Positions 1-64,000 of a stretch of 64,000 bases of DNA are shown in pieces. A program made the position numbers and the translations under genes. The notes below the pieces were generated by a model that did not search any database, was not told where the DNA came from, and worked only from the letters and a program-made list of their open reading frames with translations. How positions within the stretch are numbered: the first letter of the stretch is position 1; every line of letters starts with the position of its first letter. The DNA comes from a virus (Duplodnaviria > Caudoviricetes): the IMG/VR virus record IMGVR_UViG_3300025087_000034; one strand, written 5' to 3'.

Positions 1-1
1 T

Positions 2-790
2 CCTAGTGCTACATTTGTAGCTGGAGAGCCCTCTCCCCCAGACTTGGTTTATGTTACAAAGGCTATTTGGTTATTGAATAACTATGCTCCTGGTGGTTCA
101 ACTACGGGAGCTATTTATAAGATAAACGCCTCTAATGGTTCTAATATTGTTCAATATACGGGTGCCCAGTATGATAATGTTAAGGGGGCCTCCTTTTACG
201 CTCAGTATAGTGTGGCTGGTTCTTATCCGAATAAGTACAATACAAGTGTAGCTAGTGGGAATCGTTATTTAATCTTGGTTAAAGATACAAATTTGCTTTT
301 TTATGACGTAGTAAATTTACAAGTTGCCAAGAGTCTTACTATGGAAGGTATAAATAAGGTAGCCGGGGGGTCGTGGGATGTTTTTGATTTGGCTGTTTCT
401 GGTTATGAACCAGATATAACTCTTTATAGGCTACAATTAGGAACGACTTATGGCAATCCCTTGGCTGATGAGGCTTGGACTACCAGTTATAGTAATGAAA
501 AGACGTTGTTACGTCGTGTTGTTAGTTCTATATCTGTTACCGTTACCCCTCCGATATTGCCCGCAGACGGGTCCTCACAGGCCCAGGTTGAAGCATCTGT
601 GCTTGATCAGTATGGCGTTGCTGTTGCAAGTAAGTCCGTTGTGTGGGCAGAGGACGGGACTACAGGAGAAATCACGGGGTCCAATCCTTCGACAACAAAT
701 GTGTTTGGAAAAGCCTATACTGTATATAGGGCTGGCACGACTGAGGCTGACGTGAAGATAACCGCTACTGTAGCTAATGGATTAGTATAG
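2..790 (+). CDS. 5'-truncated putative virion protein with C-terminal Big-1 (invasin-type Ig-like) domain
   Basis: The frame is open from base 2 (PSATFVAGEP...), so the TTG at 44 is internal. The C-terminus PILPADGSSQAQVEASVLDQYG...TTNVFGKAYTVYRAG...VKITATV matches the Big-1 pattern. Confidence 0.7.
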   Translation, partial: PSATFVAGEPSPPDLVYVTKAIWLLNNYAPGGSTTGAIYKINASNGSNIVQYTGAQYDNVKGASFYAQYSVAGSYPNKYNTSVASGNRYLILVKDTNLLFYDVVNLQVAKSLTMEGINKVAGGSWDVFDLAVSGYEPDITLYRLQLGTTYGNPLADEAWTTSYSNEKTLLRRVVSSISVTVTPPILPADGSSQAQVEASVLDQYGVAVASKSVVWAEDGTTGEITGSNPSTTNVFGKAYTVYRAGTTEADVKITATVANGLV

Positions 791-791
791 T

Positions 792-2090
792 GTGCCTAAT
801 TTTTCTGACATAACTATAAGGCAATACTCTCCGGGGTCCGTTGGTGGGTACGTGGCAGATAGAGATTTTAATTGGAGTAGCGAGGGAGACTGTAGGGATT
901 CCTTATTGGGGGTTTCCACAGAGATAGGGGTGCAATTTTATTACGCTTATCAACATCCCCGCCCAATGTTTGTTAGTTTGCCCTATTCTGTGTCTGAAGA
1001 CTGGTCTGATAGTCCGTCGAATGCCCCATTTTTATCTGATTTAGAAAGGTACTCGTATGGCAGGTTTGGGCCTAATAGGTATGGGAAGTTAGATAATTAT
1101 CGGGGGGCGAGTGTAAGACAAAATTACTTTGGTATGGCGTCAGAATCGTTAATTACTGAATTAATAACTAGTAAAGATACTGTAATATATGATATTGATA
1201 CGGGTTTAACGAATGAAACCTTAGTTTATGAAACCGAGGTTCCGTTTAATTACACAACCTTAAACCAACGTAACTTATTATTAAATGCTTCCCCAGCACC
1301 GTTTTCTTATAAGAATCCTGTTGATACGGATGTTTATATACGAATGGGTAATTATGTTTATACTCTTAGTTCAGGAACTATCACGCTTTCTTTGGACGGG
1401 GAAAGTAAAACAGGATTAGAAATAACCCCTTATTTTGGTGGGTTAGGCGGTTATGACGTTACTTGGAGTAATGACCAGGAGTTTGGGTATAATTCAAGAG
1501 TAGCGGTTCATTGGACGGTTTATGACTCTTACGTTCCACCAAATAAAATAGATTTCGATTATTGGTTTATGACCGTACAGGACTATTTAGGTCCTAGGTT
1601 TTTTTCTTTTTCTCCGCAGGATGGGGATATTGGTGTAGGTGTTGATACCTGCATTTCCTTTGTTGTTAGAGATTATGAATTAGGTATAAATATAAGTAGT
1701 CTTGAACTATATGTAAATAATGTTTTTATACCTATTAGTAGTATGAGTATAAGTGAAACAAGTTCTGGTGATGGTTATAGTATTTCTTTTTGCCCGCCGG
1801 AAGAATTTTTATATGGTGACACTATACCAGTATCAATATATGTAGAGGATAATTCAGAAGAAAAGAACTACTCTTTTTATGTGTATTCTTTTACTACAGA
1901 GGAAAGCTTGGCTCCTAATGTAATATCGCAGGATCCAAGGCCTTGTATTGGGTATGTTCCTGTTGACTATGATGTTGAGGTTGACGTAGTTGACGGAGGT
2001 GGCGGTATAGACGGTGAATCAATTGTACTAATAATAGATAGCAAGCCTGCTGTATTTAGAAAAGAGCCTATAATATATAGAGAGGATTAG
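792..2090 (+). CDS. Putative virion protein with Ig-like repeats
   Basis: 432 aa with GTG start. The C-terminal half has the pattern PQDGDIGVGVDTCISFVVRDYELGINISSLELYVNN...YSISFCP..EFLYGDTIPVSIYVED, which recurs in 7847..10360. Confidence 0.55.
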   Translation: MPNFSDITIRQYSPGSVGGYVADRDFNWSSEGDCRDSLLGVSTEIGVQFYYAYQHPRPMFVSLPYSVSEDWSDSPSNAPFLSDLERYSYGRFGPNRYGKLDNYRGASVRQNYFGMASESLITELITSKDTVIYDIDTGLTNETLVYETEVPFNYTTLNQRNLLLNASPAPFSYKNPVDTDVYIRMGNYVYTLSSGTITLSLDGESKTGLEITPYFGGLGGYDVTWSNDQEFGYNSRVAVHWTVYDSYVPPNKIDFDYWFMTVQDYLGPRFFSFSPQDGDIGVGVDTCISFVVRDYELGINISSLELYVNNVFIPISSMSISETSSGDGYSISFCPPEEFLYGDTIPVSIYVEDNSEEKNYSFYVYSFTTEESLAPNVISQDPRPCIGYVPVDYDVEVDVVDGGGGIDGESIVLIIDSKPAVFRKEPIIYRED

Positions 2091-2094
2091 TTGA

Positions 2095-5000
2095 ATGCCT
2101 AATACAGTACCTGGAAAACTTACTAAGCAAGGACCCATAGCAACACTAGAGGGTACAGTGGGTTTTACCGATGGTGACAAATTTATGTTTAACGGCAGCC
2201 AGTTTGTGCATTTTGTTTCTCAGGCTCCTACTGCTATAGAGGCTTCTGCTAATAAAGTACAAATACTTTATGATGGTCAGGTATATTCTAAGTTGTCATA
2301 TTCTAATTTTAAAAACAGCTCAAATGTTTTTAGGTTTTTAGATGGTGAGCCTATGTATACAGGAGTTTATATTGGTACTCCTGGTGCTTATGACCATGTT
2401 ATTATAGGGTATTCTTCTCCTATCACAACCAATCAAATTAGGTTTTGGTCTGCGAACTATATACCGAAGGATTTTATACGTGTAGATTATAGCCATGACG
2501 GGGATTATTTTTTTAATGTTCCAACAAGTGTGGGTGATGTTTCCTTTGAATTTGATGACTCTATAAGACTTTATTCTACAGAGGCTTCTCCTAGGGGCCA
2601 GTATGTTTATACTGTAGAGTTGAACGCAGATTACACAGCTAGTTATTGGCGTATTAGGTCTTTTATATTCGCTACCAATACAGCTAGGGTAGCAGACGTA
2701 AATGGTAAGACGGTTACACTGACCACGGTGTCAGGGCTCCCTGCTAGTTCTGATTTATATGAAGACGGTGGTTTATATTATTATGTTGGTAGTATAGGGA
2801 CTTCTTTGCAGACTAAAACTTTCCGGTCTTCTTCTTTACCGCCGATTAGTGGAGATGATAGGTTTATTACTTATAGTGCTACAAATATTACGTTGGATCC
2901 CAATTGTACTACTTTAACATTGAATAATGTTAGACTGGACAATTGTGTGGGAACTATTCGCAGAGGTTCTACCATTAAGGGCACGTGTTCTTTGATGTCT
3001 TTTCCTACTGAATATTACATAGCTGAATTAGCAGAGGATGTGGTTGTTTCTTCTAATCCAGATTATGTGGATCTTGTTTTTGATATCACCTATTCTTCTG
3101 TCCCTGGTTATGTTGTTGGGTGTCCAAATGTTCGCCTTAAATCTATAATAGGTAATTCTGGCAATATAGGATTTACGTTCTCTTACAGTGCTGAGTTGGG
3201 GTTGGTTTTATCTTATAAACCTATGTCTTCTGTCTTGTATGGTTCTTTAGGTGCTTCTTCTTTAGTGGGAATGAACATAGGGAGTTTTGGTGCTTCTGAT
3301 GATCTTGAAGCAGGAAGTTCCTTTGTTTATAGTTATGATTGTGAACTGACCCAGGTTCAGATAGTAAGTGGAGACAATAGCCAGCTTAGGTACTGGGAGT
3401 CTGATGGAAGTAAGTCAGTTACAAATTTATTGGAAGTAGATAATGTTTATGATCTTTCCTACGATGTTTCTGATGAGGTTTATTATGCTATAAGATTTAA
3501 TGCCTTAGGTGGGTTTGGTAGTCCTAGTTTGACCGATGATTTTTCTGGAAATTTTGGTAGCTCTTTTGATGCTTCTAAATGGGGGGAGCTTGGGACCGGT
3601 TTCTATAGGGACCCTGTAGCGGGGTGTGCCGTTTTTAATACTTCTTCTGGGGTTGTTAGTGCGGGGGGTCTTATAAGCACGGCTTATATAACGGGTAATT
3701 TTGATGCTTCTTTATATAACGAAGTAGCGACCTTGTCGGGTTCCGGTTTTTATGGTTTTTCGTTAATAGATAAAGATAGTAATAATATGTATGGCGGTGT
3801 ATTTTTAGCTAGTAATTGGGGGGCAGGGTTCAGTGGGTCTGTTGTCGGTGTGGGTGTTAGTGCGTTAGTAAACGTTGTTAGTTCCTATGTTAATTTTAGT
3901 AGTCTTAGCATTGATCCCTATGTGTTAGTAGAAGGAGACCATAAACATACTTTAGAGTATAGCTCTTCCTTGTGGTATTATACTAGGGAAAGCTTAACTC
4001 CGTCAGGTGTTTTATGGGATGTTTCTGATGTTAATGTTGGCTCTGGTCCAGGTGTGTTGTTGGACGGCATGAGCGTGTCCTTGGAAACGTCAGCTATGCC
4101 TCCGGATGGTAGCCACATTAGTTTTATTACGCATAAGAGCACGGCCTCTGGGTTGAGTAGTTCTACGGTTATGTTGTCTAGTAGCTATGACAGTCTATTG
4201 GGGCAGATTATTTTTAGTTTTGATGATGGGTTCGTAAGCTCTGTTCTGGTTTCAGAGATATACGGGAAGAATTTTAAAATAGGTATTTTTGGAAGTAATA
4301 GCAACTTTACTACTGTTAGTTCTACTCTATTTGAGTCTTCTGGGAGTGTTATATGGACCATACCTTGTTTTGAGGTTGTTGCTATTAATGCTGAGGGTAG
4401 TGTTACAGATGTTCCTGATGTTACTTCTGGGCGAGGTTTAGCAATATCTGCCTTGGATCTTGTGCAAGACCCTGTGGCCTCTTTTGGTGACTATTATAAT
4501 AAGGTGTCCATAGCAACAAACGGCTTAAGAAAAGACTCTGGTGGGGCATTGTTTCTAAGGATTAATTCAGATATTTATAGGTATGAGAAATCAGATCTCC
4601 CAATAATATTACCAGAGGAAGGGTCTACAGCTTCTGTTGTTGTCTCTGGTACTTTGCCATCTATCGAACTACGACATTTTAGTTATGACGACTATGTTAA
4701 TGGTGGTCTTAGTTATGGGTATGAGGATAGTCGTGGTGTTTTTATCACGACTGTTTCTTCCTCGTCTTTATTGGAAACTGGGTATGAGGCGGAGTTAGAT
4801 TTATTGGCCTGCTCTGTTCCTTTAGCTAGGGATCCTGTAGACTATTCTGTCTTATATACACTGGTAGGGAATAGTGTATATGTATTTAATTCAGATGATA
4901 CGTCTGTTGCTTTTTGTAATGTGATATCTAGTGAACCTGTGTTGCCGGCCAATTCAAACTATAGCTCGCTTATTACAGCGCAGGTTACAAACTTGTATGG

Positions 5001-5172
5001 AGATCCTTTGGCTAATAAAACAGTTAATTTTTCTATAACTTCTGGGGCTGGCTCATTAAATACGGCCTCTTCTTGTACAACGAGTAGTGGTGTTGCTACC
5101 ACCGTGTTTGTAGCTGGGCCCGTTGAGGGTACCTCTGTTGTTACGGCTACAGCAACAAATACTGCTTGTTAA
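2095..5172 (+). CDS. Putative virion/tail protein, 1025 aa, C-terminal Big-1 domain; paralog of 5184..7838
   Basis: Big-1 at the C-terminus (ITAQVTNLYGDPLANKTVNFSITSGAGSL...TTSSGVATT). Shares FNGSQ, YSxDGDxFF, WxxDGSK and AFCNVxSSE blocks with the next ORF. Confidence 0.65.
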   Translation: MPNTVPGKLTKQGPIATLEGTVGFTDGDKFMFNGSQFVHFVSQAPTAIEASANKVQILYDGQVYSKLSYSNFKNSSNVFRFLDGEPMYTGVYIGTPGAYDHVIIGYSSPITTNQIRFWSANYIPKDFIRVDYSHDGDYFFNVPTSVGDVSFEFDDSIRLYSTEASPRGQYVYTVELNADYTASYWRIRSFIFATNTARVADVNGKTVTLTTVSGLPASSDLYEDGGLYYYVGSIGTSLQTKTFRSSSLPPISGDDRFITYSATNITLDPNCTTLTLNNVRLDNCVGTIRRGSTIKGTCSLMSFPTEYYIAELAEDVVVSSNPDYVDLVFDITYSSVPGYVVGCPNVRLKSIIGNSGNIGFTFSYSAELGLVLSYKPMSSVLYGSLGASSLVGMNIGSFGASDDLEAGSSFVYSYDCELTQVQIVSGDNSQLRYWESDGSKSVTNLLEVDNVYDLSYDVSDEVYYAIRFNALGGFGSPSLTDDFSGNFGSSFDASKWGELGTGFYRDPVAGCAVFNTSSGVVSAGGLISTAYITGNFDASLYNEVATLSGSGFYGFSLIDKDSNNMYGGVFLASNWGAGFSGSVVGVGVSALVNVVSSYVNFSSLSIDPYVLVEGDHKHTLEYSSSLWYYTRESLTPSGVLWDVSDVNVGSGPGVLLDGMSVSLETSAMPPDGSHISFITHKSTASGLSSSTVMLSSSYDSLLGQIIFSFDDGFVSSVLVSEIYGKNFKIGIFGSNSNFTTVSSTLFESSGSVIWTIPCFEVVAINAEGSVTDVPDVTSGRGLAISALDLVQDPVASFGDYYNKVSIATNGLRKDSGGALFLRINSDIYRYEKSDLPIILPEEGSTASVVVSGTLPSIELRHFSYDDYVNGGLSYGYEDSRGVFITTVSSSSLLETGYEAELDLLACSVPLARDPVDYSVLYTLVGNSVYVFNSDDTSVAFCNVISSEPVLPANSNYSSLITAQVTNLYGDPLANKTVNFSITSGAGSLNTASSCTTSSGVATTVFVAGPVEGTSVVTATATNTAC

Positions 5173-5183
5173 GGGTGTAATAT

Positions 5184-7838
5184 ATGGTTACAGTTCAGCC
5201 TGGTAAAGTACCTACGTATACTTCTAGCCCCAATGTACAATTAGAGGACTATGAAGACTCTGATCGTACTAGGTTTGTTTTTAATGGGAGTCAGTATGTT
5301 AAAGCTTCCTTAGTTTCTTCTAAGCCGTCTTTTGCTTATGTTGGGTATAACAATTCTTCTTCATATGTAATGTTTTATACAGAATATAAGGATTCTTCTG
5401 GTAAGTATGCTCTTGTTAATGGCGAATACTATATACCCGAAGCTACGGGGCTACCTTCGTCTAGCTACTCTAATGTTATTTTAGTAGGATTTCCCACACA
5501 AATAAGTACGTCTGAAATAACTCTGTGGGGTATTTCTATGTTGGGTTTTTATGAGAATTTAACAGTTTCATATAGTTATGATGGGGACTTCTTTTTCGAT
5601 ATCGCTGGGTCCTCTGTTGTTTTTGGGTACGATGCTGATAAACAGCGCAGAGTGGATGAGTCTCCCCCCACAGGACTTTACTATTTTACAATTACGTTGG
5701 GGGCTACCTATACTGCTAGGTATTTTAGAGTACAGGCGTATAAAAAGACGCTGCTAACTCAGACAGTTCCGATTGGTGGGGCTGCTTCTCTTTTGGTAAA
5801 TTCTACGGCAGGGTTTCCTACGACATGCCTTTCTGGAGGGGCAGTGTTTGTTGAAAGTGTTTCTGGAGATAATTACTATATTACATATACTGGTAAAACT
5901 GCTACAAGTTTTACTGGTGTTTCTTATGTAACCTCGCCATTATATGAGAGTACTGCTTCTGTGCACGGTGTTATATTTAAGGGAGACTTTGCCCATTTTT
6001 TAACAGAGACTGTGGTTGTTGGTTCTGCTGAACCGACATTAGAGTTTTGGGATACAGATGGTAGTAAAGCCACCACTAAAGTCCTAGATAAGATTGACTA
6101 TTATGATATAGCCCATGATAGGGGGTATGATACGTATGTTTCCATAAGGTATAATGAGTCTTTGGATGGGTCTGGTGGGGTAGGTTTTTCACCTAGCGAT
6201 GATTTTGATTATGCAACAGCGGCGTTAAATACTACTAGGTGGGCGGTTGGTACTGGTGAGCCAAATTTTCAGGTCAATACTTCTTCTGGTACTTTGGACT
6301 ATCTTGTTCCTAATGATGAAGGTCGTATTATAACTAATTATTATTTATCCGGAGATTTTACAAGCTCCATAGACATAGGGTTTAATAACATAACCTCTAG
6401 CTTGGCTAGGTTAGAATTAAGAGCTGTGGATGATGATACAAATAATGTATTTGTACAAATGGGTGTCAGGGGATCTTGGTTATACGGGGGAGCAAAGGAT
6501 GGTGTATGGGAAGCTTTGCAGGTTAGAAAAACGATTGATACCACAGGTGGAGATGCGAAAATTAGAAATCTCAGAATAACTACTAGTGGTATGTCTTTTT
6601 CTGAGAAGTTTACTTTTGTTTATGACGCTGTTAATGAGGAGTGGGGTGTAAGTTCTGATGTTAGGGGTGACTTGTTATCATTATTACCGGGCAGTGATTA
6701 TTTAGACGGCCCCTTGGCTATGAGTATAGCCCATTCCGACGATCCTGCAAATGGTGCACAGCTGGTTTTAGATGTAAATTTGCAACAAAATGCCCTTCCG
6801 TATTCTTCATGGCCTTGGGATTGGAGAATAAGTATAGACAGGGCCTCTAGTAGTATTATATGCAAGTATGATAGTGGCTCTGGTTTTGTTAATTGGGTTA
6901 CTTATACCGATAGTGATCTACTAGATTTAAATCTTGAGTTGTACGCAGACGGTGCTTCACAGCCAATAGATGCTGTTTTTGATAACTTAGTTGTAACAGG
7001 GACAGACTTGTTTAGTGGTATTCCAGTTTTTTCTATAGAGACCGTGAATTCAAACGGGGTGACGACGCAGGTAGCTGGCCTATCTGATATGGATGGTTAT
7101 GTAGTTAAGAGGTTCGATGTTATAAATGATGTTCTTGAATATAATTCCTATATAGGAAATAGAGTACAGATAGCCACAGATAGTTTAACGGCTGTTCAGG
7201 GAGGGAGTTTATATATAAAGATCGGTAAGAACATATATAAGTATTCAAAGTCTTTGTTACCTTTAGACCTTGAAGACGGGTCTTTAGCTACTAAATACAT
7301 GGAAAACGTGGTTCCCGAGACTTCTGCCGTAGCCTTTTCTTACTCTTCTTATACAAATGGTGCTTTAGCCTATGTAGAGTATGATAGTGAAAGAGAGGGC
7401 ACGTATATAAAAACAGTCGGTACAACTACATGCAGTGGAACTTCCTATGAAGCATTATTAGATGTGGCTTCTTCGGATTTTCCTTGGGCGTGGGACCAAA
7501 ATAACTATACAACACTCTATTATGTTGATGCTTCTGACAATATTAAGTTTTATGACATGGATGCTAGGGATGTAGCTTTTTGTAACGTCGTTTCTTCAGA
7601 AAAAATAATGTCTGCAGGTACGGGCTCGTTATCTTCTATAAATGCTACTGTCTTGAACGTGTATGGGGAACCTTTACAGTCTAAAACAGTTACGTTTAGT
7701 GTGTCAGCTGGTGATGGAGCTGTTCCTTCTAGTACGTTCTGTACTAATGCTTCTGGTATTGCTAGTACTATCTACACTGTAGGTAACACTGTTGGTATAG
7801 TTACAATAACAGCAACAGCCTCTGATGTATCTTGTTAG
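5184..7838 (+). CDS. Putative virion/tail protein, 884 aa, C-terminal Big-1 domain; paralog of 2095..5172
   Basis: C-terminus INATVLNVYGEPLQSKTVTFSVSAGDG...TNASGIASTIYTVG is Big-1-like. Motifs are colinear with the preceding ORF. Confidence 0.65.
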   Translation: MVTVQPGKVPTYTSSPNVQLEDYEDSDRTRFVFNGSQYVKASLVSSKPSFAYVGYNNSSSYVMFYTEYKDSSGKYALVNGEYYIPEATGLPSSSYSNVILVGFPTQISTSEITLWGISMLGFYENLTVSYSYDGDFFFDIAGSSVVFGYDADKQRRVDESPPTGLYYFTITLGATYTARYFRVQAYKKTLLTQTVPIGGAASLLVNSTAGFPTTCLSGGAVFVESVSGDNYYITYTGKTATSFTGVSYVTSPLYESTASVHGVIFKGDFAHFLTETVVVGSAEPTLEFWDTDGSKATTKVLDKIDYYDIAHDRGYDTYVSIRYNESLDGSGGVGFSPSDDFDYATAALNTTRWAVGTGEPNFQVNTSSGTLDYLVPNDEGRIITNYYLSGDFTSSIDIGFNNITSSLARLELRAVDDDTNNVFVQMGVRGSWLYGGAKDGVWEALQVRKTIDTTGGDAKIRNLRITTSGMSFSEKFTFVYDAVNEEWGVSSDVRGDLLSLLPGSDYLDGPLAMSIAHSDDPANGAQLVLDVNLQQNALPYSSWPWDWRISIDRASSSIICKYDSGSGFVNWVTYTDSDLLDLNLELYADGASQPIDAVFDNLVVTGTDLFSGIPVFSIETVNSNGVTTQVAGLSDMDGYVVKRFDVINDVLEYNSYIGNRVQIATDSLTAVQGGSLYIKIGKNIYKYSKSLLPLDLEDGSLATKYMENVVPETSAVAFSYSSYTNGALAYVEYDSEREGTYIKTVGTTTCSGTSYEALLDVASSDFPWAWDQNNYTTLYYVDASDNIKFYDMDARDVAFCNVVSSEKIMSAGTGSLSSINATVLNVYGEPLQSKTVTFSVSAGDGAVPSSTFCTNASGIASTIYTVGNTVGIVTITATASDVSC

Positions 7839-7846
7839 GAGTTTAA

Positions 7847-10360
7847 ATGCGCTGGAAAGAGGGTGGAATAAACTATGCCTCTGGTAGTTTTAGTATTCCC
7901 GGGAGTAGCGTTCGGGTGTGTGCCTATGATAATGGCACACAGGTGTGTGATAAAGGACACAAAATAACAACACCAGGACAGTGTTATTCTCAAAGCATAG
8001 GAACTATAATAAGTACAGACCCTACGTTTCAGCCTACTTACCCTATATGTTTGGTAGATTATATGGGTCTTATTAATAGTTCGGGTTTTATATTTAATAG
8101 ACAGTATGGTATTTCTAGCACTTTTAATATAAGTACTTTAGATGTTGTTTTGTCTGCCTATAGCTTGGTGTTGTCTTCATTATATACAGAGAAAGAAGAG
8201 TATTTAGTTGTAAAAAGTATATATAAGTTGTTTGATTCTTTAGGTATTAGGGTTTGGTCAGATAGTATAACAGACAGTTATTCAGCCTATTTATCTGATT
8301 ATTATATGGTTGGTACTTTTAAGCTTTTATTGTTGAATAGTGGCTACATTCTCAGAGCTATAAATGCCTTTTCTGAGTTGTACCAGTATGATGTGTATGG
8401 TAGTGTTTCCTTACTTATGCCCTATTATTTTTTCCCTAAGATTACTAGGCAGGTAAATTTAGTAGTAATAGATGATATTACTGGTAGTTTTTCTGAGGTT
8501 GAGTCTTTATTTAAGTTGAGTGTAGAAAATTCTTCCGGCGGGGAAAATGAAAATCCTACAGATATATGTGTAGGAGACTTAACAAAACCATCTCTAGAAA
8601 ACATTCTACCTATACCAGGTTCTGTACTAAGACCAAATACTTCCTCTATATCATTTACTATAATAGATGCTATAGGGGGTGTTGATAGGTCTTCATTATA
8701 CATAACTATAAGTGGAAGTATAACAGCCCAAGCAGGTGGTAGTTCTATTATTGAGGCGGGTGTTATTCAAACTCCCCTGTATGCTTTTTTGGACGGGGAT
8801 GAGAATAGTTATGAATTTACCTATAACCCACCCTTTTTGTGGGCTGATAATGAAACAGTTTCTATAGCAGCTCATGGTTCTGATAAACTGCCTTTAGACG
8901 CAGAAGATGAAGAATTTATATGTGGTGGTCTTTCTACGAATAGCTTTGATGAGGCTTGGTCTTTTAATGTTGCTGGTATAAAGGAACTTACTTGTTCTAT
9001 AGTTGGGTTGGCGGATTCAGAACCTCCGTACATTGATTCTATATATCCTGTTCCTTTTTATGCTTATGCAAGATATGACGATGATATAACTTTTAACATA
9101 AAAGATGACCATGCCGGAGTTGATTTAAGTACTCTTTATGTCTATATAAATAATATTCCTGTTATTAGTGCTGGTGTGATTAATTCTGGTAATGTTTTTT
9201 TGGCCGGCGAAAAAAATTCATATCAATTTACATGGTCTAATACAGTAGGATTTATATATGGTGATAGAGTAGAAGTACATATAGTAGTTTCAGACTTATA
9301 TGCTGTTTTACCAAATATGTTAGACACAACTTATTATTTTGATGTAGTTGATGATTCTTCTCTGCAGTTCTTAAATTTTTTGCCGGCGGTAGGAATAACA
9401 CCTGACCTAGAAAATGTAAATATTGAAATAGATATTATAGATTCTCTTTACAATATTGATCAAAACAACTTATATATAAGTATGAACCAAGAAGTTGTAG
9501 ATAGTACCAAGACAAATATACAAGGTAATAGAAATTTAACTACTACATATTCTGGTTTAACAGCAATATCAGGTACTTGGATACATGATGCAGAAGTACT
9601 AGGCAGTATAATTACAAATACAACAGTTTCTGGTTCTTATATTATAGGAGGTAGTATAGAATATGGAAGTTCCATTTCTGGTTTTATGGGCTCTTTTCCT
9701 GCTCCTTTCGACTTAACTCCTTCCGGTATGATTATTTCCGCTGATTTATATGAAGGAATTGTAGTTTCGGGGACACTGGAAACTGTTCTTGTTAGTGGCA
9801 CTAACTGGGATGGCAAATATGAGAATTCAACTATTACTGATGTTAGTTTATCTGGGTTTTATTGTAGCAGCGTTTCTTCTTATAATACGATAATAAGTGG
9901 TACTATTGGCTACCATTTAGAGTATCACCCAGTAAATGACTTTGCTTATGATAGACCAATAGATATACTTATACATGCAGAAAATTTAAATTCCATTTCA
10001 CCGGTTGTTCGTGAAAGGATTTATAGGTTGTTTTATGGTTATAATGTAAAGACATTTAATACTAAGTTCAATAATAATGATAGAATAGTTGTTTATCTAG
10101 AAGCTTTAAATACATCAAATTTTTCGGCGGCGCTAAAAAATTCATATTACTTCAACACGAAAGAAAAAAGTATTTCTAATATATATGCTTCTATAAATAT
10201 AGTAGAACCATGGTTAAATATAACAGCCGATATACAACCACAAGCACCCGTACACAGGTACGGAGAAACAATAACTGTAGTACTATACGCACAAGACGTA
10301 CAAGGTAATGTATTGGGGCCGTATACCTTTTCATATACGATAGAAGATGCCCCAGAATAA
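7847..10360 (+). CDS. Putative virion protein with three Ig-like repeats
   Basis: 837 aa. Repeated units ISFTIIDAIGGVDRSSLYITI, ITFNIKDDHAGVDLSTLYVYIN and IEIDIIDSLYNIDQNNLYISMN. Confidence 0.55.
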   Translation: MRWKEGGINYASGSFSIPGSSVRVCAYDNGTQVCDKGHKITTPGQCYSQSIGTIISTDPTFQPTYPICLVDYMGLINSSGFIFNRQYGISSTFNISTLDVVLSAYSLVLSSLYTEKEEYLVVKSIYKLFDSLGIRVWSDSITDSYSAYLSDYYMVGTFKLLLLNSGYILRAINAFSELYQYDVYGSVSLLMPYYFFPKITRQVNLVVIDDITGSFSEVESLFKLSVENSSGGENENPTDICVGDLTKPSLENILPIPGSVLRPNTSSISFTIIDAIGGVDRSSLYITISGSITAQAGGSSIIEAGVIQTPLYAFLDGDENSYEFTYNPPFLWADNETVSIAAHGSDKLPLDAEDEEFICGGLSTNSFDEAWSFNVAGIKELTCSIVGLADSEPPYIDSIYPVPFYAYARYDDDITFNIKDDHAGVDLSTLYVYINNIPVISAGVINSGNVFLAGEKNSYQFTWSNTVGFIYGDRVEVHIVVSDLYAVLPNMLDTTYYFDVVDDSSLQFLNFLPAVGITPDLENVNIEIDIIDSLYNIDQNNLYISMNQEVVDSTKTNIQGNRNLTTTYSGLTAISGTWIHDAEVLGSIITNTTVSGSYIIGGSIEYGSSISGFMGSFPAPFDLTPSGMIISADLYEGIVVSGTLETVLVSGTNWDGKYENSTITDVSLSGFYCSSVSSYNTIISGTIGYHLEYHPVNDFAYDRPIDILIHAENLNSISPVVRERIYRLFYGYNVKTFNTKFNNNDRIVVYLEALNTSNFSAALKNSYYFNTKEKSISNIYASINIVEPWLNITADIQPQAPVHRYGETITVVLYAQDVQGNVLGPYTFSYTIEDAPE

Positions 10361-10378
10361 TAAGAGGAGGATGAATAT

Positions 10379-11950
10379 ATGACGGCAACGAGTAGATGGG
10401 TGAGGTTTCCGATTGCGGGAGCTACCTATGTATCATCGGCCAACATAGGACAAAGGGGTCTAGTAGTGGGTACGGGATCTACTTCCGATACCTTTACTAT
10501 TGGGGCATCTAATAACCAAATAAGGGTTAATTTGGATGGCATTGGTGCTCAAGAGATTACTCTTACCTCTGGTACTGATTTAGATCCTAGGTTTGTTGCA
10601 AAAGATATACAGAGGAAGCTTCAGGTATTAAGTTCTCTAGGTAATGCATATAAATATGCAGACGCTGAATTTTCTAACCTACTTTCTGGGGACGGCGAGA
10701 GTCATTATGTAATTAGGTCTGGTACGAGCGGGGCTAGTAGCTCTGTAGCTATTACCGATGGTACAAATAATGCCAGGTCAACCCTTGGTTTGAATACTAC
10801 TACCACAAAAGCCGGTGATGTCTATCATACAGACTACAATAGGGCCGCGACCAATAGCAATACCTATGCTGGTACGGCTACTTCTAGTGGTACATATGGT
10901 GGGTTGCTTGACGAAGAATACCATGTAGCTTGTACTAATGCAGCTTTAATGGCAATAACTCCCGGGGGCGGAAATGTTTATGCTGGCACTGCCTATGTAA
11001 CAGGTGACTGGAACCATAGTCTGGGTTCTACTTATACCGTTACGATTGATGCTTCTGGTGGAAAAGAGGTTATGAATGCTGGAACGGGAAGTGTTCCTAC
11101 GTTTACGGCTACGGATGCTGGTGCTGCCGGCGATAATGTTGCAGTGGCTCAGGAACTTCTTTTCTCAGACGAGTGGTATTATTTAGGGACTTATGGTGCT
11201 AGGATTAAGTTTACGGACGCCCAATTTGGAAATGGTGATACTTTCACTATAACTTGTACTCCTGCGGCTGGGGGTAATGGTGCTGTAGGGGCTGCTACGG
11301 TGAGGTTCTATTCTGACCGTGGTGATAATTCTAGTGGGAACTTAACAACTAGTACTGATTATGTAAGTATAGGTACTAAGGGTATTACCATGAAATGGAC
11401 TTCAAGTGCACTAGCTGTTCAGGACGAATGGAGAATTATGTGTCGTGCTCCACATCCCGAAGCTTATGGTGTTACTAGTATGTCCTATGGAAATGTTACG
11501 GTTACAACCAACTCTCCTGTGAAAGTACACCAGTTTGAAATTATTTCTGGTGCTCGTATTCTTTCTAATGTTAAGTTTTCTCTATATAGCCATGGAACAT
11601 TTAGTCATCATGATGCTGGGAACGCGGATACGCTTTTTCATTATGGTACCGTTGGCCCTGCTAATAGGGGTGATGGTTCTGGCCCTGTGGCTGATGCAGG
11701 TGTAGAGTGGGCTGCCAATATTTTAGCTACAGATATCTCTGTGGATAAGACGGGTGGTTCCACTGGTTCTCCAACTAACCTGTGGGCATCTAAAGAAGAC
11801 CTTGCTGTTGTTTCTGACGCAGATTCAGCAGAAACTATTGGAAATATTGGTCTTGCTTCCGATGCTATATTTACTGGAATAAAATTAGGAAGCGCAGAAA
11901 CGGGTAGTAATTCTGCCATATGTATGAGGGCCTACTTCGATTACTCATAG
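10379..11950 (+). CDS. Gly/Thr/Ala-rich putative structural protein, probably abundant
   Basis: 523 aa with a strong Shine-Dalgarno (AAGAGGAGG) upstream. The N-terminal module resembles insertion domains of tail-sheath/fibre proteins and is echoed in 19765..24795. Confidence 0.5.
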   Translation: MTATSRWVRFPIAGATYVSSANIGQRGLVVGTGSTSDTFTIGASNNQIRVNLDGIGAQEITLTSGTDLDPRFVAKDIQRKLQVLSSLGNAYKYADAEFSNLLSGDGESHYVIRSGTSGASSSVAITDGTNNARSTLGLNTTTTKAGDVYHTDYNRAATNSNTYAGTATSSGTYGGLLDEEYHVACTNAALMAITPGGGNVYAGTAYVTGDWNHSLGSTYTVTIDASGGKEVMNAGTGSVPTFTATDAGAAGDNVAVAQELLFSDEWYYLGTYGARIKFTDAQFGNGDTFTITCTPAAGGNGAVGAATVRFYSDRGDNSSGNLTTSTDYVSIGTKGITMKWTSSALAVQDEWRIMCRAPHPEAYGVTSMSYGNVTVTTNSPVKVHQFEIISGARILSNVKFSLYSHGTFSHHDAGNADTLFHYGTVGPANRGDGSGPVADAGVEWAANILATDISVDKTGGSTGSPTNLWASKEDLAVVSDADSAETIGNIGLASDAIFTGIKLGSAETGSNSAICMRAYFDYS

Positions 11951-11958
11951 TATATTCT

Positions 11959-11988
11959 TTGACTTTATTAGTAATGGGGCATTAAAAT
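11959..11988 (+). promoter_or_regulatory. Candidate sigma70-type promoter for the endonuclease gene
   Basis: TTGACT-N18-TAAAAT in an AT-rich intergenic gap. Confidence 0.35.
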
Positions 11989-12094
11989 AATTATATTATG
12001 TTTCTTTTTTGATTTACAAATCATATGCTTCTTATTATATATAGGGTAAGAGTCGCTTGGGCTCATGACATTTATAGATAATAGGAGGCACAAG

Positions 12095-13231
12095 ATGTCA
12101 AATCTATGTGAGTGTGGCTGTGGAACAGAGGTACCAGGTGGAAGGTTTGTACATGGGCACAACCGTAGGGGTAAGGCTAGTTTTACTTCTAACGGGCGCT
12201 GGTCTATGAAATATGATTGTTGTAGAGAGTGTGGTACCACAGAGTTAAAACATACTAGAGACGGGTATTGTCGCAATTGTTATAGAAGAAAGGCTCGTTC
12301 TGGAGAGATAGTTATAAAGAGGGACTTAACAGGGGGTAAGTGGTCTAAAAAATATGATTGCTGTACTGAGTGTGGTACTACGGAGGTTAGATACAAGTCT
12401 AAGGGACGTTGTGAGCATTGTGTTGCTAAAAAACAGGTGAGGGATAGGGGGAAACGGAATCGTAATTTTGGAGGGTGGTCTTGGTATTATGATAGGTGTG
12501 TTAAATGTGGTACTAGTGAGATTCCACATGGCTCGAGGGGTTTGTGTATGCAATGTTATTCAGAATTGGGGCGTGAGGATAAAAAGGGGGACTTGGCCCG
12601 TTGTCCAGTTTGTGGGGTTGCCACTGTTAGGTTGGAGCAGCATTTGGCCATGAAGTCAAAGAGAAGTCTCGAACATAGGGGCCTATATAATAAACTTTAT
12701 GATAGTGCTGTTGAGGCTTTTAGTAGTAGTCAAACGTCGAGGGAGGTTGCACTTTCCTTTGGTGTTAGTAAGAGAAGAATATTGGATATATGGCACGAAA
12801 ATTTTACAAAAGAAGAGGTTGTTGCTAGGGGAGAGAAAATACGCATAAGTAAGATTTCGGGAGAAAACCATTATCTTTTTGGTACTCTTATTAGCTTTCC
12901 TTATTCTAGTATTATAAGGTTTGAGGATATTAAGGGGAAAGTTGTTTTTTTGCGGTCTTCTTGGGAAGAAAAATATGCTCGGTATTTAGATTCCCAGAGG
13001 GTTGAGTGGGAGTATGAAACATACAAATTTAAATATTATGACTCTGAGGGTTCCCCTCATTACTATTTTCCTGATTTTTATTTGCCAGGTACAGGGGAGT
13101 TTGTTGAGGTTAAGGGTTATATGACAGATAAAGATCAGTACAAGATGGACGAGTGCAAACGTATACACGGTATTAATATAAGGCTTATGCAAAAAGAAGA
13201 TTTTAGAGTTATAGGCATAGTGGTATATTAG
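12095..13231 (+). CDS. Putative homing-type endonuclease: multiple Cys/His zinc modules plus C-terminal PD-(D/E)XK (TnsA-N-like) nuclease
   Basis: ATG at 12095 follows AGGAGG. Contains CECGCG...RFVHGH, three WSxxYDxCxxCGTxE...GxCxxC repeats, CPVCG..LEQH, an HTH-like segment, and LRSSWEEKYARYLD...EWEYE...YFPDFYLP...FVEVKG. Confidence 0.75.
   Translation: MSNLCECGCGTEVPGGRFVHGHNRRGKASFTSNGRWSMKYDCCRECGTTELKHTRDGYCRNCYRRKARSGEIVIKRDLTGGKWSKKYDCCTECGTTEVRYKSKGRCEHCVAKKQVRDRGKRNRNFGGWSWYYDRCVKCGTSEIPHGSRGLCMQCYSELGREDKKGDLARCPVCGVATVRLEQHLAMKSKRSLEHRGLYNKLYDSAVEAFSSSQTSREVALSFGVSKRRILDIWHENFTKEEVVARGEKIRISKISGENHYLFGTLISFPYSSIIRFEDIKGKVVFLRSSWEEKYARYLDSQRVEWEYETYKFKYYDSEGSPHYYFPDFYLPGTGEFVEVKGYMTDKDQYKMDECKRIHGINIRLMQKEDFRVIGIVVY
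12197..12550 (+). repeat. Three in-frame Cys-rich repeats with 141- and 135-nt spacing
   Basis: TGGTCT at 12200, 12341 and 12476 begins WSMKYDCCRECGTTE, WSKKYDCCTECGTTE and WSWYYDRCVKCGTSE. Confidence 0.85.
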
Positions 13232-13434
13232 TTTATGTTTTTGTATGTGTGATTTAATGCTTAAACCTAAATTATTAACCCAGAGTTGCATTTTAATTTT
13301 CGGTCTTGTTTTTTTCTTTGGGGACTATATAGGACATTACCTCTATTGTAGTATTATTTTAAGGGTTTTTTCTTTCGCCGAAAAATTTTGTGGGCGATAA
13401 AAAATCAAAATTAACTTAGGATAGGAAAAAACAA

Positions 13435-13794
13435 ATGGATGTAGCTATCATTGGACAAGTTATCGCGGCTGTAATTGTAGCTTTGCTGGGATGGAAAGGT
13501 GGGGAAGTCGCAATTTTTCGCTATCGACATCGTAATGATGTAGAGGGCCCTGCGTCTGTTTTAGTGAGCTTGTGTGAAGAGAGGCATCGGGCAGTTGACC
13601 AACACATGTTAGAGCTTGTGAAGGCTACTGAGAATCTCTCCAATGAAATACGGAAGGTAGTTGAACTTCAACAGAATTTTTTATCTTTGGAGGGCCCACT
13701 AAATAGAATAAAAGAGGAGATTTTAGAGGAGGTAGAAGAAGAAGTGGGAAAGGCTATTTCAGTGCATGAGCAAATTCACCACAAAAGTATTTAA
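13435..13794 (+). CDS. Small membrane-anchored coiled-coil protein (holin/XhlA-like candidate)
   Basis: One N-terminal hydrophobic helix (IIGQVIAAVIVALLGW) followed by a heptad-like helical tail. Confidence 0.4.
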   Translation: MDVAIIGQVIAAVIVALLGWKGGEVAIFRYRHRNDVEGPASVLVSLCEERHRAVDQHMLELVKATENLSNEIRKVVELQQNFLSLEGPLNRIKEEILEEVEEEVGKAISVHEQIHHKSI

Positions 13795-13813
13795 TATATT
13801 TCTTTGATTAAAG

Positions 13814-14197
13814 GTGAGAGAATTTAAAATGAGAAACGCTACCCCCATAGGATTTTCTATAGACGATAATATTATGAATTTACCTATCGGTTGGTTTTTA
13901 GTCTATAATGATGGAACAGTTATAACTGAAAACCAAGCTGATTGGAATAAGGTAAGTAAGTTTAATATAAAAACTTTGGGTTTAAAGTGGGGAGAAAAGT
14001 TTTGGACTATAAGTGGAAAGAGTTCTTATGTACAATTTAAAAGGGGGGCGGCTAGTTTTTCTCTCTCCGGAGATTTTTCTTCTGATATAGAATGTCTAGA
14101 ACACTGTATAGGTTATTACGAAGGAAAAAGCAAAATAATTTATAGGGTTAATCACTATACTGGACAGATGAGGTTGGATGTCAAGGATGTAGATTAG
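13814..14197 (+). CDS. Hypothetical protein
   Basis: 127 aa ORF abutting the next ATG. The start may be the ATG at 13829. Confidence 0.6.
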   Translation: MREFKMRNATPIGFSIDDNIMNLPIGWFLVYNDGTVITENQADWNKVSKFNIKTLGLKWGEKFWTISGKSSYVQFKRGAASFSLSGDFSSDIECLEHCIGYYEGKSKIIYRVNHYTGQMRLDVKDVD

Positions 14198-17100
14198 ATG
14201 GCTAACTTGACTAGGGTAGCCAGCAATGTTTGTATTTATTGGTTGACCCATGAAAATAGCCCTTCTGTAGTTTTAGAGGGTAGCCCTGGTCGTTGTCATG
14301 CCTATACCTATTTTTCCCCTGCCAGAATTTCTTGCTATAATAAGGGTAAATGTAATGGGTCGGGCACTTGTAGAAATTGTTCTGCATATGACGTCGGCGG
14401 GCTAAAAATATCTCATAAAGATACCCAACAAGTTTATACGGATCATTTTTTACAAGTTTGGAATGATGAACAAAATAAATATTTACCAGTAAGAAGTCTT
14501 ACGGCAGATGAAGCAAGTGATATTTCTCATTTTATTAATACCCTTACCCACGGGGAACAGGTTTCTTCTTCCAATTATAGTGGTTTACAAGTTCCTATAA
14601 ACTTATCTATATATAATTTAAGGGCGTCTTTTAAGAAGTGTTGTAATTGGACAACTCAACCGGTTGTTTTTGAGAAAAGTAGGGGCGGCATTCTATATGC
14701 GGTTATCTATAGTAGTTCGTTTAAAATAACAGTACCTTATTTAGCTACAAATACTAAGGGGGAGTATACTAATATAGGTAGTATAGCCTCTTTTTGTAAG
14801 TTAAGTGCTGTAACTCTTCCTTGGCTAACTCCTTTTACTGAACAAAATCCATACGCTTATGGTTGTAACGGCTGTAAGCCGGAGTGTCCTTATTATACGG
14901 GGCCTCTATGGACGTATTGTAGAGATGGTAGAATGGAGTTAGGGGATAGGATTTCTGCTTCACAAGTATTAGAGCTTAGATACTATAGTGACGATTGGGC
15001 TTCTATGGAGGCTCCTAAGATTGAGTGGAATAAGAGATTTAAGAGTCCTGATATATGGGCCTGGACAGGTGGTTTTCAGGGCATAGAGGCTGGAGCGGAC
15101 ATAGATTTAGACGCTAAACCTATGGTTAAGAGGGTTCATATAGATAATTTTAGTACAAAAGAGCCCCTTATAGTTATAGACCCACCCGTAGAAACTAGTA
15201 ATGGTTTAGTCGTTAACAATTTTGTTGACGATGAAATAGTTCCCACAGTTTCTTATCCTACCCTTATACAAGAGTTGTCCGATGTAGCTAGGACTATAAA
15301 AATAGCCTGGCCAAAGGCCCCAGCTACAAGCCCCTATGTTTATAGGACATTTAGACAAGGTCAAAATATTATTCGTATATTTGTGGAGACCCCCCACTAT
15401 TCTAATGTAGTTGCTATCAATATAACAAAATACCCCCAAGGAAGCTTTTCAGATAAAGATTTTTTGGACTATATGCAGGGAAATTTTCCTGATGATGTTA
15501 TACCTTACTATTCTACCACAACTGCTAATGATCTTATATATTTTGATGTTCCTTTAGTTTACAAGGGGGGGTCTCAATTTATAGAGGCAGTTCCTGGTTT
15601 AAATGTTATAAAGGTTTTTGTTCCAGACTTAAGGGGGGAGACTGGCAAATACCTAACTGTTAGTGCTTATATAAAACATAAATTTTATCATGCTATGTTA
15701 GCTCAAACCAGAGGGGATGATTTATCTGGCCACCAAGAAATGCATCCATGGGTGGATAGGTTTGAGCATGTTGAGTTAGAGGCTAAGATTATGAAGTTGG
15801 TTAACTATCCTCGTGTGCATAAGGTATTGTGGGATACACATGCAGGAGGAAAGCTAACTACATATCAAATAGAAGAGGTTATAGAAGATGAGCTACAGGT
15901 AGATTGGGACCCTATTTACTGTAATTTGGTTGCAATAAATTTCTTAGACGGTAGGTGTAATTGTGTTACACCCTGGTTGTTGTCTGGTACTTCTACTTAT
16001 GGTGTACCATTAAGGGTCTATGTAGACAGGACGGAAAATGCTAAGGCTACAGAAGGCATTGTGCAATTAGAGGTCTATTATAAGTCATCTAATGGTCAAT
16101 ATCTACAAGGAAATGTAGTTATTGCTGGCCCTGTTAGTGGTACTAGTCTTAGTTCCAGTTTGGACCCTTTGACAGATAAGATATATGCTACGTACTCTGT
16201 TACGGAGTATAAGCAGGGCCCGGTTCTTTCACAAGATGTATCCAAGCTTAAATACCCAGATTTACTAGCTAATTATATAGATGAAATGCCTATAGAGGTT
16301 TCATATAACGAGGAGGGAGATACCTTTTCTGTTTCTGGTACATTTGTGAAGCTTTCTGGTCCAAACTCTTTAGATAAAGTTTATAATTTAGAAGACCATA
16401 AGAATCGTGTATATAGGGAGTTAGTGGGGCAGGAGGGTATTTCTCTTTATAGTTTTAGGAACGGTGGTTTAGAGGATGGGAGTATAAAAGCCTCTAGCCA
16501 AATTTTTGAGTCAGAGGGGGCTTATTTAGAAAACTCTTACGCAGGTAATGTGTTTTCTAGTGACGGTACTCCGTTTTCTTTGTCTAGACTATGCGAAAAA
16601 TTGTCCGAAGTTAGGCTGCACGAAGGCAGCTATACGTTTACGGTTATGTTTAAGGACGAGGATGGAAGATTAATCGGTATTAAGCGCATAAGCTTGCTTG
16701 TGCAGTCTGCTTTTGCAGAGACTAGGGACGTGGAAATAAAATATAAGTGGAGCATGGCTACTAGGGAATGGCCTATAGTAGACTCGATGCTTTTATTGGC
16801 AAAATATAATGAGCCTATAATAGCGTCGTCTCCAGAGGGCAGTATTAATTATAGCCCTATGTGTGGGGACCATTCTGAAACCATGGGCAGTAGGCATTTT
16901 TTTGGTGATCCTGGCCCAATGTGGTACCCATATTCTAGGTGTTTAGACCCAAAGTATGATAACACCAGCTATACTGATGAGGTTAAATGTAAAAATTATG
17001 TAGAGGGGTTTAGTTCGCAAACCTCTGGTAAAAGGTGGTCTTACTGGGAGAGAATGAGGGGCCCTGATAAGTTCTATACTTGGAATGCTGGTGGTATATA

Positions 17101-19765
17101 TATACTTGGGTGTTTTTATAGAAGTATTAGTTATACATATGAAACTGTTGGCGAGCAAGAGTTCGTAGGGTATACAAGGATAAGATCACTACATATGAAC
17201 GGTCCCTATGCTAAGGATAGGGAGGCTTTGCATATAAATAGGCACTATATAAAAAGAAATTTAAAGGTTAGGGATGAGGTAATACAGCGGGCAGACGACC
17301 CTAATACTATTTCTTGGACAGATGAATATTCACAGTTGTTGTTTACTGACGGGGGTGTGGAGAGGGTAGGGGAGGACAGGGAAACAGCTATATGGTCGCA
17401 TATAAACGATAATGCATCTGAGGTTAGTACTACCACAGAAGATATTCAGCATCCGTTTACGCATTATTTGTTAAAAACAGTTGGTAACTATAGTTATGAT
17501 GAGGTATTTAATACGGGACTTAGGGTAAGTTTAGATGGGCTTTTTTCTGATAGGGACCTTACCTCAACTCAGCAAAGAAACCCTGTTACTGGTACTCTTA
17601 TTTATAAGCCGGGCGAGCCTATGTACACTGCTGGTTTAGAGCAGTATGACGATATTTTACCTGTATTTTCTGAGCCAAGCACTGCTTGGTCTTGGATGGA
17701 GGTGTCTAAAGACCCGGTTAGGGGCTCTCCAAGAGTGACTGGTATACGTATTTATGCTCCTAGTAGTACTGAGTGGAAACAGGATAAGACTTCTGCTACA
17801 CATTCTGACGAGGGCATACATACTTTGTATTATAGCCCCCCGGCGTTTAATGATTCTGGTGTTTTGGTTTCTTTACCTTATGTTTCTTGGGATGATGGGC
17901 CAGAAAGGCCTTTAAATTGGTACGCAGGTAGGTGGCGGGACTCTGGTACTGTGTACGAATATTCTTCGCATACAAATGTTGAAAATTTTAAGTTGTTTGG
18001 CGTTGGGTCTACCTCTACTGGTAGTAGCTTTTTAATTGATTCATCAGGCATACATCAGTGCGTGCTTGGTAACGATAACGCTGGTGTTGTGTATGGGTAT
18101 ACTTATAGGGGCGTGGGTGTAAATAGTTTGGTTTCTATATTTCAGCTTCCTAGTGTAGTAACGGATTTTATAGAGGAGGACTTGTCATCTGGGAAGAAGG
18201 TTGAATTGTTGAATTCTAAGTTTAGTAATTACACAACTAATACTATAACGATACCTTTAAAGGGTTATTTTTATGTAGATAGCGTGGATATAACCTATAA
18301 TTTTGGTCCTTATACAGACGAGCTTGGGCAGCCCATACGGTATGATATTCCTGGCATTAGTGTTATGGCTGCTATTTTGGTAACAGAAAATGGGGAGACT
18401 TCTTCTAATAGGTATGTAGAGGTCGCTAATAGGGGATACCAGAGAATAACTACCGGCGAGGTTTCTGAGGGTGAAGACGATGAAGGCACGGTTTTTACTT
18501 ATCAGGGTCTTAGTAGTAAAAAGATAGTATACCAGGTAGGTATGTTTTGCGACCATGTAGTTGTGAGTTATTCTTCTTTGGAGACTGTGGCAAGGGCTAG
18601 TATTTCTTCTTTTCGTATATGGTATAGAAAGCCTATTGAAGTTTCAGAGTCTGTATATAGCTATGAACGAAAGTTTAATTATAGTTCTGGTAACTATGGT
18701 ACACATGACTATAGAAATATGCTTTATTACTATAATCGTACTTATAGAGACTATGGTGATGATTTAGCTTATACTGTTTCTAGTAATACCTCAAGGCCGT
18801 CTGTAAAACTTACAAATAGAAATATAAAAGACGTTATATTAGAGTATGAGTTTGTTGACCCTACGTATACAAGATTTGCGTATAAGAGTGAAATAAGGCC
18901 TGAAAATAACCCGCTGGCAGCTGTAGACGTTGATGGTCTTCGTACTATTCCAGGGTCCATTAGTGTGTGTACTAAGGGTAGGACCCTTATAGCCGGTATC
19001 CATAAGAACGATTGTCCACAATATAGGGCAGATGGAAGCTTGAATACTCGTAATGTGGCGTTTAATGAAACTTCTACTTGTTCTTCTGAGGTTGGAAATA
19101 AAACATTAAACGAGGGCGTACAAGAATGCCTGTATAATGAAGCTAGAAATTTGGCTGGTAGGGGCGACATTGTAACTGTATACGATTGGTTTTGGCATCC
19201 TGATGAAGTAGAGTTCTGGGAAAATACAGTGGGTATATCTCTCGGTACATTTAATACTCAGTTAACCATGACTAGTAAGGTTGCTGAATTTAACAAGGTG
19301 TGGGAACATGAGTCGTTTGGCTGCGCTAGTGATTTGTCCGTACCATATTACGATGGGTATGTACACCCAATTGGAAAGTGGCAAGCTATGGGGCATATTT
19401 TAGAGGTTACTAGTCCATTGTTTAACGAGTCGTGCTGGGATGTCGTTGTAACAAAAGAGGGTAAGCATTTAGGGGAGAGTACTTATGGTACAAAGGAGTA
19501 TGGGTCATTGGTTGGTAAAGCTAGGTGGCCATATGAGGCGGCTAAGGATAGCGGGTATTATTTAGCGGCCGGGCTAATTATGGATAGGAGAACATACGAG
19601 GGTGGTAGTATAGGAGGGGCCGGTATATGGGGTATTGTAATAGACCACGCTAAAGCAGCGGGTAACTTGCCACAACAGAGGTCTCTGATGGCTGAATTGA
19701 ATGAGGAGGTTTATAGTGGCAGGGAAATGTCTGTTAGGGCAGATGCTCCAAGAACAGGGTTCTAG
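14198..19765 (+). CDS. Very large putative virion protein (1855 aa) with Cys-rich N-terminus
   Basis: Uninterrupted ORF with many Cys clusters (CYNKGKCNGSGTCRNC, CNGCKPECPYY) inside the structural gene block. Confidence 0.55.
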   Translation: MANLTRVASNVCIYWLTHENSPSVVLEGSPGRCHAYTYFSPARISCYNKGKCNGSGTCRNCSAYDVGGLKISHKDTQQVYTDHFLQVWNDEQNKYLPVRSLTADEASDISHFINTLTHGEQVSSSNYSGLQVPINLSIYNLRASFKKCCNWTTQPVVFEKSRGGILYAVIYSSSFKITVPYLATNTKGEYTNIGSIASFCKLSAVTLPWLTPFTEQNPYAYGCNGCKPECPYYTGPLWTYCRDGRMELGDRISASQVLELRYYSDDWASMEAPKIEWNKRFKSPDIWAWTGGFQGIEAGADIDLDAKPMVKRVHIDNFSTKEPLIVIDPPVETSNGLVVNNFVDDEIVPTVSYPTLIQELSDVARTIKIAWPKAPATSPYVYRTFRQGQNIIRIFVETPHYSNVVAINITKYPQGSFSDKDFLDYMQGNFPDDVIPYYSTTTANDLIYFDVPLVYKGGSQFIEAVPGLNVIKVFVPDLRGETGKYLTVSAYIKHKFYHAMLAQTRGDDLSGHQEMHPWVDRFEHVELEAKIMKLVNYPRVHKVLWDTHAGGKLTTYQIEEVIEDELQVDWDPIYCNLVAINFLDGRCNCVTPWLLSGTSTYGVPLRVYVDRTENAKATEGIVQLEVYYKSSNGQYLQGNVVIAGPVSGTSLSSSLDPLTDKIYATYSVTEYKQGPVLSQDVSKLKYPDLLANYIDEMPIEVSYNEEGDTFSVSGTFVKLSGPNSLDKVYNLEDHKNRVYRELVGQEGISLYSFRNGGLEDGSIKASSQIFESEGAYLENSYAGNVFSSDGTPFSLSRLCEKLSEVRLHEGSYTFTVMFKDEDGRLIGIKRISLLVQSAFAETRDVEIKYKWSMATREWPIVDSMLLLAKYNEPIIASSPEGSINYSPMCGDHSETMGSRHFFGDPGPMWYPYSRCLDPKYDNTSYTDEVKCKNYVEGFSSQTSGKRWSYWERMRGPDKFYTWNAGGIYILGCFYRSISYTYETVGEQEFVGYTRIRSLHMNGPYAKDREALHINRHYIKRNLKVRDEVIQRADDPNTISWTDEYSQLLFTDGGVERVGEDRETAIWSHINDNASEVSTTTEDIQHPFTHYLLKTVGNYSYDEVFNTGLRVSLDGLFSDRDLTSTQQRNPVTGTLIYKPGEPMYTAGLEQYDDILPVFSEPSTAWSWMEVSKDPVRGSPRVTGIRIYAPSSTEWKQDKTSATHSDEGIHTLYYSPPAFNDSGVLVSLPYVSWDDGPERPLNWYAGRWRDSGTVYEYSSHTNVENFKLFGVGSTSTGSSFLIDSSGIHQCVLGNDNAGVVYGYTYRGVGVNSLVSIFQLPSVVTDFIEEDLSSGKKVELLNSKFSNYTTNTITIPLKGYFYVDSVDITYNFGPYTDELGQPIRYDIPGISVMAAILVTENGETSSNRYVEVANRGYQRITTGEVSEGEDDEGTVFTYQGLSSKKIVYQVGMFCDHVVVSYSSLETVARASISSFRIWYRKPIEVSESVYSYERKFNYSSGNYGTHDYRNMLYYYNRTYRDYGDDLAYTVSSNTSRPSVKLTNRNIKDVILEYEFVDPTYTRFAYKSEIRPENNPLAAVDVDGLRTIPGSISVCTKGRTLIAGIHKNDCPQYRADGSLNTRNVAFNETSTCSSEVGNKTLNEGVQECLYNEARNLAGRGDIVTVYDWFWHPDEVEFWENTVGISLGTFNTQLTMTSKVAEFNKVWEHESFGCASDLSVPYYDGYVHPIGKWQAMGHILEVTSPLFNESCWDVVVTKEGKHLGESTYGTKEYGSLVGKARWPYEAAKDSGYYLAAGLIMDRRTYEGGSIGGAGIWGIVIDHAKAAGNLPQQRSLMAELNEEVYSGREMSVRADAPRTGF

Positions 19766-22700
19766 TGCGAGTACTTCCAAATATAGTTAATATACTTAAA
19801 AATGCGAGTATTAGAAACTGTGTGTCGTGTATGCACGATAACAAGAAAGGCTACTCTGTTGTTTGGAATACCAACAATGATTTAAATGGTTATTCATCTG
19901 TGGGGGGTGTCGTTTCACATACTGTTTGGGACGGTGTTTATTTTGGCGTTTCTGTTTCTGGTTCTTGTTATATAGAAAGCCCAGATACTCTTGATATAAA
20001 TGGTTCATACTATACACAGTTTAAAGCAGACTATAGGGTTGATTCTGGTAACAAAATAGTATCATCGTTATCTGGTAAGGTGCAGTTTAAGACTAATAGG
20101 GAACAGTATTGGTCAGAAGAAAAGTCTCTATATTTTGATGCTTATACAGATAATGCCTATCACGAGCATGTTGTTGATATGTCTATGCATGCTAAGTGGA
20201 ATGGCACTATAACCGCTTTAAGGTTCTACCCGTTTATCGATGGTGTAAGTGGTTTAAAATTTCATTTACGTGAGTTAGGGGTAGATTCTAGTAATAGGTA
20301 TTATTGTGATACAGGTAGTAGCGATGATGTTTGTGATAAGTATTTTGAGTACTCACACCCCTGTCCTTGGACAGGCAGTCCCGGGTACGCCTTAGCCAGT
20401 ACTGTAACGGGCACACTAACTATATACGAAGGTGTGAATGATACCTTATTGGTTGACATAGATGACTATGGATATCACTCTGTTAAAATAGGATCTGGGG
20501 TTAATAGGGAACTTAGTAGTATAGCTTGCGATATAGAGGAGAAGTTGAACTTAATTGGTGTTGGTGGGTACGCATATGCTAGGTGTTATGTAGATGAAAG
20601 CAGGTTAATAGTAGAGTCTGATTGGCGGAATAGTTCTTCTAGGGTAGTAATAGGTGTTCCAGAAGAGGGCTCTGCTTGTGTCGTCCTAGGTTTTTTTGGT
20701 GCCACAGGCGCTCCTTTATATACTAGTTTTTATGGTACAGATAAGGCTAGTGGGTACGAGGCTCCTTCTGTCCTAGTCTCTCCGTCCTCTTTGTCTTATT
20801 TAAAAAGCGCGGATAGGTCTAGTGCCGAAAGTTCTTTTAGTATTACTGGAAATGACTATTCTGTTTATGGGGGGAATAAGGATTATAAAAATTTTTCGCG
20901 CGACACAAAAATAATCTTTAGAAATCAAACTATAATAGACTACTGTAATCCTATAATAAGAACAGGAAAATTAAAGTTTTTAGGGTACAGTGGGGATAGG
21001 TATAACAATACAGAATTAAGAATATATAGAGAAAAAGTTGACGGTTCAATTTCTTTAGTAGGAAGTGTTTCTGTTCCTAGCTCTGCTGATGAGCTTGATA
21101 GGGTTTTTGAACTTGATATAGACCTTGACGTAAAGAAGGGTGACTTGGTTTCTTTATATAGTGCGGGTTTGCATTTAGGGGCAGAGACAGAAAAAGGGGA
21201 CTTTTCGTACTATCTTTATGATTATGACCTAGGAAGCCTTAACGAACACGTGGAGTATTTATCTGGAGCAGGGGAGGCGGGGCTACCCTTATATGTCAGG
21301 GGGTCTAGAGTAGCCTCTGAGGCTGTTATAGACATCATTTTTGATGAGGTTTTACCTGTGGAGTCTCTGGTTGTGTCTGCGGAGCACGAAGGCGTGTCTG
21401 AAGATATAAACCTGTGCACCTTGAGGGCAGGTGGTAACAATGGGGGGCCTTATTTAACTGGCTATACTGGTTTAGACATAGAGGGCAACCAGGCCCCCAC
21501 TTTAGTTAATATTGATTCTATAATAGACGGGGTTAAGCAGGACGTTAATACTGTTTCCACTTATTGTTACCCAGGCTGGCTAGATTTAGGACTTCCTGCC
21601 CAGGAAGATTATTATTATACTCCTTTTAGTGTGGCCATAGATTTCATTAAGGGTATAGATGTATTTTTTGATGTTTATAAGATAAAGCTTTATTTTGTAG
21701 ATAAGAAAAACATAAAGAGCTTTAGAATAGAGGTACCCTTTAGTTTTGATGCTAATGATGAAAACAAAATATGGGGGATAGGGTTTCCTACTTATAATGA
21801 AGTCTATACAGAGCTTGGGTTGATGGATAGTGAATATATCTATCTCTATAATAATCCAGCTATATTAGTTGCAAATGATTATCAGGTAGCTTACTCGCAT
21901 CTTGATTATAGGTATTTAGAGTTAGTTTTGGAGCCATATAAAACGAAGGCGATTCGCTATAATGCTTCTTTAGAGGGGTATTTTGTAGAGGACCCCCTAC
22001 AGTTAGACTACTCTGGTTTTCCTATAGCGCCAAGCCCAAAAATTCAAGAAATAGAAGTATATGCCAAGTCTATACCTGAGAATAGCATATCATCATATTT
22101 TAGTGTAGAGACCTCTAAAGATGGCACCATATATTTGGGGCATAATGACATAGACACAGTGTCTTCAACACGGGCTTCTTATACTGTGGGTAGGCCAACA
22201 AGATATTTAAGATTAAATATAAAGGCGAAAACACCCCTTAAGGTTTTTGATATTTATGGTATCTTAAGTGAGGGTCTTGTTGAACTTAATTCTAACAATT
22301 CACATTGTTTGAGTTTAAACCCGCCCCTAGATTTACCTGGGTCTTCTGTAGAAAAGGTAACTGTAACCAATGACAGTAGTAGTGTGTCCGATTTTTATGT
22401 AGATATATTGGAAGATAGGTCTTCAAGAGAGCTTTGTGTATTATGGAATAAGCTAGATTCAGATACTAGTGTCCAATATAGCGAGATTGGGCCGGGGGGT
22501 ATTGTTCATCGTAGACAGCCTTTTTATCTTAGAGCATATAACTATGCTTATAGGTGTCCAGGATATTTTTTGGATAAGTATTTTTTACGTGATACTAACT
22601 CTTATCTTAGCCAGGATGGAGGGCTTTCTTGGTCTAATATTGGTACTATTGTAACTGATGGCCAGAACTCTACTTATATAACAAATGAATACGAGTTGTA

Positions 22701-24795
22701 TCATCAGTATAACACCATGTATGTGGCGATTCCTCTAGGGGATAGGTATAATGTAAGCGGTGTTTCTTTTGAGGCCCCTGTTGATGCACCTGTTTTTGAC
22801 GGTTCTGTTTTATACTCTGATTTAGATACTACTAATCCAGGCTCTATACCATTTGAGGTCGGTGTACCACATGCTTGGTCTGTTTCTTATTCTGTTTCTG
22901 CTAGGTGGGTTTTAGTTCAGGTTGTTGGTACATATATAGGAAATCCAAACGCTAAATATTTATCTAACGTTGGTGTTTCTCTTAATTTGTCTAGTATAAC
23001 AAATAGGGGAAAGCTTCCTTGGGTTTCCGCCGGCGGGTATCTTACAAATGGGGTGTCAGGGTATGTAGGGGACGAAGGTGAGGTTGCCGAGGGGTGGATA
23101 AGCGATGGAGAGGCAGAATACTTTTGTGTGGACCTGCAATGGTTTCATAATGTTTCTAATGTTATTGTCGGTCCGTTTGGTGCCCTAATTAGTAGCGTTG
23201 ATGATATCGATTCTGTGGTCGCGGGTGAGTGGCCTAGTATTGTAGACGAGAACGGTACCGGTATAAACGTTGCATACTCCTCGTCCCCTGTTAATGAGCC
23301 TAGCAAGGTTACCTGGGGTTCTTTTGGCGGGGCTCCTCCTATGGATACTAAGTGGGTGTTGGTTAAGACTGCTACCAGAGTGGAGGAGATTATTGTCCAT
23401 GTAAATAGCAACGACCAGGGTACAAAGAAGCCTTTTCTTAATAGCTCTTGGTGTAGTTGTACTACGTTGGTTCCTTACACAGATGTTGTGAATACTCGTT
23501 CCAATGGTGTATCTGTGGGGGTTGTGTGTCCAGGGGGCCATGGACTTATGGAAACCTTTAGTTTGAAACAAAGTTTTGGCATAGACGCGGAATTATCCCC
23601 TAGGGATTCCCTAGTCTTTTGGTTCTATGTTTCAGATGTTTCTGAACTGGATTTTTCTGTTGGGTACTTTAGGGTTGGTAGGTCTGTTACACAGGATAAT
23701 AGCCCTATAGATATAAACTTAACTTCCGACACTAATTCTTATTATGAGTGGCCTTTGTCTTTATTGGGGAGTTCTTTGTTAGACGGGTGGAATGTTGTTA
23801 ACTTACCATTTTCTGATAACTACAGGGTTGGGGACCTATACTTTACTAGGGATGACAGGGCCAGGTCTGGGTATACAAATAAAAGGGACAGAATAATCTA
23901 TATAGACTTAGTTTTTTCTGGTGTTTCTGACAACGATGAATTTACAATTCTGTTTGATGACTTTAGAATTGCTAGGAGGTATTATTCTAGCGGGGAATTT
24001 GGGTATGGGGTGTATATTCCGTATCAAGAGCACATAAAGTTTCCGTTGGGAGATTTTGACCCAACAAAAGGTACCATAGAGTTTTATTTGAAGTCAGATT
24101 GGAATCGTACTGTTTTGTGTAACTCGTGTGATTCTCCTGTTGACCATTCTCTGCTTAGAGTTTTTAGTTCTGAAGATTCTTCACTGTTTTTTCTATATGC
24201 TTCACAGGACGGGCTTTGTTTTTATGTGACAGACGGATCCAGGGAGTTTGTGTTGTCTGACAATTCTTTGAATGGGTTTCTTTCCGATACTCCTGTTCAT
24301 ATTGCTATAGTGTGGGACTTTGGTAGTAGGTACGGTAATATAGCTTCTGGTATTTATGTTAATAATATTCTTAACACTTATTTAAATTATTCTTATTTAT
24401 ATACTGTGGGTGAGTTGCCTATATTTTCGCAGAGGTCGTCTTATAGTTTGATTCTTGGTGGTCGTGGCACAGAAATGTTGGTTTCTTCTATGGGGTCTTC
24501 TGCAGACTCTGTTTTTGAGAACATAAAGGTTTATAACTACCCTATTTTTGACCATTCTTATTCTATGTCTAACCAGGGGGTTCTTATACCTAAAAGATCA
24601 CATGAGTTAGTGGAAGTTTCTCTAGACGGGGTAAATTTTATGGATTATTCAGATAGAGGGAATGGAATTCCTTTGGTTGTAGAAAACGTCAGTGTGGGTT
24701 CTTCTTTTGATGTTTTTGTTAGGGCTAAGGATATAAGTTTGACTAGAGAAAAACAATTTAATAGAAAAAGTACCCTTTCAATTTCGAGGTCTTAG
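19765..24795 (+). CDS. Large putative virion protein (1676 aa): N-terminal carbohydrate-binding jelly-roll, C-terminal LamG/ConA-like domain
   Basis: GTG start overlaps the upstream TAG (TAGTG). N-terminal KWNGTITALRFYP. C-terminal FDPTKGTIEFYLKSDW...PVHIAIVWD...IYVNN...FENIKVYNYP. Confidence 0.6.
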   Translation: MRVLPNIVNILKNASIRNCVSCMHDNKKGYSVVWNTNNDLNGYSSVGGVVSHTVWDGVYFGVSVSGSCYIESPDTLDINGSYYTQFKADYRVDSGNKIVSSLSGKVQFKTNREQYWSEEKSLYFDAYTDNAYHEHVVDMSMHAKWNGTITALRFYPFIDGVSGLKFHLRELGVDSSNRYYCDTGSSDDVCDKYFEYSHPCPWTGSPGYALASTVTGTLTIYEGVNDTLLVDIDDYGYHSVKIGSGVNRELSSIACDIEEKLNLIGVGGYAYARCYVDESRLIVESDWRNSSSRVVIGVPEEGSACVVLGFFGATGAPLYTSFYGTDKASGYEAPSVLVSPSSLSYLKSADRSSAESSFSITGNDYSVYGGNKDYKNFSRDTKIIFRNQTIIDYCNPIIRTGKLKFLGYSGDRYNNTELRIYREKVDGSISLVGSVSVPSSADELDRVFELDIDLDVKKGDLVSLYSAGLHLGAETEKGDFSYYLYDYDLGSLNEHVEYLSGAGEAGLPLYVRGSRVASEAVIDIIFDEVLPVESLVVSAEHEGVSEDINLCTLRAGGNNGGPYLTGYTGLDIEGNQAPTLVNIDSIIDGVKQDVNTVSTYCYPGWLDLGLPAQEDYYYTPFSVAIDFIKGIDVFFDVYKIKLYFVDKKNIKSFRIEVPFSFDANDENKIWGIGFPTYNEVYTELGLMDSEYIYLYNNPAILVANDYQVAYSHLDYRYLELVLEPYKTKAIRYNASLEGYFVEDPLQLDYSGFPIAPSPKIQEIEVYAKSIPENSISSYFSVETSKDGTIYLGHNDIDTVSSTRASYTVGRPTRYLRLNIKAKTPLKVFDIYGILSEGLVELNSNNSHCLSLNPPLDLPGSSVEKVTVTNDSSSVSDFYVDILEDRSSRELCVLWNKLDSDTSVQYSEIGPGGIVHRRQPFYLRAYNYAYRCPGYFLDKYFLRDTNSYLSQDGGLSWSNIGTIVTDGQNSTYITNEYELYHQYNTMYVAIPLGDRYNVSGVSFEAPVDAPVFDGSVLYSDLDTTNPGSIPFEVGVPHAWSVSYSVSARWVLVQVVGTYIGNPNAKYLSNVGVSLNLSSITNRGKLPWVSAGGYLTNGVSGYVGDEGEVAEGWISDGEAEYFCVDLQWFHNVSNVIVGPFGALISSVDDIDSVVAGEWPSIVDENGTGINVAYSSSPVNEPSKVTWGSFGGAPPMDTKWVLVKTATRVEEIIVHVNSNDQGTKKPFLNSSWCSCTTLVPYTDVVNTRSNGVSVGVVCPGGHGLMETFSLKQSFGIDAELSPRDSLVFWFYVSDVSELDFSVGYFRVGRSVTQDNSPIDINLTSDTNSYYEWPLSLLGSSLLDGWNVVNLPFSDNYRVGDLYFTRDDRARSGYTNKRDRIIYIDLVFSGVSDNDEFTILFDDFRIARRYYSSGEFGYGVYIPYQEHIKFPLGDFDPTKGTIEFYLKSDWNRTVLCNSCDSPVDHSLLRVFSSEDSSLFFLYASQDGLCFYVTDGSREFVLSDNSLNGFLSDTPVHIAIVWDFGSRYGNIASGIYVNNILNTYLNYSYLYTVGELPIFSQRSSYSLILGGRGTEMLVSSMGSSADSVFENIKVYNYPIFDHSYSMSNQGVLIPKRSHELVEVSLDGVNFMDYSDRGNGIPLVVENVSVGSSFDVFVRAKDISLTREKQFNRKSTLSISRS

Positions 24796-27700
24796 TGGTA
24801 AGCCAAACAGGTTATAACATAGTAAAGGAAGGAGACTTATATAATTCAGAGATTGCTACGTATTTTGTCTCTGTTTCTGGCTTAAGGTTTCTCTATGTTA
24901 ACCCATCAGAGGCGGTTTCGTTTGTAGTACCACAGGGCCGCGTATCCTCTTTAGACATAGTTTTTGGGGAATACTTTGATATAGACAATATAAAATGTTA
25001 CCTTTCTCCAATAAACTTGGGGGATATTAGTATAAGCTATGGCATCGAGTCTCCTTTAGAAAGCAGTGCTACAATATCTTCGTCCGGTACTTTTATTTAT
25101 GCAGATATAAAAAACGCCGTTGGTTTTTGTAGGATAACGTGCTCGGGTTCTGTTGACACCTCTGTTAGTAGCTTATTTGTTGAGGGTGTTCGTAACGAGT
25201 CTATGTATTTTGGTGTTCAGAATGCCCCTATCAGTATAACTAGTATAGGAAATTCCCCTATTGGGTATTATGGTTCTGCTTCTGAGATTTCTATATATAA
25301 TAAAGATAAGGCGTCCTCAAAGGCCCTGGTAGCCGTTGCTCCTACAGGGACCTATATAGATGAGTATTTGTATTTGGGGACTACCTCTTCTGGTCAGTTC
25401 TATGGTATAAACCAGCTGGGTATAACACAGCCTTCTTTTGATAAAATATTGACTACTCAGGATAGTTTCGTCTATTCCGACGAGTCAGGCCTTGTGAATT
25501 TGTGGGACATTGTTTCCACCTCCAGCTCGTATTTTACTGTAAATTCCGACAGCCTGTCTTTTGTGGCTTCTTTTATTAATGCCGATATACATGTGGCCAG
25601 GCCAGCTCATGGGTATAATGAGTCTAGTGTCTTAGGTTTAGTATGTAAGGATACTTTTACTACAGATCAAAGTTTTGTTGCCTCATTAAAGATAAAATTT
25701 ACTGATTCTTCTTTCGATTCTTATGATAAGTCTTGGGTTTATAAACCTAATAAATTTTTATTTGGTTTTACTAATAGCTTTCCTATTCAGGAGCCCTTGC
25801 TATCCTACTCGTCTTTAGACCAGGGGTCGTATTCTAGACAGGGAGGAAGTTTAGCCGCTGTTTGGGTTGGTGCTGACAATAAAGAGCAGGGTACCCTATA
25901 TGTTGGCGCGGCTGCTAATGATGGGGATTTTTCTAGTAATAATATACTTAGTTCTTTTGATGAAGTAAGAACTGTTCATAATGGTCACAGTATACTCTCT
26001 GCCTATAGTTTGGAAAGTATTTCTGAGTTTGTTCTTTATGAAGAAAATTATACAGACGGAACTTTGCAGGCTCCGTGGAGGACATTGAAGGTTTCGTATG
26101 ATCACCTTAGTGGCAAGGCAGTGTTCTTGTTCGACGGGGTTATTGTTGGGGAATATGTTTTTAGTTCCGGGTCTTTTTTTGAGGGTAGTAGGTTTTTCTT
26201 GTCTTTCGTGGGGTTTGGGGGTGCAGAAGTAGCGGTGAAGGATTTTTTTGTAAGCGTGGATGAGTACTTAACCTTGTATTCAAACCAGTCCTCTGCTACT
26301 GCCTATGGTTCTAAAGATAGCACACAACTACCGTACAAACTTGTGGATGGTTTTTATGACAATAGTAACTATAGCTCTGCTTGGGTTTCCTCTACGGTGC
26401 CCTCTCCTGCCAATTCTTTTTCTGTGTATTTTGGTGGTGTGTATAATGTAGAGGCTGTACGAATAAAGAGGGCCTCTGAAGGTAGCACCATTACTATTTC
26501 AGGCCTTTCTTCTTATACTCCTACGTCATCTGTAAAAACTTTGCAACTTAATTTTGACACAGGGGACCAGCGATACGTTTCTTTTAATAAGGAACCTTTT
26601 CTTATTGACGGGTGGGATATTGGTTATATGTATACAGTGTTCGGGGAAAGGTCTCCTGTTTTGGGGGCCTCATCTGTTACTGCTAATTTTTATCAGGTTA
26701 ATAGCCTAAGTGGTAATACTGGGTGTTTAGTTATAGACGAAGTAGAGTTTTTTACTGTTTCCGGTATTAGGTCGCTTCCATCTAGTAGTTATATAGATGA
26801 TAGTTATGGTTTTTTTTCCGGCCAAAAAAGAAATCTGTCTAAAACTTCTACCTCTCCAACTATGGTTATGGTAAGTAAAGATTTATACGATGTGTCTACT
26901 AATGAAATGTGCCATTTATTATTGGAGAATCGAGATTACGGGGGATCTTCTTTGGTATTTAACAATGACGACCCTTGGAAATATATAAATAGGACCTATG
27001 CAGAGTCTGTATTTAAGCGTGATGGAAGGGGCAGTGAGTGGGTGTTTTGTAGTGTAGAGGGCAATACAGCTTATATATGGAGACAGTTTGAGGAAGTTGT
27101 AGATTTAGGGGCCTTTTTTGTTAATTTTGTAAACTCTTCTAGTGATTATGGGTTGGGGTTTTCTGGAAGGCCCGATAGTTGGAAACTACAGTTTTTAAGA
27201 ATAGGAGGTGACCCGCTAACAGATAGTGACTGGATTAACATACCACCAGTTTCGACTTCGTATCACAGTGTCTCTGATTACAAAACCTATAGGGATAGGT
27301 TAGTTTCTAATAATGACGGAGAATACTATACTCTGTATTTGAACGCATTTGATGGTCTTGGCACAAGTGTGTCCCTTCCTTCGGATTTATTGTGTCGTCT
27401 TAATAGGGATAATAAGCAGACGTATTTATATAGTACAAGCGCAGAATTTTCTGCTTACGTCGAGTTTGATAGTGAGATAAGAACACAAGGTATTAGATTG
27501 TATATATCATATGGTTACACAACGACCAGCAGGGCAGTAGTTGCTTCGGGTTATTCTATGACAGGGTTTGTGGTTTATAGTAGCATGGCTGTTGGTTCGT
27601 ATACGTCCCCTATTTTTGATTTGGGTGGTAAACAAAATACGGAGAGGGTATTTGTTGATACTGTGCACAACGAAGGTAGCTCCTATATAATGTATAGGGC

Positions 27701-29927
27701 GGGGCCTGTTCCTCCAGAGTATAGTTATGATCCCAACTATGAGGAGTGGGAGGACCTGGGCTCTTCGTATGCCGGACTTTCTGAGTACTCTTCGGATCCT
27801 CTACGAGACGGCTTTGCTATGGTTTCTTATGGTAATTATATTTGTTTTATTGGTTGTACTAGCCCAGACGGTGAGGTGTATAGATATAATACCATTACTA
27901 AAAAGTGGGGAGTCGGTTTTTATATGCCAGAGGATGGTGGCGGCGTTGTATTGTCCCCTGATTTTAGAACAAGGAACAGTGTTGTTAACACAGGTTCCGT
28001 TATTCTTATGGCGGAAGGAACCGATGGTGGAGAGGGACTATATACTTCAGGTATTTATAAGTATAATCTAGTAGCTAATGAGTATGGGTATGATGGTTGG
28101 GAAGCTTTTCCTTCTCAACGTCAGGCCTCTGCATATTATGCGGGAATGGCCTATGACGGGGCTAACAAGTTGTATTTTGTTGGTAGGGATGGTACTATTA
28201 CTGTTTTTGATAGTCTTACTGGTGTAATAAATACAGAAGGAAGAGCAGAGGCGCCTCTTCATGGCCTTTCTTCTAGGGACTATTTTATACCAACTATTGT
28301 GGAAAATAGGCTGTTTGTTATAGGAGGCCATGCAGTAGGGTCTAGTGACTACTCTGATTCAGTAGCGACTGTAGATATTTATGATATCACAAATAACACT
28401 TGGTCTGAGGGTACGTCTGCTCCCTATAAACTCCCAACTTCTTGGTGTATTTTTTATAGTCCATATATATATGTTTTTCCATACGCACCTATGGGTTCTC
28501 ACTATAGCCCGTTCCTTAAATATGATATCTACGCGGACGAATGGACGGAGGTTGTTTCGTTGGGGTATAATCGTGCCACCCAGTTTCTTTATAATAATGA
28601 CGTGGTTGTTGGAAATAATCATTCACACGCATACTGTCTTTGTGGGGACTATATATATGGCTACAACTCTTTGTACGGGGATTTTAGAAGAGTAAAGGTT
28701 GGAAAGGAGGGGTGGGTTTCAGGGAAATTGCCGGATAAGGACTCTCATGAGTGGGGTGTTTTGGGTGGTATTCCTTGGGTAGAGTGTGCTATCAGTGGCG
28801 AAGTTATGCCTCAGGATAGGTATGCTCAATATAAAGCAGTGTTATCTTGTGAAGAGGGGTTACCAGGACCCTCCCTTAGATCTTCGTGTATTGTTAAGCC
28901 TCTTTCTATTGACGTTTCTATTAGTGGTACCACGAGTGTATTTGTAAAAACCGGAGTGTCCACTGAGTATGATGCAGAGGTTTGGTATGCTGGTAAGAGG
29001 TATAGGGACGTTGGTAGCACTACTGTATATTCCTCAATAATTTATGGTATTACTTCTGATAGTTTATCTATCAGTTCTTCTGTTCCTTGCGTAGATATAC
29101 ATACAGATACTATTTCTGGGGTTTTTTGTTATTTTGATCCTTGTGTTGTAAAAGAGGGGGACGATTATACTATGTGGGCTTCTCATGGTTTAGTAAACGG
29201 GGTAGCCACTATTTCCTATTCTAATATACATGTAATGTCTTCTGTGGTTGGGTACGAATGGTCTTCTCCTGTACATAGTATAGGAAGAGGTACTTTATCT
29301 CCGTATGATAGTAGCGGTGTTTATGGCCCCCACGTTGTGCACAATGATATATATGAGGTGTGGTATACGGCCCTTGATTCTTTGGGTGTAGAAAGGGTGC
29401 TAAGAGCCACTAGTATCGACGGTGTAAACTGGTATAATTTTTCACTGGTTCAGGATATTGGTACGGTAGGGCTTCAATATGAAGCAGACTCTAATGGCGC
29501 AGGCTCTCCTTCCGTTATTCTTTTGGAAAGCATATATCATATGTGGTATCATGGTAAGGATGTTTACGGGGTATACAGAATTATACATTGTGTTTCTTCA
29601 GATGGGGTGCTTTGGGGTGACCATGAGGTGGTTATGGTTCCAACAAGTATGGGTACATTGTATACGTACTGTATGAGTCCAAGGGTTGTATACGATAGGG
29701 GTGTGTATAAGATGTGGGTTATAGCTGGAAATGAGGGCAACAAAAGCGTGTATTATGGTGAGTCGGATGAGGGTTCTAGTTGGGGCAGTTTTATTTGTAG
29801 CATTCATAAGGGGGAGAACTATGACTACGACAACTTAGGGGTTGGTACCCCGTCTGTGACATTAAATAGACTATATGAGACACCAAATAGGGTTCTTTTT
29901 GGTAAGTTGAAGTTGTACAATGACTAA
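24795..29927 (+). CDS. Large putative virion protein (1710 aa) with kelch repeats and a C-terminal five-bladed (GH32/43/130-like) beta-propeller
   Basis: TAGTG overlap. Kelch-like YRYNTITKKW, VDIYDITNNTWS and KYDIYADEW. Blade repeats DPCVVKEGDDYTMW, GPHVVHNDIYEVWY, SPSVILLESIYHMWY and SPRVVYDRGVYKMW. Confidence 0.65.
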   Translation: MVSQTGYNIVKEGDLYNSEIATYFVSVSGLRFLYVNPSEAVSFVVPQGRVSSLDIVFGEYFDIDNIKCYLSPINLGDISISYGIESPLESSATISSSGTFIYADIKNAVGFCRITCSGSVDTSVSSLFVEGVRNESMYFGVQNAPISITSIGNSPIGYYGSASEISIYNKDKASSKALVAVAPTGTYIDEYLYLGTTSSGQFYGINQLGITQPSFDKILTTQDSFVYSDESGLVNLWDIVSTSSSYFTVNSDSLSFVASFINADIHVARPAHGYNESSVLGLVCKDTFTTDQSFVASLKIKFTDSSFDSYDKSWVYKPNKFLFGFTNSFPIQEPLLSYSSLDQGSYSRQGGSLAAVWVGADNKEQGTLYVGAAANDGDFSSNNILSSFDEVRTVHNGHSILSAYSLESISEFVLYEENYTDGTLQAPWRTLKVSYDHLSGKAVFLFDGVIVGEYVFSSGSFFEGSRFFLSFVGFGGAEVAVKDFFVSVDEYLTLYSNQSSATAYGSKDSTQLPYKLVDGFYDNSNYSSAWVSSTVPSPANSFSVYFGGVYNVEAVRIKRASEGSTITISGLSSYTPTSSVKTLQLNFDTGDQRYVSFNKEPFLIDGWDIGYMYTVFGERSPVLGASSVTANFYQVNSLSGNTGCLVIDEVEFFTVSGIRSLPSSSYIDDSYGFFSGQKRNLSKTSTSPTMVMVSKDLYDVSTNEMCHLLLENRDYGGSSLVFNNDDPWKYINRTYAESVFKRDGRGSEWVFCSVEGNTAYIWRQFEEVVDLGAFFVNFVNSSSDYGLGFSGRPDSWKLQFLRIGGDPLTDSDWINIPPVSTSYHSVSDYKTYRDRLVSNNDGEYYTLYLNAFDGLGTSVSLPSDLLCRLNRDNKQTYLYSTSAEFSAYVEFDSEIRTQGIRLYISYGYTTTSRAVVASGYSMTGFVVYSSMAVGSYTSPIFDLGGKQNTERVFVDTVHNEGSSYIMYRAGPVPPEYSYDPNYEEWEDLGSSYAGLSEYSSDPLRDGFAMVSYGNYICFIGCTSPDGEVYRYNTITKKWGVGFYMPEDGGGVVLSPDFRTRNSVVNTGSVILMAEGTDGGEGLYTSGIYKYNLVANEYGYDGWEAFPSQRQASAYYAGMAYDGANKLYFVGRDGTITVFDSLTGVINTEGRAEAPLHGLSSRDYFIPTIVENRLFVIGGHAVGSSDYSDSVATVDIYDITNNTWSEGTSAPYKLPTSWCIFYSPYIYVFPYAPMGSHYSPFLKYDIYADEWTEVVSLGYNRATQFLYNNDVVVGNNHSHAYCLCGDYIYGYNSLYGDFRRVKVGKEGWVSGKLPDKDSHEWGVLGGIPWVECAISGEVMPQDRYAQYKAVLSCEEGLPGPSLRSSCIVKPLSIDVSISGTTSVFVKTGVSTEYDAEVWYAGKRYRDVGSTTVYSSIIYGITSDSLSISSSVPCVDIHTDTISGVFCYFDPCVVKEGDDYTMWASHGLVNGVATISYSNIHVMSSVVGYEWSSPVHSIGRGTLSPYDSSGVYGPHVVHNDIYEVWYTALDSLGVERVLRATSIDGVNWYNFSLVQDIGTVGLQYEADSNGAGSPSVILLESIYHMWYHGKDVYGVYRIIHCVSSDGVLWGDHEVVMVPTSMGTLYTYCMSPRVVYDRGVYKMWVIAGNEGNKSVYYGESDEGSSWGSFICSIHKGENYDYDNLGVGTPSVTLNRLYETPNRVLFGKLKLYND

Positions 29928-32139
29928 TCGGCTATATGATACCTCATACGTAGATGGCAGGGGTAACCAGGTGGTGTGGTCTAACGATACTAAGTTAGTG
30001 TCCTACTATAGCTGTGAGGGAGAGTCGTGGGATATTTATGGGGGTACCTCTTCAAGTTGGTACTTAGAAAATTATAGGCCTACCGATTTTTTCTATTCTA
30101 CAGATTTGGCAGATGATAAGTGGTCATATTTTTCTTATAGAGGTACTATTTCTGGGTCTGTTTCTAGTGGTTTGACTTTGGGTACTTATGGAAAAGAGGT
30201 TAGAGGAGGTGTGACTTCCTACGGAAAGTGGACTCTTTCAGGAATATTTGATATAAGACTTTACATTGATGAAAATTCTTATTATAATGAATATAGGAGT
30301 AATGTAGCTGTTGGTCTATCTGTTTCTAAGGATAGTTCTTATAAATATAGGGTGTCTAAGTATTTTGATGGGTCTTCTATAGGAGCTATGTCTCATTATG
30401 TAGAGGGTAAAGAACTAAAATATTACTCTTGGTTCAACAACGGTTCTTTTGTTTCTACTGAGGCTGATTCAAGTGTATCTTGTTTGAGGATCGTTCGTGA
30501 TGCCTCGGGGGTGTCCTCCTATGTAGATTACGGGGGCGGTTTCGTACAGGTCGGTAGCACGGTATCTGGGTTATGCTGGGAGAAGCCTTTGTATGTGGAG
30601 TTGGAGTTGGAGGCTGAGCAGGCTAATACAGTAGTGTGTAGGGTTGAGGGGGTGTCTATAAGCGGGTCCGTTATCCCCTCAACTATGTTTTCCTCAAAAA
30701 TACGTGGGGTTACACAGTCTTTTCCTGGTGAGACTATTTTTGTTGTTGATTCTTTGGGCTTATCTGTGGTGGACTTGTCAGACTCCTCCCTTTGGATGAG
30801 GTTTGATTTGGATAGCGGCGCTATGTTTAGAGACGTTGATTGTAAAATTTCGGCGGGGGAAGGAAAAATTTATTATACTTCCACACAAGGACTTAATTGC
30901 ATAGATTTTTCAAATGATACTTTTTATAGGTATATAAAAGGAAAGAAACAAACTAGTAGTTATTGTATAGTAGAAAGAAATTTTGATACAATTTTGTACG
31001 ATTCTATTAGTATGGATTTGCTTCCAGACAATCAGGTTAACGACGTATTTTTTAGGAAGTTTAATGGTACAGACTATTTAGCGGTCACTACTGTTAGTGG
31101 TTTGGATATACTAGTAGATGATTTTTCAGTATATAGTAGTTTAAATAGAAATGAAAATATATCAAATGTTTTTATTTCCCCCGCTGGGAAATTATTGTGG
31201 TCTTCTTATAGCCAGGACTCCAATACAGGAAAACTCTATGCTTTAGATGACATATCTGCTATACTTACTGGTGGTGGGGTGTTCAATTATTCAGTTTTTT
31301 ATGATTCTGATACTACCCCTATTTCCCTATCTTCTGAGAAAATAAATTCTATATTCTGTTCTATTGAGGGGGAGATAGTTTTAGCAAATGAGTTTGGAAT
31401 AGATTATATAAATAATAGTGGGTCAGTTTCTTTTGGCCCAATTAACTCTATTAATCCCTTAAGCAGCCCTTCTTTTGAATCGTTTTTAGGGGTTGATTGG
31501 CACTTGCTTTACTCTTCTGTTTTACCAAAGCCCCTGGTTTCCGTTTCTAGGTCTTCTTCTTGGAAAACTAATGGTAGTTATAGCTTAAAGCTTTCTTCTA
31601 TTAGTGGCGGTTACTATGTTTCTAATTATAGTGGTGGTGTTTATCAACAGGTAGATTTTTCATTAATAGATAAATTATATTTCGATATTAAGGTTGTGAA
31701 TACTACTGGTATTACCTCTAATATAGGGGTGTTTGAGGTTCTTTGTGGTGGGTCTGTTTTATTGTCTGTTAATAGTATAGAAGGCTCCTTTATAAAGTAT
31801 AATTATTCGATAGATTGTTCTTCTATTAATTCTGTAGGTCAGCTGGTATTTAGACTTAGATATCTTACTTCTATTGCAGGTGTTGGGGAACTTTCTTATT
31901 ATGTTGATAACGTAAGGGTATTTATAAAGGAACCAGACTATAATATAATACCAACTAGAACACATGAGGTTTTATCTGCAACTTTATTTGAAGCTTTAGG
32001 CCAGAAAAAGATATATTTTTCTTGTAAAGATGGTTACGGAGCAATAGATGTAGATACAAATACGCTAGACTACTACACATATATTAATGATTTTGTACAG
32101 GGTGGTATTATAAATAAAGCTGAGTATGCTATAGGATAA
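29920..32139 (+). CDS. Putative virion protein (739 aa) with a beta-propeller-like module shared with 33280..39453
   Basis: FPGETIFVVDSLGLSVVDLSDSSLWMRF matches FPTQVYVVVDTEGLSVINAADNTLWMRF in the downstream giant ORF. Confidence 0.55.
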   Translation: MTNRLYDTSYVDGRGNQVVWSNDTKLVSYYSCEGESWDIYGGTSSSWYLENYRPTDFFYSTDLADDKWSYFSYRGTISGSVSSGLTLGTYGKEVRGGVTSYGKWTLSGIFDIRLYIDENSYYNEYRSNVAVGLSVSKDSSYKYRVSKYFDGSSIGAMSHYVEGKELKYYSWFNNGSFVSTEADSSVSCLRIVRDASGVSSYVDYGGGFVQVGSTVSGLCWEKPLYVELELEAEQANTVVCRVEGVSISGSVIPSTMFSSKIRGVTQSFPGETIFVVDSLGLSVVDLSDSSLWMRFDLDSGAMFRDVDCKISAGEGKIYYTSTQGLNCIDFSNDTFYRYIKGKKQTSSYCIVERNFDTILYDSISMDLLPDNQVNDVFFRKFNGTDYLAVTTVSGLDILVDDFSVYSSLNRNENISNVFISPAGKLLWSSYSQDSNTGKLYALDDISAILTGGGVFNYSVFYDSDTTPISLSSEKINSIFCSIEGEIVLANEFGIDYINNSGSVSFGPINSINPLSSPSFESFLGVDWHLLYSSVLPKPLVSVSRSSSWKTNGSYSLKLSSISGGYYVSNYSGGVYQQVDFSLIDKLYFDIKVVNTTGITSNIGVFEVLCGGSVLLSVNSIEGSFIKYNYSIDCSSINSVGQLVFRLRYLTSIAGVGELSYYVDNVRVFIKEPDYNIIPTRTHEVLSATLFEALGQKKIYFSCKDGYGAIDVDTNTLDYYTYINDFVQGGIINKAEYAIG

Positions 32140-32141
32140 CA

Positions 32142-33272
32142 ATGTCTTATACACTTACAGGAAACATAACAGGGATTTTAGGTATTACTAATATTGTTTC
32201 TAGTGATTTAACTTATATGTCCGATGGCGATAAGTATGTTAACGGGCCCACGATTTCTGTAGGAGAGACAGCGGAATTTATTATAGATTTGTATAATAGG
32301 TATTATACGTTGGGGGTGTATTATTATTATAGTGGTGGGGGTGTGGTTTCTATGTATGTTGAGGAGTCTTTTGGTTATTGGGTACAAGTTTTTCCGTCTG
32401 TTATTCTTGGTGGTTTATTTATTGGTCTTACGGGTGTTTATCCTAAAAGAGTAAAGGTTGTGCACTTGGCTTCTTTGAGTCTTGTTACTGCACATGAGTT
32501 ACAAATATATAATAAAGATACTCTACTGGTTTTTGATTTTGATAAGGTAGCTTTAGATTCAAGTGGTGTTTTAGATACTATGGTTTCTGTATATAATAGT
32601 AGCACTGGTGTTAAAGATATAAATGTATTTGTTTCTGAGGGGAGCGGGGTAGAAAGTGTAGCCCTTTCTTATTCTGGGTCCGGCCCCTATTATTTTAGAT
32701 ATGAAAAGGGTTTAATACTACCCGGGGCTTTTTCTTGGGATAGTGGGAGACATATTAATACTGTGGTTAGTGGCACAAACCTTACTATTTCAGGGGTCTC
32801 TGTTAGTGGTACCTACTATAGCCCTGTTGTTGATTTGTATGGCTATAGTGGATACAGGGTTTTTTGGGATGAATTTTTACCAGACGGTGATTTTATAGGT
32901 TTTATAGATAACAGTGGAAGCGAGAGGTGTATTGGGGTTAGGTCTTCATATATTGCTCCAGTAGAGGGTTGGTCTAGTGGGTCGTTGGCTTCTGAGTCAG
33001 ACCCGTTTTGGAGCATTGCGGATGGGTCTCTAAATTTTTTGGCGGCGCCGAAAGAGATCATAATAGCAGATGATATAAATAGGTATTCCCAATTTTGTAT
33101 AACAATTACAGGATCAATAACGAACAAACCATATATAAAAAAGGCAGGTTTTGAAACACCCATAACGATATCTGGTGTTCAACCAAGCACTTATGCAAAT
33201 ATATATATTCGTAATAATGAAGATACCTCTGGAAAAACAGCTGGTATCATAACATGGTATACAGAACAATAG
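32142..33272 (+). CDS. Putative virion protein (376 aa)
   Basis: Beta-rich composition. The SGTYYSPVVDL motif resembles VGSYTSPIFDL in 24795..29927. Confidence 0.5.
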   Translation: MSYTLTGNITGILGITNIVSSDLTYMSDGDKYVNGPTISVGETAEFIIDLYNRYYTLGVYYYYSGGGVVSMYVEESFGYWVQVFPSVILGGLFIGLTGVYPKRVKVVHLASLSLVTAHELQIYNKDTLLVFDFDKVALDSSGVLDTMVSVYNSSTGVKDINVFVSEGSGVESVALSYSGSGPYYFRYEKGLILPGAFSWDSGRHINTVVSGTNLTISGVSVSGTYYSPVVDLYGYSGYRVFWDEFLPDGDFIGFIDNSGSERCIGVRSSYIAPVEGWSSGSLASESDPFWSIADGSLNFLAAPKEIIIADDINRYSQFCITITGSITNKPYIKKAGFETPITISGVQPSTYANIYIRNNEDTSGKTAGIITWYTEQ

Positions 33273-33279
33273 GTACTCA

Positions 33280-36200
33280 ATGTCAAGTTTAGACACTATT
33301 TTAAATATAGATTCTACCTATACAGATATTAACGGTAATTACATCCTTAATTCCGATGTAGTCACTTCTGTCTCAAACTATAATTCTACTGTTACTGGTA
33401 CAGAAAATGCATGGGACCATAAATGGAATGTAGCTAGTCCTTTTATAAATAGTAGTTTTTCTTTACCAACCAGTGGTACTTGGACTTATGGCACGGATGA
33501 TTCTGCTACTCCGTATAAACACAATTTTTTTAGGATGCCATGGATAGGCGAGACAGATTTGTTATCAGGTAAGTCTGTCACAAGTAGTGGGTATTCAGGG
33601 AGTTTTGATGCTCCTAACTTAGTAGTTTTTAATAGTGCTAATGGTTGGTGGACTGCAAATAAGACTGAGTATGTTAATGCGGTTATAGTAGACATGGGGG
33701 TTGTAAGTAGTATATCTCATATTTGTGTTATACCTGGGTTTGGTACAGATTATACAAATTGGGTTAAGAACTATAGGGTGGGAGTATCTAATACTATTAA
33801 TTATTGGGATTTTGAAATAGTAGCCAGCGGTATTACTACTAGTGGGGTTTTAGAGCCAATACAGGTGTTTCTGGGTGAAGATAGCACTCGGTATGTTAAG
33901 TTTTACGCAGATACAAATTGGGGGGGTGCTTCCTATATTTCTGTTGGAAAGTTACATGCTTATGACAATCCTACCTGGGGGGTGTTTGGGTATAAAGAGA
34001 AGGACCAAGTTGATGGTAGTTATGCTTTAATGTACCAATCTGTAGATTTAACAGAAATTGACACTGTTTATATTGATTTATTGTCTTTGATGTCAAGTGC
34101 AATACAAGATGGTACAATTTCTTTTTATGTAGATTCCAATCAAGTGGGCAGTACCCTTAGTTACTCTTCTACATTAGCTTGGGTGGATTCGGAAGATGGA
34201 AATAGGTGGAAGTATAGAGAATATCCAGTCGATGTTTCTGCTTATAGTGGGATTAGACAGTTTAAGGTTCAATTTAACACAACCAGGTCTGATAACACTA
34301 GGGCTTATTTTTATTTTTCCGCTTCAAATTTAGCTACTATGCCACGATGGTTTTATGAGGGGGTATCTGGTGTCAGGGGTTTGACCGCAGAGTTTCCTAC
34401 TCAGGTGTATGTTGTTGTTGATACCGAGGGTTTGTCCGTAATAAATGCGGCCGACAACACATTATGGATGAGGTTTTTGATTGGGTATGGCTATGCATTG
34501 GGGGAGGCTCCTGTTTCTGTGTGTGCTAGTAACGGTAAAGTTTGGGCTGCTACTAGTAAGGGGTTATATAGAATAGATTTCATTGATAACAGAGTTTATC
34601 GGTATAATAGTGCTGGTGTTTATTATAGGCCATCAATAGCTGCCAGAAATGAATATTCAAAGTGGTTTTTGTTAAATACAGATGTAGCTACTCCCTCGGA
34701 CTTTATAAGGTGTGTTGCTTGTGGCACCTATTTAGGCGACGAGTTTATTATAGCAGGTACTTCTGATGGTTTGTATTTTTTGAAGGACCCTTTTATAGGG
34801 GTGTCAGGGGCGTATAATTCTGTATATAAATGGAATATAAATAGTGTCTCAATAAATAATGGCAAGGTTGCTGTCTCTGTTGATGGTGGAACAAGTTCTA
34901 GGATTATTTACTATGATAGTATAGCCGCCTTATTGTCAGAAAATTTTGTTGTTGGTAATGAGGTTTTTTCTAACGATAGTCTGCCTATAAATTTTAGTCT
35001 TTCCGGGTCTTTACCTGAACAATTGTCTTCTATACGGTGTGGTGAGTTAGAGTTTTTACCTAATGGCGCCCATTTTACCGTTTCAGGTACCAAGGTTTTA
35101 CCTGGTTCTGTCAGTTTGGTTTCAAACAGGTATCCTTCTAGACCCTTTGATTTGTACGCTGACGTAAGGATAGATGACTGGGTAAGTCGTTGTGGAGGGG
35201 GTTTACATTTAGGGGCAGGTACTGGGTGGCCCTATTCGTTAGATTCTTATTATAGTGGGCATAGAAATAGCTATTCAGTTTCAGCGTCCAACTTAACATT
35301 CATGCCTGTTATACAAAATGACCCCTTGGTAGATAATATATATGACAGGTGGTCAAAAAATATTTCTACTAATACTACCTCTATGTTGTTGTCTGTTAGC
35401 GGTACTAGGTTTTATGGTTACACTTCAAGTAGCAGTACGGGTTCTCAATATGGCCCCCTTGTTGGTAGTTATCTTTCCCTAGCTAGTCCTTCGTCGTTTA
35501 CTGCTAGGGTAAAGGTTTGTATCAATAGTATGCCAACAGGAATTACTGCTGGTAGGTTTAAATCTGTATTGTTTGGTGTCAGTAATGGTAGCGGTGGTTC
35601 TACAAGTACGGTTTCTACTGCCATGGCTTTTACTTATCACACTTCTGATATAAATCCTGCTGCTTATAATACTATAGCTCAATCGGCTATAAATACGTGG
35701 ACTCCGAATACCATCAATACTGTGGCGGCTTTTTCTGGGGATGGTACTGGTGCTGCAGTTTTTCATCAATGGGAATTTACTTATAACAGTTCTACTGGTT
35801 TATTTTCTTGTAGTGTTGATGGTACACATATAAGAACATTTACAAATTCTGTTGGTTCTAATGTTTATATTGTGTTTGGATTTAAAGAGAGTGATAATTC
35901 TGTCCAAAATGTATCTTCTTATTTTAAAGATTTTGAGATAGATTTTGGTTATCCATCAGACAACATTAGTAGAAAATATATACTAGCCACTCATAATTCT
36001 GCCGGCGGGATTAAACCCACGGTTAGTGGTGGTACGCATCTAGATGGTGTACAATTTGATACCATAGACGGTACCGCTCTAGCGGAATGGCGAACTTGGC
36101 GACTTTCTTATGACGGTAGTAATGTTTCTAGTTATGTAGATGGAGCTTTGGTGGGGGGCCCTACGGGAGTTTCTTTTGGTAGTTTTGTAAACTTTTTCGT

Positions 36201-39200
36201 TGGTTATGACATGCCGGTTACTGTTAGTGGCATATCTTCCGTCTGTTTTGACATAAAAAACTTTAAGGTGGAGTTTGACCCAGATTATACAGTTATATCT
36301 GGTGGTATAAATGAAGTAAGATTAAATAATGGTGTGTACGTAGAGGTTGAGCAGGACGCTTCTTTTGTTTCTACGACCAGTGGTGTTAATATTTGTGTAT
36401 ATACAGGTTCTCTTGCTGGACAGCCTGATTATATTTATGATTATGGCATAGATGAGTCTGGCATGGATAATAACGTACTATATGGTAGTGCTAAAATAGT
36501 ATCCAATGTAGAACCAGATTCCGGGGTAATAGGTTATACAGGGCTTATGTATGTTGGTACTTCTAATTACTTTAATGATTCATTCGGTAATTCTTGGAAT
36601 AGGTGGATAGACAGGCCTGCTAGTGCGAATAGTTCTGCTAAGGGGTGTCTTTGTGTGTCTTATTTAGGTGACGTTGGGTATTTTTACTATAATTATACAC
36701 CAGATACTTTTTCTTTATTTTCTCGGTCCTTGTCCTCGTCTTATGGACAGTGGAGTTTAATAGGGTGTAATACTCAAGCTCCTGGTTATACAGGAGTTGG
36801 CTCTAGTAGGGCATATTGTGTTGATATAGATGATGGAAATCAGTATCTCATTGGTCCTACTTTTATGTCTTATTTCAATAAAGAAACAGGAGTGTGGAGT
36901 TCGAGTAATATCGGGACCGGTCCTGTGTATGTAGGCGGTGGAGAGGTCTTTGATGACGGTGAGGTGTCGCCTGCTGTTTCTAGAAAGGAGCTCTTCCTAG
37001 TGCAAGACGGGGAGGTAGGGAGGTTTAAGTCCGAGTGGTTAAATTGGGAGGGGGCTAGTTTATGTGGCACTTATAGTCCTGTAGGAGCTGTAGATACCTG
37101 TGTTGTTTATTCTGAATATGATAATGCTATTTATGTTTGGTCTTATGGTACGACTTCTAATTTTTATAGAATAATGCTTGATCAAAGAAGTTGGGAAGGG
37201 CCTTTGTCAGATCCTCCTGTACCATATAATGTTGATACTGGTATATATAGTTTTTATAGGCCTTATGATGAGTGTTTGTATTTTATGATAAGTAAGTATA
37301 ATAGGTTTTTGTGCTATGATATAAAGAAAGGGGCGTGGATTAATACCAGTTCTGGTTGGTTTTTTGCCTCCGTATCCAATAATATGAGTGCTTCTTATTC
37401 TCCAATAACAGATACTGTGTATTTGAATTATGGAATAGGGACTTTAAGTACGGCAAAATATAGGTTCAAAAATAATGAGTTTAAAGATTATGTTTCTTGG
37501 GAGCCTGCTTTATTAATTAACCCTGAGGGCCAATCAGGGAAAAGTTTCAGTAGGGTTTCTCTTGGTTCTGGTAAGTATGCTAAGTCTGATAGTTTTTCTG
37601 ATTCTTTAGTAGACGGGGTCTGGTTTGATTTTGAGAGCCATGCCGTGAGTAAGACTTCTGTGGACGAGGGGGGAGGGGTTTTAAGTTTTATAATTAACAA
37701 TATTACAGAAACGGGAGGGTCCCAAGCTTTGCGGACTAATGCGTGCCCGGTTCCCTCGGCGAGTTTTTCTGCTACTATGAAAGTGAAAATTTTGGGTCTT
37801 CCTTCTCCAAACCACGCTAGTTCTTTTAATAGTTTTGTTTTTGGTGTTACGGATTACCTGGGTAGTAGGGGTAATGATTCTTGGACTGGTGTTTCTAGAA
37901 TGGGTAATACCTTGTTAGGTAAAAACGGGCTGTGGCTTATTGGTTATAATACGCAGACACTGTCTTCTAGGTATTCTTTATGGAAGAAAGAGGGACAAAG
38001 TGAGACTAGGTATGGTAGTACAAACTATATAGGTTTTAATGCCACTGATGGTACAGAAAATGCTTCTTATAGGCTTTGGCGTATAGATTATAATTATCTA
38101 ACATCAACTTTATCTGCCTATATAGATGGTGTTTTTGTAGGGTCTGTGCTGCTCACGAGTCAACTAAAGCATGGTATGTATTTATGCTTTGGTGGTTATT
38201 GTAACCAGATTTCTAGTTCTGGACAGTTGGATGTGGACGTTATAGATCTAGTAGTAAATGATTACACAAATATTTCTACGGTAGCAGGTTATATGACATT
38301 GGGCTGTTCTTCCCTTTGCTCTGAAAATTATTATGAGCGCTATGACTGTACTATGCGGTCAGAAGTACAGTTTTGTTTTGAAAATGACTTTGTTTTAGAT
38401 ACCTATTCAACGGATTCCAATAATTATGTGTGTACAATAGCAAATATCGAGAATGGTGAAAAGAAATATGAGTTGAACGCTCTCTATGATGGTTCTAAGA
38501 AAATAGGGATATATTCTTTTGGTAGCCAGTCAGAGCTGGGGTCTTATTCCTCTGTTGTGTTGCATGATTGGGCTTCTAGGTCTTTGTATAAGCTTAGTGT
38601 GGATAGTGATAAAAATCTTAGTGTTTTTGTAGATGGAACCCTAAAAGAAGAGTTGTATACTTTAGGTATAAATATTCCAGATACCTTATTAAAGCGGGTT
38701 TCATTTGGTAAGAATAATTTTAACAATCCCGCTATACGAAATATAATGGATACTAACACGGACCATATTACAACCTCTGGAACATGGTCTTTACAGCAAA
38801 ACTCCGCTTCTTATAGGGGGGCTTATTTTGGGGCTCAGCGTTATAAGTATAATGGGTCATCTTCGGACGTTATCATATTTAGATTTAATTGTGGCAGTGC
38901 TATCTATGGTAGCTTGTATATGTTTTACAATGTTGACCCGGTGTATTCTACAACAACCCCTATTATTATTTATCATAATGGTGTGGAGACTTTGCCCGTA
39001 TCAGATTCTTTTTCTACAAACCCTCTTGTGTCTGTTTTAGATAACATAGGGGAGGGAGGGGCCTCTGATTTAGATGCAACTACAGTTGTTGTGTCTCAGG
39101 TACGGGATTGTAGTGGGTATTCTGTAGATGTTGTTAGGGCATCCGGGTGGGTTTATTTGGGCAGTTATTTGGGTATAAATAGGGTTATTGTTACCGGTTA

Positions 39201-39453
39201 TACTGGTAAGAGTGTTGTAGCAGATACGTTTAAAGTCGAATATGGGGATGAGCCTTCTTACAGTACCTTTTCTTCTAAGGTTTACAAATTTGGGTATGCT
39301 GTGGGTCAAGATTCCGTTAAATATTTAAGTAGTGCTTCTCCTGGTTTTAGTGTTGTTAATTTAGATACTAGTGAGTTGGTTGATTATTATGATAGTAATT
39401 CTTCACCGAATATAGTCGGTAGTGACATATCCGATATTAATATAGTAATATAG
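33280..39453 (+). CDS. Giant putative receptor-binding/tail protein (2057 aa): F5/8-type-C (discoidin)-like, lectin-like, kelch-like and golvesin-like domains
   Basis: Discoidin-like GKSVTSSG...VIVDMG...VKNYRVGVS...TRYVKFYADTNWG at ~33560-33960. Golvesin-like ITTSGTWS...YSTTTPIIIYH...SGWVYLGSY...VVADTFK at ~38760-39240. Confidence 0.6.
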   Translation: MSSLDTILNIDSTYTDINGNYILNSDVVTSVSNYNSTVTGTENAWDHKWNVASPFINSSFSLPTSGTWTYGTDDSATPYKHNFFRMPWIGETDLLSGKSVTSSGYSGSFDAPNLVVFNSANGWWTANKTEYVNAVIVDMGVVSSISHICVIPGFGTDYTNWVKNYRVGVSNTINYWDFEIVASGITTSGVLEPIQVFLGEDSTRYVKFYADTNWGGASYISVGKLHAYDNPTWGVFGYKEKDQVDGSYALMYQSVDLTEIDTVYIDLLSLMSSAIQDGTISFYVDSNQVGSTLSYSSTLAWVDSEDGNRWKYREYPVDVSAYSGIRQFKVQFNTTRSDNTRAYFYFSASNLATMPRWFYEGVSGVRGLTAEFPTQVYVVVDTEGLSVINAADNTLWMRFLIGYGYALGEAPVSVCASNGKVWAATSKGLYRIDFIDNRVYRYNSAGVYYRPSIAARNEYSKWFLLNTDVATPSDFIRCVACGTYLGDEFIIAGTSDGLYFLKDPFIGVSGAYNSVYKWNINSVSINNGKVAVSVDGGTSSRIIYYDSIAALLSENFVVGNEVFSNDSLPINFSLSGSLPEQLSSIRCGELEFLPNGAHFTVSGTKVLPGSVSLVSNRYPSRPFDLYADVRIDDWVSRCGGGLHLGAGTGWPYSLDSYYSGHRNSYSVSASNLTFMPVIQNDPLVDNIYDRWSKNISTNTTSMLLSVSGTRFYGYTSSSSTGSQYGPLVGSYLSLASPSSFTARVKVCINSMPTGITAGRFKSVLFGVSNGSGGSTSTVSTAMAFTYHTSDINPAAYNTIAQSAINTWTPNTINTVAAFSGDGTGAAVFHQWEFTYNSSTGLFSCSVDGTHIRTFTNSVGSNVYIVFGFKESDNSVQNVSSYFKDFEIDFGYPSDNISRKYILATHNSAGGIKPTVSGGTHLDGVQFDTIDGTALAEWRTWRLSYDGSNVSSYVDGALVGGPTGVSFGSFVNFFVGYDMPVTVSGISSVCFDIKNFKVEFDPDYTVISGGINEVRLNNGVYVEVEQDASFVSTTSGVNICVYTGSLAGQPDYIYDYGIDESGMDNNVLYGSAKIVSNVEPDSGVIGYTGLMYVGTSNYFNDSFGNSWNRWIDRPASANSSAKGCLCVSYLGDVGYFYYNYTPDTFSLFSRSLSSSYGQWSLIGCNTQAPGYTGVGSSRAYCVDIDDGNQYLIGPTFMSYFNKETGVWSSSNIGTGPVYVGGGEVFDDGEVSPAVSRKELFLVQDGEVGRFKSEWLNWEGASLCGTYSPVGAVDTCVVYSEYDNAIYVWSYGTTSNFYRIMLDQRSWEGPLSDPPVPYNVDTGIYSFYRPYDECLYFMISKYNRFLCYDIKKGAWINTSSGWFFASVSNNMSASYSPITDTVYLNYGIGTLSTAKYRFKNNEFKDYVSWEPALLINPEGQSGKSFSRVSLGSGKYAKSDSFSDSLVDGVWFDFESHAVSKTSVDEGGGVLSFIINNITETGGSQALRTNACPVPSASFSATMKVKILGLPSPNHASSFNSFVFGVTDYLGSRGNDSWTGVSRMGNTLLGKNGLWLIGYNTQTLSSRYSLWKKEGQSETRYGSTNYIGFNATDGTENASYRLWRIDYNYLTSTLSAYIDGVFVGSVLLTSQLKHGMYLCFGGYCNQISSSGQLDVDVIDLVVNDYTNISTVAGYMTLGCSSLCSENYYERYDCTMRSEVQFCFENDFVLDTYSTDSNNYVCTIANIENGEKKYELNALYDGSKKIGIYSFGSQSELGSYSSVVLHDWASRSLYKLSVDSDKNLSVFVDGTLKEELYTLGINIPDTLLKRVSFGKNNFNNPAIRNIMDTNTDHITTSGTWSLQQNSASYRGAYFGAQRYKYNGSSSDVIIFRFNCGSAIYGSLYMFYNVDPVYSTTTPIIIYHNGVETLPVSDSFSTNPLVSVLDNIGEGGASDLDATTVVVSQVRDCSGYSVDVVRASGWVYLGSYLGINRVIVTGYTGKSVVADTFKVEYGDEPSYSTFSSKVYKFGYAVGQDSVKYLSSASPGFSVVNLDTSELVDYYDSNSSPNIVGSDISDINIVI

Positions 39454-39462
39454 GGGTGGTTA

Positions 39463-40263
39463 ATGGTATACTATTCTGCAGGAACGGCAACAACTGAGCA
39501 GGATTTAATAGTGGCAATAGACACATTCTTGACTAGTACCATAGGTTCTTGGTCTAGAATAGGGACTATAACTGACACTTCCTCAGATAAAGATTATGTT
39601 TATAAAGTGGCTGGTCCCGGTACACCAGGGCAGTATAGGGATATTTATGTTCGTTGGAGGGGGTATAGTAATACTTTATATGTATACGGATATAGTGCTT
39701 GGTATAGTGCTGCTTCATATAGCGACCAATTGTATAGTACTACATATGCTGCTACTGGTGCTTCTGCTATAAAGTACTGGTTTTTTGGGGATAGTACATA
39801 TCTGTGGGTTGTTATAAAAAATGGAGATGACAATTATTATTATTCGTGTTTTGGTGGTTTTATAGACAGTTATTATTCTTATACTTACGATCCTTTACCC
39901 TTGGCCGTTGTTGGGCAGACATCATACGCTACCGGTCTTCAGGAGGCAGGTAGAACACAGATGTATTCTGCTACAGTTAGTGGGTCAAATGTCAACTATT
40001 TGGTTGACCATGCCCAAACAGATTTTTTAGCCTATGGTGACCCTAATGTTAGGGATAATAGTCAAGCACACTATCCTCTTATTCTGTATAGCACTACAGC
40101 AGGATCTAAGGAGATTAGGGGGGAATTTCCAGGAGCAGTAAAGTTTTCTGGCGATACTTTGGTTTCAGAAGATTGGGTGGTGGTGTCGGGAACAGACTAT
40201 AAGTTTTTTATACGTAGGTATAGTACGGACGACTGTGAGGGTTATGGCCCGGTCCATGTTTAA
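39463..40263 (+). CDS. Putative virion protein, tandem paralog of 40279..41118
   Basis: Aligns over its length with the next ORF (GTxxTEQDxI...WxRI...SDxDY...DIYxRxRGYS...KYWxxGD). Confidence 0.55.
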   Translation: MVYYSAGTATTEQDLIVAIDTFLTSTIGSWSRIGTITDTSSDKDYVYKVAGPGTPGQYRDIYVRWRGYSNTLYVYGYSAWYSAASYSDQLYSTTYAATGASAIKYWFFGDSTYLWVVIKNGDDNYYYSCFGGFIDSYYSYTYDPLPLAVVGQTSYATGLQEAGRTQMYSATVSGSNVNYLVDHAQTDFLAYGDPNVRDNSQAHYPLILYSTTAGSKEIRGEFPGAVKFSGDTLVSEDWVVVSGTDYKFFIRRYSTDDCEGYGPVHV

Positions 40264-40278
40264 AGTGGAGGTAGAGTT

Positions 40279-41118
40279 ATGAAAATATATGATTATACAT
40301 CAGGAACTTGTATTACTGAGCAGGATTTTATAACTGTTCTGGACGATTTTCTTCTTAATACAATTACTGGGTGGACTAGGATAGAAAAAGTCTCTGATTT
40401 ATCTTCTGATAGGGATTATGCGTGGAAGTCTCCAGGAGAAACTCCTGCTGACAATGGGGATATATATATAAGATTTAGGGGATATAGTGATAATGTTTAT
40501 CTTTATGGTTATGGCGTCTATGTTAGTAGTGCAAGTTATGCAGATCAGATGTACGATGTTTCTTATACGTATATGCCTACGAACGGTCTTCCTTTTAAGT
40601 ACTGGCTATATGGGGATAGAAACTTTGTGTGTGTTATTATCCTGAATAATAGTACAGGAAATACACATACCGTTTATGCCGGTTTGATAAGAAGTTATTA
40701 TGTGCCCGTTACAGACCCTTTACCATTGTTAATAAGAGGAAACACTAGTGCGGATTACCCCTGGACAGATGCAACAAATTCTAGGGCATATATGTTTAAT
40801 TGCGTTTCCAGCGGGGTAGCTGTTAATGTTTCTTACAATTGGAGTACCCTTTTGGGTAATGACGTAGGGGTTAGAAGTAGCGCTGCTATTTTATTCCCTG
40901 TAATGTTGATGAATAGAAATGCGGGTGCATATGAGGTTAGAGGAGAGCCTTATGGGGTATACCAAGTAAATGGCTTTAGGGTGGGGCCTATGTCTGCCTT
41001 AATAACTGCTTCCGGTATTTTTGTTGTGTTTAGGCAGGGGGGCTCTTCTTATACAGATAGAACATATGCGTTTGGTCCTGTAGCTCCTGTTTCAGAGGAA
41101 ACCACCTTTACAGTATAA
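40279..41118 (+). CDS. Putative virion protein, tandem paralog of 39463..40263
   Basis: Shares the motifs above, including DPLPL and EIRGE/EVRGE. Confidence 0.55.
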   Translation: MKIYDYTSGTCITEQDFITVLDDFLLNTITGWTRIEKVSDLSSDRDYAWKSPGETPADNGDIYIRFRGYSDNVYLYGYGVYVSSASYADQMYDVSYTYMPTNGLPFKYWLYGDRNFVCVIILNNSTGNTHTVYAGLIRSYYVPVTDPLPLLIRGNTSADYPWTDATNSRAYMFNCVSSGVAVNVSYNWSTLLGNDVGVRSSAAILFPVMLMNRNAGAYEVRGEPYGVYQVNGFRVGPMSALITASGIFVVFRQGGSSYTDRTYAFGPVAPVSEETTFTV

Positions 41119-41123
41119 TCTAT

Positions 41124-43949
41124 ATGTCTCTAATTAAGAACATAGGCCTATTTGGGGCTAGAATGTCCAAGCCGGGTGTTCTTGGTGGTGTTATGGACGT
41201 TGTTTTGGGTACCAGGCTTTCCAGAAGAGGCAGTGTTGGGGCTGTTTTAGAGGGCCCTGTTCAGGGACATCTTAAATATAGGGGCTTGGTGGACTCTAGT
41301 GCTTTTCCTAAAAATGTTTATGCTAGACTTAAACATGATGATGCCGGAGGGTTTCTCCCTCTATATTCTGGTACGTTGGATTTGTCTGCCTTTATCAATG
41401 CTTTATTGAGAACCAGCACAGATTTATTCACAGATATTTTTGCCGAGGTTTTGTATTCGGATTTAAGGGCATTTATTTATCCTAAGGTTACCTTAGTAAC
41501 CAGTGATTTACGAAGTATAATTGTGTCGTCCTATCAAACAAGTATTAATTTATACGTTGGTATATCTGGTACTGCTCGTGTTCACACAGAGGCTCTCTCT
41601 TATACCTCTGTTTTATTGGCTACCCCATTTGGTTTTTCCATATTAAAACGTTGTTTAACTAAGTTGCCAGATTTAACGGGTAGTATTAGGGGGTGGGCTG
41701 TTTCAGATCTATCCGTGTATTCGGGTATTGGTTTTAGAGGCGAGGCTATTACATATGCCAATATACGAGGGATAGGGAAGGGTATATCTGATCTCAATGC
41801 TTATTTGGGGCCGACACGAATTAGGGATATGCTGGGTGAGCTTGTAACTATACAACCTTCTGATATTGGGGCTCTTGTTGTGGGGTATTCACCTGCTGAT
41901 CTTAATTCTTATATTTTATCTATTGAACCTAAGGAGCTAAGGGCCGTTGGGGGAGGGCATTTACCGGAAGATATTTATGCAAATTTGTTGGTTATACCAC
42001 CGAAAGATTTACCTGTTTTTATACGTTCTGGTCTTAGTGGAATGTTAGATCTTTTGTCTAGTCTTACTTCTACGGGGTATTGGGTGGATATGGGGGGTAG
42101 AATAGATGCTATGTATAGGAATTTTTCTAGCATTTTTGCAGGTATTATTGTCAGTATACCAAAAGATATTTATGCTCGTTTGTATGGTTGGGCTACTAGT
42201 GATTTAACTGTTTTTATATTAGGTGAATATACTGATAGTATGTATGCTTATATAAAGGGTATAAGTGTTGGTAATTTAAAGGATCTTGTTTCGTTTATAC
42301 GTGCTACTACTCATGTTACTATTGATGTTCTTGTCTTTGTAAAGGGTATAATAAGTGCCCATACAACAGATAAGCCATATAATTATTATTTATTTACTCA
42401 CCCCCATAGAAAGTTCTTGGTTGGATCTAGAGGTGGTTTGTCCATTATGACAATGGATCCGATTAGGGGCTATTTTCCTGATTTAAGTGCTTCTGTAGTT
42501 GCTTTTCAATTATACACGTCAACCTTTAGGGCTTTTATACGACCAGCTCTTAGACTTTCGTATGATTTGTCCACAAGTAGTTTTTCTGTTACTAAACCCC
42601 TAGTTATAAATAAGTTGGACCTAATTTTTAGGAATTTTAGTGGTTTATTTGCTGAGTTAAATGCTTTTTCTGCTTATAAAGTATTGTCTTGTTTTATACA
42701 GGGGTTTGTTTCTACTGGTACAAGTACTTCTGTTGGTGCTCATTGGATAACTTCTGCTTCTATTAGTAGGGCTTTTTTGGCTACCAATTATGGTCTTTTT
42801 ATTCCAGGGCCAGTTATAGGGGTTGTTCGTCCTATTACGTTTGTTAACAATAGCTCAACTCCAGATTTATGGGCATATGTTAGGTCATGGGCTGTTTCCG
42901 ATCTTTATTCCTCTATAAGTGTTTGGCCCTACGCAAATTTATTGGCCTCAGTGGTGTCTTTGGATTTGACACATGTGGCTATTTTAGCGGTTTTATTACA
43001 GTCGTTCACACTTTCTGATATAACGGCGGATATTTCTTCAAGTGGGGGTTTTTATGATTTGTTTTCTTCAGTTATTTCTGTAGGTAGTGTGTCTACTATT
43101 GGTGCTAGTATAAATGCTTATAGGGAAGTAAAGGGGCTTCGTTTAATACCTGTTTATACCATACCATTTTTGGAGCTAAGGGCGTTTATTAATCCTGGGG
43201 GAAGTTGTGCCCCCTTGTCTTCTTATAAAGACTTGTTATCTTTTATAAGGTGTTCTGTTAGTGGGGCTGGTAGTGGTGATTTATATGCTACTATAGATTC
43301 CTTATCTTGTATATCTGATATTTTTTCATTTATTGTAGGAAAAAAACTTACCAGAATACGTGTTATAGATTTATATTTTAATACAAGAGAAAGGTTATTT
43401 TGTAATTTATATGGACGTATTATAGGTACTCGTGCATATAATAATGATATGCAAGCCAGTATTTTGGGTTTATTCCTCAGCAGCGATTTAACTGCTACTA
43501 TACGTCCATATATACATAGGTTTAGAAATTTATCAGATAGTAGTATTATTGATATATATAAAAATGAGGGTACAACGGCTTCTTTGTATAAGAAGTTGCG
43601 GCTGTATTTCTCTTCTGGTGTTTCAGAGTATATATATGACCCAGCTAGTGGTGGGGTATATTCTATAGATAATAAGCGCTGGGTTCTTAATTTAGAAGAA
43701 GTTACCAGTACTGGTTCTTTTTTTGATAGGGGTATTAATGATAGAATTAAACGTATTAATTCCATCGTTAATTTCAATTCTACGGATGAAGCTGTGCGTT
43801 CGGCAATAGCCATGCTAGTTGATTTAAGCACTTACGACATGCAAGCAGTCGTGTCTGCTGTAGGAGGGGTCTATCATCTACAGGCTTTTGTTATAGGTAT
43901 GTCACAAGATAGGGTTATAGATTTATCTGGTAGTATTGTTTGTGTATAA
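41124..43949 (+). CDS. Short-period repeat protein (D-L-x-A-x-I units), putative fibre/solenoid
   Basis: 941 aa with many DLxAxI-type units (DLSAFI, DLRAFI, DLNAYL, DLNSYI, DIYANL, DIYARL, DLWAYV, DLYATI, DLTATI). Confidence 0.5.
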   Translation: MSLIKNIGLFGARMSKPGVLGGVMDVVLGTRLSRRGSVGAVLEGPVQGHLKYRGLVDSSAFPKNVYARLKHDDAGGFLPLYSGTLDLSAFINALLRTSTDLFTDIFAEVLYSDLRAFIYPKVTLVTSDLRSIIVSSYQTSINLYVGISGTARVHTEALSYTSVLLATPFGFSILKRCLTKLPDLTGSIRGWAVSDLSVYSGIGFRGEAITYANIRGIGKGISDLNAYLGPTRIRDMLGELVTIQPSDIGALVVGYSPADLNSYILSIEPKELRAVGGGHLPEDIYANLLVIPPKDLPVFIRSGLSGMLDLLSSLTSTGYWVDMGGRIDAMYRNFSSIFAGIIVSIPKDIYARLYGWATSDLTVFILGEYTDSMYAYIKGISVGNLKDLVSFIRATTHVTIDVLVFVKGIISAHTTDKPYNYYLFTHPHRKFLVGSRGGLSIMTMDPIRGYFPDLSASVVAFQLYTSTFRAFIRPALRLSYDLSTSSFSVTKPLVINKLDLIFRNFSGLFAELNAFSAYKVLSCFIQGFVSTGTSTSVGAHWITSASISRAFLATNYGLFIPGPVIGVVRPITFVNNSSTPDLWAYVRSWAVSDLYSSISVWPYANLLASVVSLDLTHVAILAVLLQSFTLSDITADISSSGGFYDLFSSVISVGSVSTIGASINAYREVKGLRLIPVYTIPFLELRAFINPGGSCAPLSSYKDLLSFIRCSVSGAGSGDLYATIDSLSCISDIFSFIVGKKLTRIRVIDLYFNTRERLFCNLYGRIIGTRAYNNDMQASILGLFLSSDLTATIRPYIHRFRNLSDSSIIDIYKNEGTTASLYKKLRLYFSSGVSEYIYDPASGGVYSIDNKRWVLNLEEVTSTGSFFDRGINDRIKRINSIVNFNSTDEAVRSAIAMLVDLSTYDMQAVVSAVGGVYHLQAFVIGMSQDRVIDLSGSIVCV

Positions 43950-43955
43950 TTTTTC

Positions 43956-43984
43956 TTGTCAATTTTTTGTTTTTTTAGTATAAT
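43956..43984 (+). promoter_or_regulatory. sigma70-type promoter driving the replication module
   Basis: TTGTCA (43956-43961), 17-nt spacer, TATAAT (43979-43984). AAGGAG RBS lies before the ATG at 44014. Confidence 0.75.
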
Positions 43985-44013
43985 TAATACGTGATGGTAA
44001 AAAGGAGATTTTA

Positions 44014-45153
44014 ATGCGTTTTACAGTACAACTTGTAGACTTACTTCCTGCTGTTATTGTTTTGTCCGATTTTGTGCCAATAAAGGATAGTAGTGGGGCG
44101 TTTACTTCTATTAGAGTTATTGCTAATGATAACTTTGTTAGCTTGGCTTTTAGTAGTCAAATCTGCTTCGTAAATATAAAGGTACCTGCAACAGTATTAG
44201 AGGTAGGGGATTTATCTCTTCAATTTGATCCATTAAATAAAGCTGTTAGAAGTTTTTCTCCTCTTTCTCAGGAAGGGATAGGGACTGAAAGCTTGTCCTT
44301 CGAGTTAAATGAGAGGGGGATTTTATTAAAGGCTTGCTCCTTGTATAAAGAAAAAAAGTCGTACAGTCGTAGACTTATTCCAGTCTCTCCTTCGTTTGTT
44401 CCAATGCTAAAGTCAGTAGAGGGCATGCCCTCTGTAGATATCAATGCGGACTTGTTTTCTTCTGTATTGAAGGGTATAATAGTGTCTGCGTCTGTACAGG
44501 ATGGAGGATCAGATTCAGGTGTCAGGTTTTTGGTAGAAGGAAGTAACTTTGTTTGTGCTTCCACGAATAGGGTTACTTTGACAGAGGCTGGAGGGGAAAA
44601 CGATTCTTCTATAGATGGTTCCCTTTCTTGTGTTTTAGATAGCCCTATGGTTGCCAAGATTGTAAAAACTATAGTAAAAATGAGGGACAGTGAGTACGAT
44701 TCCGTAACTTTGTTTTTTAGTGACAACGCACTTGTGGTATCTTTTGCTGGGGTCTTTTTAAAGGCAGCTATATCAACCCTAGTCTTTCCTGATTATGAGC
44801 CCTTATTCCAAGGATTTAAAAACCACTTTGACATAGAAGCGAAGATTCTTTCAGAGAATATTCGTAACTTAGCTTTTAGTGCTTCAAAGAGTGACGATTA
44901 TAGAGTATCTCTGTTTCTAAAAAGTGGGCAGTTATCTGTGTTTTCTAATGAAAGTGAGAATAGTGGTATAAATATAGAGGGGTTCTTAGGGGAGTTAGCT
45001 ATAGATTTTAATTGTTTCCTTCTTGAGCCTATAGTTAGCAATGCTGGCTATGGTGTGGTTAGGATATGGTTTAAGGACAATATTTCCCCTGTTTATCTAG
45101 AGTTTATAAAAAATGATATTAAAATAAGGTCTTTAGTAGCTTCATTAGGTTAA
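44014..45153 (+). CDS. dnaN: DNA polymerase III beta sliding clamp
   Basis: 379 aa (three-domain clamp length). Motifs STNRVTL, FPDYEPLF and IDFNCFLLE...PVYL correspond to the ATDxxRL, FPDY and FNxxYL motifs of beta clamps. Confidence 0.8.
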   Translation: MRFTVQLVDLLPAVIVLSDFVPIKDSSGAFTSIRVIANDNFVSLAFSSQICFVNIKVPATVLEVGDLSLQFDPLNKAVRSFSPLSQEGIGTESLSFELNERGILLKACSLYKEKKSYSRRLIPVSPSFVPMLKSVEGMPSVDINADLFSSVLKGIIVSASVQDGGSDSGVRFLVEGSNFVCASTNRVTLTEAGGENDSSIDGSLSCVLDSPMVAKIVKTIVKMRDSEYDSVTLFFSDNALVVSFAGVFLKAAISTLVFPDYEPLFQGFKNHFDIEAKILSENIRNLAFSASKSDDYRVSLFLKSGQLSVFSNESENSGINIEGFLGELAIDFNCFLLEPIVSNAGYGVVRIWFKDNISPVYLEFIKNDIKIRSLVASLG

Positions 45154-45155
45154 AA

Positions 45156-45731
45156 ATGTCTAAACAGTCAACAATTTTTTCGGGCGCCGAAAAAAATATT
45201 ACTGAACAAGATTGTATTGACATATTAAAAGAAAAAAACTATATAATAATAAAGCTAGACGATTTAGACACAACACAGGTTAAAACAGCTAAGGAGCTAG
45301 TTTCTTTTTTCTATGCTACTTTATCTTTTTATAATAGGTCAAGATTATTACATTATGGGAAGACAACAAAAAAAGATTTAAAGTTAGCTTCATCTTTTAT
45401 AAAGATAAGACAAGAAGAAGCCGGTCTTAGTAAGGGTAGGGCTGTACAAGAATGTGCCATGATAGTAAGGTGTGTAATAGCAAATGAACCAAAGTTTTCT
45501 CTTTCTGAGCCGTTACATAATATGGAATGTTTTGGACAGGAAAATATGCGGTGGGTTACTGATAAAGCAATAAGCATAATAAACGGGGAGAATAAGAAGA
45601 TAGAAGAGGAAAAATATAATAAGTATATAGAAGATCTTTATGGTGCGCAAGAAAAAATAGCCATTGAAAATATAGATAATAAACATGTAGAAAATCTTAA
45701 GGATATTTTAGGAGATTTAGAAAATGGGTAG
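45156..45731 (+). CDS. Hypothetical protein
   Basis: 191 aa helical ORF, coupled to recA. Confidence 0.6.
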   Translation: MSKQSTIFSGAEKNITEQDCIDILKEKNYIIIKLDDLDTTQVKTAKELVSFFYATLSFYNRSRLLHYGKTTKKDLKLASSFIKIRQEEAGLSKGRAVQECAMIVRCVIANEPKFSLSEPLHNMECFGQENMRWVTDKAISIINGENKKIEEEKYNKYIEDLYGAQEKIAIENIDNKHVENLKDILGDLENG

Positions 45732-46770
45732 AAAGAAAGAAGCAACAGAAACTGTAGATATAGTTGAAGAAACCAAGAAGAATAAAAACAGTGCATTAGA
45801 TTTAGCGTTTAATCAGATAAATAAAAAGCACGGTAGTGTTCTAAAATGGCTTAGTGATGTTCCCTCCGGTTACGAATTTATTTCTACTGGGTCTATTTCT
45901 ATGGATCATGCTTTGGGAGGAGGTTTTCCTAGGGGTCGTATGATAGAAATATTTGGGGAGGAGTCTACAGGAAAGAGTACTGTGGCACTAGGTGCCTCAG
46001 CTTGTGCAAATAGAATGGGCTTGAAGGTTCTTTACATAGATTGTGAAAGGGCCATAGATAGAAAATTGGTAGCCGGTTATGGAGTTGATCCTTCTATGTT
46101 TTTACTAGACAATGTTTCTTTGTCTATGGAAGAACATTTTGATGTTGTATATGGATTATTGGGCACCGGTGAGATAGGGATGGTGGTTGTAGATAGTGTC
46201 CCTAGTCTTATACCAAAAGCTGAGCTTGCGGGTGACGCTGGGGATTCACATGTAGGGTTGCAGGCTCGGTTTTTGAGCCAGGAGTGTCGCAGAATTGTTA
46301 ATATGATAGGGGAGTCTAATACTCTGTTTATTTTCATAAATCAGCTGCGCGAAAAAGTAATGGCTTATGGTGATCCTAGAGTTACTCCTGGGGGTAAGGC
46401 TATAAAATTTTATAGCACTCATAGGGTTAGTGTTGATGGGAGTGGCAAAACCAAGAGTGCCAGAATATTAGATGACAAGGGTGTTCTTATAGGTCATAAA
46501 ATGTCCTATCAGGTTGTAAAAAACAAAATTAGTGCTCCCTTTAGGTCTGGTTCTGTTGACTTAATTTATGGTAAAGGGTTTGATAAGACTTCCGAGTTGG
46601 TTGATTTGTCAACGGATTTAGGTATAATACAGCTTGGTGGGGCTTGGTATACTATACCGGAGGTTGGAGAGAAAATACAGGGTCGTGACAGTGTAAAAGC
46701 CTATTTTGATAGTAATCCGGACTTTATGGCCCGAGTTGAGAAACAGATCCGCGAAATGCTTGCCTTATGA
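45724..46770 (+). CDS. recA: RecA recombinase
   Basis: ISTGSISMDHALGGGFPRGRMIEIFGEESTGKST, VVVDSVPSL, FINQLREK, TPGGKAIKFYS, VVKNKISAPF. Confidence 0.97.
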   Translation: MGRKKEATETVDIVEETKKNKNSALDLAFNQINKKHGSVLKWLSDVPSGYEFISTGSISMDHALGGGFPRGRMIEIFGEESTGKSTVALGASACANRMGLKVLYIDCERAIDRKLVAGYGVDPSMFLLDNVSLSMEEHFDVVYGLLGTGEIGMVVVDSVPSLIPKAELAGDAGDSHVGLQARFLSQECRRIVNMIGESNTLFIFINQLREKVMAYGDPRVTPGGKAIKFYSTHRVSVDGSGKTKSARILDDKGVLIGHKMSYQVVKNKISAPFRSGSVDLIYGKGFDKTSELVDLSTDLGIIQLGGAWYTIPEVGEKIQGRDSVKAYFDSNPDFMARVEKQIREMLAL

Positions 46771-47111
46771 GTTTAGTAGCAGATAAAGTGCATGAGCTTC
46801 TTATTGGTGCTTTCCCTTTTGCTCGTATTGTTAAAGAATATTCAATTGAATATAAGGGAAAAAGAATGTTTGTAGATTTTTTCTTACCTTCATATTCTAT
46901 AGCCGTGGAGGTACATGGTCAACAGCATGACAAGTTTGTTCAACATTTTCATGTTGACGAGGCGGGGTGGAGAAACCATCGCTATAGAGACAGAGCTAAA
47001 GAAGAGTGGGCCTCTTTAAATAATATAACTTTGGTTATTATACATGAGAATGAGGTACCAAAAACTAAGGAAGGTCTTATAGGACTAATTGAGGAGGTTT
47101 GTTATGGTTGA
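46767..47111 (+). CDS. Small PD-(D/E)XK (DUF559/Vsr-like) endonuclease
   Basis: FVDFFLPSYSIAVEVHGQQH...DRAKEEWA. Confidence 0.7.
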   Translation: MSLVADKVHELLIGAFPFARIVKEYSIEYKGKRMFVDFFLPSYSIAVEVHGQQHDKFVQHFHVDEAGWRNHRYRDRAKEEWASLNNITLVIIHENEVPKTKEGLIGLIEEVCYG

Positions 47112-47577
47112 TGACTTATGGAGTGAGCTTGGTATTTTTTCTGAAAAATTTATGTTTAATAGGGTTACTCCTAATAGCACATTACTAGAGGAGGTTCTTT
47201 CTTTGGATGCTGCTCGATTGGATACTGTAGAGGCTACTACATTAAGAAAATATATTGTTGTATTAGCCCAGTATTTTATTACATTGCAGTTCGAAGAAAA
47301 CTCTGTTGTGGCTGTTGGAAATGCGTGGAGAAATTCCTTGGAGTCTCGCATTTTTAGTGTTCTTAGACAGGATCCTTTGGGTAAAATAAAAACTGTTGCC
47401 GAGAAACGAGGTTTTATTATAGAGACAGACGAGGAGGCTGGACAGTTAGAGCAACAGGGTAGGGTAGCTGACGCAAAGAGGGACCTTATAAAAGGGATGT
47501 CAAAGCCGGTAGAGCAGTATATACAGGTTCTAAAGAAAGAAATAGAGGCTAGGGAAAATGAGAAAACTAGAGGATAG
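47104..47577 (+). CDS. Coiled-coil protein, possibly a UvsY-like recombination mediator
   Basis: ATG at 47104 after GAGGAGG. Helical composition, located between recA and dnaB. Confidence 0.4.
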   Translation: MVDDLWSELGIFSEKFMFNRVTPNSTLLEEVLSLDAARLDTVEATTLRKYIVVLAQYFITLQFEENSVVAVGNAWRNSLESRIFSVLRQDPLGKIKTVAEKRGFIIETDEEAGQLEQQGRVADAKRDLIKGMSKPVEQYIQVLKKEIEARENEKTRG

Positions 47578-48988
47578 TATTTCAGTAAATGTGCCTTCAG
47601 CCGATTGGTATTCAAAGCCAGCGGCTGAGAGAGCTTTGCTATCTTTATGCTTACAAAATTATTCAACTTTTATTGATGTTTCCTCAAAACTTTTTCATGA
47701 GGATTTTCTGGACCCAGGAAACCGTGCTTTATTTATAACTATGTTATCTGTGCATTCTTTGGGTACAGAAGAGTTCGATTTGCCTACTGTTATTTCTTTT
47801 GCTGAGAATATGGGCGTTTTAGAAGATATAGGGGGCTATAAATATATAGACGCTCTTTTTAGGTCAGAGATTAGTCAGTCAAATTTAGAGGTGTATGTAA
47901 AACAAGTTCTAGATGCCTCTTTGTTATTTAAGCTGGAGAGGGTCTTAAGATTGAATGTTGAGTCTGTAAAAACTAGTGTTTCTGAAAATAAGACGGCTTC
48001 TGAGGTTATGTCGTCTGTGGAAAACCAGATTTTGAATCTTTCTTTGGATACATTAAAGGTTGATGATGGACAAGATTTGGTAGCTGGTCTGGAGGAAAGG
48101 TTAAAAGAATTTGAATCAAACCCAGCCGCTGTTAGAGGTATAAGGTGTGGTTTCGAAGTACTGGACCGCACTATAAACGGGTTTAAGCCAGGGACTTTAT
48201 CAATTTTGGCCGCGCGGCCAAAAACAGGAAAAAGTACATTGTTATTAAATTGGGGTATACATATTTGTTTACATGAAAAACTTCCTGTATTATATTTAGA
48301 TACAGAAATGAGTAAAGAAGAACAACAGACAAGAGCTTTATCAATCATATCAGGTGTTCCTGAACGTGTAATACTTAATGGGCTTTACATTAATGACGAG
48401 AATGTTATGAAGTCTGTATACTATGGTGTAGAAATAATGAATAAAATGAAATTTATCCATAAATACACACCAGGGTATAGAATAGAAGAACTTAAGGGCT
48501 TAATACGGAAGTATAAAGCTAAAAATAATATAGGTGTATTTATATATGATTACATCAAAATGACAGATATGGAAGATAAGTTTAACGAAACCCAAACTCT
48601 TGGATATATAACAAGTGGTTTGAAGGACACGGCGGGTATATTGGGTATAGCTGGAATATCTGCGGTGCAATTAAACCGTGGGGCTGAGGGGAAATCATTG
48701 GTTGGTTCCGGGGACATTGCCGATTCGGATAAAATTTTGAGATATTGTTCTACATTGATGGCTATGAGTAGAAAAACAAGGGCAGAAATAGATAAAGAGG
48801 GGGGTAGAAGTGGGACACATCGTTTACAAATTCTTGACAGCAGAGGCAGCAGAAGCTTATATAGTGGTATAGACTTGGAAGTTAATTTTCCCACATTGAC
48901 AATAAAAGAAGCCAGAGCACAGTCTTCAGCTGCATTTTTGGAACAAAAACAACTTGAGGAAGAAGTTACAAAATTAGGAGGAAGATAG
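47558..48988 (+). CDS. dnaB: Replicative DNA helicase, DnaB family
   Basis: N-terminal AERALLS, Walker A LAARPKTGKS, YLDTEM, YDYI, SAVQLNR, IADSD. Confidence 0.95.
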   Translation: MRKLEDSISVNVPSADWYSKPAAERALLSLCLQNYSTFIDVSSKLFHEDFLDPGNRALFITMLSVHSLGTEEFDLPTVISFAENMGVLEDIGGYKYIDALFRSEISQSNLEVYVKQVLDASLLFKLERVLRLNVESVKTSVSENKTASEVMSSVENQILNLSLDTLKVDDGQDLVAGLEERLKEFESNPAAVRGIRCGFEVLDRTINGFKPGTLSILAARPKTGKSTLLLNWGIHICLHEKLPVLYLDTEMSKEEQQTRALSIISGVPERVILNGLYINDENVMKSVYYGVEIMNKMKFIHKYTPGYRIEELKGLIRKYKAKNNIGVFIYDYIKMTDMEDKFNETQTLGYITSGLKDTAGILGIAGISAVQLNRGAEGKSLVGSGDIADSDKILRYCSTLMAMSRKTRAEIDKEGGRSGTHRLQILDSRGSRSLYSGIDLEVNFPTLTIKEARAQSSAAFLEQKQLEEEVTKLGGR

Positions 48989-49399
48989 ATGTCAACATTA
49001 GTTACTGTTCTTATTGCTCTAGGGATTGTTTTAGTGGTTGGTTTTCTTGTTTTTGTGATTTATAAGTGGGGAGCTAAAAATCCCGTTGTAGCCGGTGGTG
49101 TTTTAGGACTATTATCAGCGGTATCCTTCTATTTGAGGGGCATGTTTAAGGACGACCCAGATAAGTTGGATGCTCATGATTTTATGGTGTTATTCGATTT
49201 ACTTTCTAAGGTGGGGTTAGAGGCACTTAAGCTTAAGAAGGAGGGAAAGCCCTTTGTTGAAGCTAAGGAACTTATTACAGAAAAAGTAAAGGAGGTTGTT
49301 GAGACCGTTCCTGCGTTTAGAAACAAAGTACCAGATGAAACAGTAGACAGTATTGCCAAAGTAATTTTTGATGTTCTTGGTTATGTGCCAGGAGTTTAA
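48989..49399 (+). CDS. Predicted two-TM membrane protein
   Basis: Hydrophobic segments LVTVLIALGIVLVVGFLVFVIY and VVAGGVLGLLSAVSFYL. Confidence 0.55.
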   Translation: MSTLVTVLIALGIVLVVGFLVFVIYKWGAKNPVVAGGVLGLLSAVSFYLRGMFKDDPDKLDAHDFMVLFDLLSKVGLEALKLKKEGKPFVEAKELITEKVKEVVETVPAFRNKVPDETVDSIAKVIFDVLGYVPGV

Positions 49400-49411
49400 T
49401 CTCTTATTTTC

Positions 49412-49425
49412 GCGGCGAAAGCCGC
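49412..49425 (+). other. GC hairpin with GAAA tetraloop just upstream of the primase RBS
   Basis: GCGGC-GAAA-GCCGC, preceded by TTTTC and not followed by a U-tract. Confidence 0.55.
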
Positions 49426-49437
49426 ACAAGAGGTAAA

Positions 49438-50466
49438 ATGGATACTTTAACATTAGAAAAGATAAAGGCTAGTGTGGACCCAGATACTTTATTATTGAGT
49501 CTTGGGTTTGTGGCCCATTATTCCAATGAGACGGAAATACGGTGTGCTTGTATTTTGCATGGAGGAGATAATAAAACAGCTTTTTGTTTCAAAAAAGAGT
49601 CGAAGAGATTTTGTTGTTACACACACGGGTGTGAGCTGGATTCTACGGGAAGACTGGACAATGATGTTGTCGCGCTGGTAATGAAGACAAATAAATGCTC
49701 TTTTGTAGAGGCAATAAAGTATCTTAGTATGTTGACGGGTATTTCTATTGATAATTCTTCTCACCAAGATGAGGACATACTTAAACATAAAAAGAAGCTA
49801 GAAAAAGACAGCTTCATACGGTTCATGGAAGATGACACTACCGTGCAGGAAATACCAGAAAGTATTATGGAAAAGTACGAAAAAAATGGTGCAGAATATT
49901 TTTATGGGCTGGGAATATCTGAGGATATTATAAGTAAGTATCGTTTAGGGTCTGGGTATGATAGTAAAGGGGTACATAGAGGAATGATCCCTATATTGGA
50001 CGAACACGGAAGGCTAGTGGGTGTTAGTGGAAGGCGAACAGACAATGAAAAAGCCTCTAAATACTTATTAATGGAGAAATTTCAAAAAAGAAAAATACTT
50101 TATAATTTAAATAATGCATTAGAGTTTACAAATAAATACAAACAATCTATAATAATAGTAGAAGGATTCAAGGTTTGTTGGCATGTTTCTTCATCTGGGT
50201 TTCCAAATGTTGTTGCTATAATGGGTAAGTCAATAAGGCCAGAACAAGTTAACTTGTTAGTTAAATATGGAATATTTAATGTTATATTATTATTGGATGG
50301 GGATGATGAAGGAAAAAAAGGGATGGAGGTCTCAAGAAAACTGTTGGACAGAGGGAAGATAAATGTACTACCAATTTATTTACCTGATAAAAAATCACCG
50401 GATGATTTTTCTTGTGAAGAAATTAGTAGTTTGATCTCAATGTTTTTGGATTCTATAGGAGGCTAG
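49438..50466 (+). CDS. dnaG: DNA primase (CHC2 zinc finger + TOPRIM)
   Basis: CACILHGGDN...FCCYTHGC, IPILDEHGRLVGVSGR, LYNL, IIVEG, LLLDGDDEG. Confidence 0.9.
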   Translation: MDTLTLEKIKASVDPDTLLLSLGFVAHYSNETEIRCACILHGGDNKTAFCFKKESKRFCCYTHGCELDSTGRLDNDVVALVMKTNKCSFVEAIKYLSMLTGISIDNSSHQDEDILKHKKKLEKDSFIRFMEDDTTVQEIPESIMEKYEKNGAEYFYGLGISEDIISKYRLGSGYDSKGVHRGMIPILDEHGRLVGVSGRRTDNEKASKYLLMEKFQKRKILYNLNNALEFTNKYKQSIIIVEGFKVCWHVSSSGFPNVVAIMGKSIRPEQVNLLVKYGIFNVILLLDGDDEGKKGMEVSRKLLDRGKINVLPIYLPDKKSPDDFSCEEISSLISMFLDSIGG

Positions 50467-50468
50467 TT

Positions 50469-50804
50469 ATGGAAGGTTTAAATTACGTTCGTATGAGGGG
50501 TTTTTTGAGGAGACCAAAGGCGGGTTTTACGCCCACCGGGTATTCAAAGTTTAGTGCTTCTTTAGCGGTCCCTGTTACGTATAAGAAAGGCGGAGAAGAG
50601 GTTAGTTCTCTTATATACCATAATGTAAGCGCGTGGGGGGATACGGCCGAGGCTCTGGCGGAGCTGGCGGAGGAAACCCCTCTCGAGATAGAGGGACACA
50701 TTAATAGCCGTTCGTATGATTCTCCTTGTAAATCGTGTGGTGCTGTTGAAAAGAAATACTGGGTTGAGATTCAGGTTGGTAATTTCACTATTGTCTTTGA
50801 CTAG
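50469..50804 (+). CDS. ssb: Single-stranded DNA-binding protein (OB fold) with a CxxC insertion and no acidic tail
   Basis: NYVRMRG...HNVSAWGDTAE...IEGHINSRSY...YWVEI. Confidence 0.8.
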   Translation: MEGLNYVRMRGFLRRPKAGFTPTGYSKFSASLAVPVTYKKGGEEVSSLIYHNVSAWGDTAEALAELAEETPLEIEGHINSRSYDSPCKSCGAVEKKYWVEIQVGNFTIVFD

Positions 50805-50814
50805 GAGACTCGAG

Positions 50815-51150
50815 ATGAATGATATTTTGTTTGGTGTCGCTGGGCCTGTTTTTATGAAGGCAGCAAGGTATAAGAGGGAGCACGTTAGTGGCCCCCACGC
50901 GTTAGAGGTTTGCTTGGATAAGATGTCGAACACAGTAATAGATAAAACTATAGAAAACGATGTTCGTATTGACTTTTCTTTGCTGGTTCGTTTACTTTTT
51001 GATCAAGTTAAGTATCCAGATCTAAAAGAAGGGGAATACTTTGTAATTAGTGGACTATTGTTGGAGGATAATTTCGGGTCAGTAACTATAGTTGGTAATG
51101 TAGTAAAGCTTTTGGAGGAGGGTTTTTATGTTAACAAAACAGACGATTGA
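50815..51150 (+). CDS. Hypothetical protein, possible OB fold
   Basis: ATG at 50815 after AGGAG. C-terminal LKEGEYFVISGLL...VTIVGNVVKLL resembles OB strands. Confidence 0.4.
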   Translation: MNDILFGVAGPVFMKAARYKREHVSGPHALEVCLDKMSNTVIDKTIENDVRIDFSLLVRLLFDQVKYPDLKEGEYFVISGLLLEDNFGSVTIVGNVVKLLEEGFYVNKTDD

Positions 51151-51316
51151 TTTTGATGTTTCAGTAAGTCATCTTACTGCTTTTTATGATTCTGACGTTA
51201 CGTGTCCTTTTTGTGACAGCACCTATATTTCTTTGTTCGATAATGGGGGGACAGTTGAGTACATTTGCCCCGAGTGTGGAAATGTTTGGGTTGTTCTTGG
51301 TGCTGGTGAGGAATAA
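51128..51316 (+). CDS. Small zinc-ribbon protein
   Basis: CPFCDS...YICPECGNVW. Confidence 0.65.
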   Translation: MLTKQTIDFDVSVSHLTAFYDSDVTCPFCDSTYISLFDNGGTVEYICPECGNVWVVLGAGEE

Positions 51317-51322
51317 TAGCTC

Positions 51323-52159
51323 GTGGTTGTTAAATCAGGAATATATTGCATTTGTAATTTAATTAATGGGAAAATATACATTGGGTCAACTATAGATTTT
51401 GAGGCGAGATGGCACGAGCACAAAAGGCAACTAAATAAAGGTAGTCATCACTCTTTACATCTACAGAACGCTTGGAACAAATATGGTGAGGGTAACTTCT
51501 ATTTTGGTGTTTTGGAGGACGTAATAGATAAGTGTGAACTTATTACCGTGGAACAGCGTTGGATAGATGAGCTACATCCTGAATATAATATTTGTCCTAC
51601 AGCGGGTAATACTCGTGGGCGGGAAGTTTTAGAGAAAACTAGGCAGAAGATATCTAAGTCTAATAAGGGAAAGCTTTTAGGGGAGAAAAACCCAATGTAT
51701 GGTAGGACAGGTGAGAAACACCCAATGTACGGTTGCACAGGTGAGAAAAACCCAATGTACGGTCGTACAGGTGAAAGTAGCCCAAATTTTGGTAAACCAC
51801 GTCCAGAAGAAACCAAACGGAGGATATCTAAGTCTAATAAGGGAAAGCTTTTAGGGGAGAATCACCCGCTGTTTGGCCGTACAGGAAAGGATAGCCCTAA
51901 TTATGGTAAACATCGTACAGAAGAATACAAGCGTAAGCGGTCTGAGTCCCTAATGGGTAAGAATAACCCTATGTGGGGACGCACAGGGGTGAAGAGCCCA
52001 TGCTATAAACGGGCTAAATGTTGGTCTTACAATGGAAAATCCCAACCGTTGTCCGACTGGTCCAGAGAATATAATATAGACCAAACAACACTAGCTTCTC
52101 GTGTAAAAAAGTTGGGTTGGTCCCTTGAGAGGGCCCTCCTAACACCGGTGAAAAAATGA
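51323..52159 (+). CDS. Free-standing GIY-YIG homing endonuclease with NUMOD3-type repeats
   Basis: [18 protein letters not shown]...RWHEHKRQL...EQRWID...EYNI. Has [10 protein letters not shown] repeats and a C-terminal HTH-like domain. Confidence 0.9.
51649..51861 (+). repeat. Exact 39-bp direct repeat plus 30-bp tandem units within the GIY-YIG gene
   Basis: GATATCTAAGTCTAATAAGGGAAAGCTTTTAGGGGAGAA at 51649-51687 and 51823-51861. 30-nt units start at 51680, 51710, 51740 and 51770. Confidence 0.9.
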
Positions 52160-52992
52160 CTTTTTATGATGTGTTAGGCGCGTCTAAAGAGGCCTCAGAA
52201 GATGAGATAAAAAAAGCCTATAGAAAGAAAGCTAAGGAAACCCATCCAGATATAAATAAGGATGACCCAGAAGCTGAAGAGAAGTTTAAGAAGGTTTCTG
52301 AGGCTTATGGGGTTTTAGGAGACTCTGAAAAACGACAACAGTATGATTTTTCATTAGAAAACCCTGGTTTTAATGGGGGACCTGGATTTAATTCCTGGAC
52401 TAGTACTAATTTTGATGATATTTTTGGTGCACATTTTGGATTTGGTGCTAGTGGTCCCAGACAAAGACCAAAACCAAATCCTAAGGTAGTAGCTCGTGGG
52501 AAGGATGTAAGAATTAAGTATGACACTACTCTTTACTCAGCAATATTTGGTGGAGAGTTTTCTGGTAGGTTAAAATTTGACTCTGGATGTCCAAATTGTG
52601 CGGGGTATGGCTATCTTAAGTATGATACCCCGTGCAGTACTTGTGGGGGCTCAGGCCAGCAGTTTATATCCCATGGTATGCTTCGTATGAGTCAGCCTTG
52701 CTCTTCTTGTAGAGGCCTTGGGTTGGCTCCTAGTGAACAGTGTCCTGAGTGTTCTGGTTCTGGTAAGTGTAGTAATGAGTTTGAATACTTTGTTACTATT
52801 CCAAGAGGGTTTGTATATTCCAATAATGAAAATGGTGGTGTTATTATAGTAGAAGGTAAGGGGGCACCAGGAATTAACGGCGGGGAAAAAGGAAATTTAA
52901 TAATAATAACAAATATTTTAACCCCAAAAATAAATTTAGAACAGATAACAGAAGAAGAAAAGGAAATACTCAAAAAGTATATAGATAATTAA
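52156..52992 (+). CDS. dnaJ: DnaJ (Hsp40) co-chaperone with shortened C-terminal domain
   Basis: J-domain with HPD, G/F-rich linker and four CxxCxGxG motifs. Confidence 0.93.
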
Positions 52993-52996
52993 AAAA

Positions 52997-53473
52997 ATGT
53001 CAAGAATATTAGGATTAGATGTATCTTCATCCAGTACCGGTTGGGCACTTACAATAAATAATAGATTTTATTTAAAAGAAGAATGTTATTATGGTATAAT
53101 AAGTCCAGAAAAGAATTTAACTCTTGCCGAAAAACTAGAATTTTTTAGGGTTAAATTAATAGAAATTTTAGATAAAACTAAACCAGATATAGTAATAATA
53201 GAAGACGTGTTTTTACAGCGTAATGTTAGTACTCTTAAACTATTATCTAGATTTTCTGGTGTGGCTATAGAAGCAGTAAAATCTAATTCAAAAATAGAAC
53301 CACAACTTCAAACAGTAAAAAAAATACGTTCCAAAGTAGGAACACAAGACAAAAAATCAACATATACATTTGTTGTAGAAAGGTTCAAGCTTCCGTGGAA
53401 AAAAGAAGACTTTAATAAGCGTAATGATATAACTGACGCACTGGCTCTGTGCTTGTTTGTAACTACAAAATAG
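52997..53473 (+). CDS. ruvC: RuvC-type Holliday junction resolvase
   Basis: ILGLDVSSSSTGWA, VIIEDVF, NDITDALAL. Confidence 0.85.
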   Translation: MSRILGLDVSSSSTGWALTINNRFYLKEECYYGIISPEKNLTLAEKLEFFRVKLIEILDKTKPDIVIIEDVFLQRNVSTLKLLSRFSGVAIEAVKSNSKIEPQLQTVKKIRSKVGTQDKKSTYTFVVERFKLPWKKEDFNKRNDITDALALCLFVTTK

Positions 53474-53484
53474 GAGTTTAAAAA

Positions 53485-54663
53485 ATGCAAAATCGATCTG
53501 TGTCTGCTACCGCCATGAAATTGTTTCTCCAATGTTTACAAAAGTTTTATTTTAAGTATTATTCAGATAAAGCTCCCCTAGTCTCTAGGGATTCTATGGC
53601 TTTTGGGTCAGCAGTTCACGAAGCCCTGGAACAGATGTATAAAAGACTAGGAAACCAAGGAAGGCTTCCTAATCAGGATGACTACGATTACGTAATAGAT
53701 GTTTTTATGAAATCGGCAGTTCAAAATCACCTTTCGGACCAATCTCTCTATGATGAAGGTCGGTTGATGTTGAAGAGCCGGTTGGACAAGTTTGATCCTA
53801 GCGAAAAAGTAATTGGTTTGGAGGTAATCTTTGGTAGACCTTATGAGAATCCTGAGGTACCTGTCTCTACCAAAAAAGGTACCCCACTTTTGGGAGCCAT
53901 AGATAAACTTATAGAATTAGATAAAGATACTATAGTAATATTGGATTATAAAACTAGTCGTATGGCATTTACCCAAGAGGAAGCCGATCATGACGAGCAG
54001 CTTTCCCTGTATGATTTGGTGGTTAGTATCCTGTACCCCCAATACAAAAATAGGATACTTGTTCTAGATTATTTACGATTAGAGCCTGTTATTACACATA
54101 GAACCTCGGTACAGAGAGTTTCGTTTGAAAGTCAGTTAGATTGCATCTATGAGGAAATTAAACAGCTATCATTTGAGAAGGTTAAGCCTTCTATTAATGA
54201 GTTCTGTGGGTGGTGTGAGTATAAGAATTATTGTGCTGCTTTCCAGAAGGTAGTATCTGACCCCGACTTATTAATAAAGCCTTATGGTGTGTGCTCTGAT
54301 CAGGAGCTTATAGAAGAATGGGAAAACTTCGGCAAGATAAAACGAATCATAGACTCTCACGATAGGGATTTAAAAATGCATATTTCAAAGACTGCCATGG
54401 ATAGAGATTCTTCCGGTATTTCTGGTGACGAAAAAGAACTGTACAGAGTCCAAAACAGTCGTGTGTCATACAATACGCAGGCTGTAGCTAAAGTTATCCC
54501 GCTAGAAGACTGTTTGCAGTTCTTTTCCGTAAATACTAAGGGTTTAGAGCGGTTTTTAGTGGATCACCCAGAGTATTCAGAGGAAGTCTTAAATAGTGCC
54601 GAAGTTTCTTTTAACAATTCCTTTTTTAAGTTGAGGGGAAAAAGGACTTCTTCGAGAAAGTAA
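53485..54663 (+). CDS. RecB/AddB/Cas4-like PD-(D/E)XK exonuclease with probable Fe-S cluster
   Basis: N-terminal Cys (FLQC), GAIDKL...ILDYKTS, QLSLY and CGWCEYKNYC. Confidence 0.85.
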   Translation: MQNRSVSATAMKLFLQCLQKFYFKYYSDKAPLVSRDSMAFGSAVHEALEQMYKRLGNQGRLPNQDDYDYVIDVFMKSAVQNHLSDQSLYDEGRLMLKSRLDKFDPSEKVIGLEVIFGRPYENPEVPVSTKKGTPLLGAIDKLIELDKDTIVILDYKTSRMAFTQEEADHDEQLSLYDLVVSILYPQYKNRILVLDYLRLEPVITHRTSVQRVSFESQLDCIYEEIKQLSFEKVKPSINEFCGWCEYKNYCAAFQKVVSDPDLLIKPYGVCSDQELIEEWENFGKIKRIIDSHDRDLKMHISKTAMDRDSSGISGDEKELYRVQNSRVSYNTQAVAKVIPLEDCLQFFSVNTKGLERFLVDHPEYSEEVLNSAEVSFNNSFFKLRGKRTSSRK

Positions 54664-54665
54664 AA

Positions 54666-54860
54666 ATGGTTGAAAAGAAAGAAAAAAAATATCAAATATA
54701 TAAAGAAGGTGTGTTTGTCGGACTTCAACTTCTAGATGGGACAAAGGTTTTTGGTATAATTGATACTTTTGACAATTACTTCTTATATATAGACGATGGA
54801 ATAACTATCATTGATGTACCACGGGACATAGTGAGAAGAATTTTTGCGGTTGTAAAGTAA
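54666..54860 (+). CDS. Hfq/Sm-like small protein
   Basis: VGLQLLDGTKVFGIIDTFDNYFLYI matches the Sm1 pattern (cf. Hfq [25 protein letters not shown]). An Sm2-like IDVPRDIVRRI follows. Confidence 0.65.
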   Translation: MVEKKEKKYQIYKEGVFVGLQLLDGTKVFGIIDTFDNYFLYIDDGITIIDVPRDIVRRIFAVVK

Positions 54861-55606
54861 TGATTACAAAATCTGGTATATACTGTATTTGTAATTTAGT
54901 TAATGGAAAAATATACATAGGACAGACGGCTGATTTTAAGCTAAGGTGGAGAAGCCATATTAAAAGGTTTAATAGAGGTTCTAGGAGTGCAAACCCACAC
55001 CTTCTTAGCGCGTGGAGAAAGTATGGCCCAGAAGCTTTTGTTTTTGAGGTTATAGAATATGTTCCTAAAGATAAAGAACTCCTTAAAGAACGGGAACAGT
55101 ATTGGATGGACTATTTGAATGTGACCGACTCGGAGGTGGGATATAATATATCTCCCACGTCCGGGTCATCTTTGGGAGTTAAGTATACAGAGGAACAAAA
55201 GCAGAAAATGTCTGGTGAAAACAGCGTTGGGTATCAACATGCTAAGTGCTGGGAATACAATGGAAAATCCCTGCCTTTGTCTGTTTGGGCGAAAGAGTAC
55301 AATATGAGCCAAACAACCCTTGCCTCCCGAGTAAAAGAGATGGGCTGGCCGCTTGAAAGGGCCTTAGCCACGACGGTAAAAAGTGACATGTTTGGTGAAA
55401 ATAACAATATGTTTGGTCACAAAGGTGAAAAAAGTCCTGGTTATAAACATGCTAAGCGCTATGACTATGATGGAAAATTACAGACTCTGTCCGATTGGGC
55501 TAAAGAGTATGGTATAAATCAAACTACATTGAGTTCTAGGATAAAGAAATTAGGGATGTCTATTGAAAGAGCCCTAACAACCCCTGTAAAGTCTAGAAAG
55601 AAATAA
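54860..55606 (+). CDS. Free-standing GIY-YIG homing endonuclease with two C-terminal HTH-like repeats
   Basis: [18 protein letters not shown]...EREQYWMD...GYNI, then two copies of YxGKxxxLSxWAKEYxxxQTTLxSRxKxxGxxxERAL. Confidence 0.9.
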   Translation: MITKSGIYCICNLVNGKIYIGQTADFKLRWRSHIKRFNRGSRSANPHLLSAWRKYGPEAFVFEVIEYVPKDKELLKEREQYWMDYLNVTDSEVGYNISPTSGSSLGVKYTEEQKQKMSGENSVGYQHAKCWEYNGKSLPLSVWAKEYNMSQTTLASRVKEMGWPLERALATTVKSDMFGENNNMFGHKGEKSPGYKHAKRYDYDGKLQTLSDWAKEYGINQTTLSSRIKKLGMSIERALTTPVKSRKK

Positions 55607-55656
55607 TCTTTTGGTTGTTGTTTTTTGTATACAATATTTTCATAAAAAGGAGATTT

Positions 55657-56946
55657 ATGGTGGAACAAAAGAAAGATAAAATAAAGATGCTAGTATACGC
55701 TGACTCTGTGACCGCATCTACAGGTTTTGGGGTCGTTATGAAAAATATATTGTTGCCTTTGCATAACACAGGCAAGTATGAAATAACCATGCTTGGCATA
55801 AATTACTGGGGAACCCCACACCAGGCCCCGTTTGAAATCTGGCCTGTGGGTGTGGAGTCCATGTTTAGTGGGGACAAGGATCCGTATGGACGGTTGTTTG
55901 TCCAAAGAAAAATAGCAGAATCTGAATTTGATATTTTATTTATGTTGCAAGATTCATTTATCCTTGAGTTTGTAAAGGATTTTCTTCCAAAGTTAAGGCA
56001 GAAGGGAAAAAAGTTTACTTCCGTTATATATTTTCCTATAGATGGAATCCCTAAGAAAAGTTGGATTGAAGCTATGAATGTAGCTGACATTCCCGTCACG
56101 TATACTGAATTTGCGAAAAATGAGTGTATAAAGATTATTCCGTCTATGGAGAAAAGACTTAGAATAATTCCTCATGGTGCTAATATGGCAGATTTTTATC
56201 CATTATCTTATAGGGAAAACTATGAGTTTAAGAAGGCTTATTATAGACATTTGGCTGACCGATTTATAGTTTTAAACGTAAACCGCAATCAGCAGAGAAA
56301 AGACATATTTCGCACAATGCTTGCGTTTAGAGAATTTCATAGGAAGTATCCTGATACACTTTTGAATCTGCACCTTGCGGTAAAGGATCAGGGTGGTGAT
56401 ATTCTGGCAGTAGCGGATTCTCTGGGTTTAGTGCCAAATGTCGATTTTATTTTTCCGTATAATTTTTCTCCTTCTACTGGTTTTCCTGTAGACGTGCTAA
56501 ATAGGATTTATAATTCTGCTGACGTAGTGATTAGCACATCTAAAGGAGAGGGCTGGGGGTTGGCTCAGGTAGAAGCGATGGCCTGCAAAACTTTAGTAAT
56601 TTCCCCAAATAATACGGCTTGTACGGAAATAGTAGGTGAAGACAGGGGATTATTAGTAAAAAGTGGTCATGATATTGACCATCTTGAAATTATGATGTAT
56701 GACAACGAAGTTCTTCGTCCTGTGGTTAATGTCCAAGACTTAGTAGATAAGTTAGAATTAGCTTATAATGATGAAGTATTAAGAATGAAGCTAGCAGAGA
56801 ATGGATATAACTGGGTTAGAAACACACTTGTGTGGGAAAATAATATAGTTCCCTTGTGGGAGGTCATATTTGAAGAGGCTATGGAGATGAAGAATAAGGG
56901 GCATGTTGTTGAAAGTGATGGTTTCGGTGAGGTAGAGGAGGTTTAG
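55657..56946 (+). CDS. Glycosyltransferase, GT4 (GT-B) family
   Basis: ATG at 55657 after AGGAG. TGFG N-terminus, LNVNRNQQRK and ISTSKGEGWGLAQVEAMAC. Confidence 0.9.
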   Translation: MVEQKKDKIKMLVYADSVTASTGFGVVMKNILLPLHNTGKYEITMLGINYWGTPHQAPFEIWPVGVESMFSGDKDPYGRLFVQRKIAESEFDILFMLQDSFILEFVKDFLPKLRQKGKKFTSVIYFPIDGIPKKSWIEAMNVADIPVTYTEFAKNECIKIIPSMEKRLRIIPHGANMADFYPLSYRENYEFKKAYYRHLADRFIVLNVNRNQQRKDIFRTMLAFREFHRKYPDTLLNLHLAVKDQGGDILAVADSLGLVPNVDFIFPYNFSPSTGFPVDVLNRIYNSADVVISTSKGEGWGLAQVEAMACKTLVISPNNTACTEIVGEDRGLLVKSGHDIDHLEIMMYDNEVLRPVVNVQDLVDKLELAYNDEVLRMKLAENGYNWVRNTLVWENNIVPLWEVIFEEAMEMKNKGHVVESDGFGEVEEV

Positions 56947-56948
56947 TT

Positions 56949-58070
56949 ATGCGAGGTATAAAGGTCATAGGCCCATATAATGATGCTTCTGGTTATGCCC
57001 AGGCATTTAGAGACAACGTTTTGTCTTTATATAAACTAGGTTTTGATATTACTATACAACCTAGGAATTTTGAACCAAACCCCCCACCGGTTTCAAATAA
57101 AGAACACGCAGCTATATTGGATAAACTTGTTGGAAGAAATATTAAGTATGATATAACCTTCCAACAGCTCACCCCAGACTTGTGGCGTGACCATGTGGAG
57201 CCTGACAAGTATAATATAGGTTTTATGGCTTGGGAGACTTCTTTGCTCCCGCCAAAATTTGTTCATTCTTGTTCTTCTGTACAAGAAATTTGGGTTCCCA
57301 GTGATTATAATGTAAGTGTACTAAGGTCTTGTGGGGTTGAAGTTCCAATAACAAAAATACCACATAGTATAGACCCAAATTTGTTTAGTTCAATAGACTG
57401 TGGAGAGTATAGCCTAAAAGGTTTGTCAAATAACACATATAAGTTTTATAGTATTTTTCAATGGATCGAACGAAAAAATCCTATGGGTCTTGTACGTTCA
57501 TATTTTAATGCTTTTGATGACAGCGATGATGTTGTTCTTATATTAAAGACGTATCGTACTGGTATGGGACGTGATAAAGATTTTATTAGAGAAAAGATAG
57601 TGGAAATCAAAAGGGATATGAACATAGGGGCATATCCTAGGGTAGTGCTTATTGGGGACATGCTTAGTAAAAATCAGGTGTTAGGATTACATAAGTATTG
57701 TGATAGTTATGTATGTTTGCACCGGGGTGAGGGGTTCGGCCTTCCTCTGTTCGAGGCCGGGCTAGTCGGTAACCCTGTAATCGGTACTGGTTATGGTGGG
57801 AACACAGAGTTCATGAAAGAAGACAACAGCTATTTAGTAGAGTATCAAATGACGTATGTTTCTGGTATGAGTTCATTTAATCCTTGGTACTTAGGAAGCG
57901 GACAATGGGCAGAACCTAATTTGATTGACGCAAGTGAGAAAATGAATTATGTATTTAATAATAGAATAGAAGCTAGAGAGACAGGAAGGAGACTTCAAGA
58001 TTATATAGCTAGTAATTTTTCTACAGAAGCAGTTTCTAAGTTAATGTTTGATAGGTTATCAAAACTATAA
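56949..58070 (+). CDS. Glycosyltransferase, GT4 (GT-B) family
   Basis: SGYAQA, WVPSDYN, WIERKNP and HRGEGFGLPLFEAGLVGNPVIGT. Confidence 0.9.
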   Translation: MRGIKVIGPYNDASGYAQAFRDNVLSLYKLGFDITIQPRNFEPNPPPVSNKEHAAILDKLVGRNIKYDITFQQLTPDLWRDHVEPDKYNIGFMAWETSLLPPKFVHSCSSVQEIWVPSDYNVSVLRSCGVEVPITKIPHSIDPNLFSSIDCGEYSLKGLSNNTYKFYSIFQWIERKNPMGLVRSYFNAFDDSDDVVLILKTYRTGMGRDKDFIREKIVEIKRDMNIGAYPRVVLIGDMLSKNQVLGLHKYCDSYVCLHRGEGFGLPLFEAGLVGNPVIGTGYGGNTEFMKEDNSYLVEYQMTYVSGMSSFNPWYLGSGQWAEPNLIDASEKMNYVFNNRIEARETGRRLQDYIASNFSTEAVSKLMFDRLSKL

Positions 58071-58086
58071 CTTTTTGGGGGTTTTT

Positions 58087-58920
58087 ATGTTGCTGCGCGA
58101 AAAAATTATCTCATTGATTTACAGGGAAATTCTTGGTAGGGATGTAGACGATATTGGTTTGGGTATATATATGAGGTCTAGCGTTCCTATAGAGGTTGTA
58201 TATAGTGAGGTTTATAATTCCGATGAAGCAATGGAGTATAGGGATAGGATGGAGGAAGAGAGGTTTTTAAAGCAGGCGAATATTAAGTTGCCATTAACCT
58301 TAGCAATGTTTGTTAAGGACGTAGAAGACAGTGTAGAAATGGCTATAAGAAGTGTTTTACCTATAGTTAGTGAGGTTGTTATTACAGATACTGGTTCCTC
58401 TGATAGAACTATAGAGGTGTGTAAGGACCTGGGGGCTCGTGTCTATAGTGTGGGGTTTTCTGACTTTGGTAGCATAAGAACGGTGTCTGGTCATTTAAGT
58501 AGGCAGCCCTGGGTTCTTGGTTTGGACGCCGACGAGGTTGTTCTTTCTGAAGACCTTCCAAAATTTAAGGATTTAATAGAGAATAGTAATGTAGATGCCT
58601 GGGGTTTGCCAAGAAAACGATGGGCCGATTTGGAAATGCTAGTACAGGTAGAGCCGGAGGCATACCCGGATTTTCAATATAGGCTATTTCGTAATGATTT
58701 AAATATTATTTATGTTAGACGAATACACGAAATAATTAAAGGAACTGATAAAAAAGTGGAGGCGCTTGACGGTCCTTGTATACAGCACTTTCAAGATGTT
58801 TTTAAGTTCGGAGAAAAATTAAAATCAAGAAATTTACTTTATAAGAATTTGTATGATAAAGATATTTGTGATGGTGTGGGGCACGAGGGTTTAGCCGTAC
58901 AACCCATTGACGAGGTGTGA
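58087..58920 (+). CDS. Glycosyltransferase, GT2 family (SunS/flagellin-GT-like), with N-terminal DUF4214-like helical domain
   Basis: AMFVKD...VVITDTGSSDRT...DFGSIR...WVLGLDADE. N-terminal LIYREILGRDVDDIGL...VYNSDE. Confidence 0.85.
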   Translation: MLLREKIISLIYREILGRDVDDIGLGIYMRSSVPIEVVYSEVYNSDEAMEYRDRMEEERFLKQANIKLPLTLAMFVKDVEDSVEMAIRSVLPIVSEVVITDTGSSDRTIEVCKDLGARVYSVGFSDFGSIRTVSGHLSRQPWVLGLDADEVVLSEDLPKFKDLIENSNVDAWGLPRKRWADLEMLVQVEPEAYPDFQYRLFRNDLNIIYVRRIHEIIKGTDKKVEALDGPCIQHFQDVFKFGEKLKSRNLLYKNLYDKDICDGVGHEGLAVQPIDEV

Positions 58921-59729
58921 TTTTGTATATTAGTGTTCCAATAATTCTACGTAACATCGTAAGGCTTAATTACCCTGTGGAAATGGTAGTTGGTAGTGTT
59001 GCGGGCTTGGCTAATGAGGTTGTTTTGTGCGTCGACCCTTCCTCGGAGGACTCGACTGTTAAGTTGTGTGAGGAGATGTCTTTAAGGTCGAAGCTCGGTG
59101 GAATAAAGACAGATATACGTGTAGTATATAGTAAATGGGATTTAAAAAACATAACTGATACAGGATATGAATTTGCTAAACAAACAAATATAGCAATAGA
59201 TTACTGTATTGGGGACTGGGTGCTTCTTTTACAGGCCGATGAAGCAATTCACGAACAAGATTTTGATAAGATACTTGACGCAATTGATTATGCAAACGAT
59301 AATAATATAGATGGGTATGAAATGACACGTCTGTATTTTTATGGTAGTATGGATGTCATACGAGACGATTGGACAGTTCCTATTATAAGATTATTTAAGA
59401 AGGGGTCTAGAAAATCGTGTGGGGACGCTATGAATACCTTAGGTAAGGGAAGGGTTGAAAGACTTAATGTTCCAATATATCATTATTCACGTATAGGGGA
59501 TCCTGAAATTATATCTAAACGTATATTATCTTTGGATAAATTTTTTCACCGCGCGGAAAAATTAAAGGACGAAAAAGAACTTAAACCATACTCATTTGAC
59601 ACATATAACTTTGATTGTCAACATAAAGACAATATAGACATAGGAAGAAAAAAAGTAGAACAATCATTTAGTACATTTACAGGCACACACCCAAAAATAT
59701 TCGTTGGGTATACTGGGGAGGGTTTTTAG
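58917..59729 (+). CDS. Glycosyltransferase, GT2 family
   Basis: NEVVLCVD..SEDST...AKQTNIAIDYCIGDWVLLLQADEAIHE...IYHY. Confidence 0.85.
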   Translation: MILYISVPIILRNIVRLNYPVEMVVGSVAGLANEVVLCVDPSSEDSTVKLCEEMSLRSKLGGIKTDIRVVYSKWDLKNITDTGYEFAKQTNIAIDYCIGDWVLLLQADEAIHEQDFDKILDAIDYANDNNIDGYEMTRLYFYGSMDVIRDDWTVPIIRLFKKGSRKSCGDAMNTLGKGRVERLNVPIYHYSRIGDPEIISKRILSLDKFFHRAEKLKDEKELKPYSFDTYNFDCQHKDNIDIGRKKVEQSFSTFTGTHPKIFVGYTGEGF

Positions 59730-59732
59730 TTC

Positions 59733-60371
59733 ATGATATTAGAAATGTCTTCCTGGGCCAAACTAAATATAAAAGAACCTGCCCCTTTATATGAAGTTCC
59801 AGGAATTAATTCTATAGAACCTATTGATGTATATAATTTTCGTTATTCTCGTCCGTATACTGAATTAAGTAAACCAGAACTAGAGGACCCACACAGGCAG
59901 TATTTGGATGTTTTGTGTAATTTGGACAGGGGAAGCTCTCTTTTAATTTTTGGCTCTGGTCACAGTTTTAATATGAACATCTTTTATGATTATGGGAGGT
60001 TTTCTAGGCTTGTAGCTGTAGATTTTTCCGCGGCGGCAAAAATAGGTCTTTACAAAGAAATAGAATTTTACGATAATAATATACTAGAAGGTGACTTACC
60101 TGTTGTTTGTGACTATGTTTTTTCAGCTCATACTATAGAGCATTTTTATAAGAAAGAATTATTTGATATTGTTTTACCTAGATTGTTTAAGGCTGCTAGA
60201 AGGGGTGTAGTGATATTAGTACCGTACGGTACTAATTGGGCCGGGGAACCTTACCATAAGTGTCAGTTTTATGAAAATGATGAATTTGCATCGTTGTTTG
60301 ATAAATACAGGATTGTAAGAAAGGGTTCAGAAATTATATTTTTTAAAGGGGAAACTGACCATGGATTTTAG
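59733..60371 (+). CDS. Class I SAM-dependent methyltransferase-like protein
   Basis: LLIFGSGHS, LVAVDFS, DYVFSAHTIEH, VILVP. Confidence 0.7.
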   Translation: MILEMSSWAKLNIKEPAPLYEVPGINSIEPIDVYNFRYSRPYTELSKPELEDPHRQYLDVLCNLDRGSSLLIFGSGHSFNMNIFYDYGRFSRLVAVDFSAAAKIGLYKEIEFYDNNILEGDLPVVCDYVFSAHTIEHFYKKELFDIVLPRLFKAARRGVVILVPYGTNWAGEPYHKCQFYENDEFASLFDKYRIVRKGSEIIFFKGETDHGF

Positions 60372-60915
60372 TGGACTAAACACTGTTAAACAGGTATGTG
60401 AAAAAATAGGGCAGGTTATGCGTCCTTGTCCCGTATGTGTAGAAACAGGTACAATGTATGCTATTTCAGAAGAAAATCTAGTACACACAACTACCAACAA
60501 TATATTAAAGCATATATGCAGGCCTAATGGCGGTAAATTATTTTCTTTAGATATAGATAAAGAACATCAATACATTGCTAGGTCTGTGTGCTGCGGAGAT
60601 GATTGTGTATATGTTCTTGGTGATAGTATTGTTTCTTTGGGTCTCTTAAATTTTGAATTATCTTCTAAGGATTGTCCTATTGATGTTTTATGGTTAGATT
60701 CTAAGGAATTTGATATTGCACACACTGTTAATGAGTATAATGCTATCAAAGGGTGTTTAAATAAGAAGGGACATTTTGTTATGGTTGATGATATACACAA
60801 TGCTAATTCTGTTAAATATAAAGAAATAGTTCCTATTTTAAAGGGGGCCGGTTATTTTTGGGTAGAAGTCCTAACACCCACAGGGCTTTTTGTTTCGTGG
60901 GTTGGCTATGCCTAG
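60361..60915 (+). CDS. Class I SAM-dependent methyltransferase (Methyltransf_24-like)
   Basis: CVETGT, LFSLDID, GDSI, IDVLWLDS, VMVDD. Confidence 0.75.
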   Translation: MDFSGLNTVKQVCEKIGQVMRPCPVCVETGTMYAISEENLVHTTTNNILKHICRPNGGKLFSLDIDKEHQYIARSVCCGDDCVYVLGDSIVSLGLLNFELSSKDCPIDVLWLDSKEFDIAHTVNEYNAIKGCLNKKGHFVMVDDIHNANSVKYKEIVPILKGAGYFWVEVLTPTGLFVSWVGYA

Positions 60916-61052
60916 GTTGGTCGTTTTAAGTAATCCTAGGTCTGGTACATCTTTATTAACACATTTATAGTCATCTTACAGGGCCGTAAAACCCATCCCT
61001 TTAGGGGTGGGATATAAGGCCTTCTTGATTTTTAGAAAGATTAAAATAATAG

Positions 61053-61081
61053 TTGACCTTTTTAGCCTCGCAACCTATTAT
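61053..61081 (+). promoter_or_regulatory. sigma70-type promoter of tnpB inside the element's left end
   Basis: TTGACC-N17-TATTAT, followed by a GGGAGG RBS before the ATG at 61110. Confidence 0.6.
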
Positions 61082-61109
61082 TATAATAAGTCCCAGGGAG
61101 GGACTTTCA

Positions 61110-62186
61110 ATGGTTAAAACTTTTTCCTTCCGTATAAAAGATTCCACCTCTGCTAAGCACCTTTATGCTATGGCTAGAGCTGTAAACTTTGTATGGAACT
61201 ATTGCAATGAGGTTCAAAAGAAGGCTGCTAATAGTCATAGGCCCTGGGTTAATTGGGTAATGTTAAATAACCTAACTTCCGGGTGTTCCAAGGAACTTCG
61301 TTTGCATAGCCAAACTATTCAAGCTATTGACGAATGTTATGCTACTTCACTAAAGGAAGCCAAATCTCCTACTGGTAAAAAGAAACGTTTCCTACGATTC
61401 CGTGGTAGAAGAAGCCAGGGCTGGATTCCTTTCAAAGCTTCTGGAATAAAACTTCGTAAGGATTCCGTTGTTTACCAAGGACGAATATTCCGCTTCTGGA
61501 AGACTCGAAGTATTCCTGAACAAATTAAGGGTGGAAACTTCTCTTGTGACGTTAGGGGTCGTTGGTACCTTAACCTTGTCTGTGAATACGAGGAAGCCCT
61601 TGTTTCCAACGAAGGTAGTGTTGGCATTGATTTAGGACTTAAGTCTTTGGCTACCTTGTCTAACGGTAAAAAGTACGATGCTCAAAAGTTCTTCCGCAAG
61701 TATGAGAGAAAGCTTGCTCACCACCAACGGTGTAATAATGCACGTCAAGTAAGAACGATTCATGCTAAGATAGCTAACTCTCGTAAAGATTTCAACCATA
61801 AAGTTTCCCATGAGTTGACCAGAGACTTTAATAAGGTATTCATCGGTGACGTAGACAGCCTTGGTCTATTAAAGACCAGGCTAGCCAAGTCAGTTTCCGA
61901 CGCTTCTTGGGGTCAGCTCCGTACCTTCATTGAATACAAAGCGATTGCGCGTGGTGGTACGTACTACGTTGTTGACGAGAACAACACTACTCGAACCTGT
62001 TCAGCCTGTGGGTGCCTTACTGGGCCCTCCGGTCTAGCAGGGCTTCGAGTTAGAGAATGGCAGTGTAAAGAGTGTGGCACGGTGCACGATAGGGATACCA
62101 ACTCAGCTATCAATATTGAACAACGAGGCCTCTCAACTCTGCATTCTCCACTCAGGACATTGAGTGCTAAAGAGGAAATTCCTTAG
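61110..62186 (+). CDS. tnpB: RNA-guided endonuclease TnpB
   Basis: GRWYL, RuvC-I VGIDLG, RuvC-II region FIGDV, VDENNTT, zinc finger CSAC...CKEC, RuvC-III HDRDTNSAINI. The likely start is the ATG at 61110 rather than the TTG at 61053. Confidence 0.95.
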   Translation: MVKTFSFRIKDSTSAKHLYAMARAVNFVWNYCNEVQKKAANSHRPWVNWVMLNNLTSGCSKELRLHSQTIQAIDECYATSLKEAKSPTGKKKRFLRFRGRRSQGWIPFKASGIKLRKDSVVYQGRIFRFWKTRSIPEQIKGGNFSCDVRGRWYLNLVCEYEEALVSNEGSVGIDLGLKSLATLSNGKKYDAQKFFRKYERKLAHHQRCNNARQVRTIHAKIANSRKDFNHKVSHELTRDFNKVFIGDVDSLGLLKTRLAKSVSDASWGQLRTFIEYKAIARGGTYYVVDENNTTRTCSACGCLTGPSGLAGLRVREWQCKECGTVHDRDTNSAINIEQRGLSTLHSPLRTLSAKEEIP

Positions 62187-62240
62187 GAATCCCCTGACTT
62201 TAGTCGGGGGAGGATGTCAATGCTTCGTTCTTTTGATTTG
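62040..62240 (+). ncRNA. Predicted TnpB omega/reRNA (scaffold overlapping tnpB 3' end and right end, plus guide from the flank)
   Basis: Inferred from the known architecture of TnpB reRNAs. The 5' boundary is a guess. The guide would begin at 62221 (TGCTTCGTTCTTTTGATTTG). Confidence 0.45.
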
Positions 62241-62402
62241 GGTTTTTTAGGAATAGTTCCCTATAATAATTTAGATCCACAGGATATGTATTCTTATCGT
62301 CTAGAGTTTTCTTCTATAAACTTACAGAGTATTACTGCAGAAGATAAGTTGTTTTTTATAATAAGGGACCCGCGGTCGGTTATTACCTCTGTGCATCCTT
62401 CA

Positions 62403-62412
62403 GGGGGGGGGG
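62403..62412 (+). repeat. G10 homopolymer at the frameshift in the sulfotransferase
   Basis: TCA-GGGGGGGGGG-CCTTAT. G9 or G12 would join the 62214 and 62473 ORF frames. Confidence 0.85.
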
Positions 62413-62823
62413 CCTTATGGATTTGATTATTCTGGGTGGATTAAGAATTTTCTTTTAGTAGAGCACTTATTTTTGTGTCCATTTTTATGCACAATATGGT
62501 TTGACGATCTTATATTACGCCCTAGTTTGGTTGAGGGTGTTATTTCAAGGTTTTTAAGGGCATCCCCTGTTAAATCATTTGAGTCTCATGGGGATACTTT
62601 TGAAGCAAAGTACGTTGGAGAAGACGGGATGGGGTTTGAAGCAGGGGGCTTTAGGTCTTTTGATGCAGAAAAGGTTTGTTCTTGGGAAAAAATAGAGCAT
62701 AGGGAGCGTTTAAAGAAGCAAATAATAACAAGTCCTTCTATGTTGAGCGATTTAGTGTACTTAGGGTTTGAGAATGACTCTTCTTGGGTTGCTGCCCTTT
62801 AATTCTAGCTTAGGAGACTACGT

Positions 62824-63864
62824 ATGAGAATTAAATTTTGTAATCCTATAACTCCGGATTTAAAATTAGTTAATTCCTACCTAAAAGAAAGCTTTACTTC
62901 TGGGTATTTATCTAATTTTGGTCCTGCCTATACTGAATTGTGTAGGAAGTTTAAAGAAAATGTATTTAATCTAGGCCCAGATAGGGAAATATTATTGACA
63001 TCTTCCGGTCACACTGCTCTTATGGCTGCTTATGCCGCTTTAGGGGTAAAAAGGCTATTGGTGCCGTCTTTTACATTTGAGGCTACTAGAGCGGCTGCTA
63101 CTTTGCAGGGTATAGGTACCATAATAAAGGATGTTGATCCTATGTCGGGATGTTTTACCGTTGATATTATAAAATCTGTGGACCCCTCCACATATGATGC
63201 TATAGTGGTTGTTTGTGCTTTATCAACAATACCAGATTTGGATAGTATACAACGATATTGTAGGTCGATGGGAAAACGTATGATTATTGATGCCGCCCCA
63301 GCTTTTGGTACTAAGAATATTTATTATTATGGGGATGCTTTTTGCTTGTCTTTTCATGCTACGAAAACATTGCCGGCCGGGGAGGGTGGAGCGGTTATAC
63401 TTAAATCAGATTACTACGATAAGGCTAGAAGTTTTATAAATTTTGGTTTCGATGACAAAAAAAATGTTTCTATGGTGGGCATGAATGCAAAGATTAGTGA
63501 GTATTCGTGTGCTGTTTTGCTGGCTCTTATTGAAAAAGTCAGGTTTGTTGTGGACAAGAGGCTAGAGAATTTACAGGTTTATCGTTCTTTTATTGACCAT
63601 TTAATACCTCCTACTTGGGTTTATAACACTGTGTACCAAAGTCTACCAATTTTTTTAGATAGCTCAGAAAAAGTTGGTCCTATAAGGAAAAGGTTGTCGG
63701 AGGTTGGAGTAGACACCCTACAATATTACTCCCCACTAGACCCTGGTTCTCCTGTTTCTGCTTCCCTTTATAGCAGAAATATAAATATTCCTATACACCA
63801 AGGTGTAAGTATAGAGGATATAGGTTTTATTTGTTCTGTAATTTTAGATGGGGGTTTAGAATGA
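62824..63864 (+). CDS. DegT/DnrJ/EryC1/StrS-family PLP-dependent sugar aminotransferase
   Basis: TSSGHTAL, PSFTFEAT, IIDAAPAFG, LSFHATKTLPAGEGGAV, GMNAKISE. Confidence 0.92.
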   Translation: MRIKFCNPITPDLKLVNSYLKESFTSGYLSNFGPAYTELCRKFKENVFNLGPDREILLTSSGHTALMAAYAALGVKRLLVPSFTFEATRAAATLQGIGTIIKDVDPMSGCFTVDIIKSVDPSTYDAIVVVCALSTIPDLDSIQRYCRSMGKRMIIDAAPAFGTKNIYYYGDAFCLSFHATKTLPAGEGGAVILKSDYYDKARSFINFGFDDKKNVSMVGMNAKISEYSCAVLLALIEKVRFVVDKRLENLQVYRSFIDHLIPPTWVYNTVYQSLPIFLDSSEKVGPIRKRLSEVGVDTLQYYSPLDPGSPVSASLYSRNINIPIHQGVSIEDIGFICSVILDGGLE

Positions 63865-64000
63865 AGGACCTGCTAATTTTTGTTCCGTTAGATACTTTTG
63901 CGAAGGCACAATATGAGTTTCTTCCATTAGGTCCATTATATTTGTCTTCGTATTTAAGTAGGGCAGGATTTGAAGTAGATGTTGTTCATGGCTTAGTTTC
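63861..64000 (+). CDS. 3'-truncated B12-binding (radical SAM-type) protein N-terminus
   Basis: ATGA overlap with the upstream stop. MKDLLIFVP...FLPLGPLYLSSYLSRAGFEVDVVHG matches the PLGxxYLxxYLxxxGxEV start of cobalamin-binding radical SAM proteins. Confidence 0.7.
   Translation, partial: MKDLLIFVPLDTFAKAQYEFLPLGPLYLSSYLSRAGFEVDVVHGLV

Follow-up and report, generated by a model that had tools for sequence, protein, structure and literature searches.

Sites and core properties

In the window analysed here, a 64-kb stretch of the 258-kb genome of an uncultured groundwater phage, covering bases 83,379-147,378 of its 258,514-bp scaffold, a run of T, a G/C-only core, and a run of A recur in this order (T-S-A). 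This raises the question of whether these sites form a genuine class of DNA element and, if so, by what they may be read. The window was analysed together with adjoining sequence. All ten full examples described in an earlier sequence-only reading were confirmed in position and sequence. They are T5-GCCCGCCGG-AAGAA within a 432-aa gene (1787..1805), T7-GGCCGGCG-A7, a protein-permitted and realised site (9195..9216), T5-CGGCGGCGC-T-A6 (10120..10140), T5-CGCGCG-ACAC-A5 in a 1676-aa gene (20892..20911), T8-CCGGCC-A6 in a 1710-aa Kelch-repeat gene (26810..26829), T6-GGCGGCGCCG-A3 (33035..33053), T6-CGGGCGCCG-A7 located 25 nt into a 191-aa gene (45175..45196), T4-GGCCGCGCGGCC-A5, a perfect 20-bp palindrome coding for the DnaB Walker A peptide ILAARPK (48204..48224), T6-CA-CCGCGCGG-A5 in a glycosyltransferase gene (59541..59561), and T5-CCGCGGCGGC-A5 (60023..60042). 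The half-sites of the same reading are also present but are weaker than the full examples; among them are TTCTT-CCGGCGGGG-AAAA in an 837-aa repeat protein (8530..8547), T6-GCCGGCGG, a T-side half-site without an A-tract 180 bp past the site at 9195..9216 (9376..9389), TTT-CGGCGGGGG-AAGGAAAAA (30848..30868), and the A-side site TTAA-CGGCGGGG-AAAAA in a DnaJ-like gene (52874..52890). The intergenic GCGGC-GAAA-GCCGC hairpin on the plus strand at 49407..49424 matches the pattern and was excluded from the class.

The cores in the list of 26 sites consist of G and C only and are 6-13 bp long, with a mode of 9-10 bp. They all differ from one another, and none of their positions shows conservation other than being G or C. 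GGCGG or CCGCC occurs in 14 of the 26 cores by hand tally, as compared with about 35% expected by hand estimate. The cores are not palindromic in general; as a class, however, T-S-A reads the same on either strand.

A signal at the level of a hairpin, a cruciform, or translation (a frameshift, a rare-codon stall, or a protease/peptide motif F-[SL]-[AG]-[AG]-x-K) is very improbable and already largely refuted. Good folds are found at 33041, 45181, 48208, and the non-member 49411, and the coding sites all lie in the same reading phase and encode similar peptides. However, most sites have z > -2 when folded at 30 nt, there is no signal at 120 nt, and the outer core bases pair at chance rate only. 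The cruciform signal suggested by the sequence-only reading is thus not borne out, since the cores are not self-complementary and their folding z-scores are ordinary. As for the reading phase, the T run ends at codon position 1 or 2 in 10 of the 12 places where the protein permits the motif, and all 6 realised sites are among those 10; therefore, the common phase arises from where the proteins permit the motif. Shuffling of amino acids gives 9 +/- 3 permitting places versus the 12 observed, and a motif at the level of the protein was rejected on this ground. A programmed frameshift or other translation signal was rejected on the same phase distribution and because two to three of the 26 sites are intergenic.

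Enrichment and distribution

The strict pattern, T4+S6-12A3+, occurs 7 times in the window as compared with 1.14 +/- 0.38 in 500 synonymous-codon shuffles, none of which reached 7. The enrichment over such shuffles anticipated by the sequence-only reading is therefore present. In the dinucleotide test, TTTTSSSSSSN{0,6}AAA gave 32 overlapping matches versus 1.0 in the shuffles. Over the 106-kb block of plus-strand genes, strict matches numbered 10 versus 2.3 and loose matches 16 versus 2.9 in synonymous-codon shuffles. The reverse order, A..S..T, has no match in the window, and half-sites by themselves are not enriched over synonymous-codon shuffles; both tracts are required, in the T..A order only. 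Brackets of T..A with partly G/C interiors are not enriched either, and GC3 is ordinary in T..A brackets that do not belong to the motif. Therefore, the class is discrete and not graded.

The genome is CpG-poor (CpG o/e 0.62) and prefers TCT, GCT, CCT, and AGG, both as read earlier from the letters. Synonymous-codon shuffles, the comparison of realised with potential sites, and codon alignments of orthologues all agree with the earlier view that selection, or another process at the level of DNA, acts on the DNA and not on the protein.

One copy is found per 3-4 kb, dispersed inside and outside genes. Placement ignores gene starts, and coding and intergenic DNA are both used. A promoter or a link to gene boundaries was rejected, since for 5 of the 26 sites the next gene begins no more than 150 nt away, versus 13% expected, which is not significant (p = 0.24), and a hint seen at 16 sites faded. 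No site was found in 24 kb of minus-strand genes, a block which encodes the phage RNA polymerase and a sigma factor. Both this absence and the polar composition gradient described below are additional to the sequence-only reading.

Relatives and lineage specificity

T-S-A is specific to this phage lineage. It is nearly missing from about 750 kb of related loci and from 1.28 Mb of distant relatives. Coding loci at which the protein permits the motif realise it in 6 of 12 cases here, as compared with 5 of 210 in relatives (0/18 + 5/192; Fisher p = 2e-6). Orthologous sites in relatives, such as the DnaB Walker A motif, lack the GC recoding; the DnaB site at 48204..48224 is unique among 40 homologues. 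The peptide at 45175..45196 is identical in one relative, where it is coded TCT...GAG and does not spell the motif. Only the site at 59541..59561 is also found in a relative (L002:20716). Turnover of the sites between relatives is rapid.

In the sequence-only reading, loss of the CpG codons at orthologous positions was to count against the element. Such loss is indeed found, but the relatives compared at the DNA level are only about 55% identical, so that the loss shows lineage specificity and not absence of function. The closest relative, on an 11-kb contig of SRR22388041, has 74% DnaB identity. Alignments of DnaB, the glycosyltransferase, and the 191-aa protein with their orthologues have no gaps. 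A mobile mini-element of the RPE or GC-cluster insertion type was rejected on the basis of these ungapped alignments and the differences among all cores. Strain variation was likewise rejected: identity among the other assemblies is 99.9-100%, and the few positions that differ are grouped at a single recombination junction.

Polar composition gradient

Every complete site is followed by an A-rich, G-poor tail, as is seen on the plus strand at 48225..48640 after the DnaB site. Downstream of complete sites, third-position A rises from 0.24 to 0.46 and returns to 0.26 by 420-540 nt; A is gained as G is lost, and the gradient fades over about 400 nt. Upstream, C is replaced by T. The footprint is thus a mirror image (z-scores of +8.8 for A and -7.0 for G downstream, and of +4.1 for T and -4.6 for C upstream), and it is larger and longer on the downstream side. 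All codon positions are touched, third positions most strongly. Among codons, AAA, GAA, and CAA reach up to about 0.75 downstream, while TAT and AAT increase upstream. No 10-bp phasing was found in the flanks.

The gradient depends on the complete motif, as GC cores that lack tracts do not show it, nor do T..A brackets that lack GC or lone A-tracts. In the 50 codons past the DnaB site, third-position A is 0.50, as compared with 0.22-0.40 in five orthologues. Neither the orthologous DnaB stretches nor the sporadic T-S-A sites of relatives show the gradient; therefore, a lineage-specific factor appears to be needed. An ascertainment effect was rejected as the source of the flank asymmetry, since unrealised permitting places in relatives show none.

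The mirror-image loss of C points to repeated single-strand exposure at the sites. Deamination of C in an exposed single strand would give C->T upstream and G->A downstream on the plus strand, fading over about 400 nt. Since the downstream flank also loses some T and C, simple deamination is insufficient. Alternatively, the A-rich flanks may be selected as part of a functional site.

The gradient also bears on two other readings. In one of them, which we regard as unlikely, the sites would be functionless by-products of a lineage-specific mutational or repair quirk, or of selfish conversion, which places G/C between runs of T and A and leaves A-rich DNA alongside. The diffuse and decaying gradient at all codon positions does look mutational, turnover between relatives is rapid, and the genome is loaded with homing-type nucleases. 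However, the cores have moved towards G/C and the flanks away from G/C, so that two opposite biases would be required; moreover, the class is discrete, with partly G/C brackets unenriched, and the minus-strand block of the same genome lacks the motif.

The other, of similarly low probability, is an element of transcription elongation, in which a G/C core between weak U:A and A:T pairs would trap RNA polymerase in a hairpin-free pause. Such a pause would serve the long plus-strand operons, perhaps those transcribed by the mini RNA polymerase of the phage. The 9-10-bp mode of the cores matches the RNA:DNA hybrid of RNA polymerase, only the G/C content counts, both weak tracts are needed, and the motif is found in the co-oriented plus-strand block only, the RNA polymerase/sigma block being devoid of it. 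However, the downstream footprint affects the template strand (seen as G->A on the plus strand) and exceeds that upstream, where queued sense polymerases would leave the opposite picture, and relatives which presumably share the polymerase are without the motif.

Comparison with known systems

No known element resembles T-S-A, and a literature search did not find such an element described. An intrinsic terminator likewise has a GC-rich segment between A and T runs. In T-S-A, however, the T run precedes the core (5') and the A run follows it (3') on both strands, the reverse of a terminator, as was observed earlier; the core is mostly without stem capacity, and the sites lie inside genes. With 10 of 14 folded motif regions at z > -1.9 and unremarkable folds at 120 nt, a terminator was rejected. 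Phased A-tracts or DNA curvature were also rejected, as a periodicity of 10-11 bp was not found.

Operators of KorB from RK2, Noc-binding sites, and parS have a fixed length, conserved bases, and a cognate ParB-type protein. They share with T-S-A the palindrome logic of T-rich, GC, and A-rich segments and the many copies in and between genes; the KorB operator (OB, TTTAGCSGCTAAA) and the Noc-binding site (NBS, ATTTCCCGGGAAAT) resemble T-S-A in particular. Neither a fixed length with conserved bases nor, in about 131 kb of the genome, a cognate protein was found for T-S-A, and the variable core length and the lack of a conserved base speak against a ParB-family site (parS, NBS, or KorB OB). A Chi-like hotspot, i.e. 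a defined asymmetric word of 5-8 nt with an orientation bias, was rejected since the cores share no word and the T and A tracts are required. The sequence-only reading had proposed a cis-element spread over the genome, with a phage factor as its reader and possibly of the parS or Chi type. The general class is still the best explanation; a parS- or Chi-type word does not fit, since neither the sequence nor the length of the core is fixed.

Stoperators of cluster A mycobacteriophages and dispersed GC-rich words of other phages, such as the TTTGCCGGCAAA dyads of phage e1-3291345, are likewise tens of short, lineage-specific sites along co-oriented genes, kept by selection at the level of DNA. 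However, both these stoperators and the dyads are defined words of 13-14 bp with an orientation rule, and no flanking composition gradient has been reported for either. An architectural or regulatory site, bound without strand breakage by a phage protein similar to ParB, KorB, Noc, or a stoperator repressor, is somewhat unlikely; its T-rich and A-rich flanks would be selected along with it, e.g. for groove shape or for spreading. Such a site would suit the dispersed copies, about 1 per 3-4 kb in genic and intergenic DNA, the two-fold symmetry of the class, the resemblance to the KorB and Noc sites, and the lineage specificity of the motif. On the other hand, core lengths of 6 to 13 bp with no conserved bases are unlike helix-turn-helix operators, and a diffuse, third-position-biased gradient of 400 nt without 10-bp phasing would be hard to keep by selection for binding. 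In about 131 kb, some half of the genome, the Pfam and PHROG hits included no ParB-type or HTH candidate, and no reader protein was identified.

Nick sites, i.e. localised single-strand interruptions, of T5-, phiKMV-, and tf-like phages are short, scattered through genes, and of similar density (14 in 46 kb in tf). The T5 nick site is R/GCGCRGG, a GC-rich island in an AT-rich genome, and consensus sequences of this group include TACT/RTGMC and CGACxxxxxCCTA/CTCCGG (PMC3517423). In tf, 12 of the 14 nick sites belong to the block in which nicks fall on the coding strand, a restriction which parallels the confinement of T-S-A to the plus-gene block. Nevertheless, nick sites of the T5, tf, and phiKMV type have a fixed, asymmetric word that occurs on one of the strands only. 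T-S-A differs in this respect, since its core may be any G/C sequence from 6 to 13 bp and the class as a whole has two-fold symmetry. The analogy with mapped nick sites was rejected, as those of tf show no composition gradient; therefore, packaged nicks alone need not cause one.

The cosN site of lambda is partly symmetric and is cut by staggered nicks to release a GC-rich overhang of about 10-12 nt, at a single site of fixed sequence per genome. The T-S-A core is similar to this overhang in size and composition. However, T-S-A recurs about every 3-4 kb with differing cores, and the ends would therefore not be mutually cohesive.

Possible function

It is tentatively proposed that a protein of this lineage recognises T-S-A in the DNA by its shape or stability, at strand cuts or stalled forks. 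The element would act as duplex DNA, composed of some 5 T, a core purely of G and C that spans about one helical turn, and 5-7 A. Its reader would be a factor missing in relatives, which senses shape or stability and not base identity. The strand entering the core 5'->3' would repeatedly become single-stranded on both sides, by one of two routes: a) nicking or staggered cleavage at the T|S junctions and subsequent 5'->3' resection, the G/C core serving as a clamp, or b) a tightly bound protein which arrests helicases or forks. The genome encodes RecA, RuvC, a PD-(D/E)XK nuclease, a Rad52-like annealing protein, and many nucleases. Candidate readers among the phage proteins are the GIY-YIG, HNH, zinc-finger-array, and PD-(D/E)XK nucleases, RuvC, the clamp, and the clamp loader.

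If this proposal is true, T-S-A would be a genome-wide cis-element of a new type, characterised by its composition and geometry and not by a word, which entered essential genes through synonymous recoding and bears a readable mutational footprint. It would offer a route, from sequence only, to the places in genomes of uncultured phages where strands break or forks arrest recurrently, and would hint at a DNA-reading protein with specificity for shape or stability in huge phages. Even if T-S-A should prove to have no function, the mirror-image gradient of C loss cleanly records, in nature, how single strands were exposed in a polar manner around a defined site.

Points against the proposed shape- or stability-read site are the stronger and longer effect on the downstream side, and the absence of T-S-A from the 24-kb minus block, which a purely symmetric DNA model does not predict. 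In a further reading, which is quite improbable, the sites would be programmed interruptions of the plus (non-template) strand, or staggered nick pairs held by the G/C core, serving as entry points for phage machinery. They might act as primer-template junctions at which the sliding clamp is loaded, so that late transcription would be on without replication, as a hard-wired counterpart of the 'nick as enhancer' mechanism of T4; or they might be start points of recombination-dependent replication. Either use would account for the confinement to the plus block and the absence from the RNA polymerase/sigma block. As a separate observation, canonical sigma-70-type promoters are present elsewhere in the sequence.

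Enrichment and anatomy of the T-S-A motif

The T-S-A motif (a T run, a core of S, i.e. G or C, and an A run) was found as described at each site listed by the sequence-only reading, whose observation is confirmed and extended here. The strict pattern, T4+S6-12A3+, occurs 7 times in the window versus 1.14 times in synonymous-codon shuffles, which preserve every protein and per-gene codon usage; 0 of 500 shuffles reached 7, and the reverse order (A, core, T) had 0 matches in this comparison. The loose pattern, TTTTSSSSSSN{0,6}AAA, gave 32 overlapping matches versus 1.0 in dinucleotide shuffles, and a relaxed score gave 10-11 sites versus 0.7-1.7 expected. The T-side or A-side halves by themselves show no enrichment after removal of full sites. 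Sequence beyond the window, obtained by walking public contigs, extends to a plus-gene block of 106 kb with 10 strict (2.3 expected) and 16 loose sites (2.9 expected), in which 26 T-S-A sites were curated. No element of this kind turned up in the literature searched.

The consensus over these 26 sites is AAA-T5, core, A5-7-TT. The core is G/C-only with no conserved position, and measures 9-10 bp in 16 of the 26 sites (range 6-13 bp, interruptions such as CAC or TAC counted). Since G and C are interchangeable within it and the T before and A after are strictly needed, it appears that T-S-A is read by shape or duplex stability rather than by its bases. The suggested genome-wide cis-element holds in outline only, and not as a parS- or Chi-type word, given a core without conserved positions. 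T-S-A could instead be a pure binding site, which is rather unlikely, or a polymerase trap of hybrid length, which seems quite improbable. The cruciform signal also suggested is not supported, as the cores mostly lack self-complementarity and the short and long folds of the sites are ordinary, three or four excepted.

Gene boundaries have no bearing on where the sites lie, and two or three are intergenic. A terminator was rejected because the stem is absent and the order, as the sequence-only reading had pointed out, is the reverse of an intrinsic terminator. A promoter was rejected since the sites are not concentrated near gene starts and the phage has ordinary promoters of the sigma-70 type: one of textbook form (TTGTCA-17-TATAAT) lies at 43950-44013, before the sliding-clamp gene, and a second promoter-like site lies at 11951-12064, so that host-type promoters are present within the plus-strand block. 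A mobile insertion, a Chi- or parS-type word and a translation signal were each rejected as well.

Of the four sites within an 837-aa protein (7847-10360), two fall in an internal repeat (VFLAGEKNSYQF and NFSAALKNSYYF), and these copies may therefore lack independence. Three pairs of sites are 161-180 bp apart (9202/9382, and 80769/80933 and 99335/99496 in the extended genome, window coordinates); in two of the three, a gene starts just 3' of the first site and has the second ~120-140 nt inside it. The pairing was noticed post hoc and could be chance.

Constraint on the DNA and lineage specificity

Synonymous shuffles, the use of permitting places and recoded peptides agree with the earlier suggestion that the DNA, not the protein, is under constraint. 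Among 20,815 codons, synonymous choice could yield the strict motif at just 12 places, of which 6 are realised here, versus 0 of 18 and 5 of 192 in relatives (Fisher p = 2e-6). Coding sites share a reading phase (peptide F-[SL]-[AG]-[AG]-x-K), and this is the phase that coding constraints permit: the T run ends at codon position 1 or 2 in 10 of the 12 permitting places, and these ten include every one of the 6 realised sites. Amino-acid shuffles gave 9 +/- 3 permitting places (observed 12); thus no reshaping of the proteins themselves is visible. The clearest instance of the DNA-level signal is the DnaB Walker A peptide (site 48204-48224), encoded here by ATT TTG GCC GCG CGG CCA AAA, a perfect 20-bp palindrome, and by mixed codons for the identical peptide in 39 homologues. 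In a 191-aa protein (site 45175-45196), TCG and GAA complete the motif within IFSGAEK, where a relative's identical peptide uses TCT and GAG.

The strict motif occurs 7 times in total over ~750 kb of related loci versus 7 times in the 64-kb window, and once across five distant large relatives (1.28 Mb together). Conservation of the sites in relatives, proposed as a check, was not found beyond the site at 59541-59561 in a glycosyltransferase gene, the only one common to a syntenic relative; the relatives compared have only about 55% DnaB identity.

A polar composition gradient around the sites

A polar composition gradient surrounds the sites and is a new finding beyond the first observation. 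Directly 3' of the sites, third-position A rises from 0.24 to 0.46, returning to its 0.26 baseline by ~420-540 nt, and third-position G is halved; in the final 60-120 nt upstream, third-position T reaches 0.53 and C falls to 0.07. Against random places, z over all positions is +8.8 for A and -7.0 for G downstream, and +4.1 for T and -4.6 for C upstream. In two-fold codon families, AAA, GAA and CAA increase from ~0.5 to ~0.75 downstream, and TAT from 0.82 to 0.98 and AAT from 0.75 to 0.91 upstream. The gradient needs the complete motif, being absent at 45 CpG-rich G/C cores that lack tracts, 41 T..A brackets that lack a G/C interior and 71 lone A-tracts. The protein region does not account for it, since third-position A over the 50 codons 3' of the DnaB site is 0.50 here and 0.22-0.40 in five orthologues. 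An ascertainment effect was tested and rejected, and no 10-bp phasing was seen. The sporadic sites of relatives have no gradient. That T-S-A is a by-product without function seems quite improbable.

The gradient is mirror-imaged: on each side, C is lost to T on the strand running 5'->3' into the core. Such loss is what cytosine deamination classically leaves behind in single-stranded DNA. The geometry matches that of 3' tails produced when 5'->3' resection begins at the core, from a nick or a break, and equally that of the lagging-strand template behind a helicase halted at the site. It is possible that both T|S junctions are nicked and that the ~10-bp G/C-only core keeps the duplex joined, which would explain why G/C content and length alone matter. 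Our best model, held tentatively, has T-S-A as a site specific to the lineage and read by its shape or stability, at which strands are cut or forks arrested. Proteins for end processing are encoded, namely RecA, a Rad52-like annealing protein, a PD-(D/E)XK nuclease, RuvC and many further nucleases.

The 24.4 kb of minus-strand genes (~106,000-130,400 of the extended genome, window coordinates; extension loci L092, L093 and L174) contain 0 sites versus 3.7-6 expected (P = 0.025-0.0025). This block encodes a 1039-aa single-chain (mini) RNA polymerase, a sigma-70 region-2 protein, a RuvB-like ATPase, pentapeptide-repeat proteins and an amidoligase cluster. Its GC skew is weakly negative and its plus strand still has more T than A; therefore, part of the skew is independent of gene direction. 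In phage tf, 12 of 14 mapped nicks lie within the block in which the coding strand is the nicked one, a suggestive parallel to this distribution; however, unlike T-S-A, the tf nick sites have no composition gradient, and so the analogy lends the footprint no support.

The phage and neighbouring features

The source of the window is a huge uncultured phage; a 258,514-bp groundwater scaffold carries an identical DnaB, and many samples have near-identical copies. The window has 38% G+C, a CpG o/e of 0.62 and strongly positive GC skew, and its genes, all on the plus strand and tightly packed, encode giant virion-type proteins and a replication module (sliding clamp, RecA, DnaB, DnaG, SSB, DnaJ, RuvC and PD-(D/E)XK nuclease).

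An intergenic GCGGC-GAAA-GCCGC tetraloop hairpin (49407-49424; -10.7 kcal/mol, z = -3.5) lies 14 nt 5' of the primase gene ribosome-binding site; a T run precedes, rather than follows, it, and relatives have a different sequence there. A 388-aa protein (12065-13231), with a T7 endonuclease I-like domain at its C-terminus after a repeat array, is a zinc-finger-array homing nuclease, one of several in the genome. Neither syntenic relative (L001, L002) has the two GIY-YIG endonuclease genes found here at 51323-52159 and 54860-55606. A strain locus, L004, diverges within the second (16 differences at 55117-55185), downstream of which other genes replace the glycosylation cluster; here a homing endonuclease gene seems to mark a recombination junction. 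A TnpB-type gene (OrfB_IS605 / Cas12f-like TNB; 61053-62186) is directly followed by a 286-nt gene-free stretch (62187-62472, with a G10 run at 62403-62414) that could house its guide RNA, and further downstream are two RRXRR+HNH proteins of ~470 aa each, perhaps IscB-like.

What the first reader, a model, noticed from the sequence alone, without database searches (positions are those of the whole stretch)
1787..60042. Dispersed T-tract / CpG-rich core / A-tract motif written into coding sequence
Seen in sequence: a T(4-8)-S(6-12)-A(3-7) element recurs in an otherwise AT-rich, visibly CpG-poor sequence. Examples: T7-GGCCGGCG-A7 (9195-9216), T5-CGGCGGCGC-T-A6 (10120-10140), T5-CGCGCG-ACAC-A5 (20892-20911), T8-CCGGCC-A6 (26810-26829), T6-GGCGGCGCCG-A3 (33035-33053), T6-CGGGCGCCG-A7 (45175-45196), T4-GGCCGCGCGGCC-A5 (48204-48224), T6-CACCGCGCGG-A5 (59541-59561), T5-CCGCGGCGGC-A5 (60023-60042), T5-GCCCGCCGG-AAGAA (1787-1805). 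Half-sites occur at ~8535, 9376, 14395, 30848, 46345, 52878 and 58092. Most sit inside unrelated genes and use CpG codons (TCG, GCG, CCG, CGC, CGG) where this genome normally uses TCT/GCT/CCT/AGG. Inference: selection acts on the DNA, not the protein. It may be a genome-wide cis-element, such as a binding site for a phage genome-organising, packaging or recombination protein (parS/Chi-like logic), or a bend/cruciform signal. The order is the reverse of an intrinsic terminator.
Basis: partly seen in the sequence, partly recalled or inferred. Interest (0 to 1): 0.8.

Follow-up and report, generated by a model that had tools for sequence, protein, structure and literature searches.

The report
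Dispersed T-run/GC-core/A-run phage DNA motif
A huge uncultivated groundwater phage carries, about once per 6 kb and almost always inside genes, a 21-bp element made of a T-run, a 9-10-bp G/C-only core of arbitrary sequence and an A-run; it is far too frequent for chance and is written in with rare codons and amino-acid changes, but what reads it is unknown.

Summary
All ten listed sites are at the stated coordinates. The strict pattern occurs 9 times in the window, against 1.5 in synonymous-codon shuffles and 0.3-0.4 in dinucleotide and Markov order 1-5 controls. It occurs 15 times in 102 kb of the same phage, against 1.9. The reverse order (A-run, core, T-run) is not enriched, and neither are half-sites.

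The element is 20.9±1.8 bp long with a core mostly of 9-10 bp. Cores have G=C (77:77), whereas other G/C runs are 66% G. Core sequences differ from site to site and are not symmetric about the centre.

Sites arise through rare codons and lineage-specific amino-acid replacements, never indels. Two sites are kept in relatives and four are not. Enrichment is confined to this phage and its nearest relatives.

Hairpin or cruciform, terminator, mobile insert and sequence-specific palindrome (parS-type) readings fail their tests. The best guess, at about 0.35, is a composition- or shape-coded double-stranded DNA site for a two-fold symmetric protein. No reader protein and no function has been shown.

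The parts
1787..1805 (.). Full site T5-GCCCGCCGG-AAGAA in ORF 792-2090 (weakest A arm)
   Evidence: Orthologues have TAC TAC TGT CCT CCA GAG CCA where the window has TCT TTT TGC CCG CCG GAA GAA.
9195..9216 (.). Full site T7-GGCCGGCG-A7 in ORF 7847-10360
   Evidence: Thirteen orthologues read (A/I)(S/T)(I/L)(T/S)G(D/S).. where the window reads VFLAGEK, with no indel.
10120..10140 (.). Full site T5-CGGCGGCGCT-A6 in ORF 7847-10360
   Evidence: Orthologues read F-T-N-E/S-L/V where the window reads F-S-A-A-L-K.
20892..20911 (.). Full site T5-CGCGCGACAC-A5 in ORF 19765-24795
   Evidence: Relative L094 has a partial version, TTTTTCCCGCGATTCAAAA.
26810..26829 (.). Full site T8-CCGGCC-A6 in ORF 24795-29927 (Kelch-repeat protein)
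33035..33053 (.). Full site T6-GGCGGCGCCG-A3 in ORF 32142-33272
45175..45196 (.). Full site T6-CGGGCGCCG-A7, 19 nt into ORF 45156-45731
   Evidence: Absent at the orthologous place in L002, L003 and L097.
48204..48224 (.). Full site T4-GGCCGCGCGGCC-A5 written over the DnaB helicase Walker A peptide ILAARPKT; the only perfect palindrome
   Evidence: Kept in L001 (74% aa identity): 7 of 8 codons identical against a background of 0.48. Not kept in L002 or L003.
59541..59561 (.). Full site T6-CACCGCGCGG-A5 in ORF 58917-59729 (glycosyltransferase island)
   Evidence: Kept in L003 at 20710 as T6-CACCCCGCCG-A5. All 8 shared-residue codons are identical against a background of 0.45, and both core changes are G/C to G/C.
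60023..60042 (.). Full site T5-CCGCGGCGGC-A5 in ORF 59733-60371
13366..13385 (.). Doubtful relaxed site T6-CTTTCGCCG-A5 between genes
   Evidence: The core holds three T, so it is listed only as a possible member.
9376..9395 (.). T-arm-only site T6-GCCGGCGG followed by TAGGAATAA. The right arm falls on the conserved VGIT peptide, so this may be a constrained member
   Evidence: As a class, half-sites are at chance level.

Best explanation
The element is a selected signal in double-stranded DNA, defined by composition and geometry rather than by base sequence. It has a T-run of about 5-6 bp, then one helical turn (9-10 bp) of G/C only, then an A-run of about 5-6 bp. It therefore looks the same on both strands. 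I infer that a two-fold symmetric factor specific to this phage lineage reads it through DNA shape. The two oppositely oriented A-tracts give narrow minor grooves, and the stiff G/C turn between them gives a wide groove. The factor could be an architectural, clamp-loading or nicking protein.

Sites are placed wherever the encoded protein tolerates F/L, then small residues, then E/K. This explains why they sit in unrelated genes and turn over quickly.

Shown here: enrichment, two-fold symmetric composition, DNA-level origin, partial conservation, and restriction to one lineage. Inferred only: that a protein binds the element, which protein it is, and what binding achieves.
For: - Enrichment of 6- to 30-fold over codon-, dinucleotide- and Markov-preserving controls, in one order only.
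- Only complete sites are enriched, so both arms are needed together.
- Among T5+...A5+ pairs 4-14 bp apart, 8 of 19 have spacers of at least 80% G/C. The figure is 0 of 12 for A..T, 2 of 15 for T..T and 0 of 9 for A..A.
- Fixed size: 20.9±1.8 bp, with a core of 9-10 bp in 12 of 17 sites.
- Symmetry of composition: cores hold G 77 and C 77, while other G/C runs on this strand are 66% G (P=6e-5). T and A arms have equal mean length, and A-rich/T-rich outer flanks mirror each other.
- No shared core sequence, and CpG roughly equals GpC. This fits groove or shape readout, which tells G/C from A/T pairs but not their orientation (general knowledge).
- Sites are built by rare codons and by amino-acid replacement without indels.
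- Two orthologous sites are retained beyond the synonymous background, one with G/C-to-G/C changes only.
- One clean site (-10457, outside the window) lies between genes, and a doubtful relaxed one does too (13366), so translation is not required.
- Precedents: homodimers that read intrinsically narrow minor grooves, such as MogR and 434 repressor (PMC5946862), and a degenerate, symmetric G/C-content code read indirectly by gyrase (PMC6379681).
Against: - No candidate reader protein was identified. The 110 kb examined holds no ParB-type or other obvious candidate in the Pfam hits on record.
- No experimental or read-level evidence bears on binding.
- A strict G/C-only spacer of variable sequence is unusual for known dimeric DNA binders.
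- A-tract centres are about 15 bp (1.4 turns) apart, so they lie on nearly opposite faces. That is awkward for a simple one-face dimer.
- Four of six testable orthologous sites are not conserved in relatives at 45-74% amino-acid identity. A persistent mutation or repair bias could therefore imitate weak selection.
Confidence: 0.35

Rival explanations
1. The element is a thermodynamic signal for a machine moving along the DNA, not a binding site. One turn of G/C between easily melted T and A tracts makes an energy well. This could pause RNA polymerase, or anchor a short G/C-rich RNA-DNA hybrid whose A-run end is trimmed by RNase H to prime replication. It could also stall a helicase.
For: - Only composition matters, and the core equals the length of a transcription hybrid or a primer.
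- All genes lie on one strand and are tightly packed, so every site is transcribed.
- The phage encodes RNase HII, DNA polymerase A, DnaB and DnaG.
- The idea that T-rich non-template DNA can promote pausing in some bacteria is from my own knowledge and is untested here.
Against: - A one-directional process has no need for the equal G and C content and the mirrored arms.
- No RNA data exist.
- Sites show no bias toward gene ends or starts.
Confidence: 0.18
2. The element is a neutral by-product of a lineage-specific mutation or repair bias, such as very-short-patch or biased gene conversion acting between nearby T and A runs. It has no function.
For: - Fast turnover and restriction to one lineage.
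- Amino-acid changes are tolerated rather than avoided.
- Cores look like arbitrary G/C strings.
- The genome is crowded with nucleases and recombination genes.
Against: - The edges are sharp and the size is fixed.
- Only 8 of 19 T..A pairs carry a G/C core, so the distribution is bimodal rather than a general drift.
- Rare codons are retained at two orthologous sites across deep divergence.
- I know of no repair process with this footprint.
Confidence: 0.15
3. The element is a site for a phage nuclease that makes programmed nicks or staggered cuts at the two T-run/core junctions. Nicks at fixed places, as in phage T5 DNA, or cohesive-end-type cuts could serve as entry points for recombination-dependent replication or for clamp loading.
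For: - The two junctions lie one turn apart on opposite strands.
- TTT followed by G or C is the preferred RuvC cleavage context (my own knowledge), and the phage encodes RuvC (52997-53473) and a T7 endonuclease I domain (ORF 12065-13231).
- It also encodes many HNH and GIY-YIG nucleases, and a sliding clamp and RecA.
Against: - Assembled contigs run through the sites with no breaks or variants, although contigs cannot show nicks.
- Sites are not located near the nuclease genes.
- Nothing links any nuclease to the motif.
Confidence: 0.1
4. The element is a hairpin in single-stranded DNA or RNA, or a cruciform, with the T-run pairing with the A-run.
For: - The arms are complementary by construction.
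- Three sites fold well as RNA: 48204 at -11.0, 33035 at -8.0 and 45175 at -7.5 kcal/mol.
- Among the first ten cores, internal palindromes were above shuffles (P=0.007).
Against: - With 17 sites, the cores are not symmetric about the centre (32 of 80 mirrored pairs, null 36.6), and internal palindromes are only marginal (P=0.046).
- Most folds are 0 to -4.4 kcal/mol.
- Changes at conserved sites break pairing with no compensation: G to A in L001, and CCGCGCGG to CCCCGCCG in L003.
Confidence: 0.06
5. The element is a translational signal: a cluster of rare codons between Phe and Lys codons that slows the ribosome.
For: - Core codons are the rarest in the genome.
- All-G/C codons cluster: 103 adjacent pairs against 72±8.
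Against: - The codon phase of the arms varies.
- The T and A runs, and their order, would be irrelevant to a codon effect, yet they are required.
- Amino acids were changed to create the runs.
- At least one site lies outside any gene.
Confidence: 0.03

Closest known systems
Binding sites of the ParB-CTPase family: KorB operator OB (TTTTAGCGGCTAAAA), Noc-binding site (TATTTCCC-GGGAAATA) and parS (TGTTTCAC-GTGAAACA)
   Same: T-rich left arm, G/C centre and A-rich right arm. Multiple copies are scattered over a replicon, and scattered sites for the Noc protein are documented (PMC7383237 and PMC11790492; PMC4331003 abstract). That such sites often lie inside genes is my own knowledge. Relative L001 even reads TTTTAGCCGC....
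   Different: Those sites are true palindromes with a fixed sequence. Here the core has no consensus and no central symmetry, is longer, and no ParB-type gene was seen in 110 kb. The resemblance is in form only.
Degenerate DNA gyrase motif (symmetric G/C-content code read indirectly)
   Same: It is defined by G/C against A/T content rather than by bases, it is symmetric, and it is proposed to act through groove geometry (PMC6379681).
   Different: The gyrase motif spans 130 bp with a 10.75-bp period and short A/T blocks. This element is a single 21-bp unit with A/T blocks about 15 bp apart and the opposite run order to the consensus flanks. No topoisomerase gene was seen.
Genome-wide oligomers embedded in coding sequence (Chi, DNA uptake sequences, FtsK-orienting sequences, mycobacteriophage stoperators)
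   Same: Dispersed elements that use whatever coding positions tolerate them and can alter protein sequence (my own knowledge).
   Different: Those have fixed sequences and a strand orientation. This element has neither.
Bidirectional intrinsic terminator (A-run, G/C hairpin, T-run)
   Same: The same three building blocks.
   Different: The order is reversed, and there is no stable hairpin at most sites. The terminator-type order is not enriched.
Shape-read A-tract sites of homodimeric repressors (MogR, 434 repressor)
   Same: A dimer reads intrinsically narrow minor grooves (PMC5946862). From memory, the MogR site is TTTT-N5-AAAA, which has the same run order.
   Different: Those sites have short A/T-rich or mixed spacers, not a full G/C-only turn, and they lie in promoters, not inside genes.

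Membership tests
ParB-family site (parS / NBS / KorB OB) | 14-16-bp palindrome with a conserved sequence shared by all copies | tested here: not met
   The 17 cores share no consensus. Mirrored complementarity about the centre is 32 of 80 against a null of 36.6.
ParB-family site (parS / NBS / KorB OB) | A cognate ParB/KorB/Noc gene on the replicon | tested here: inconclusive
   None appears among the Pfam hits on record for 110 kb or in my scans. The genome is at least 258 kb, and the rest could not be fetched.
ParB-family site (parS / NBS / KorB OB) | T-rich arm, G/C centre and A-rich arm, in several copies per replicon | tested here: met
Intrinsic terminator | Stable G/C hairpin followed by a U-run in the transcript | tested here: not met
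   On both strands the T-run precedes the core. Most folds are 0 to -4.4 kcal/mol.
Cruciform or hairpin-forming inverted repeat | Complementary arms through the core, kept by compensatory change | tested here: not met
   Core symmetry is at chance. Changes at the two conserved sites are not compensated.
Miniature mobile insert (G/C cluster, palindromic element) | Presence or absence as an insertion relative to orthologues, with copies related in sequence | tested here: not met
   No indel at any of the eight sites aligned. The cores are unrelated to each other.
Oriented genomic oligomer (Chi, uptake sequence) | Fixed oligomer with a strand bias | tested here: not met
   There is no fixed word. 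The element is the same on both strands, with G=C in the cores.
Gyrase-type degenerate motif | Symmetric G/C-content pattern with a period of about 10.75 bp over about 130 bp | tested here: inconclusive
   The element is symmetric and compositional. However, A/T blocks are about 15 bp apart, and flanks were examined only to ±18 bp. No cleavage data are available.
Rare-codon translational pause cluster | An effect tied to codons and reading frame, independent of flanking homopolymers | tested here: not met
   The arms and their order are required, the codon phase varies, and there is an intergenic member.

The most novel reading that the evidence does not exclude
A phage lineage has evolved a genome-wide signal written purely in a G/C-versus-A/T code with two-fold symmetry: T-run, one turn of arbitrary G/C, A-run. 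A lineage-specific factor reads it by DNA shape or stability. The signal is imposed on coding sequence strongly enough to change proteins, including the helicase Walker A codons. This would be a dispersed cis-element with no base-sequence consensus, serving genome organisation, replication priming or programmed nicking in a huge phage.
Probability: 0.3. Interest if true: 0.8.

Novelty: new variant of a known kind. Interest (0 to 1): 0.6.

Why it matters
Dispersed DNA signals inside genes, such as Chi, uptake sequences, parS and Noc sites, are known. All of them have a base-sequence consensus. Here the information seems to be only composition, length and run polarity, yet it is strong enough to override codon usage and some amino acids. 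If a reader exists, it would be a clean natural case of shape- or stability-coded recognition. It would also be a handle on how a genome of at least 258 kb is organised, replicated or processed in an uncultivated phage. If no reader exists, the element marks an undescribed mutation or repair bias. Both outcomes can be tested with synthetic duplexes and native-DNA long reads.

Tried and rejected
- **Close relatives in cultured phages:** megablast found none, and tblastn found only distant helicases.
- **IMG/VR scans with two window proteins:** no relative.
- **GTDB genomes with the helicase profile:** no relative, so no host clue.
- **Whole genome:** not held.
- **Sequencing runs:** no RNA holder is listed and all holders are DNA contigs. 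Laying four runs showed no variants, joints or ends at the sites. The only breaks were at the repeated GIY-YIG and TnpB copies.
- **Rfam at gathering threshold:** no match in the window.
- **Promoter and terminator scan of 44-64 kb:** near background and not informative.
- **Bias toward gene ends:** 6 sites against 4.5 expected, P=0.28.
- **Proximity to homing-endonuclease, TnpB or IscB genes:** none. The structural block from about -3.4 kb to 51.3 kb has sites but no such genes.
- **Internal protein repeat to explain sites 9195 and 10120:** none by self-BLAST.
- **Avoidance of G/C palindromes:** none, ratios 0.95-1.07.
- **TATAAATA as a T4-type late promoter linked to the sites:** the word is not enriched over its sub-words (21 against 17.7). 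Proximity to sites is weak and post hoc (P about 0.02).
- **Literature searches for such a motif in phages:** nothing relevant.


Full report
**What the window is.** All 42 large reading frames lie on the + strand and are tightly packed. G exceeds C throughout. The genes include:
- large Ig-like, Kelch and discoidin-domain proteins;
- a sliding clamp, RecA, DnaB, DnaG, SSB, DnaJ, RuvC and a PD-(D/E)XK nuclease;
- a glycosyltransferase and amino-sugar island.

The helicase is found unchanged on contigs of up to 258 kb from groundwater and soil metagenomes. The window is therefore part of a huge uncultivated phage. By walking along identical contigs I extended the sequence to 110 kb.

**Observation.**
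- The strict pattern gives 9 hits in the window. Controls gave 1.5 in synonymous-codon shuffles, 0.26 in dinucleotide shuffles and 0.3-0.4 in Markov models up to order 5.
- In 102 kb the count is 15 against 1.9±0.9, with a maximum of 5 in 300 shuffles.
- The opposite order is at expectation.
- T-arm-only and A-arm-only forms are at expectation once complete sites are set aside.
- Among T5+...A5+ pairs 4-14 bp apart, spacers fall into two classes. Eight of 19 are at least 80% G/C. Almost no spacers are for the other three run combinations.
- The core codons are the rarest in the genome.

**Anatomy, from 17 clean sites in 102 kb.**
- Total length is 20.9±1.8 bp. The core is 9-10 bp in 12 sites.
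- T and A arms have equal mean length. The outer flanks tend to A on the left and T on the right.
- Cores hold 77 G and 77 C, while other G/C runs on this strand are 66% G (P=6e-5). CpG (38) and GpC (39) are equal.
- Cores share no sequence and are not symmetric about the element's centre (32 of 80 mirrored pairs, null 36.6). Internal palindromes are only marginally above shuffles (P=0.046). Site 48204, a perfect 20-bp palindrome, is the exception.
- The element is thus two-fold symmetric in composition but not in sequence.

**How the sites arose.** Orthologue alignments show no insertion at any of the eight sites examined.
- Where the peptide is constrained, only the codons differ. The helicase Walker A peptide AARP is GCC GCG CGG CCA here, and GCA GCC CGA CCA or GCC GCT AGG CCC in relatives.
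- Where the peptide is free, residues changed toward the motif. ISITGDK became VFLAGEK at 9195. FTNEL became FSAALK at 10120. YYCPPEP became SFCPPEE at 1787.

**Conservation and spread.**
- Site 48204 is kept in L001 (74% amino-acid identity). Seven of 8 codons are identical, including rare ones, against a background of 0.48.
- Site 59541 is kept in L003 (57% identity in that protein). All 8 shared-residue codons are identical against a background of 0.45, and the two core changes both go from G/C to G/C.
- Sites 45175, 9195, 10120 and 1787 are absent from relatives.
- With a relaxed pattern, the closest relatives (139 kb) have 7 hits against 1.4 expected, concentrated in L001 and L003. Distant relatives (640 kb) have 14 against 9.9. 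With the strict pattern, all relatives together have 6 against 3.3.
- The element is therefore young, lineage-limited and turning over, with signs of selection at some sites.

**What it is not.**
- Not a terminator: the order is wrong and the folds are weak.
- Not a hairpin or cruciform: there is no core symmetry and no compensatory change.
- Not a mobile insert: there are no indels and the cores are unrelated.
- Not a fixed-sequence site such as parS, the Noc site or the KorB operator, although the outline is similar.
- Not a codon-only effect: the arms and their order matter, the codon phase varies, and there is an intergenic member.
- The regex hit at 49407 is a separate RNA hairpin that covers the primase ribosome-binding site (-14.7 kcal/mol, z -3.5).

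**Best explanation and its limits.** Recognition that distinguishes G/C from A/T pairs but not their orientation, needs both arms, and respects a one-turn spacing points to readout of groove shape or stability on duplex DNA by a symmetric factor. Precedents exist for shape-read A-tracts and for a degenerate symmetric G/C-content code in the gyrase motif, but the gyrase spacing does not match. No reader protein was found in the 110 kb available, and no read-level data bear on function. I therefore hold this explanation at about 0.35. The rivals are a stability signal for a translocating enzyme, a mutation or repair by-product, and a nuclease site.

**Verdict.** This is a real, strongly non-random, DNA-level element of unusual design. 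Its function is unknown. It is a new variant of the known class of dispersed genomic signals.

Noticed in passing
window 60916-62472: A TnpB gene (61053-62186; OrfB_IS605 plus Cas12f1-like TNB domains) with structured flanks. The left end seems to follow a TTAC. Depth roughly doubles here and contigs break, so the element is present in several copies.
   Followed up: partly
L096 2588-4006 and 18319-19722 (about 65.8-67.2 kb and 81.5-82.9 kb on the window scale): Two genes of 467-472 aa with RRXRR and HNH domains, the architecture of IscB RNA-guided nucleases, inside the sugar and nucleotide-metabolism regions.
   Followed up: no
L095 8906-15288; L096 13702-14586; L098 20174-20651: At least six paralogues of a CapR / treble-clef zinc-finger endonuclease (phrog_559, annotated HNH endonuclease). 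Relatives L093 and L094 have none or one in the same region. The genome is unusually rich in selfish nucleases.
   Followed up: partly
window 51323-52159 and 54860-55606: Two GIY-YIG endonuclease genes alike enough that assemblies join one to the other (joints 51609-55169 and 51785-55232). Relatives L002 and L003 lack both.
   Followed up: partly
window 55194 onward, against L085: A strain variant that is 99.9% identical up to 55194 replaces the glycosyltransferase island with unrelated genes. The island, which holds sites 59541 and 60023, is accessory.
   Followed up: partly
window 55615-63864 and L091 11038-17056: Four glycosyltransferases, a DegT aminotransferase, a PglD-like acetyltransferase, a sugar dehydratase/epimerase, a B12 radical-SAM enzyme and methyltransferases. 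This looks like a bacillosamine-type amino-sugar pathway. Whether the target is protein or DNA is unknown.
   Followed up: no
window 43950-44013: A near-consensus sigma-70 promoter (TTGTCA, 17 nt, TATAAT) in front of the sliding-clamp gene. This suggests use of the host RNA polymerase and a host with standard promoters.
   Followed up: no
window 49399-49434: An RNA hairpin (GCGGC-GAAA-GCCGC inside a CTCTT/AAGAG stem, -14.7 kcal/mol, z -3.5) that pairs with the Shine-Dalgarno sequence of the primase gene. It is a possible translational operator.
   Followed up: partly
window 60215-60236; also 44418, 46399, 46838, 50243: A perfect 22-bp palindrome ATTAGTACCGTACGGTACTAAT, and several perfect 16-18-bp palindromes clustered in the replication module (44-51 kb). 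Arms of 8 bp or more are about twice as common as expected.
   Followed up: no
window 12065-13231 and 52997-53473: Two junction-resolving nucleases in one phage: a T7 endonuclease I domain at the C-terminus of a 388-aa protein, and a RuvC homologue.
   Followed up: no
window 9145, 10192, 33074, 1685 and others: TATAAATA lies within 120 nt of 4 of 17 motif sites (expected 1.1, P about 0.02, post hoc). The word itself is not enriched over its sub-words.
   Followed up: partly

Follow-up and report, generated by a model that had tools for sequence, protein, structure and literature searches.

A strand-symmetric T-tract, GC-core, A-tract element dispersed through the genes of a huge groundwater phage

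The Noc-binding site (NBS, TATTTCCCGGGAAATA) is scattered along the B. subtilis chromosome, and the OB sites of KorB act at promoter distances ranging from 45 bp to over 1 kb. The KorB operator OB is TTTAGCSGCTAAA, and RK2 carries about 12 OB sites per 60 kb. Both NBS and OB are fixed words of 13-16 bp with a cognate CTPase of the ParB family. In phages, localised nicks follow the consensus R/GCGCRGG in T5 and TACT/RTGMC in tf, which has 14 nick sites in 46 kb, and phiKMV-like phages are also nicked; the promoters of the N4 virion RNA polymerase, three in number, are intergenic, lie at one genome end and have conserved stem and loop bases in a stable 5-7-bp hairpin. Each kind of dispersed cis-element embedded in coding sequence, be it Chi, uptake sequences, KOPS, stoperators or the sites of Noc, SlmA and MatP, has led to the discovery of a machine working on the scale of the genome; to our knowledge, phages have yielded very few of them and huge uncultivated phages none.

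The window analysed here, the whole 64,000-nt stretch of DNA, comes from a huge groundwater phage whose genome measures 258 kb or more, and an extended set covered 101.5 kb of this phage. The genes are all on one strand, and the impression of an AT-rich, CpG-poor background given by a first-pass annotation was borne out (GC 38%, CpG observed/expected 0.62). Recurring in this background is an element of about 21 bp, made up of a T-tract of 5-8 nt, an 8-10-bp core of G and C only, and an A-tract of 5-7 nt. All ten full sites listed by that annotation were found again, at the same coordinates and with the same sequences; none is assigned to a strand. The first, TTCTTTTT-GCCCGCCGG-AAGAATTT at 1784..1808 in ORF 792-2090, has a C breaking the T-tract and, as its counterpart, a G breaking the A-tract. 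Two lie in the tail-fibre-like ORF 7847-10360: T7-GGCCGGCG-A7 at 9195..9216 (peptide VFLAGEKN) and T5-CGGCGGCGCT-A6 at 10120..10140 (peptide NFSAALKN). By eye these two occupy apparently paralogous positions in one repeated domain and are therefore not fully independent; BLASTP found no internal repeat in this ORF. Then follow T5-CGCGCGACAC-A5 at 20892..20911 (ORF 19765-24795), T8-CCGGCC-A6 at 26810..26829 (ORF 24795-29927, a Kelch-repeat giant protein) and T6-GGCGGCGCCG-AAA(GAGA) at 33035..33053 (ORF 32142-33272). The site T6-CGGGCGCCG-A7 at 45175..45196, 19 nt into ORF 45156-45731 (peptide IFSGAEKN), is a 9-bp perfect inverted repeat with an identical copy in strain L004, and TTTTGGCCGCGCGGCCAAAA(A) at 48204..48224 is a perfect 20-bp palindrome laid over the Walker A motif of DnaB (ILAARPKTGKS). 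The last two are T6-CACCGCGCGG-A5 at 59541..59561, in the glycosyltransferase-like ORF 58917-59729, and T5-CCGCGGCGGC-A5 at 60023..60042, in ORF 59733-60371.

The half-sites named by the annotation are likewise present, again without strand assignment. The 18-mer TTCTT-CCGGCGGGG-AAAA at 8530..8547 is a weaker site that nearly matches the opposite-strand reading of the site at 1787, and the half-sites include T6-GCCGGCGG at 9376..9389, CGGCGGGC-TAAAAA at 14395..14408, TTT-CGGCGGGGG-AAGGAAAAA at 30848..30870 and CGGCGGGG-AAAAA at 52878..52890; those at 46345 and 58092 have only a chance-level 12-mer in common. Another pattern match in the scan, at 49407-49420, is a different object, a GNRA-loop hairpin masking the primase ribosome-binding site. 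Two copies are intergenic, both upstream of gene starts, at 50-75 nt (L102:7852) and 144 nt (L004:18704). Across the 101.5 kb, sites occur roughly every 5-12 kb but irregularly, with gaps of 0.2 to 19.7 kb.

Enrichment was measured with a strict form, T4-S(6-12)-A4, and with the looser pattern of the first-pass annotation, T{4,}[GC]{6,12}N{0,4}A{3,}. The window holds five strict matches. Shuffling synonymous codons within genes (1000 shuffles) gave 0.07, shuffling with dinucleotides preserved (500 shuffles) gave 0.03, and a codon-pair Markov model that had the window as its training set gave 0.06. The enrichment over these three null models is 50-100 fold, and the count of five was matched by no shuffle. 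The comparison with codon and dinucleotide shuffles that the annotation had proposed for its own pattern also came out in favour of enrichment, with nine matches against 1.47 and 0.28, respectively. Over 101.5 kb, 13 sites were found against 0.26 expected, and the reverse order occurred twice against 0.28 expected. Among S-runs of at least 6 (n=175), T4 lies upstream of 13 and A4 downstream of 9, and both flanks are present together on 5, compared with 0.67 expected (Fisher p = 1e-4); eight of the nine S-runs with three CpGs have T and/or A flanks. Pairs of T and A runs 6-12 nt apart mostly enclose ordinary spacers, with GC-rich spacers forming a separate mode (15/67), a class that numbers 15 for T..A and 1-5 in the other polarities. 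The T-tract/CpG-core/A-tract element exists as such, with a definite polarity and composition.

The element is imposed at the nucleic-acid level in this lineage, through synonymous and non-synonymous substitutions. Only eight places in the peptides encoded by the window are compatible with the strict motif, and five of these carry it, written in rare CpG codons; motif-compatible peptides are themselves mildly enriched (8 versus 3.2, with 8 reached in 4/300 shuffles). The annotation had called the CpG codons at the sites unusual, and they are indeed rare within their codon families in the window: TCG and CGG each make up 5%, CGC 4%, and GCG, CCG and GGC 12% each, versus 42% for TCT, 51% for GCT, 46% for CCT and 42% for AGG. 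The DnaB Walker A peptide is conserved among relatives, which encode it as GTA GCA GCC CGA CCA or GTG GCC GCT AGG CCC, and only this lineage spells it as a palindrome. In the tail-fibre-like gene the motif was created by substitutions that partly changed the amino acids, with no indel; at 9195, homologues have I[ST]I[TS]GD without an indel. At the half-site at 9376, the T-tract and GC block arose by Y/V to L and E to A changes, and an A-tract is blocked by a conserved VGIT directly after. A mobile palindromic insert (RPE, MITE-like or GC clusters) was rejected, there being no indel at 9195, 10120 or 9376 among 13 homologues and none at the DnaB Walker A site relative to relatives. Rare codons, the DnaB palindrome and substitutions without indels therefore indicate selection, or drive, on the nucleic acid, and the earlier claim of selection on the DNA rather than on the protein is well supported by the five of eight positions, the palindrome and the residue replacements.

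It is barely credible, by comparison, that a protein-level motif, F-[SL]-[AG]-[AG]-x-K, is primary, for example as a cleavage or recognition peptide, and the DNA pattern secondary. A similar peptide is encoded at all sites, because T5 and A5 always hold in-frame TTT and AAA, and the mild enrichment of compatible peptides also speaks for such a motif; but it would be expected to use common codons (GCT, GGT, TCT), the core starts at codon position 2 at five sites, 3 at four and 1 at one, the Walker A peptide is unchanged in relatives that have no DNA motif, and two copies are intergenic. The codon evidence effectively refutes this explanation.

No two of 16 cores, 6-12 nt long, are alike; no k-mer is shared by every core, no position within the element is conserved besides the T/A tracts, and no conserved sequence was found around the sites beyond about 24 bp. 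The cores contain 75 G and 63 C, and CpG or GpC accounts for 61% of their steps, compared with 671 G, 360 C and 15% CpG steps in other S-runs on the G-rich coding strand. Since G and C are nearly equal, the element is similar on either strand, a symmetry that a purely transcript-level signal would not need, given that all genes lie on one strand. Interruptions are matched between the arms, TTCTT with AAGAA at 1787 and TTTTTTCT with AGAAAAAA in the relative L002. Total length (19-22 nt, SD 1.1) is steadier than core length (SD 1.6) or flank sum (SD 1.9), which fits a fixed footprint, and TTTT-N12-AAAA matches 9 of 11 sites in a register that was fitted after inspection of the sites. Downstream of the sites there is no excess of sigma-70-like promoters.

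In its T-rich arm, CpG-containing GC core, A-rich arm and two-fold symmetry the element resembles NBS and OB, as it does in having copies scattered over the replicon, many of them intragenic or away from promoters, at a density similar to that of OB on RK2. It differs from them in its variable core sequence and length, its longer T/A homopolymers and the lack of a ParB-family Pfam hit in the 101 kb examined. A ParB-family fixed word (parS, NBS or OB) was rejected, as the 16 cores all differ and only the T/A tracts are conserved. USS, DUS and Chi are similar to the element in being over-represented genome-wide, tolerated in genes by bent codon and residue choice, and lineage-specific, but they are fixed, asymmetric, oriented words, whereas the phage element is degenerate and strand-symmetric, and uptake or RecBCD logic has no obvious application to a virulent-looking phage. 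A Chi- or uptake-type word was also discarded, the cores having no common k-mer and the element being strand-symmetric. The parS/Chi-like logic suggested in the first-pass annotation does not hold, because the cores are too variable for a fixed word.

We tentatively read the element as a two-fold symmetric site at which a protein would bind duplex DNA, recognised by shape and composition. Of the ideas in the first-pass annotation, that of a genome-wide cis-element or binding site for a protein is thus still the one preferred here. What we infer is a protein reader of duplex DNA, the symmetry of that reader and its organising role. A dimeric protein, encoded by phage or host, would bind the element by touching the outer T and A tracts, spaced at a near-constant distance, and would require a stiff GC-rich spacer, not a particular core sequence, amounting to indirect (shape) readout. 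Copies about every 6-8 kb might then serve as genome-marking or genome-organising sites, with loading, anchoring, silencing or self-marking as candidate roles, comparable to Noc-NBS or KorB-OB. Against this reading, no characterised site of the ParB, Noc or KorB type shows anywhere near as much variation in core sequence and length, and the Pfam hits in the 101 kb examined included neither ParB nor KorB nor any other family evidently specific for a DNA sequence. A further objection is that the motif hardly occurs outside one lineage, for which no lineage-specific candidate protein is known.

In this lineage the motif is enriched, and relatives have only traces of it. Conservation at the DNA level in related phages, which the annotation had put forward as a check, is lacking at most positions, the motif being for the most part lineage-specific; it holds at 59541 in one relative, L002 (56% aa identity in DnaB), which retains T6-CACCCCGCCG-A5. 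Distant relatives have one element of their own, invariant over 26 nt where background identity is 76%, and this may be taken as suggestive support, and only that, for the binding-site reading.

The arms might instead act as a single-strand hairpin, in which the two tracts pair with each other and a stem-loop is topped by the GC block, in mRNA or in ssDNA during replication or recombination. Its reader would be structure-specific, as the N4 virion RNA polymerase is, or an Hfq-fold protein taking the U-tract on its proximal face and the A-tract on its distal face. The two arms are complementary by construction and their interruptions co-vary, perfect inverted repeats of 9-10 bp occur at 45175 and 48204, and the phage encodes a 64-aa Hfq-fold protein at 54666-54860. 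Five sites fold well, with -7.5 to -11 kcal/mol at 45175, 48204 and merged-contig 99071, and -8.0 kcal/mol at 33035 when 3-nt flanks are included in the fold; N4 shows that extrusion and activity in vivo are possible for small GC-rich hairpins between inverted repeats. About half of the sites, however, give 0 to -2.3 kcal/mol, and the summed MFE of -59.0 compares with -52.4 +/- 7.9 for composition-matched shuffled cores, 17% of shuffled sets reaching it; core self-complementarity no better than shuffled argues against hairpin or cruciform function. G.T and A.C mismatches number 12 and 7, within composition expectation, so there is no plus-strand RNA signature. Ribosomes melt intragenic hairpins, and the lineage-specific motif does not share the family-wide distribution of the Hfq-fold gene. 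We consider a hairpin function unlikely. The cruciform option raised earlier is unsupported for the same lack of excess self-complementarity and because a GC-rich centre disfavours extrusion; for S-type extrusion it is the least extrudable design.

N4 promoters share with the element a GC-rich centre, short flanking inverted repeats and a length of about 20 nt, and act as structure; unlike them, the sites here are mostly intragenic and show no selection for pairing in their cores, and the analysis identified no virion RNA polymerase. An N4-type or REP-like hairpin class was rejected on the MFE comparison, stem complementarity not exceeding that given by composition. Intrinsic (Rho-independent) terminators also have a GC-rich centre with homopolymer A/T flanks, and were rejected since either strand reads T-tract, core, A-tract and most cores have no hairpin of their own. 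With the order inverted on both strands, the U-tract is therefore never 3' of a hairpin. The annotation had correctly described the order as the reverse of a terminator, and the reverse arrangement A4-S-T4 has no strict match in the window.

Like the element, the nick sites of T5, tf and phiKMV-like phages are dispersed, mostly intragenic, lineage-specific short signals, and T5 is an AT-rich phage with a CpG-rich word. The CpG-rich cores could similarly be targeted, in a site-specific manner, by a nuclease, a nickase or an enzyme that modifies DNA, giving localised nicks or self-marking methylation or glycosylation; the phage encodes several HNH (RRXRR-HNH), GIY-YIG and T7-endonuclease-I-like nucleases, as well as methyltransferase-like and glycosyltransferase-like genes. 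Known nick sites are fixed, asymmetric, one-strand words, whereas the element, known from assembled sequence alone, is strand-symmetric with variable cores, and a symmetric nickase site would lead to double-strand breaks, making this explanation improbable.

Conservation of composition, polarity and overall length, and not of sequence or pairing, is also what might be expected of a mechanical or kinetic signal with no dedicated binding protein, a stable GC block between easily opened or rigid A-tracts. Such a block could pause or phase RNA polymerase (backtracking), a packaging or ejection motor, a helicase or branch migration, or it could limit how far melted or silenced stretches of AT-rich DNA extend. 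The spacing of roughly 5-12 kb would suit this idea, but the irregularity of the gaps does not, and strict T-to-A polarity and balanced G and C are not obviously needed; we know of no precedent and regard it as quite unlikely.

We give similarly little weight to a non-adaptive by-product, either of codon-context bias or of a drive arising from mutation, repair or recombination like the one proposed for uptake sequences. GC-only words are generally clustered in this DNA (46 S-runs of at least 8, against 21 expected), CGGCGGG occurs 7 times against 0.54 expected although only a subset of sites contain it, and the motif has built up in one lineage. The codon-pair model nevertheless fails to reproduce the motif, the GC-rich spacers form a separate mode, more numerous in the T..A polarity than in the others, core composition is unlike that of other S-runs, and sites were made through accepted non-conservative residue changes.

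Returning to the binding-site reading, a broader possibility, conceivable though doubtful, is that this degenerate, strand-symmetric mark of about 21 bp, coded by shape and composition, is an undescribed form of phage genome punctuation, positively selected as the loading or anchoring site of an organising, silencing or self-recognition system. The selection would have been powerful enough to exchange amino acids and to write the mark even across the Walker A codons of DnaB. The signal overrides codon usage and some residues while conserving composition and polarity, not sequence, which is an unusual form for such a signal to take. Caution is warranted in annotation and in codon-based evolutionary analysis of phage genes, where a cluster of rare codons or an odd residue substitution can be a feature of the DNA. 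A 24-bp probe would provide a direct handle for finding the reader protein, if there is one, and the reader would give insight into the organisation, marking or regulation of a genome this large.

The first-pass annotation had described an element dispersed through the window, a T-tract followed by a GC-only, CpG-rich core and an A-tract, and all ten sites that it listed were found where it had placed them. It had also held that the element should outnumber shuffled controls, and this was borne out: the strict form T4-S6-12-A4 (S being G or C) occurs five times in the window, against 0.07 expected when synonymous codons were shuffled within genes, 0.03 under a dinucleotide-preserving shuffle and 0.06 under a codon-pair Markov model fitted to the window, and the reverse polarity, A4-S-T4, is absent (0.03-0.06 expected under these three nulls). 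Over 101.5 kb of the window phage, stitched from the overlapping contig pieces L102, L100, the window, L098 and L103, a looser pattern was observed 13 times (0.26 expected) and the reverse polarity twice (0.28 expected). Around 175 S-runs, T4 upstream and A4 downstream occurred together five times against 0.67 expected (p = 1e-4). Pairs of T and A runs that lie 6-12 nt from each other divide into two classes, one with ordinary spacers and a separate mode of at least 80% GC, which holds 15 of the 67 T..A pairs and only 1-5 pairs in each of three other polarities. A codon-pair artefact was rejected, as the codon-pair model yields 0.06 where five were observed, and so was a GC-clustering artefact, since general clustering of GC words leaves the flanks unexplained. 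The element is real, statistically robust and clearly a DNA-level feature.

Its anatomy was compared across sixteen sites: most T-tracts span 4-8 nt, the cores are 6-12 nt long and the A-tracts 3-7 nt, and the consensus is AAATTTTTTCGGCGGGCGAAAAAATT. The ten window sites have a total length of 19-22 nt (SD 1.1), tighter than the variation of core (SD 1.6) and flanks (SD 1.9) predicts, so it is the outer boundaries that are constrained; TTTT-N12-AAAA fits nine of 11 sites in a register chosen post hoc. No two cores are alike and no fixed word is common to all sites, and the cores contain 75 G and 63 C with CpG or GpC at 61% of steps, compared with 671 G, 360 C and 15% CpG steps in the other S-runs of the G-rich window strand. 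Interruptions of the arms are mirrored at 1787 (TTCTT/AAGAA) and in the relative L002 (TTTTTTCT/AGAAAAAA), and no conserved flanks were found outside ~24 bp. A terminator was ruled out because the polarity is wrong on both strands, and the window has no family match in Rfam.

The cores were also assessed for pairing, which bears on whether the element acts as a single-strand hairpin. Their summed MFE is -59.0, against -52.4 ± 7.9 in composition-matched shuffles, but 17% of shuffled sets equal it; folding amounts to 0 to -2.3 kcal/mol in about half of the sites, and G.T mismatches are not preferred to A.C beyond composition, leaving no G.U signature. With no excess pairing when cores were shuffled, selection for a hairpin or cruciform was rejected, including the cruciform that the first-pass annotation had offered as an option, and a single-strand hairpin is an unlikely reading. 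As read from the sequences, what is conserved is polarity, composition, strand symmetry and length, not sequence or core pairing. One candidate, 49407-49420, was dropped from the family as it is the GCGGC-GAAA-GCCGC hairpin at the primase gene. This intergenic GNRA-tetraloop hairpin (49401-49437; TCTCTTATTTTC-GCGGC-GAAA-GCCGC-ACAAGAGG) has an outer stem, CTCTT/AAGAG, that spans the primase ribosome-binding site, AAGAGG (DnaG start codon ATG at 49438), and it is likely a translational operator apart from the T/A-tract family.

The sites are written with CpG codons, which are rare in the window (TCG 5%, CGG 5%, GCG 12%, CCG 12%, GGC 12%). In ~21,000 codons, the strict motif could be spelled synonymously at only eight peptide positions, and five of them carry it, while a sixth (33035) is one A short and a seventh (57240) is close; such motif-capable peptides are themselves enriched (eight, against 3.2 in residue shuffles, with eight reached by 4 of 300). 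At 48204, two relatives (56% amino acid identity in DnaB) share the Walker A peptide of DnaB, I-[LV]-A-A-R-P-K, and spell it GTA GCA GCC CGA CCA or GTG GCC GCT AGG CCC; only the window phage spells it TTG GCC GCG CGG CCA AAA, producing a perfect 20-bp palindrome. Another DnaB relative in the phage family, P0032, carries an intein splicing domain (PF14890) that the window DnaB lacks. In an 837-aa tail-fibre-like protein there are no indels at the sites across 13 homologues (41-48% identity), and residues are replaced: I[ST]I[TS]GD becomes VFLAGE, FTNELNQG becomes FSAALKNS, and NF[YV]PEVGIT becomes NFLPAVGIT, where the conserved VGIT after NFLPA blocks the A-tract and only a half-site results.

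This codon and homologue evidence indicates that the elements are neither insertions nor a peptide motif and points to selection or drive at the DNA level. A mobile insert was rejected on the absence of indels in homologues. A motif serving the protein was rejected as very improbable, given the codon choice, the varying codon phase of the cores (position 2, 3 or 1) and the intergenic copies. The earlier claim that selection acts on DNA and not on protein thus holds, through the rare-codon spelling, the DnaB Walker A and the replaced residues, and codon usage and some residues were overridden by selection or drive on the DNA. A non-adaptive drive seems improbable.

All real-looking ORFs of at least 100 aa lie on the + strand of the window. 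The genes of the left half specify giant tail-fibre-like proteins that carry Big_1, Kelch and F5/8-C domains, and those of the right half make up a module for replication and recombination (sliding clamp, RecA, DnaB, DnaG primase, SSB, DnaJ, RuvC and a PD-(D/E)XK nuclease) along with two GIY-YIG homing endonucleases, glycosyltransferases, TnpB and a DegT aminotransferase. Contigs of as much as 258 kb, assembled from metagenomes of groundwater and sediment, carry the window DnaB, and the phage is therefore huge and uncultivated. The + strand is asymmetric over the whole window (G 15098 vs C 9467; T 21363 vs A 18072), and GC-only words exceed synonymous shuffles, with 46 S-runs of at least 8 nt vs 21, and seven copies of CGGCGGG vs 0.54, mostly as xxC GGC GGG over Gly-Gly; a G10 run lies at 62403. 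Besides RuvC (52997-53473), a 388-aa protein (12065-13231, +) carries at its C terminus a T7-endonuclease-I-like Holliday-junction resolvase domain after ~280 aa with no assigned domain, giving the phage two junction resolvases.

Sites occur about once per 6-8 kb, with gaps of 0.2 to 19.7 kb, and 14 of 16 are intragenic, in structural, replication and glycosyltransferase genes. The two intergenic sites are L102:7852, past a gene end and 50-75 nt upstream of a gene start, and L004:18704, 144 nt upstream of a gene within an insert specific to this strain of the window phage; sigma-70-like promoters within 60 nt downstream show no excess (19% vs 10%, n = 16). No site was found in a 19.7-kb sugar-biosynthesis block, the longest element-free stretch (60.4 to 79.7 kb in window coordinates). 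The nucleotide-sugar and glycosylation genes (55615-63864, continuing ~16 kb past the window on L098 and L103) adjoin the replication genes and include four glycosyltransferases, a DegT aminotransferase, a B12/radical-SAM enzyme, methyltransferases, a PglD-like acetyltransferase and two epimerase/dehydratases. Between the glycosyltransferases and the sugar-aminotransferase gene lies TnpB (61053-62186, +; OrfB_IS605 and Cas12f1-like TNB), with no TnpA nearby and no omega-RNA match in Rfam. L004 matches the window until ~55.0 kb, diverges in the GIY-YIG/HTH_psq endonuclease gene (window 55000-55585 vs L004:17450-21431) and has other genes where the window has its glycosyltransferase block, which by sequence comparison is a strain-level cassette swap starting at the homing-endonuclease gene. 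Several paralogous ORFs with faint CapR, DUF723 and DUF4379 matches (L102:8554-14936, L103:14593-15477) and two ~80% identical RRXRR-HNH endonucleases (L098:12980-14398, L103:19210-20613) are scattered, selfish-looking repeated genes.

By the looser pattern, the window has seven sites in 64 kb (0.11 per kb), relatives with more than 50% DnaB identity three in 84 kb (0.036 per kb), and more distant family members seven in 640 kb, one in reverse order (0.011 per kb). The expectation that positions would be conserved in relatives fails: one site, 59541, is kept in L002, where the neighbouring gene has a near-identical T6-CT-GGCGCC-GAG-A7 (ATTTTTTCTGGCGCCGAGAAAAAAATT). Between two distant relatives 76% identical to each other, TCTTTTAGGGCGCAGAAAAAGAGAGA is invariant over 26 nt, which ties for second-longest such run in 7.9 kb and is only suggestive of upkeep of the element. 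L038 and L044 (76% identity) share a 53-nt invariant block (L038:813-865) with an inverted repeat, AGCGGGCGC ... GCGCCTGCT, as well as a 26-nt terminator-like one (L038:1386-1411); both are probably RNA or DNA elements with a regulatory role in that lineage. No GenBank phage matched the window in Megablast, the best phage DnaB match is only 32% identical, and IMG/VR yielded neither a relative of the window DnaB nor the DnaB palindrome. A single relative stands at 74% identity. The idealised TTTTTSGGCGCCSAAAAA occurs in four contigs, one of them of 369 kb, and the three others, which were examined, hold single unrelated copies. Over the region that they share, five independent assemblies are 99.9-100% identical, giving no power for within-population polymorphism.

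Since all transcription has the same direction and the coding strand is G-rich, a transcript-level signal would need no G/C balance; the strand symmetry points instead to a two-fold symmetric reader acting on duplex DNA. A constant outer length around a core that varies but stays GC-only suggests contacts at the T/A-tracts, with the stiff spacer sensed by indirect readout. A mechanical signal acting with no protein is considered improbable. A nuclease, nickase or modification site, for which T5 nicking at R/GCGCRGG offers a comparison, is unlikely. An Hfq/Sm-fold ORF of 64 aa lies between the PD-(D/E)XK nuclease and GIY-YIG genes (54666-54860, +) and keeps this position across the whole phage family. 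Its Pfam Hfq match is weak (20.9 bits), yet Hfq accounts for 23 of 27 PDB sequence matches and all of the Foldseek top 50 (TM 0.71-0.82), the AlphaFold model (pLDDT 84) has a helix and five strands, and by eye the alignment keeps proximal-face aromatics and loses the YKHAI motif and rim arginines. As the reader of the element this protein has low probability, being family-wide when the motif is not.

The nearest architectures are loading sites of the ParB family: the Noc site TATTTCCCGGGAAATA is scattered along a chromosome, and KorB OB sites act from 45 bp to >1 kb away. E2F (TTTSGCGCSAAA) and MogR (TTTT-N5-AAAA) sites are of the same kind of design. Unlike the ParB-site family, the element has no invariant core, and the 101 kb of the window phage showed no gene of the ParB family. 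We tentatively favour a binding site for a dimeric protein, which would touch the outer T/A tracts of the duplex and sense the stiff GC-rich spacer by indirect readout, and bound sites would mark or organise the phage genome. As a class, the element seems to be old in the family and to have multiplied greatly in the window lineage.

Follow-up and report, generated by a model that had tools for sequence, protein, structure and literature searches.

A pattern of about 20 bases, in which a T-tract, a CpG-rich core and an A-tract follow one another, was found written into unrelated genes of a large groundwater (jumbo) phage and its relatives. DNA-level selection on this element is well supported; its enrichment beyond protein and codon constraints is established, as are its geometry, symmetry, turnover and lineage dependence. 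The sites are most likely docking sites for a DNA-handling protein. To our knowledge, the means by which large phages with circularly permuted DNA distinguish it from host DNA, and keep order in genomes of hundreds of kilobases, are still largely open. Being statistically firm and dependent on lineage, the signal offers a direct bait for pull-down, with relatives lacking the element as natural negative controls, and it means that phage proteins, even in the DnaB Walker A codons, have been bent to a second, DNA-level code.

The sites in the window (the whole stretch of 64,000 nucleotides analysed here) are collected in Table 1. All 10 full sites quoted in an earlier note on this DNA are present, as are all seven half-sites it listed, one of which (46345) is probably protein-driven: two relatives that lack the motif encode the same peptide, REK. 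Two extra full sites, the intergenic pair at 13366-13404, were missing from that list. Sites occur in structural, replication and glycosyltransferase genes as well as in intergenic DNA, which is scarce in the window though it holds three of them, and their distance to start codons takes no fixed value. The peptide encoded at site 45175, IFSGAEK, recurs at a site of the relative L017 that lies in the unrelated clamp gene.

Table 1. Sites of the element in the window, with the replication module as context.
Position	Strand	Feature	Location
1787-1805		full site, T5 / 9-bp core / AAGAA	inside ORF 792-2090
8526-8547		weaker site, AAAATTCTT / CCGGCGGGG / A4	inside ORF 7847-10360
9195-9216		full site, T7 / 8-bp core / A7	inside ORF 7847-10360
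9376-9389		left half-site, (AAA)T6 / GCCGGCGG	inside ORF 7847-10360
10120-10140		full site, T5 / 10-bp core / A6	inside ORF 7847-10360
13366-13404		adjacent pair, T6 / 9 bp / A5 and T4 / 9 bp / A6	intergenic
14395-14408		right half-site	ORF 14198-19765
20892-20911		full site, T5 / 10-bp core / A5	inside ORF 19765-24795
26810-26829		full site, T8 / CCGGCC / A6	inside ORF 24795-29927
30848-30868		weaker site, (AAAA)TTT / 9-bp core / AAGGAAAAA	inside ORF 29920-32139
33035-33053		full site, T6 / 10-bp core / AAAGA	inside ORF 32142-33272
44014-54860	+	replication and recombination module	context only
45175-45196		full site, T6 / 9-bp core / A7	codons 7-14 of ORF 45156-45731
46347-46356		doubtful half-site	recA-like gene
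48204-48224		full palindromic site, T4 / 12-bp core / A5	over dnaB Walker A codons
49407-49420		short site, T4 / CGCGGCG / A3	intergenic, before dnaG
52878-52890		right half-site	dnaJ-like gene
57242-57257		weak site	glycosyltransferase gene 56949-58070
58095-58105		right half-site	glycosyltransferase gene start
59541-59561		full site, T6 / 10-bp core / A5	ORF 58917-59729
60023-60042		full site, T5 / 10-bp core / A5	inside ORF 59733-60371

The background is AT-rich and CpG-poor, as the earlier note had described it (window GC 38%, CpG o/e 0.62), and the CpG codons used at the sites are indeed unusual here, with TCG, GCG, CCG, CGC and CGG each making up 0.04-0.12 of its own family. The search pattern proposed in that note matched nine times against 1.5 in synonymous shuffles (0/500), and against 2.0 when junction dinucleotides were also preserved (0/500); one of the nine matches (49407) is intergenic and stayed unshuffled, so it is included in these null counts. 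In coding-only synonymous shuffles of the window, 8 full elements stood against 0.67 expected (0/200) and 12 half-sites against 1.5 (0/200), and the A..T, T..T and A..A orders showed no enrichment. The excess was replicated in 28 kb of the same contig beyond the window (full sites, 3 vs 0.3, 2/1000; half-sites, 7 vs 0.9, 0/1000) and in 124 kb of independent relatives with 51-63% DnaB identity (7 vs 0.61, 0/200). DNA attached via an IS605 copy or a homing endonuclease gene (L186/L388 and the tail of L002) may represent a variant or sister phage and was therefore set apart in the outside-window test; part of it was included in the analyses of 7-mer enrichment, core-word polarity, dyads, hairpins, spacing, tract coupling, CpG dependence of the flanks, core anatomy and reading frames and in the comparison of independent assemblies, between which the examined sites are identical. 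The shuffles, the use of all three reading frames, and the replication in held-out DNA and relatives bear out the proposal that selection acts on DNA rather than protein and that the element is genome-wide.

The left T-tract and the right A-tract are coupled on a shared core (odds ratio 23, p 6e-6). Among GC runs, 23/72 with at least two CpGs are flanked, compared with 5/92 of those with no CpG (p 1e-5); the flanking tracts need CpG in the core. It is very improbable that the pattern arose neutrally by mutation (context-dependent CpG survival or template switching), reflects codon-pair bias, is a very small insertion or acts at the RNA level (as a hairpin, frameshift or Hfq site), and this reading is largely refuted. 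CpG is depleted overall, A-tracts and GC runs cluster about two-fold in bacteria, and a weak Hfq-like match lies at 54666-54860, all of which would suit it; however, the enrichment survives junction-dinucleotide-preserving shuffles, the coupling is two-sided over 20 bp with a single polarity, sites aligned with orthologues contain no indels, Rfam gave no match, and all frames are used. RNA hairpins are in no excess over chance at the sites. As the earlier note had observed, the order is the reverse of an intrinsic terminator (GC stem-loop, then U-tract), and none of the terminator-like matches listed in 43000-62500 coincides with a motif site. Regular spacing, hairpins and frameshifting were rejected as explanations, spacing along the genome being no more regular than random (p 0.28).

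The refined anatomy is (AA)T5-6, a CpG-rich core of 8-10 bp, often containing CGGCG, and A5-6. The core was rightly described as CpG-rich, but the proposed range of 6-12 bp is too wide, with 8-10 bp found in 17/19 sites compared with 0.58 in the null (p 0.004). The tract centres lie 14.8 bp apart, and the tracts extend outward as AA-TTTTT in 14/34 cases against a background of 0.11 (p 5e-6). The most enriched 7-mers include CCGCCGG and CGCCGGC. The core word CGGCG occurs 27 times on the plus and 18 times on the minus strand, in a G-skewed strand, and this lack of clear polarity speaks against the suggested Chi-like logic. Palindromicity is weak (dyad score 0.66 vs 0.60), and a cruciform or hairpin logic found no backing. 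The absence of a fixed core sequence, together with both odd and even core lengths, makes the element loose for a protein site.

Across the phage family, site positions mostly turn over between relatives and the site class persists. Only the site at 59541 is clearly retained at an orthologous position (L017:20710, 54% protein identity), with a different core; L323 shares an identical 18-mer with it but has no orthologous alignment there and was discarded. At the dnaB site (48204), a similar pattern is present in 3/180 distinct orthologous stretches. Sites align codon to codon with their orthologues, from which it follows that they arose by substitution. Conservation at orthologous positions, which the earlier note had taken as decisive, is thus mostly lost at the level of positions and kept at the level of the class, and such loss is the wrong refutation test. 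The family is very uneven in site density, down to a complete relative of 296 kb with 0 full sites, so that the role is not essential family-wide. Outside the family, 13 reference large phages (3.5 Mb) yielded five places, cyanophages were rejected as carriers (S-PM2 two places, S-SM2 one, P-SSM2 none), and the element is nearly absent from about 180 sampled bacteria; an initial excess in Parabeggiatoa vanished under a stricter pattern. An unrelated freshwater phage (8 vs 0.8), a giant-virus bin and one Opitutales genome do show this layout; in the last of these, most sites appear intergenic.

On balance, we lean towards orientation-free double-stranded DNA sites, recognised largely by shape and used in genome handling (organisation or packaging); the protein reader, the shape readout and the genome-handling role are what we infer from the pattern. 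Each element would be a site of about 20-22 bp, read alike on both strands, with its two A-tracts facing away from a single CpG-rich helical turn, and selection would maintain about one full site in every 5-8 kb. Its most likely binder would be a protein of two-fold symmetry that recognises mainly shape and contacts the CG-rich core through the major groove and the A-tracts on either side through their narrow minor grooves; minor grooves are narrowest at A-tracts (PMC8476142). New sites could arise wherever a protein tolerates F/L-small-small-K/N, and any single site would be expendable. Since single sites can be lost and new ones arise elsewhere, such tags would serve a whole-genome job, namely organising, anchoring or marking phage DNA, packaging included, in which number counts and position does not. 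More tentatively, unrelated large DNA viruses and some bacteria might have converged on one shape-encoded tag, which in this family would act as a distributed self-mark. If so, a genome-handling protein would recognise and organise its own DNA through A-tract/CpG-turn/A-tract tags in coding sequence, and in the phage family the self-mark would serve packaging or anchoring, a kind of signal undescribed for phages. A literature search, mostly without subscription papers, gave no description of the motif.

RacA, ParB/Noc and KorB show comparable docking and site layout. The sites parS, Noc NBS and KorB OB are likewise dispersed in multiple copies, a feature the element shares along its replicon, and combine a T-run, a CG-containing core and an A-run with two-fold symmetry (PMC7383237, PMC11790492). 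ParB-family sites are fixed palindromes of 13-16 bp bound by a ParB-family dimer, whereas the core of the element is 8-10 bp, variable and barely palindromic. The suggested parS membership failed: parS gave no match at three mismatches, NBS matches at two mismatches are not motif sites, and OB comes within two mismatches at site 49407 only. ParB, HU and the type II topoisomerase A subunit are absent from three complete relatives, which have few or no sites, and PF02195 was found in 0/15 related records (three complete), the phage itself being covered for about 113 kb of at least 258 kb. RacA of Bacillus subtilis, which compacts DNA and anchors it, is a winged-helix protein whose helices enter the major groove and whose wings enter the minor groove (PMC4914108). 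Its ram site has a similar CGCCGGCG-type core, but ram is a 14-bp palindrome with TG/CA ends clustered near the origin, while the element ends in A-tracts and its sites are spread; half-site alignment gave T-tracts abutting the core and no TG/CA at the ends.

The resemblance to OB would also suit operators of a global transcription regulator with long-range action, of the kind KorB exerts on RK2, or sequences imitating a nucleoid or "self" signal of the host; so would the three intergenic window sites and the apparently mostly intergenic Opitutales sites. We consider this quite unlikely, given the absence of an OB-like fixed consensus and of a fixed start-codon distance, the lack of a ParB-family gene in complete relatives, and the fact that no sampled bacterial genome attains the density of this phage with the strict pattern; no host is indicated by cluster names or TnpB homologues. 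Eukaryotic E2F, SCB/MCB and RSC (CGCG plus poly(A)) promoter elements have the layout TTT / CG-rich core / AAA, and are analogues in shape only, the phage genome having bacterial-type replication genes, ribosome-binding sites and a sigma-70-like promoter.

It is unlikely that the element acts purely through its own mechanics, with no dedicated reader, as a local bend, kink or supercoil node aiding general host enzymes or DNA condensation. The loose core would fit it, and so would the recurrence in the freshwater phage, giant-virus bin and Opitutales genome, which cannot share a specific phage protein. However, the tract centres lie about 1.4 turns apart, and A-tracts so placed are out of phase for additive curvature; moreover, if the physical benefit were universal, 13 large phages and several relatives would not lack the element.

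USS, DUS, Chi and KOPS are signals spread over whole genomes; they build up in coding DNA, where they dictate peptides, and their positions change from one relative to the next. Like USS and DUS, the element is enriched over synonymous shuffles, imposes peptides and turns over in position. The cores of these signals are fixed and asymmetric, Chi and KOPS being also polar, while the element is quasi-symmetric; USS gave no match and DUS no exact match. Such turnover could also be driven by biased recombination if the sites were hot spots for recombination or Holliday-junction resolution by the phage RecA/UvsY/RuvC machinery. Each core boundary reads TTT then G or C, which is the cut consensus of E. 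coli RuvC, and the window encodes RecA-like, UvsY-like, RuvC and PD-(D/E)XK nuclease proteins. Poxviruses use a concatemer resolution sequence, T/A-T6-N8-TAAAT, with a resolvase (PMC11152744), similar in its T6, about 8 bp and A-rich tract. That sequence is telomeric only and ends in TAAAT, whereas the sites here are internal, and its pattern has no match. The RuvC consensus is abundant regardless, there is no clear polarity, unlike Chi, and relatives that are poor in sites or lack them carry the family-wide replication module as well; we therefore regard resolution hot spots as improbable.

The replication and recombination module encodes a sliding clamp, RecA/UvsX-like and UvsY-like (47104-47577) proteins, DnaB, DnaG, SSB, DnaJ, RuvC (52997-53473) and a PD-(D/E)XK nuclease, and its small ORFs were assigned to no DNA-binding family. 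The phage's own terminase is not among the homologues listed; as regards pac or pac-like sites, to which the small terminase binds and from which packaging begins, the relatives carry a YonG-like gene before terL, and their sites are not near it. The DnaJ contains a zinc-finger region and is therefore not of the CbpA type.

The T-tract, CpG-rich core and A-tract elements quoted in the earlier note were all present as described, and all seven sites checked in independent assemblies (7/7) were identical. We compared their number with synonymous shuffles that leave every protein sequence and its codon usage unchanged, and with a stricter version that adds junction dinucleotides. The note's pattern was in excess under both, with 9 matches versus 1.5 (0/500) and 2.0 (0/500), respectively; the reversed-order pattern gave 1 match versus 0.3 in shuffles. 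Within coding DNA only, full sites numbered 8 (0.67 expected) and half-sites, consisting of one tract and the core, 12 (1.5 expected), and the A..T, T..T and A..A tract orders in window coding DNA were at background level. Left T-tracts and right A-tracts flanked one and the same CpG-containing GC run well beyond what independence would give (odds ratio 23, p 6e-6); flanking was rare at GC runs without CpG (5/92 versus 23/72). No Rfam family was matched in the window, and neutral or RNA-level causes of this excess appear highly improbable.

Because the pattern had been chosen after inspecting the window, it was tested on unseen DNA. Outside the window, 28 kb of this contig contained 3 full sites (versus 0.3; 2/1000) and 7 half-sites (versus 0.9; 0/1000), and 20 kb more, joined via mobile genes and of less certain ownership, contained 4 additional full sites. 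Relatives with 51-63% DnaB identity (124 kb) had 7 full sites versus 0.61 (0/200), and no clear excess of full sites was seen in the 37-42% and below-33% tiers. Across the wider family (39 partly redundant records, ~3.2 Mb), one fixed pattern gave 33 matches at ~23 places versus 2 backwards. Site density is uneven: one genome (G096) has 4 sites versus 0.2 expected, and a complete 296-kb relative (G001) has none. The element is a real, replicated signal at the DNA level within phage coding sequence, and it depends on lineage. A complete 298-kb relative (G095, the record of locus L320) has five sites in total, 5/5 lying within one 67-kb arc (248451 via the contig end to 17334) if the genome is circular.

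Beyond the family, thirteen reference large phages (3.5 Mb) yielded 5 places versus 11 backward-control matches. One pattern reached 188 matches per Mb across the window and had zero control matches there; in 48 bacterial genomes, selected because each contained one site, the figure was about 3-140 per Mb, with mostly comparable controls. The strict form (T6-S8-N0-2-A6) occurred 3 times in 92 kb of the window phage's contig and at 13 places among 181 genomes sampled from Desulfobacterota and Verrucomicrobiota. Long-range regulation or host mimicry would be a rather improbable role. The layout is common to three unrelated genomes, which were found by motif search and therefore show recurrence, not frequency. 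One is a freshwater phage whose tail genes are lambda-like (IMG/VR 3300020576_003842; L278 1-20000, L279 1-7000); it carries ~31 sites, full or half, over 27 kb, a density of >1 per kb (8 sites versus 0.8 in shuffles), and is a better system for finding a protein that would read the element. The giant-virus bin GVMAG-M-3300014204-43 (L010-L012) has CGCGCG cores and is densely populated by T5-(CG)4-A5 elements whose cores are fully palindromic, and a rumen Opitutales genome (G062; L253, L381-L387) has 8 strict places versus 1 control in 1.7 Mb, mostly in apparently intergenic, A-tract-rich DNA. A Ca. Parabeggiatoa genome (G052; L242) gave 775 matches versus 107 controls for T5-S6-N0-7-A4; it was rejected as a carrier, the excess being lost with a seven-base core, and probably holds a different repeated word.

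The core, given earlier as 6-12 G or C, could be narrowed to 8-10 bp in 17 of 19 sites (null fraction 0.58, p 0.004), with tract centres 14.8 bp apart on average. The tracts extend outward as AA-TTTTT, that is, as AnTm A-tracts (14/34 versus 0.11, p 5e-6). Intrinsic DNA mechanics is an unlikely explanation of the element. The commonest core word is CGCCG/CGGCG (44 versus 23.5), and the three top 7-mers are CCCGCCG, CCGCCGG and CGCCGGC. The suggested cruciform signal was not supported: cores are only slightly palindromic (0.66 versus 0.60, p 0.04) and fold no better than permuted cores (p 0.27). Core starts were found at all three codon positions, and even spacing of sites was not seen (p 0.28).

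Sites line up with their orthologues codon by codon and therefore arise by substitution. The DNA-level conservation at orthologous positions raised previously was largely missing in a comparison where structural-gene sites were without orthologues among the loci compared: only the site at 59541 was clearly kept, its L017 equivalent having another core. For the Walker A site, L180 shows a partial counterpart, and 3/180 orthologous stretches show a similar pattern. Two unrelated genes (window 45175 and the L017 clamp) both encode the peptide IFSGAEK at a site, and new sites appear at other positions. As judged from these alignments, the class of site is kept and positions are lost; uptake sequences and Chi behave likewise.

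The element is symmetric, with fixed spacing, a loose core and no preference for reading frame, all of which point to recognition of double-stranded DNA mainly through its shape. The narrowest minor grooves are those of A-tracts (PMC8476142), and a dimer might make contacts with the major groove of the CG-rich turn and with the minor groove on either side, in the way that RacA binds its GC-rich site (PMC4914108). Structural, replication and accessory genes all contain sites, and these turn over freely, which fits a job that counts sites genome-wide; that job could be organising, anchoring or marking DNA, packaging included. We lean, by a modest degree, towards shape-read double-stranded sites with such a job. 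In complete relatives, no ParB, type II topoisomerase A subunit or HU was found, and a YonG-like gene preceding terL is a plausible candidate small terminase.

parS, NBS and KorB OB share the plan of T-run, CG core and A-run, but are fixed palindromes; the parS-like logic suggested earlier was not supported, as none matches the sites except for a two-mismatch OB likeness at 49407. The ram core is similar and its ends differ. The poxvirus resolution sequence also combines T6 with an 8-bp spacer, but its location is telomeric, and recombination or resolution hot spots seem a fairly remote reading. USS and DUS words are absent. The element works like bacterial dispersed genome signals, yet is a member of none, and no published description was found in the literature searched, most subscription papers being outside its reach.

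The window is a portion of a large tailed phage genome for which no close named phage was found; contigs of up to 258,514 bp, one labelled groundwater metagenome, carry its DnaB. The long ORFs are almost all plus-stranded, with long structural genes first, followed by the sliding clamp, RecA-like recombinase, DnaB, DnaG, SSB, DnaJ, RuvC and a PD-(D/E)XK nuclease; glycosyltransferases and an IS605 TnpB are also encoded. A tape-measure gene (3587 aa; L374) lies upstream.

Selected features of the window
Feature	Position	Remark
Structural proteins, 1676-2057 aa	14198-39453	The 1855- and 2057-aa proteins were scanned; neither has a PHROG match
ORF, 64 aa	54666-54860	Weak Hfq match, E 3e-4, below cut-off
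Glycosyltransferase genes, three or four	55615-59729	Directly after replication module
IS605-type TnpB gene	60970-62220	Flanking inverted repeats

An ORF sized like the 64-aa one follows the PD-(D/E)XK nuclease in close relatives. The first glycosyltransferase gene is kept family-wide, with sugar-modifying genes downstream. TnpB variants exist at 92% and 89% identity, and one assembly links TnpB to another region, in which RNA ligases, RtcB and ankyrin genes are abundant (L186, L388). CTGAAG (17 versus 41) and AACTGG (22 versus 46) are depleted in the whole window and flanks, and AATT, AGCT and CTAG are avoided in close relatives; this is possibly restriction-site avoidance, which could point to hosts.
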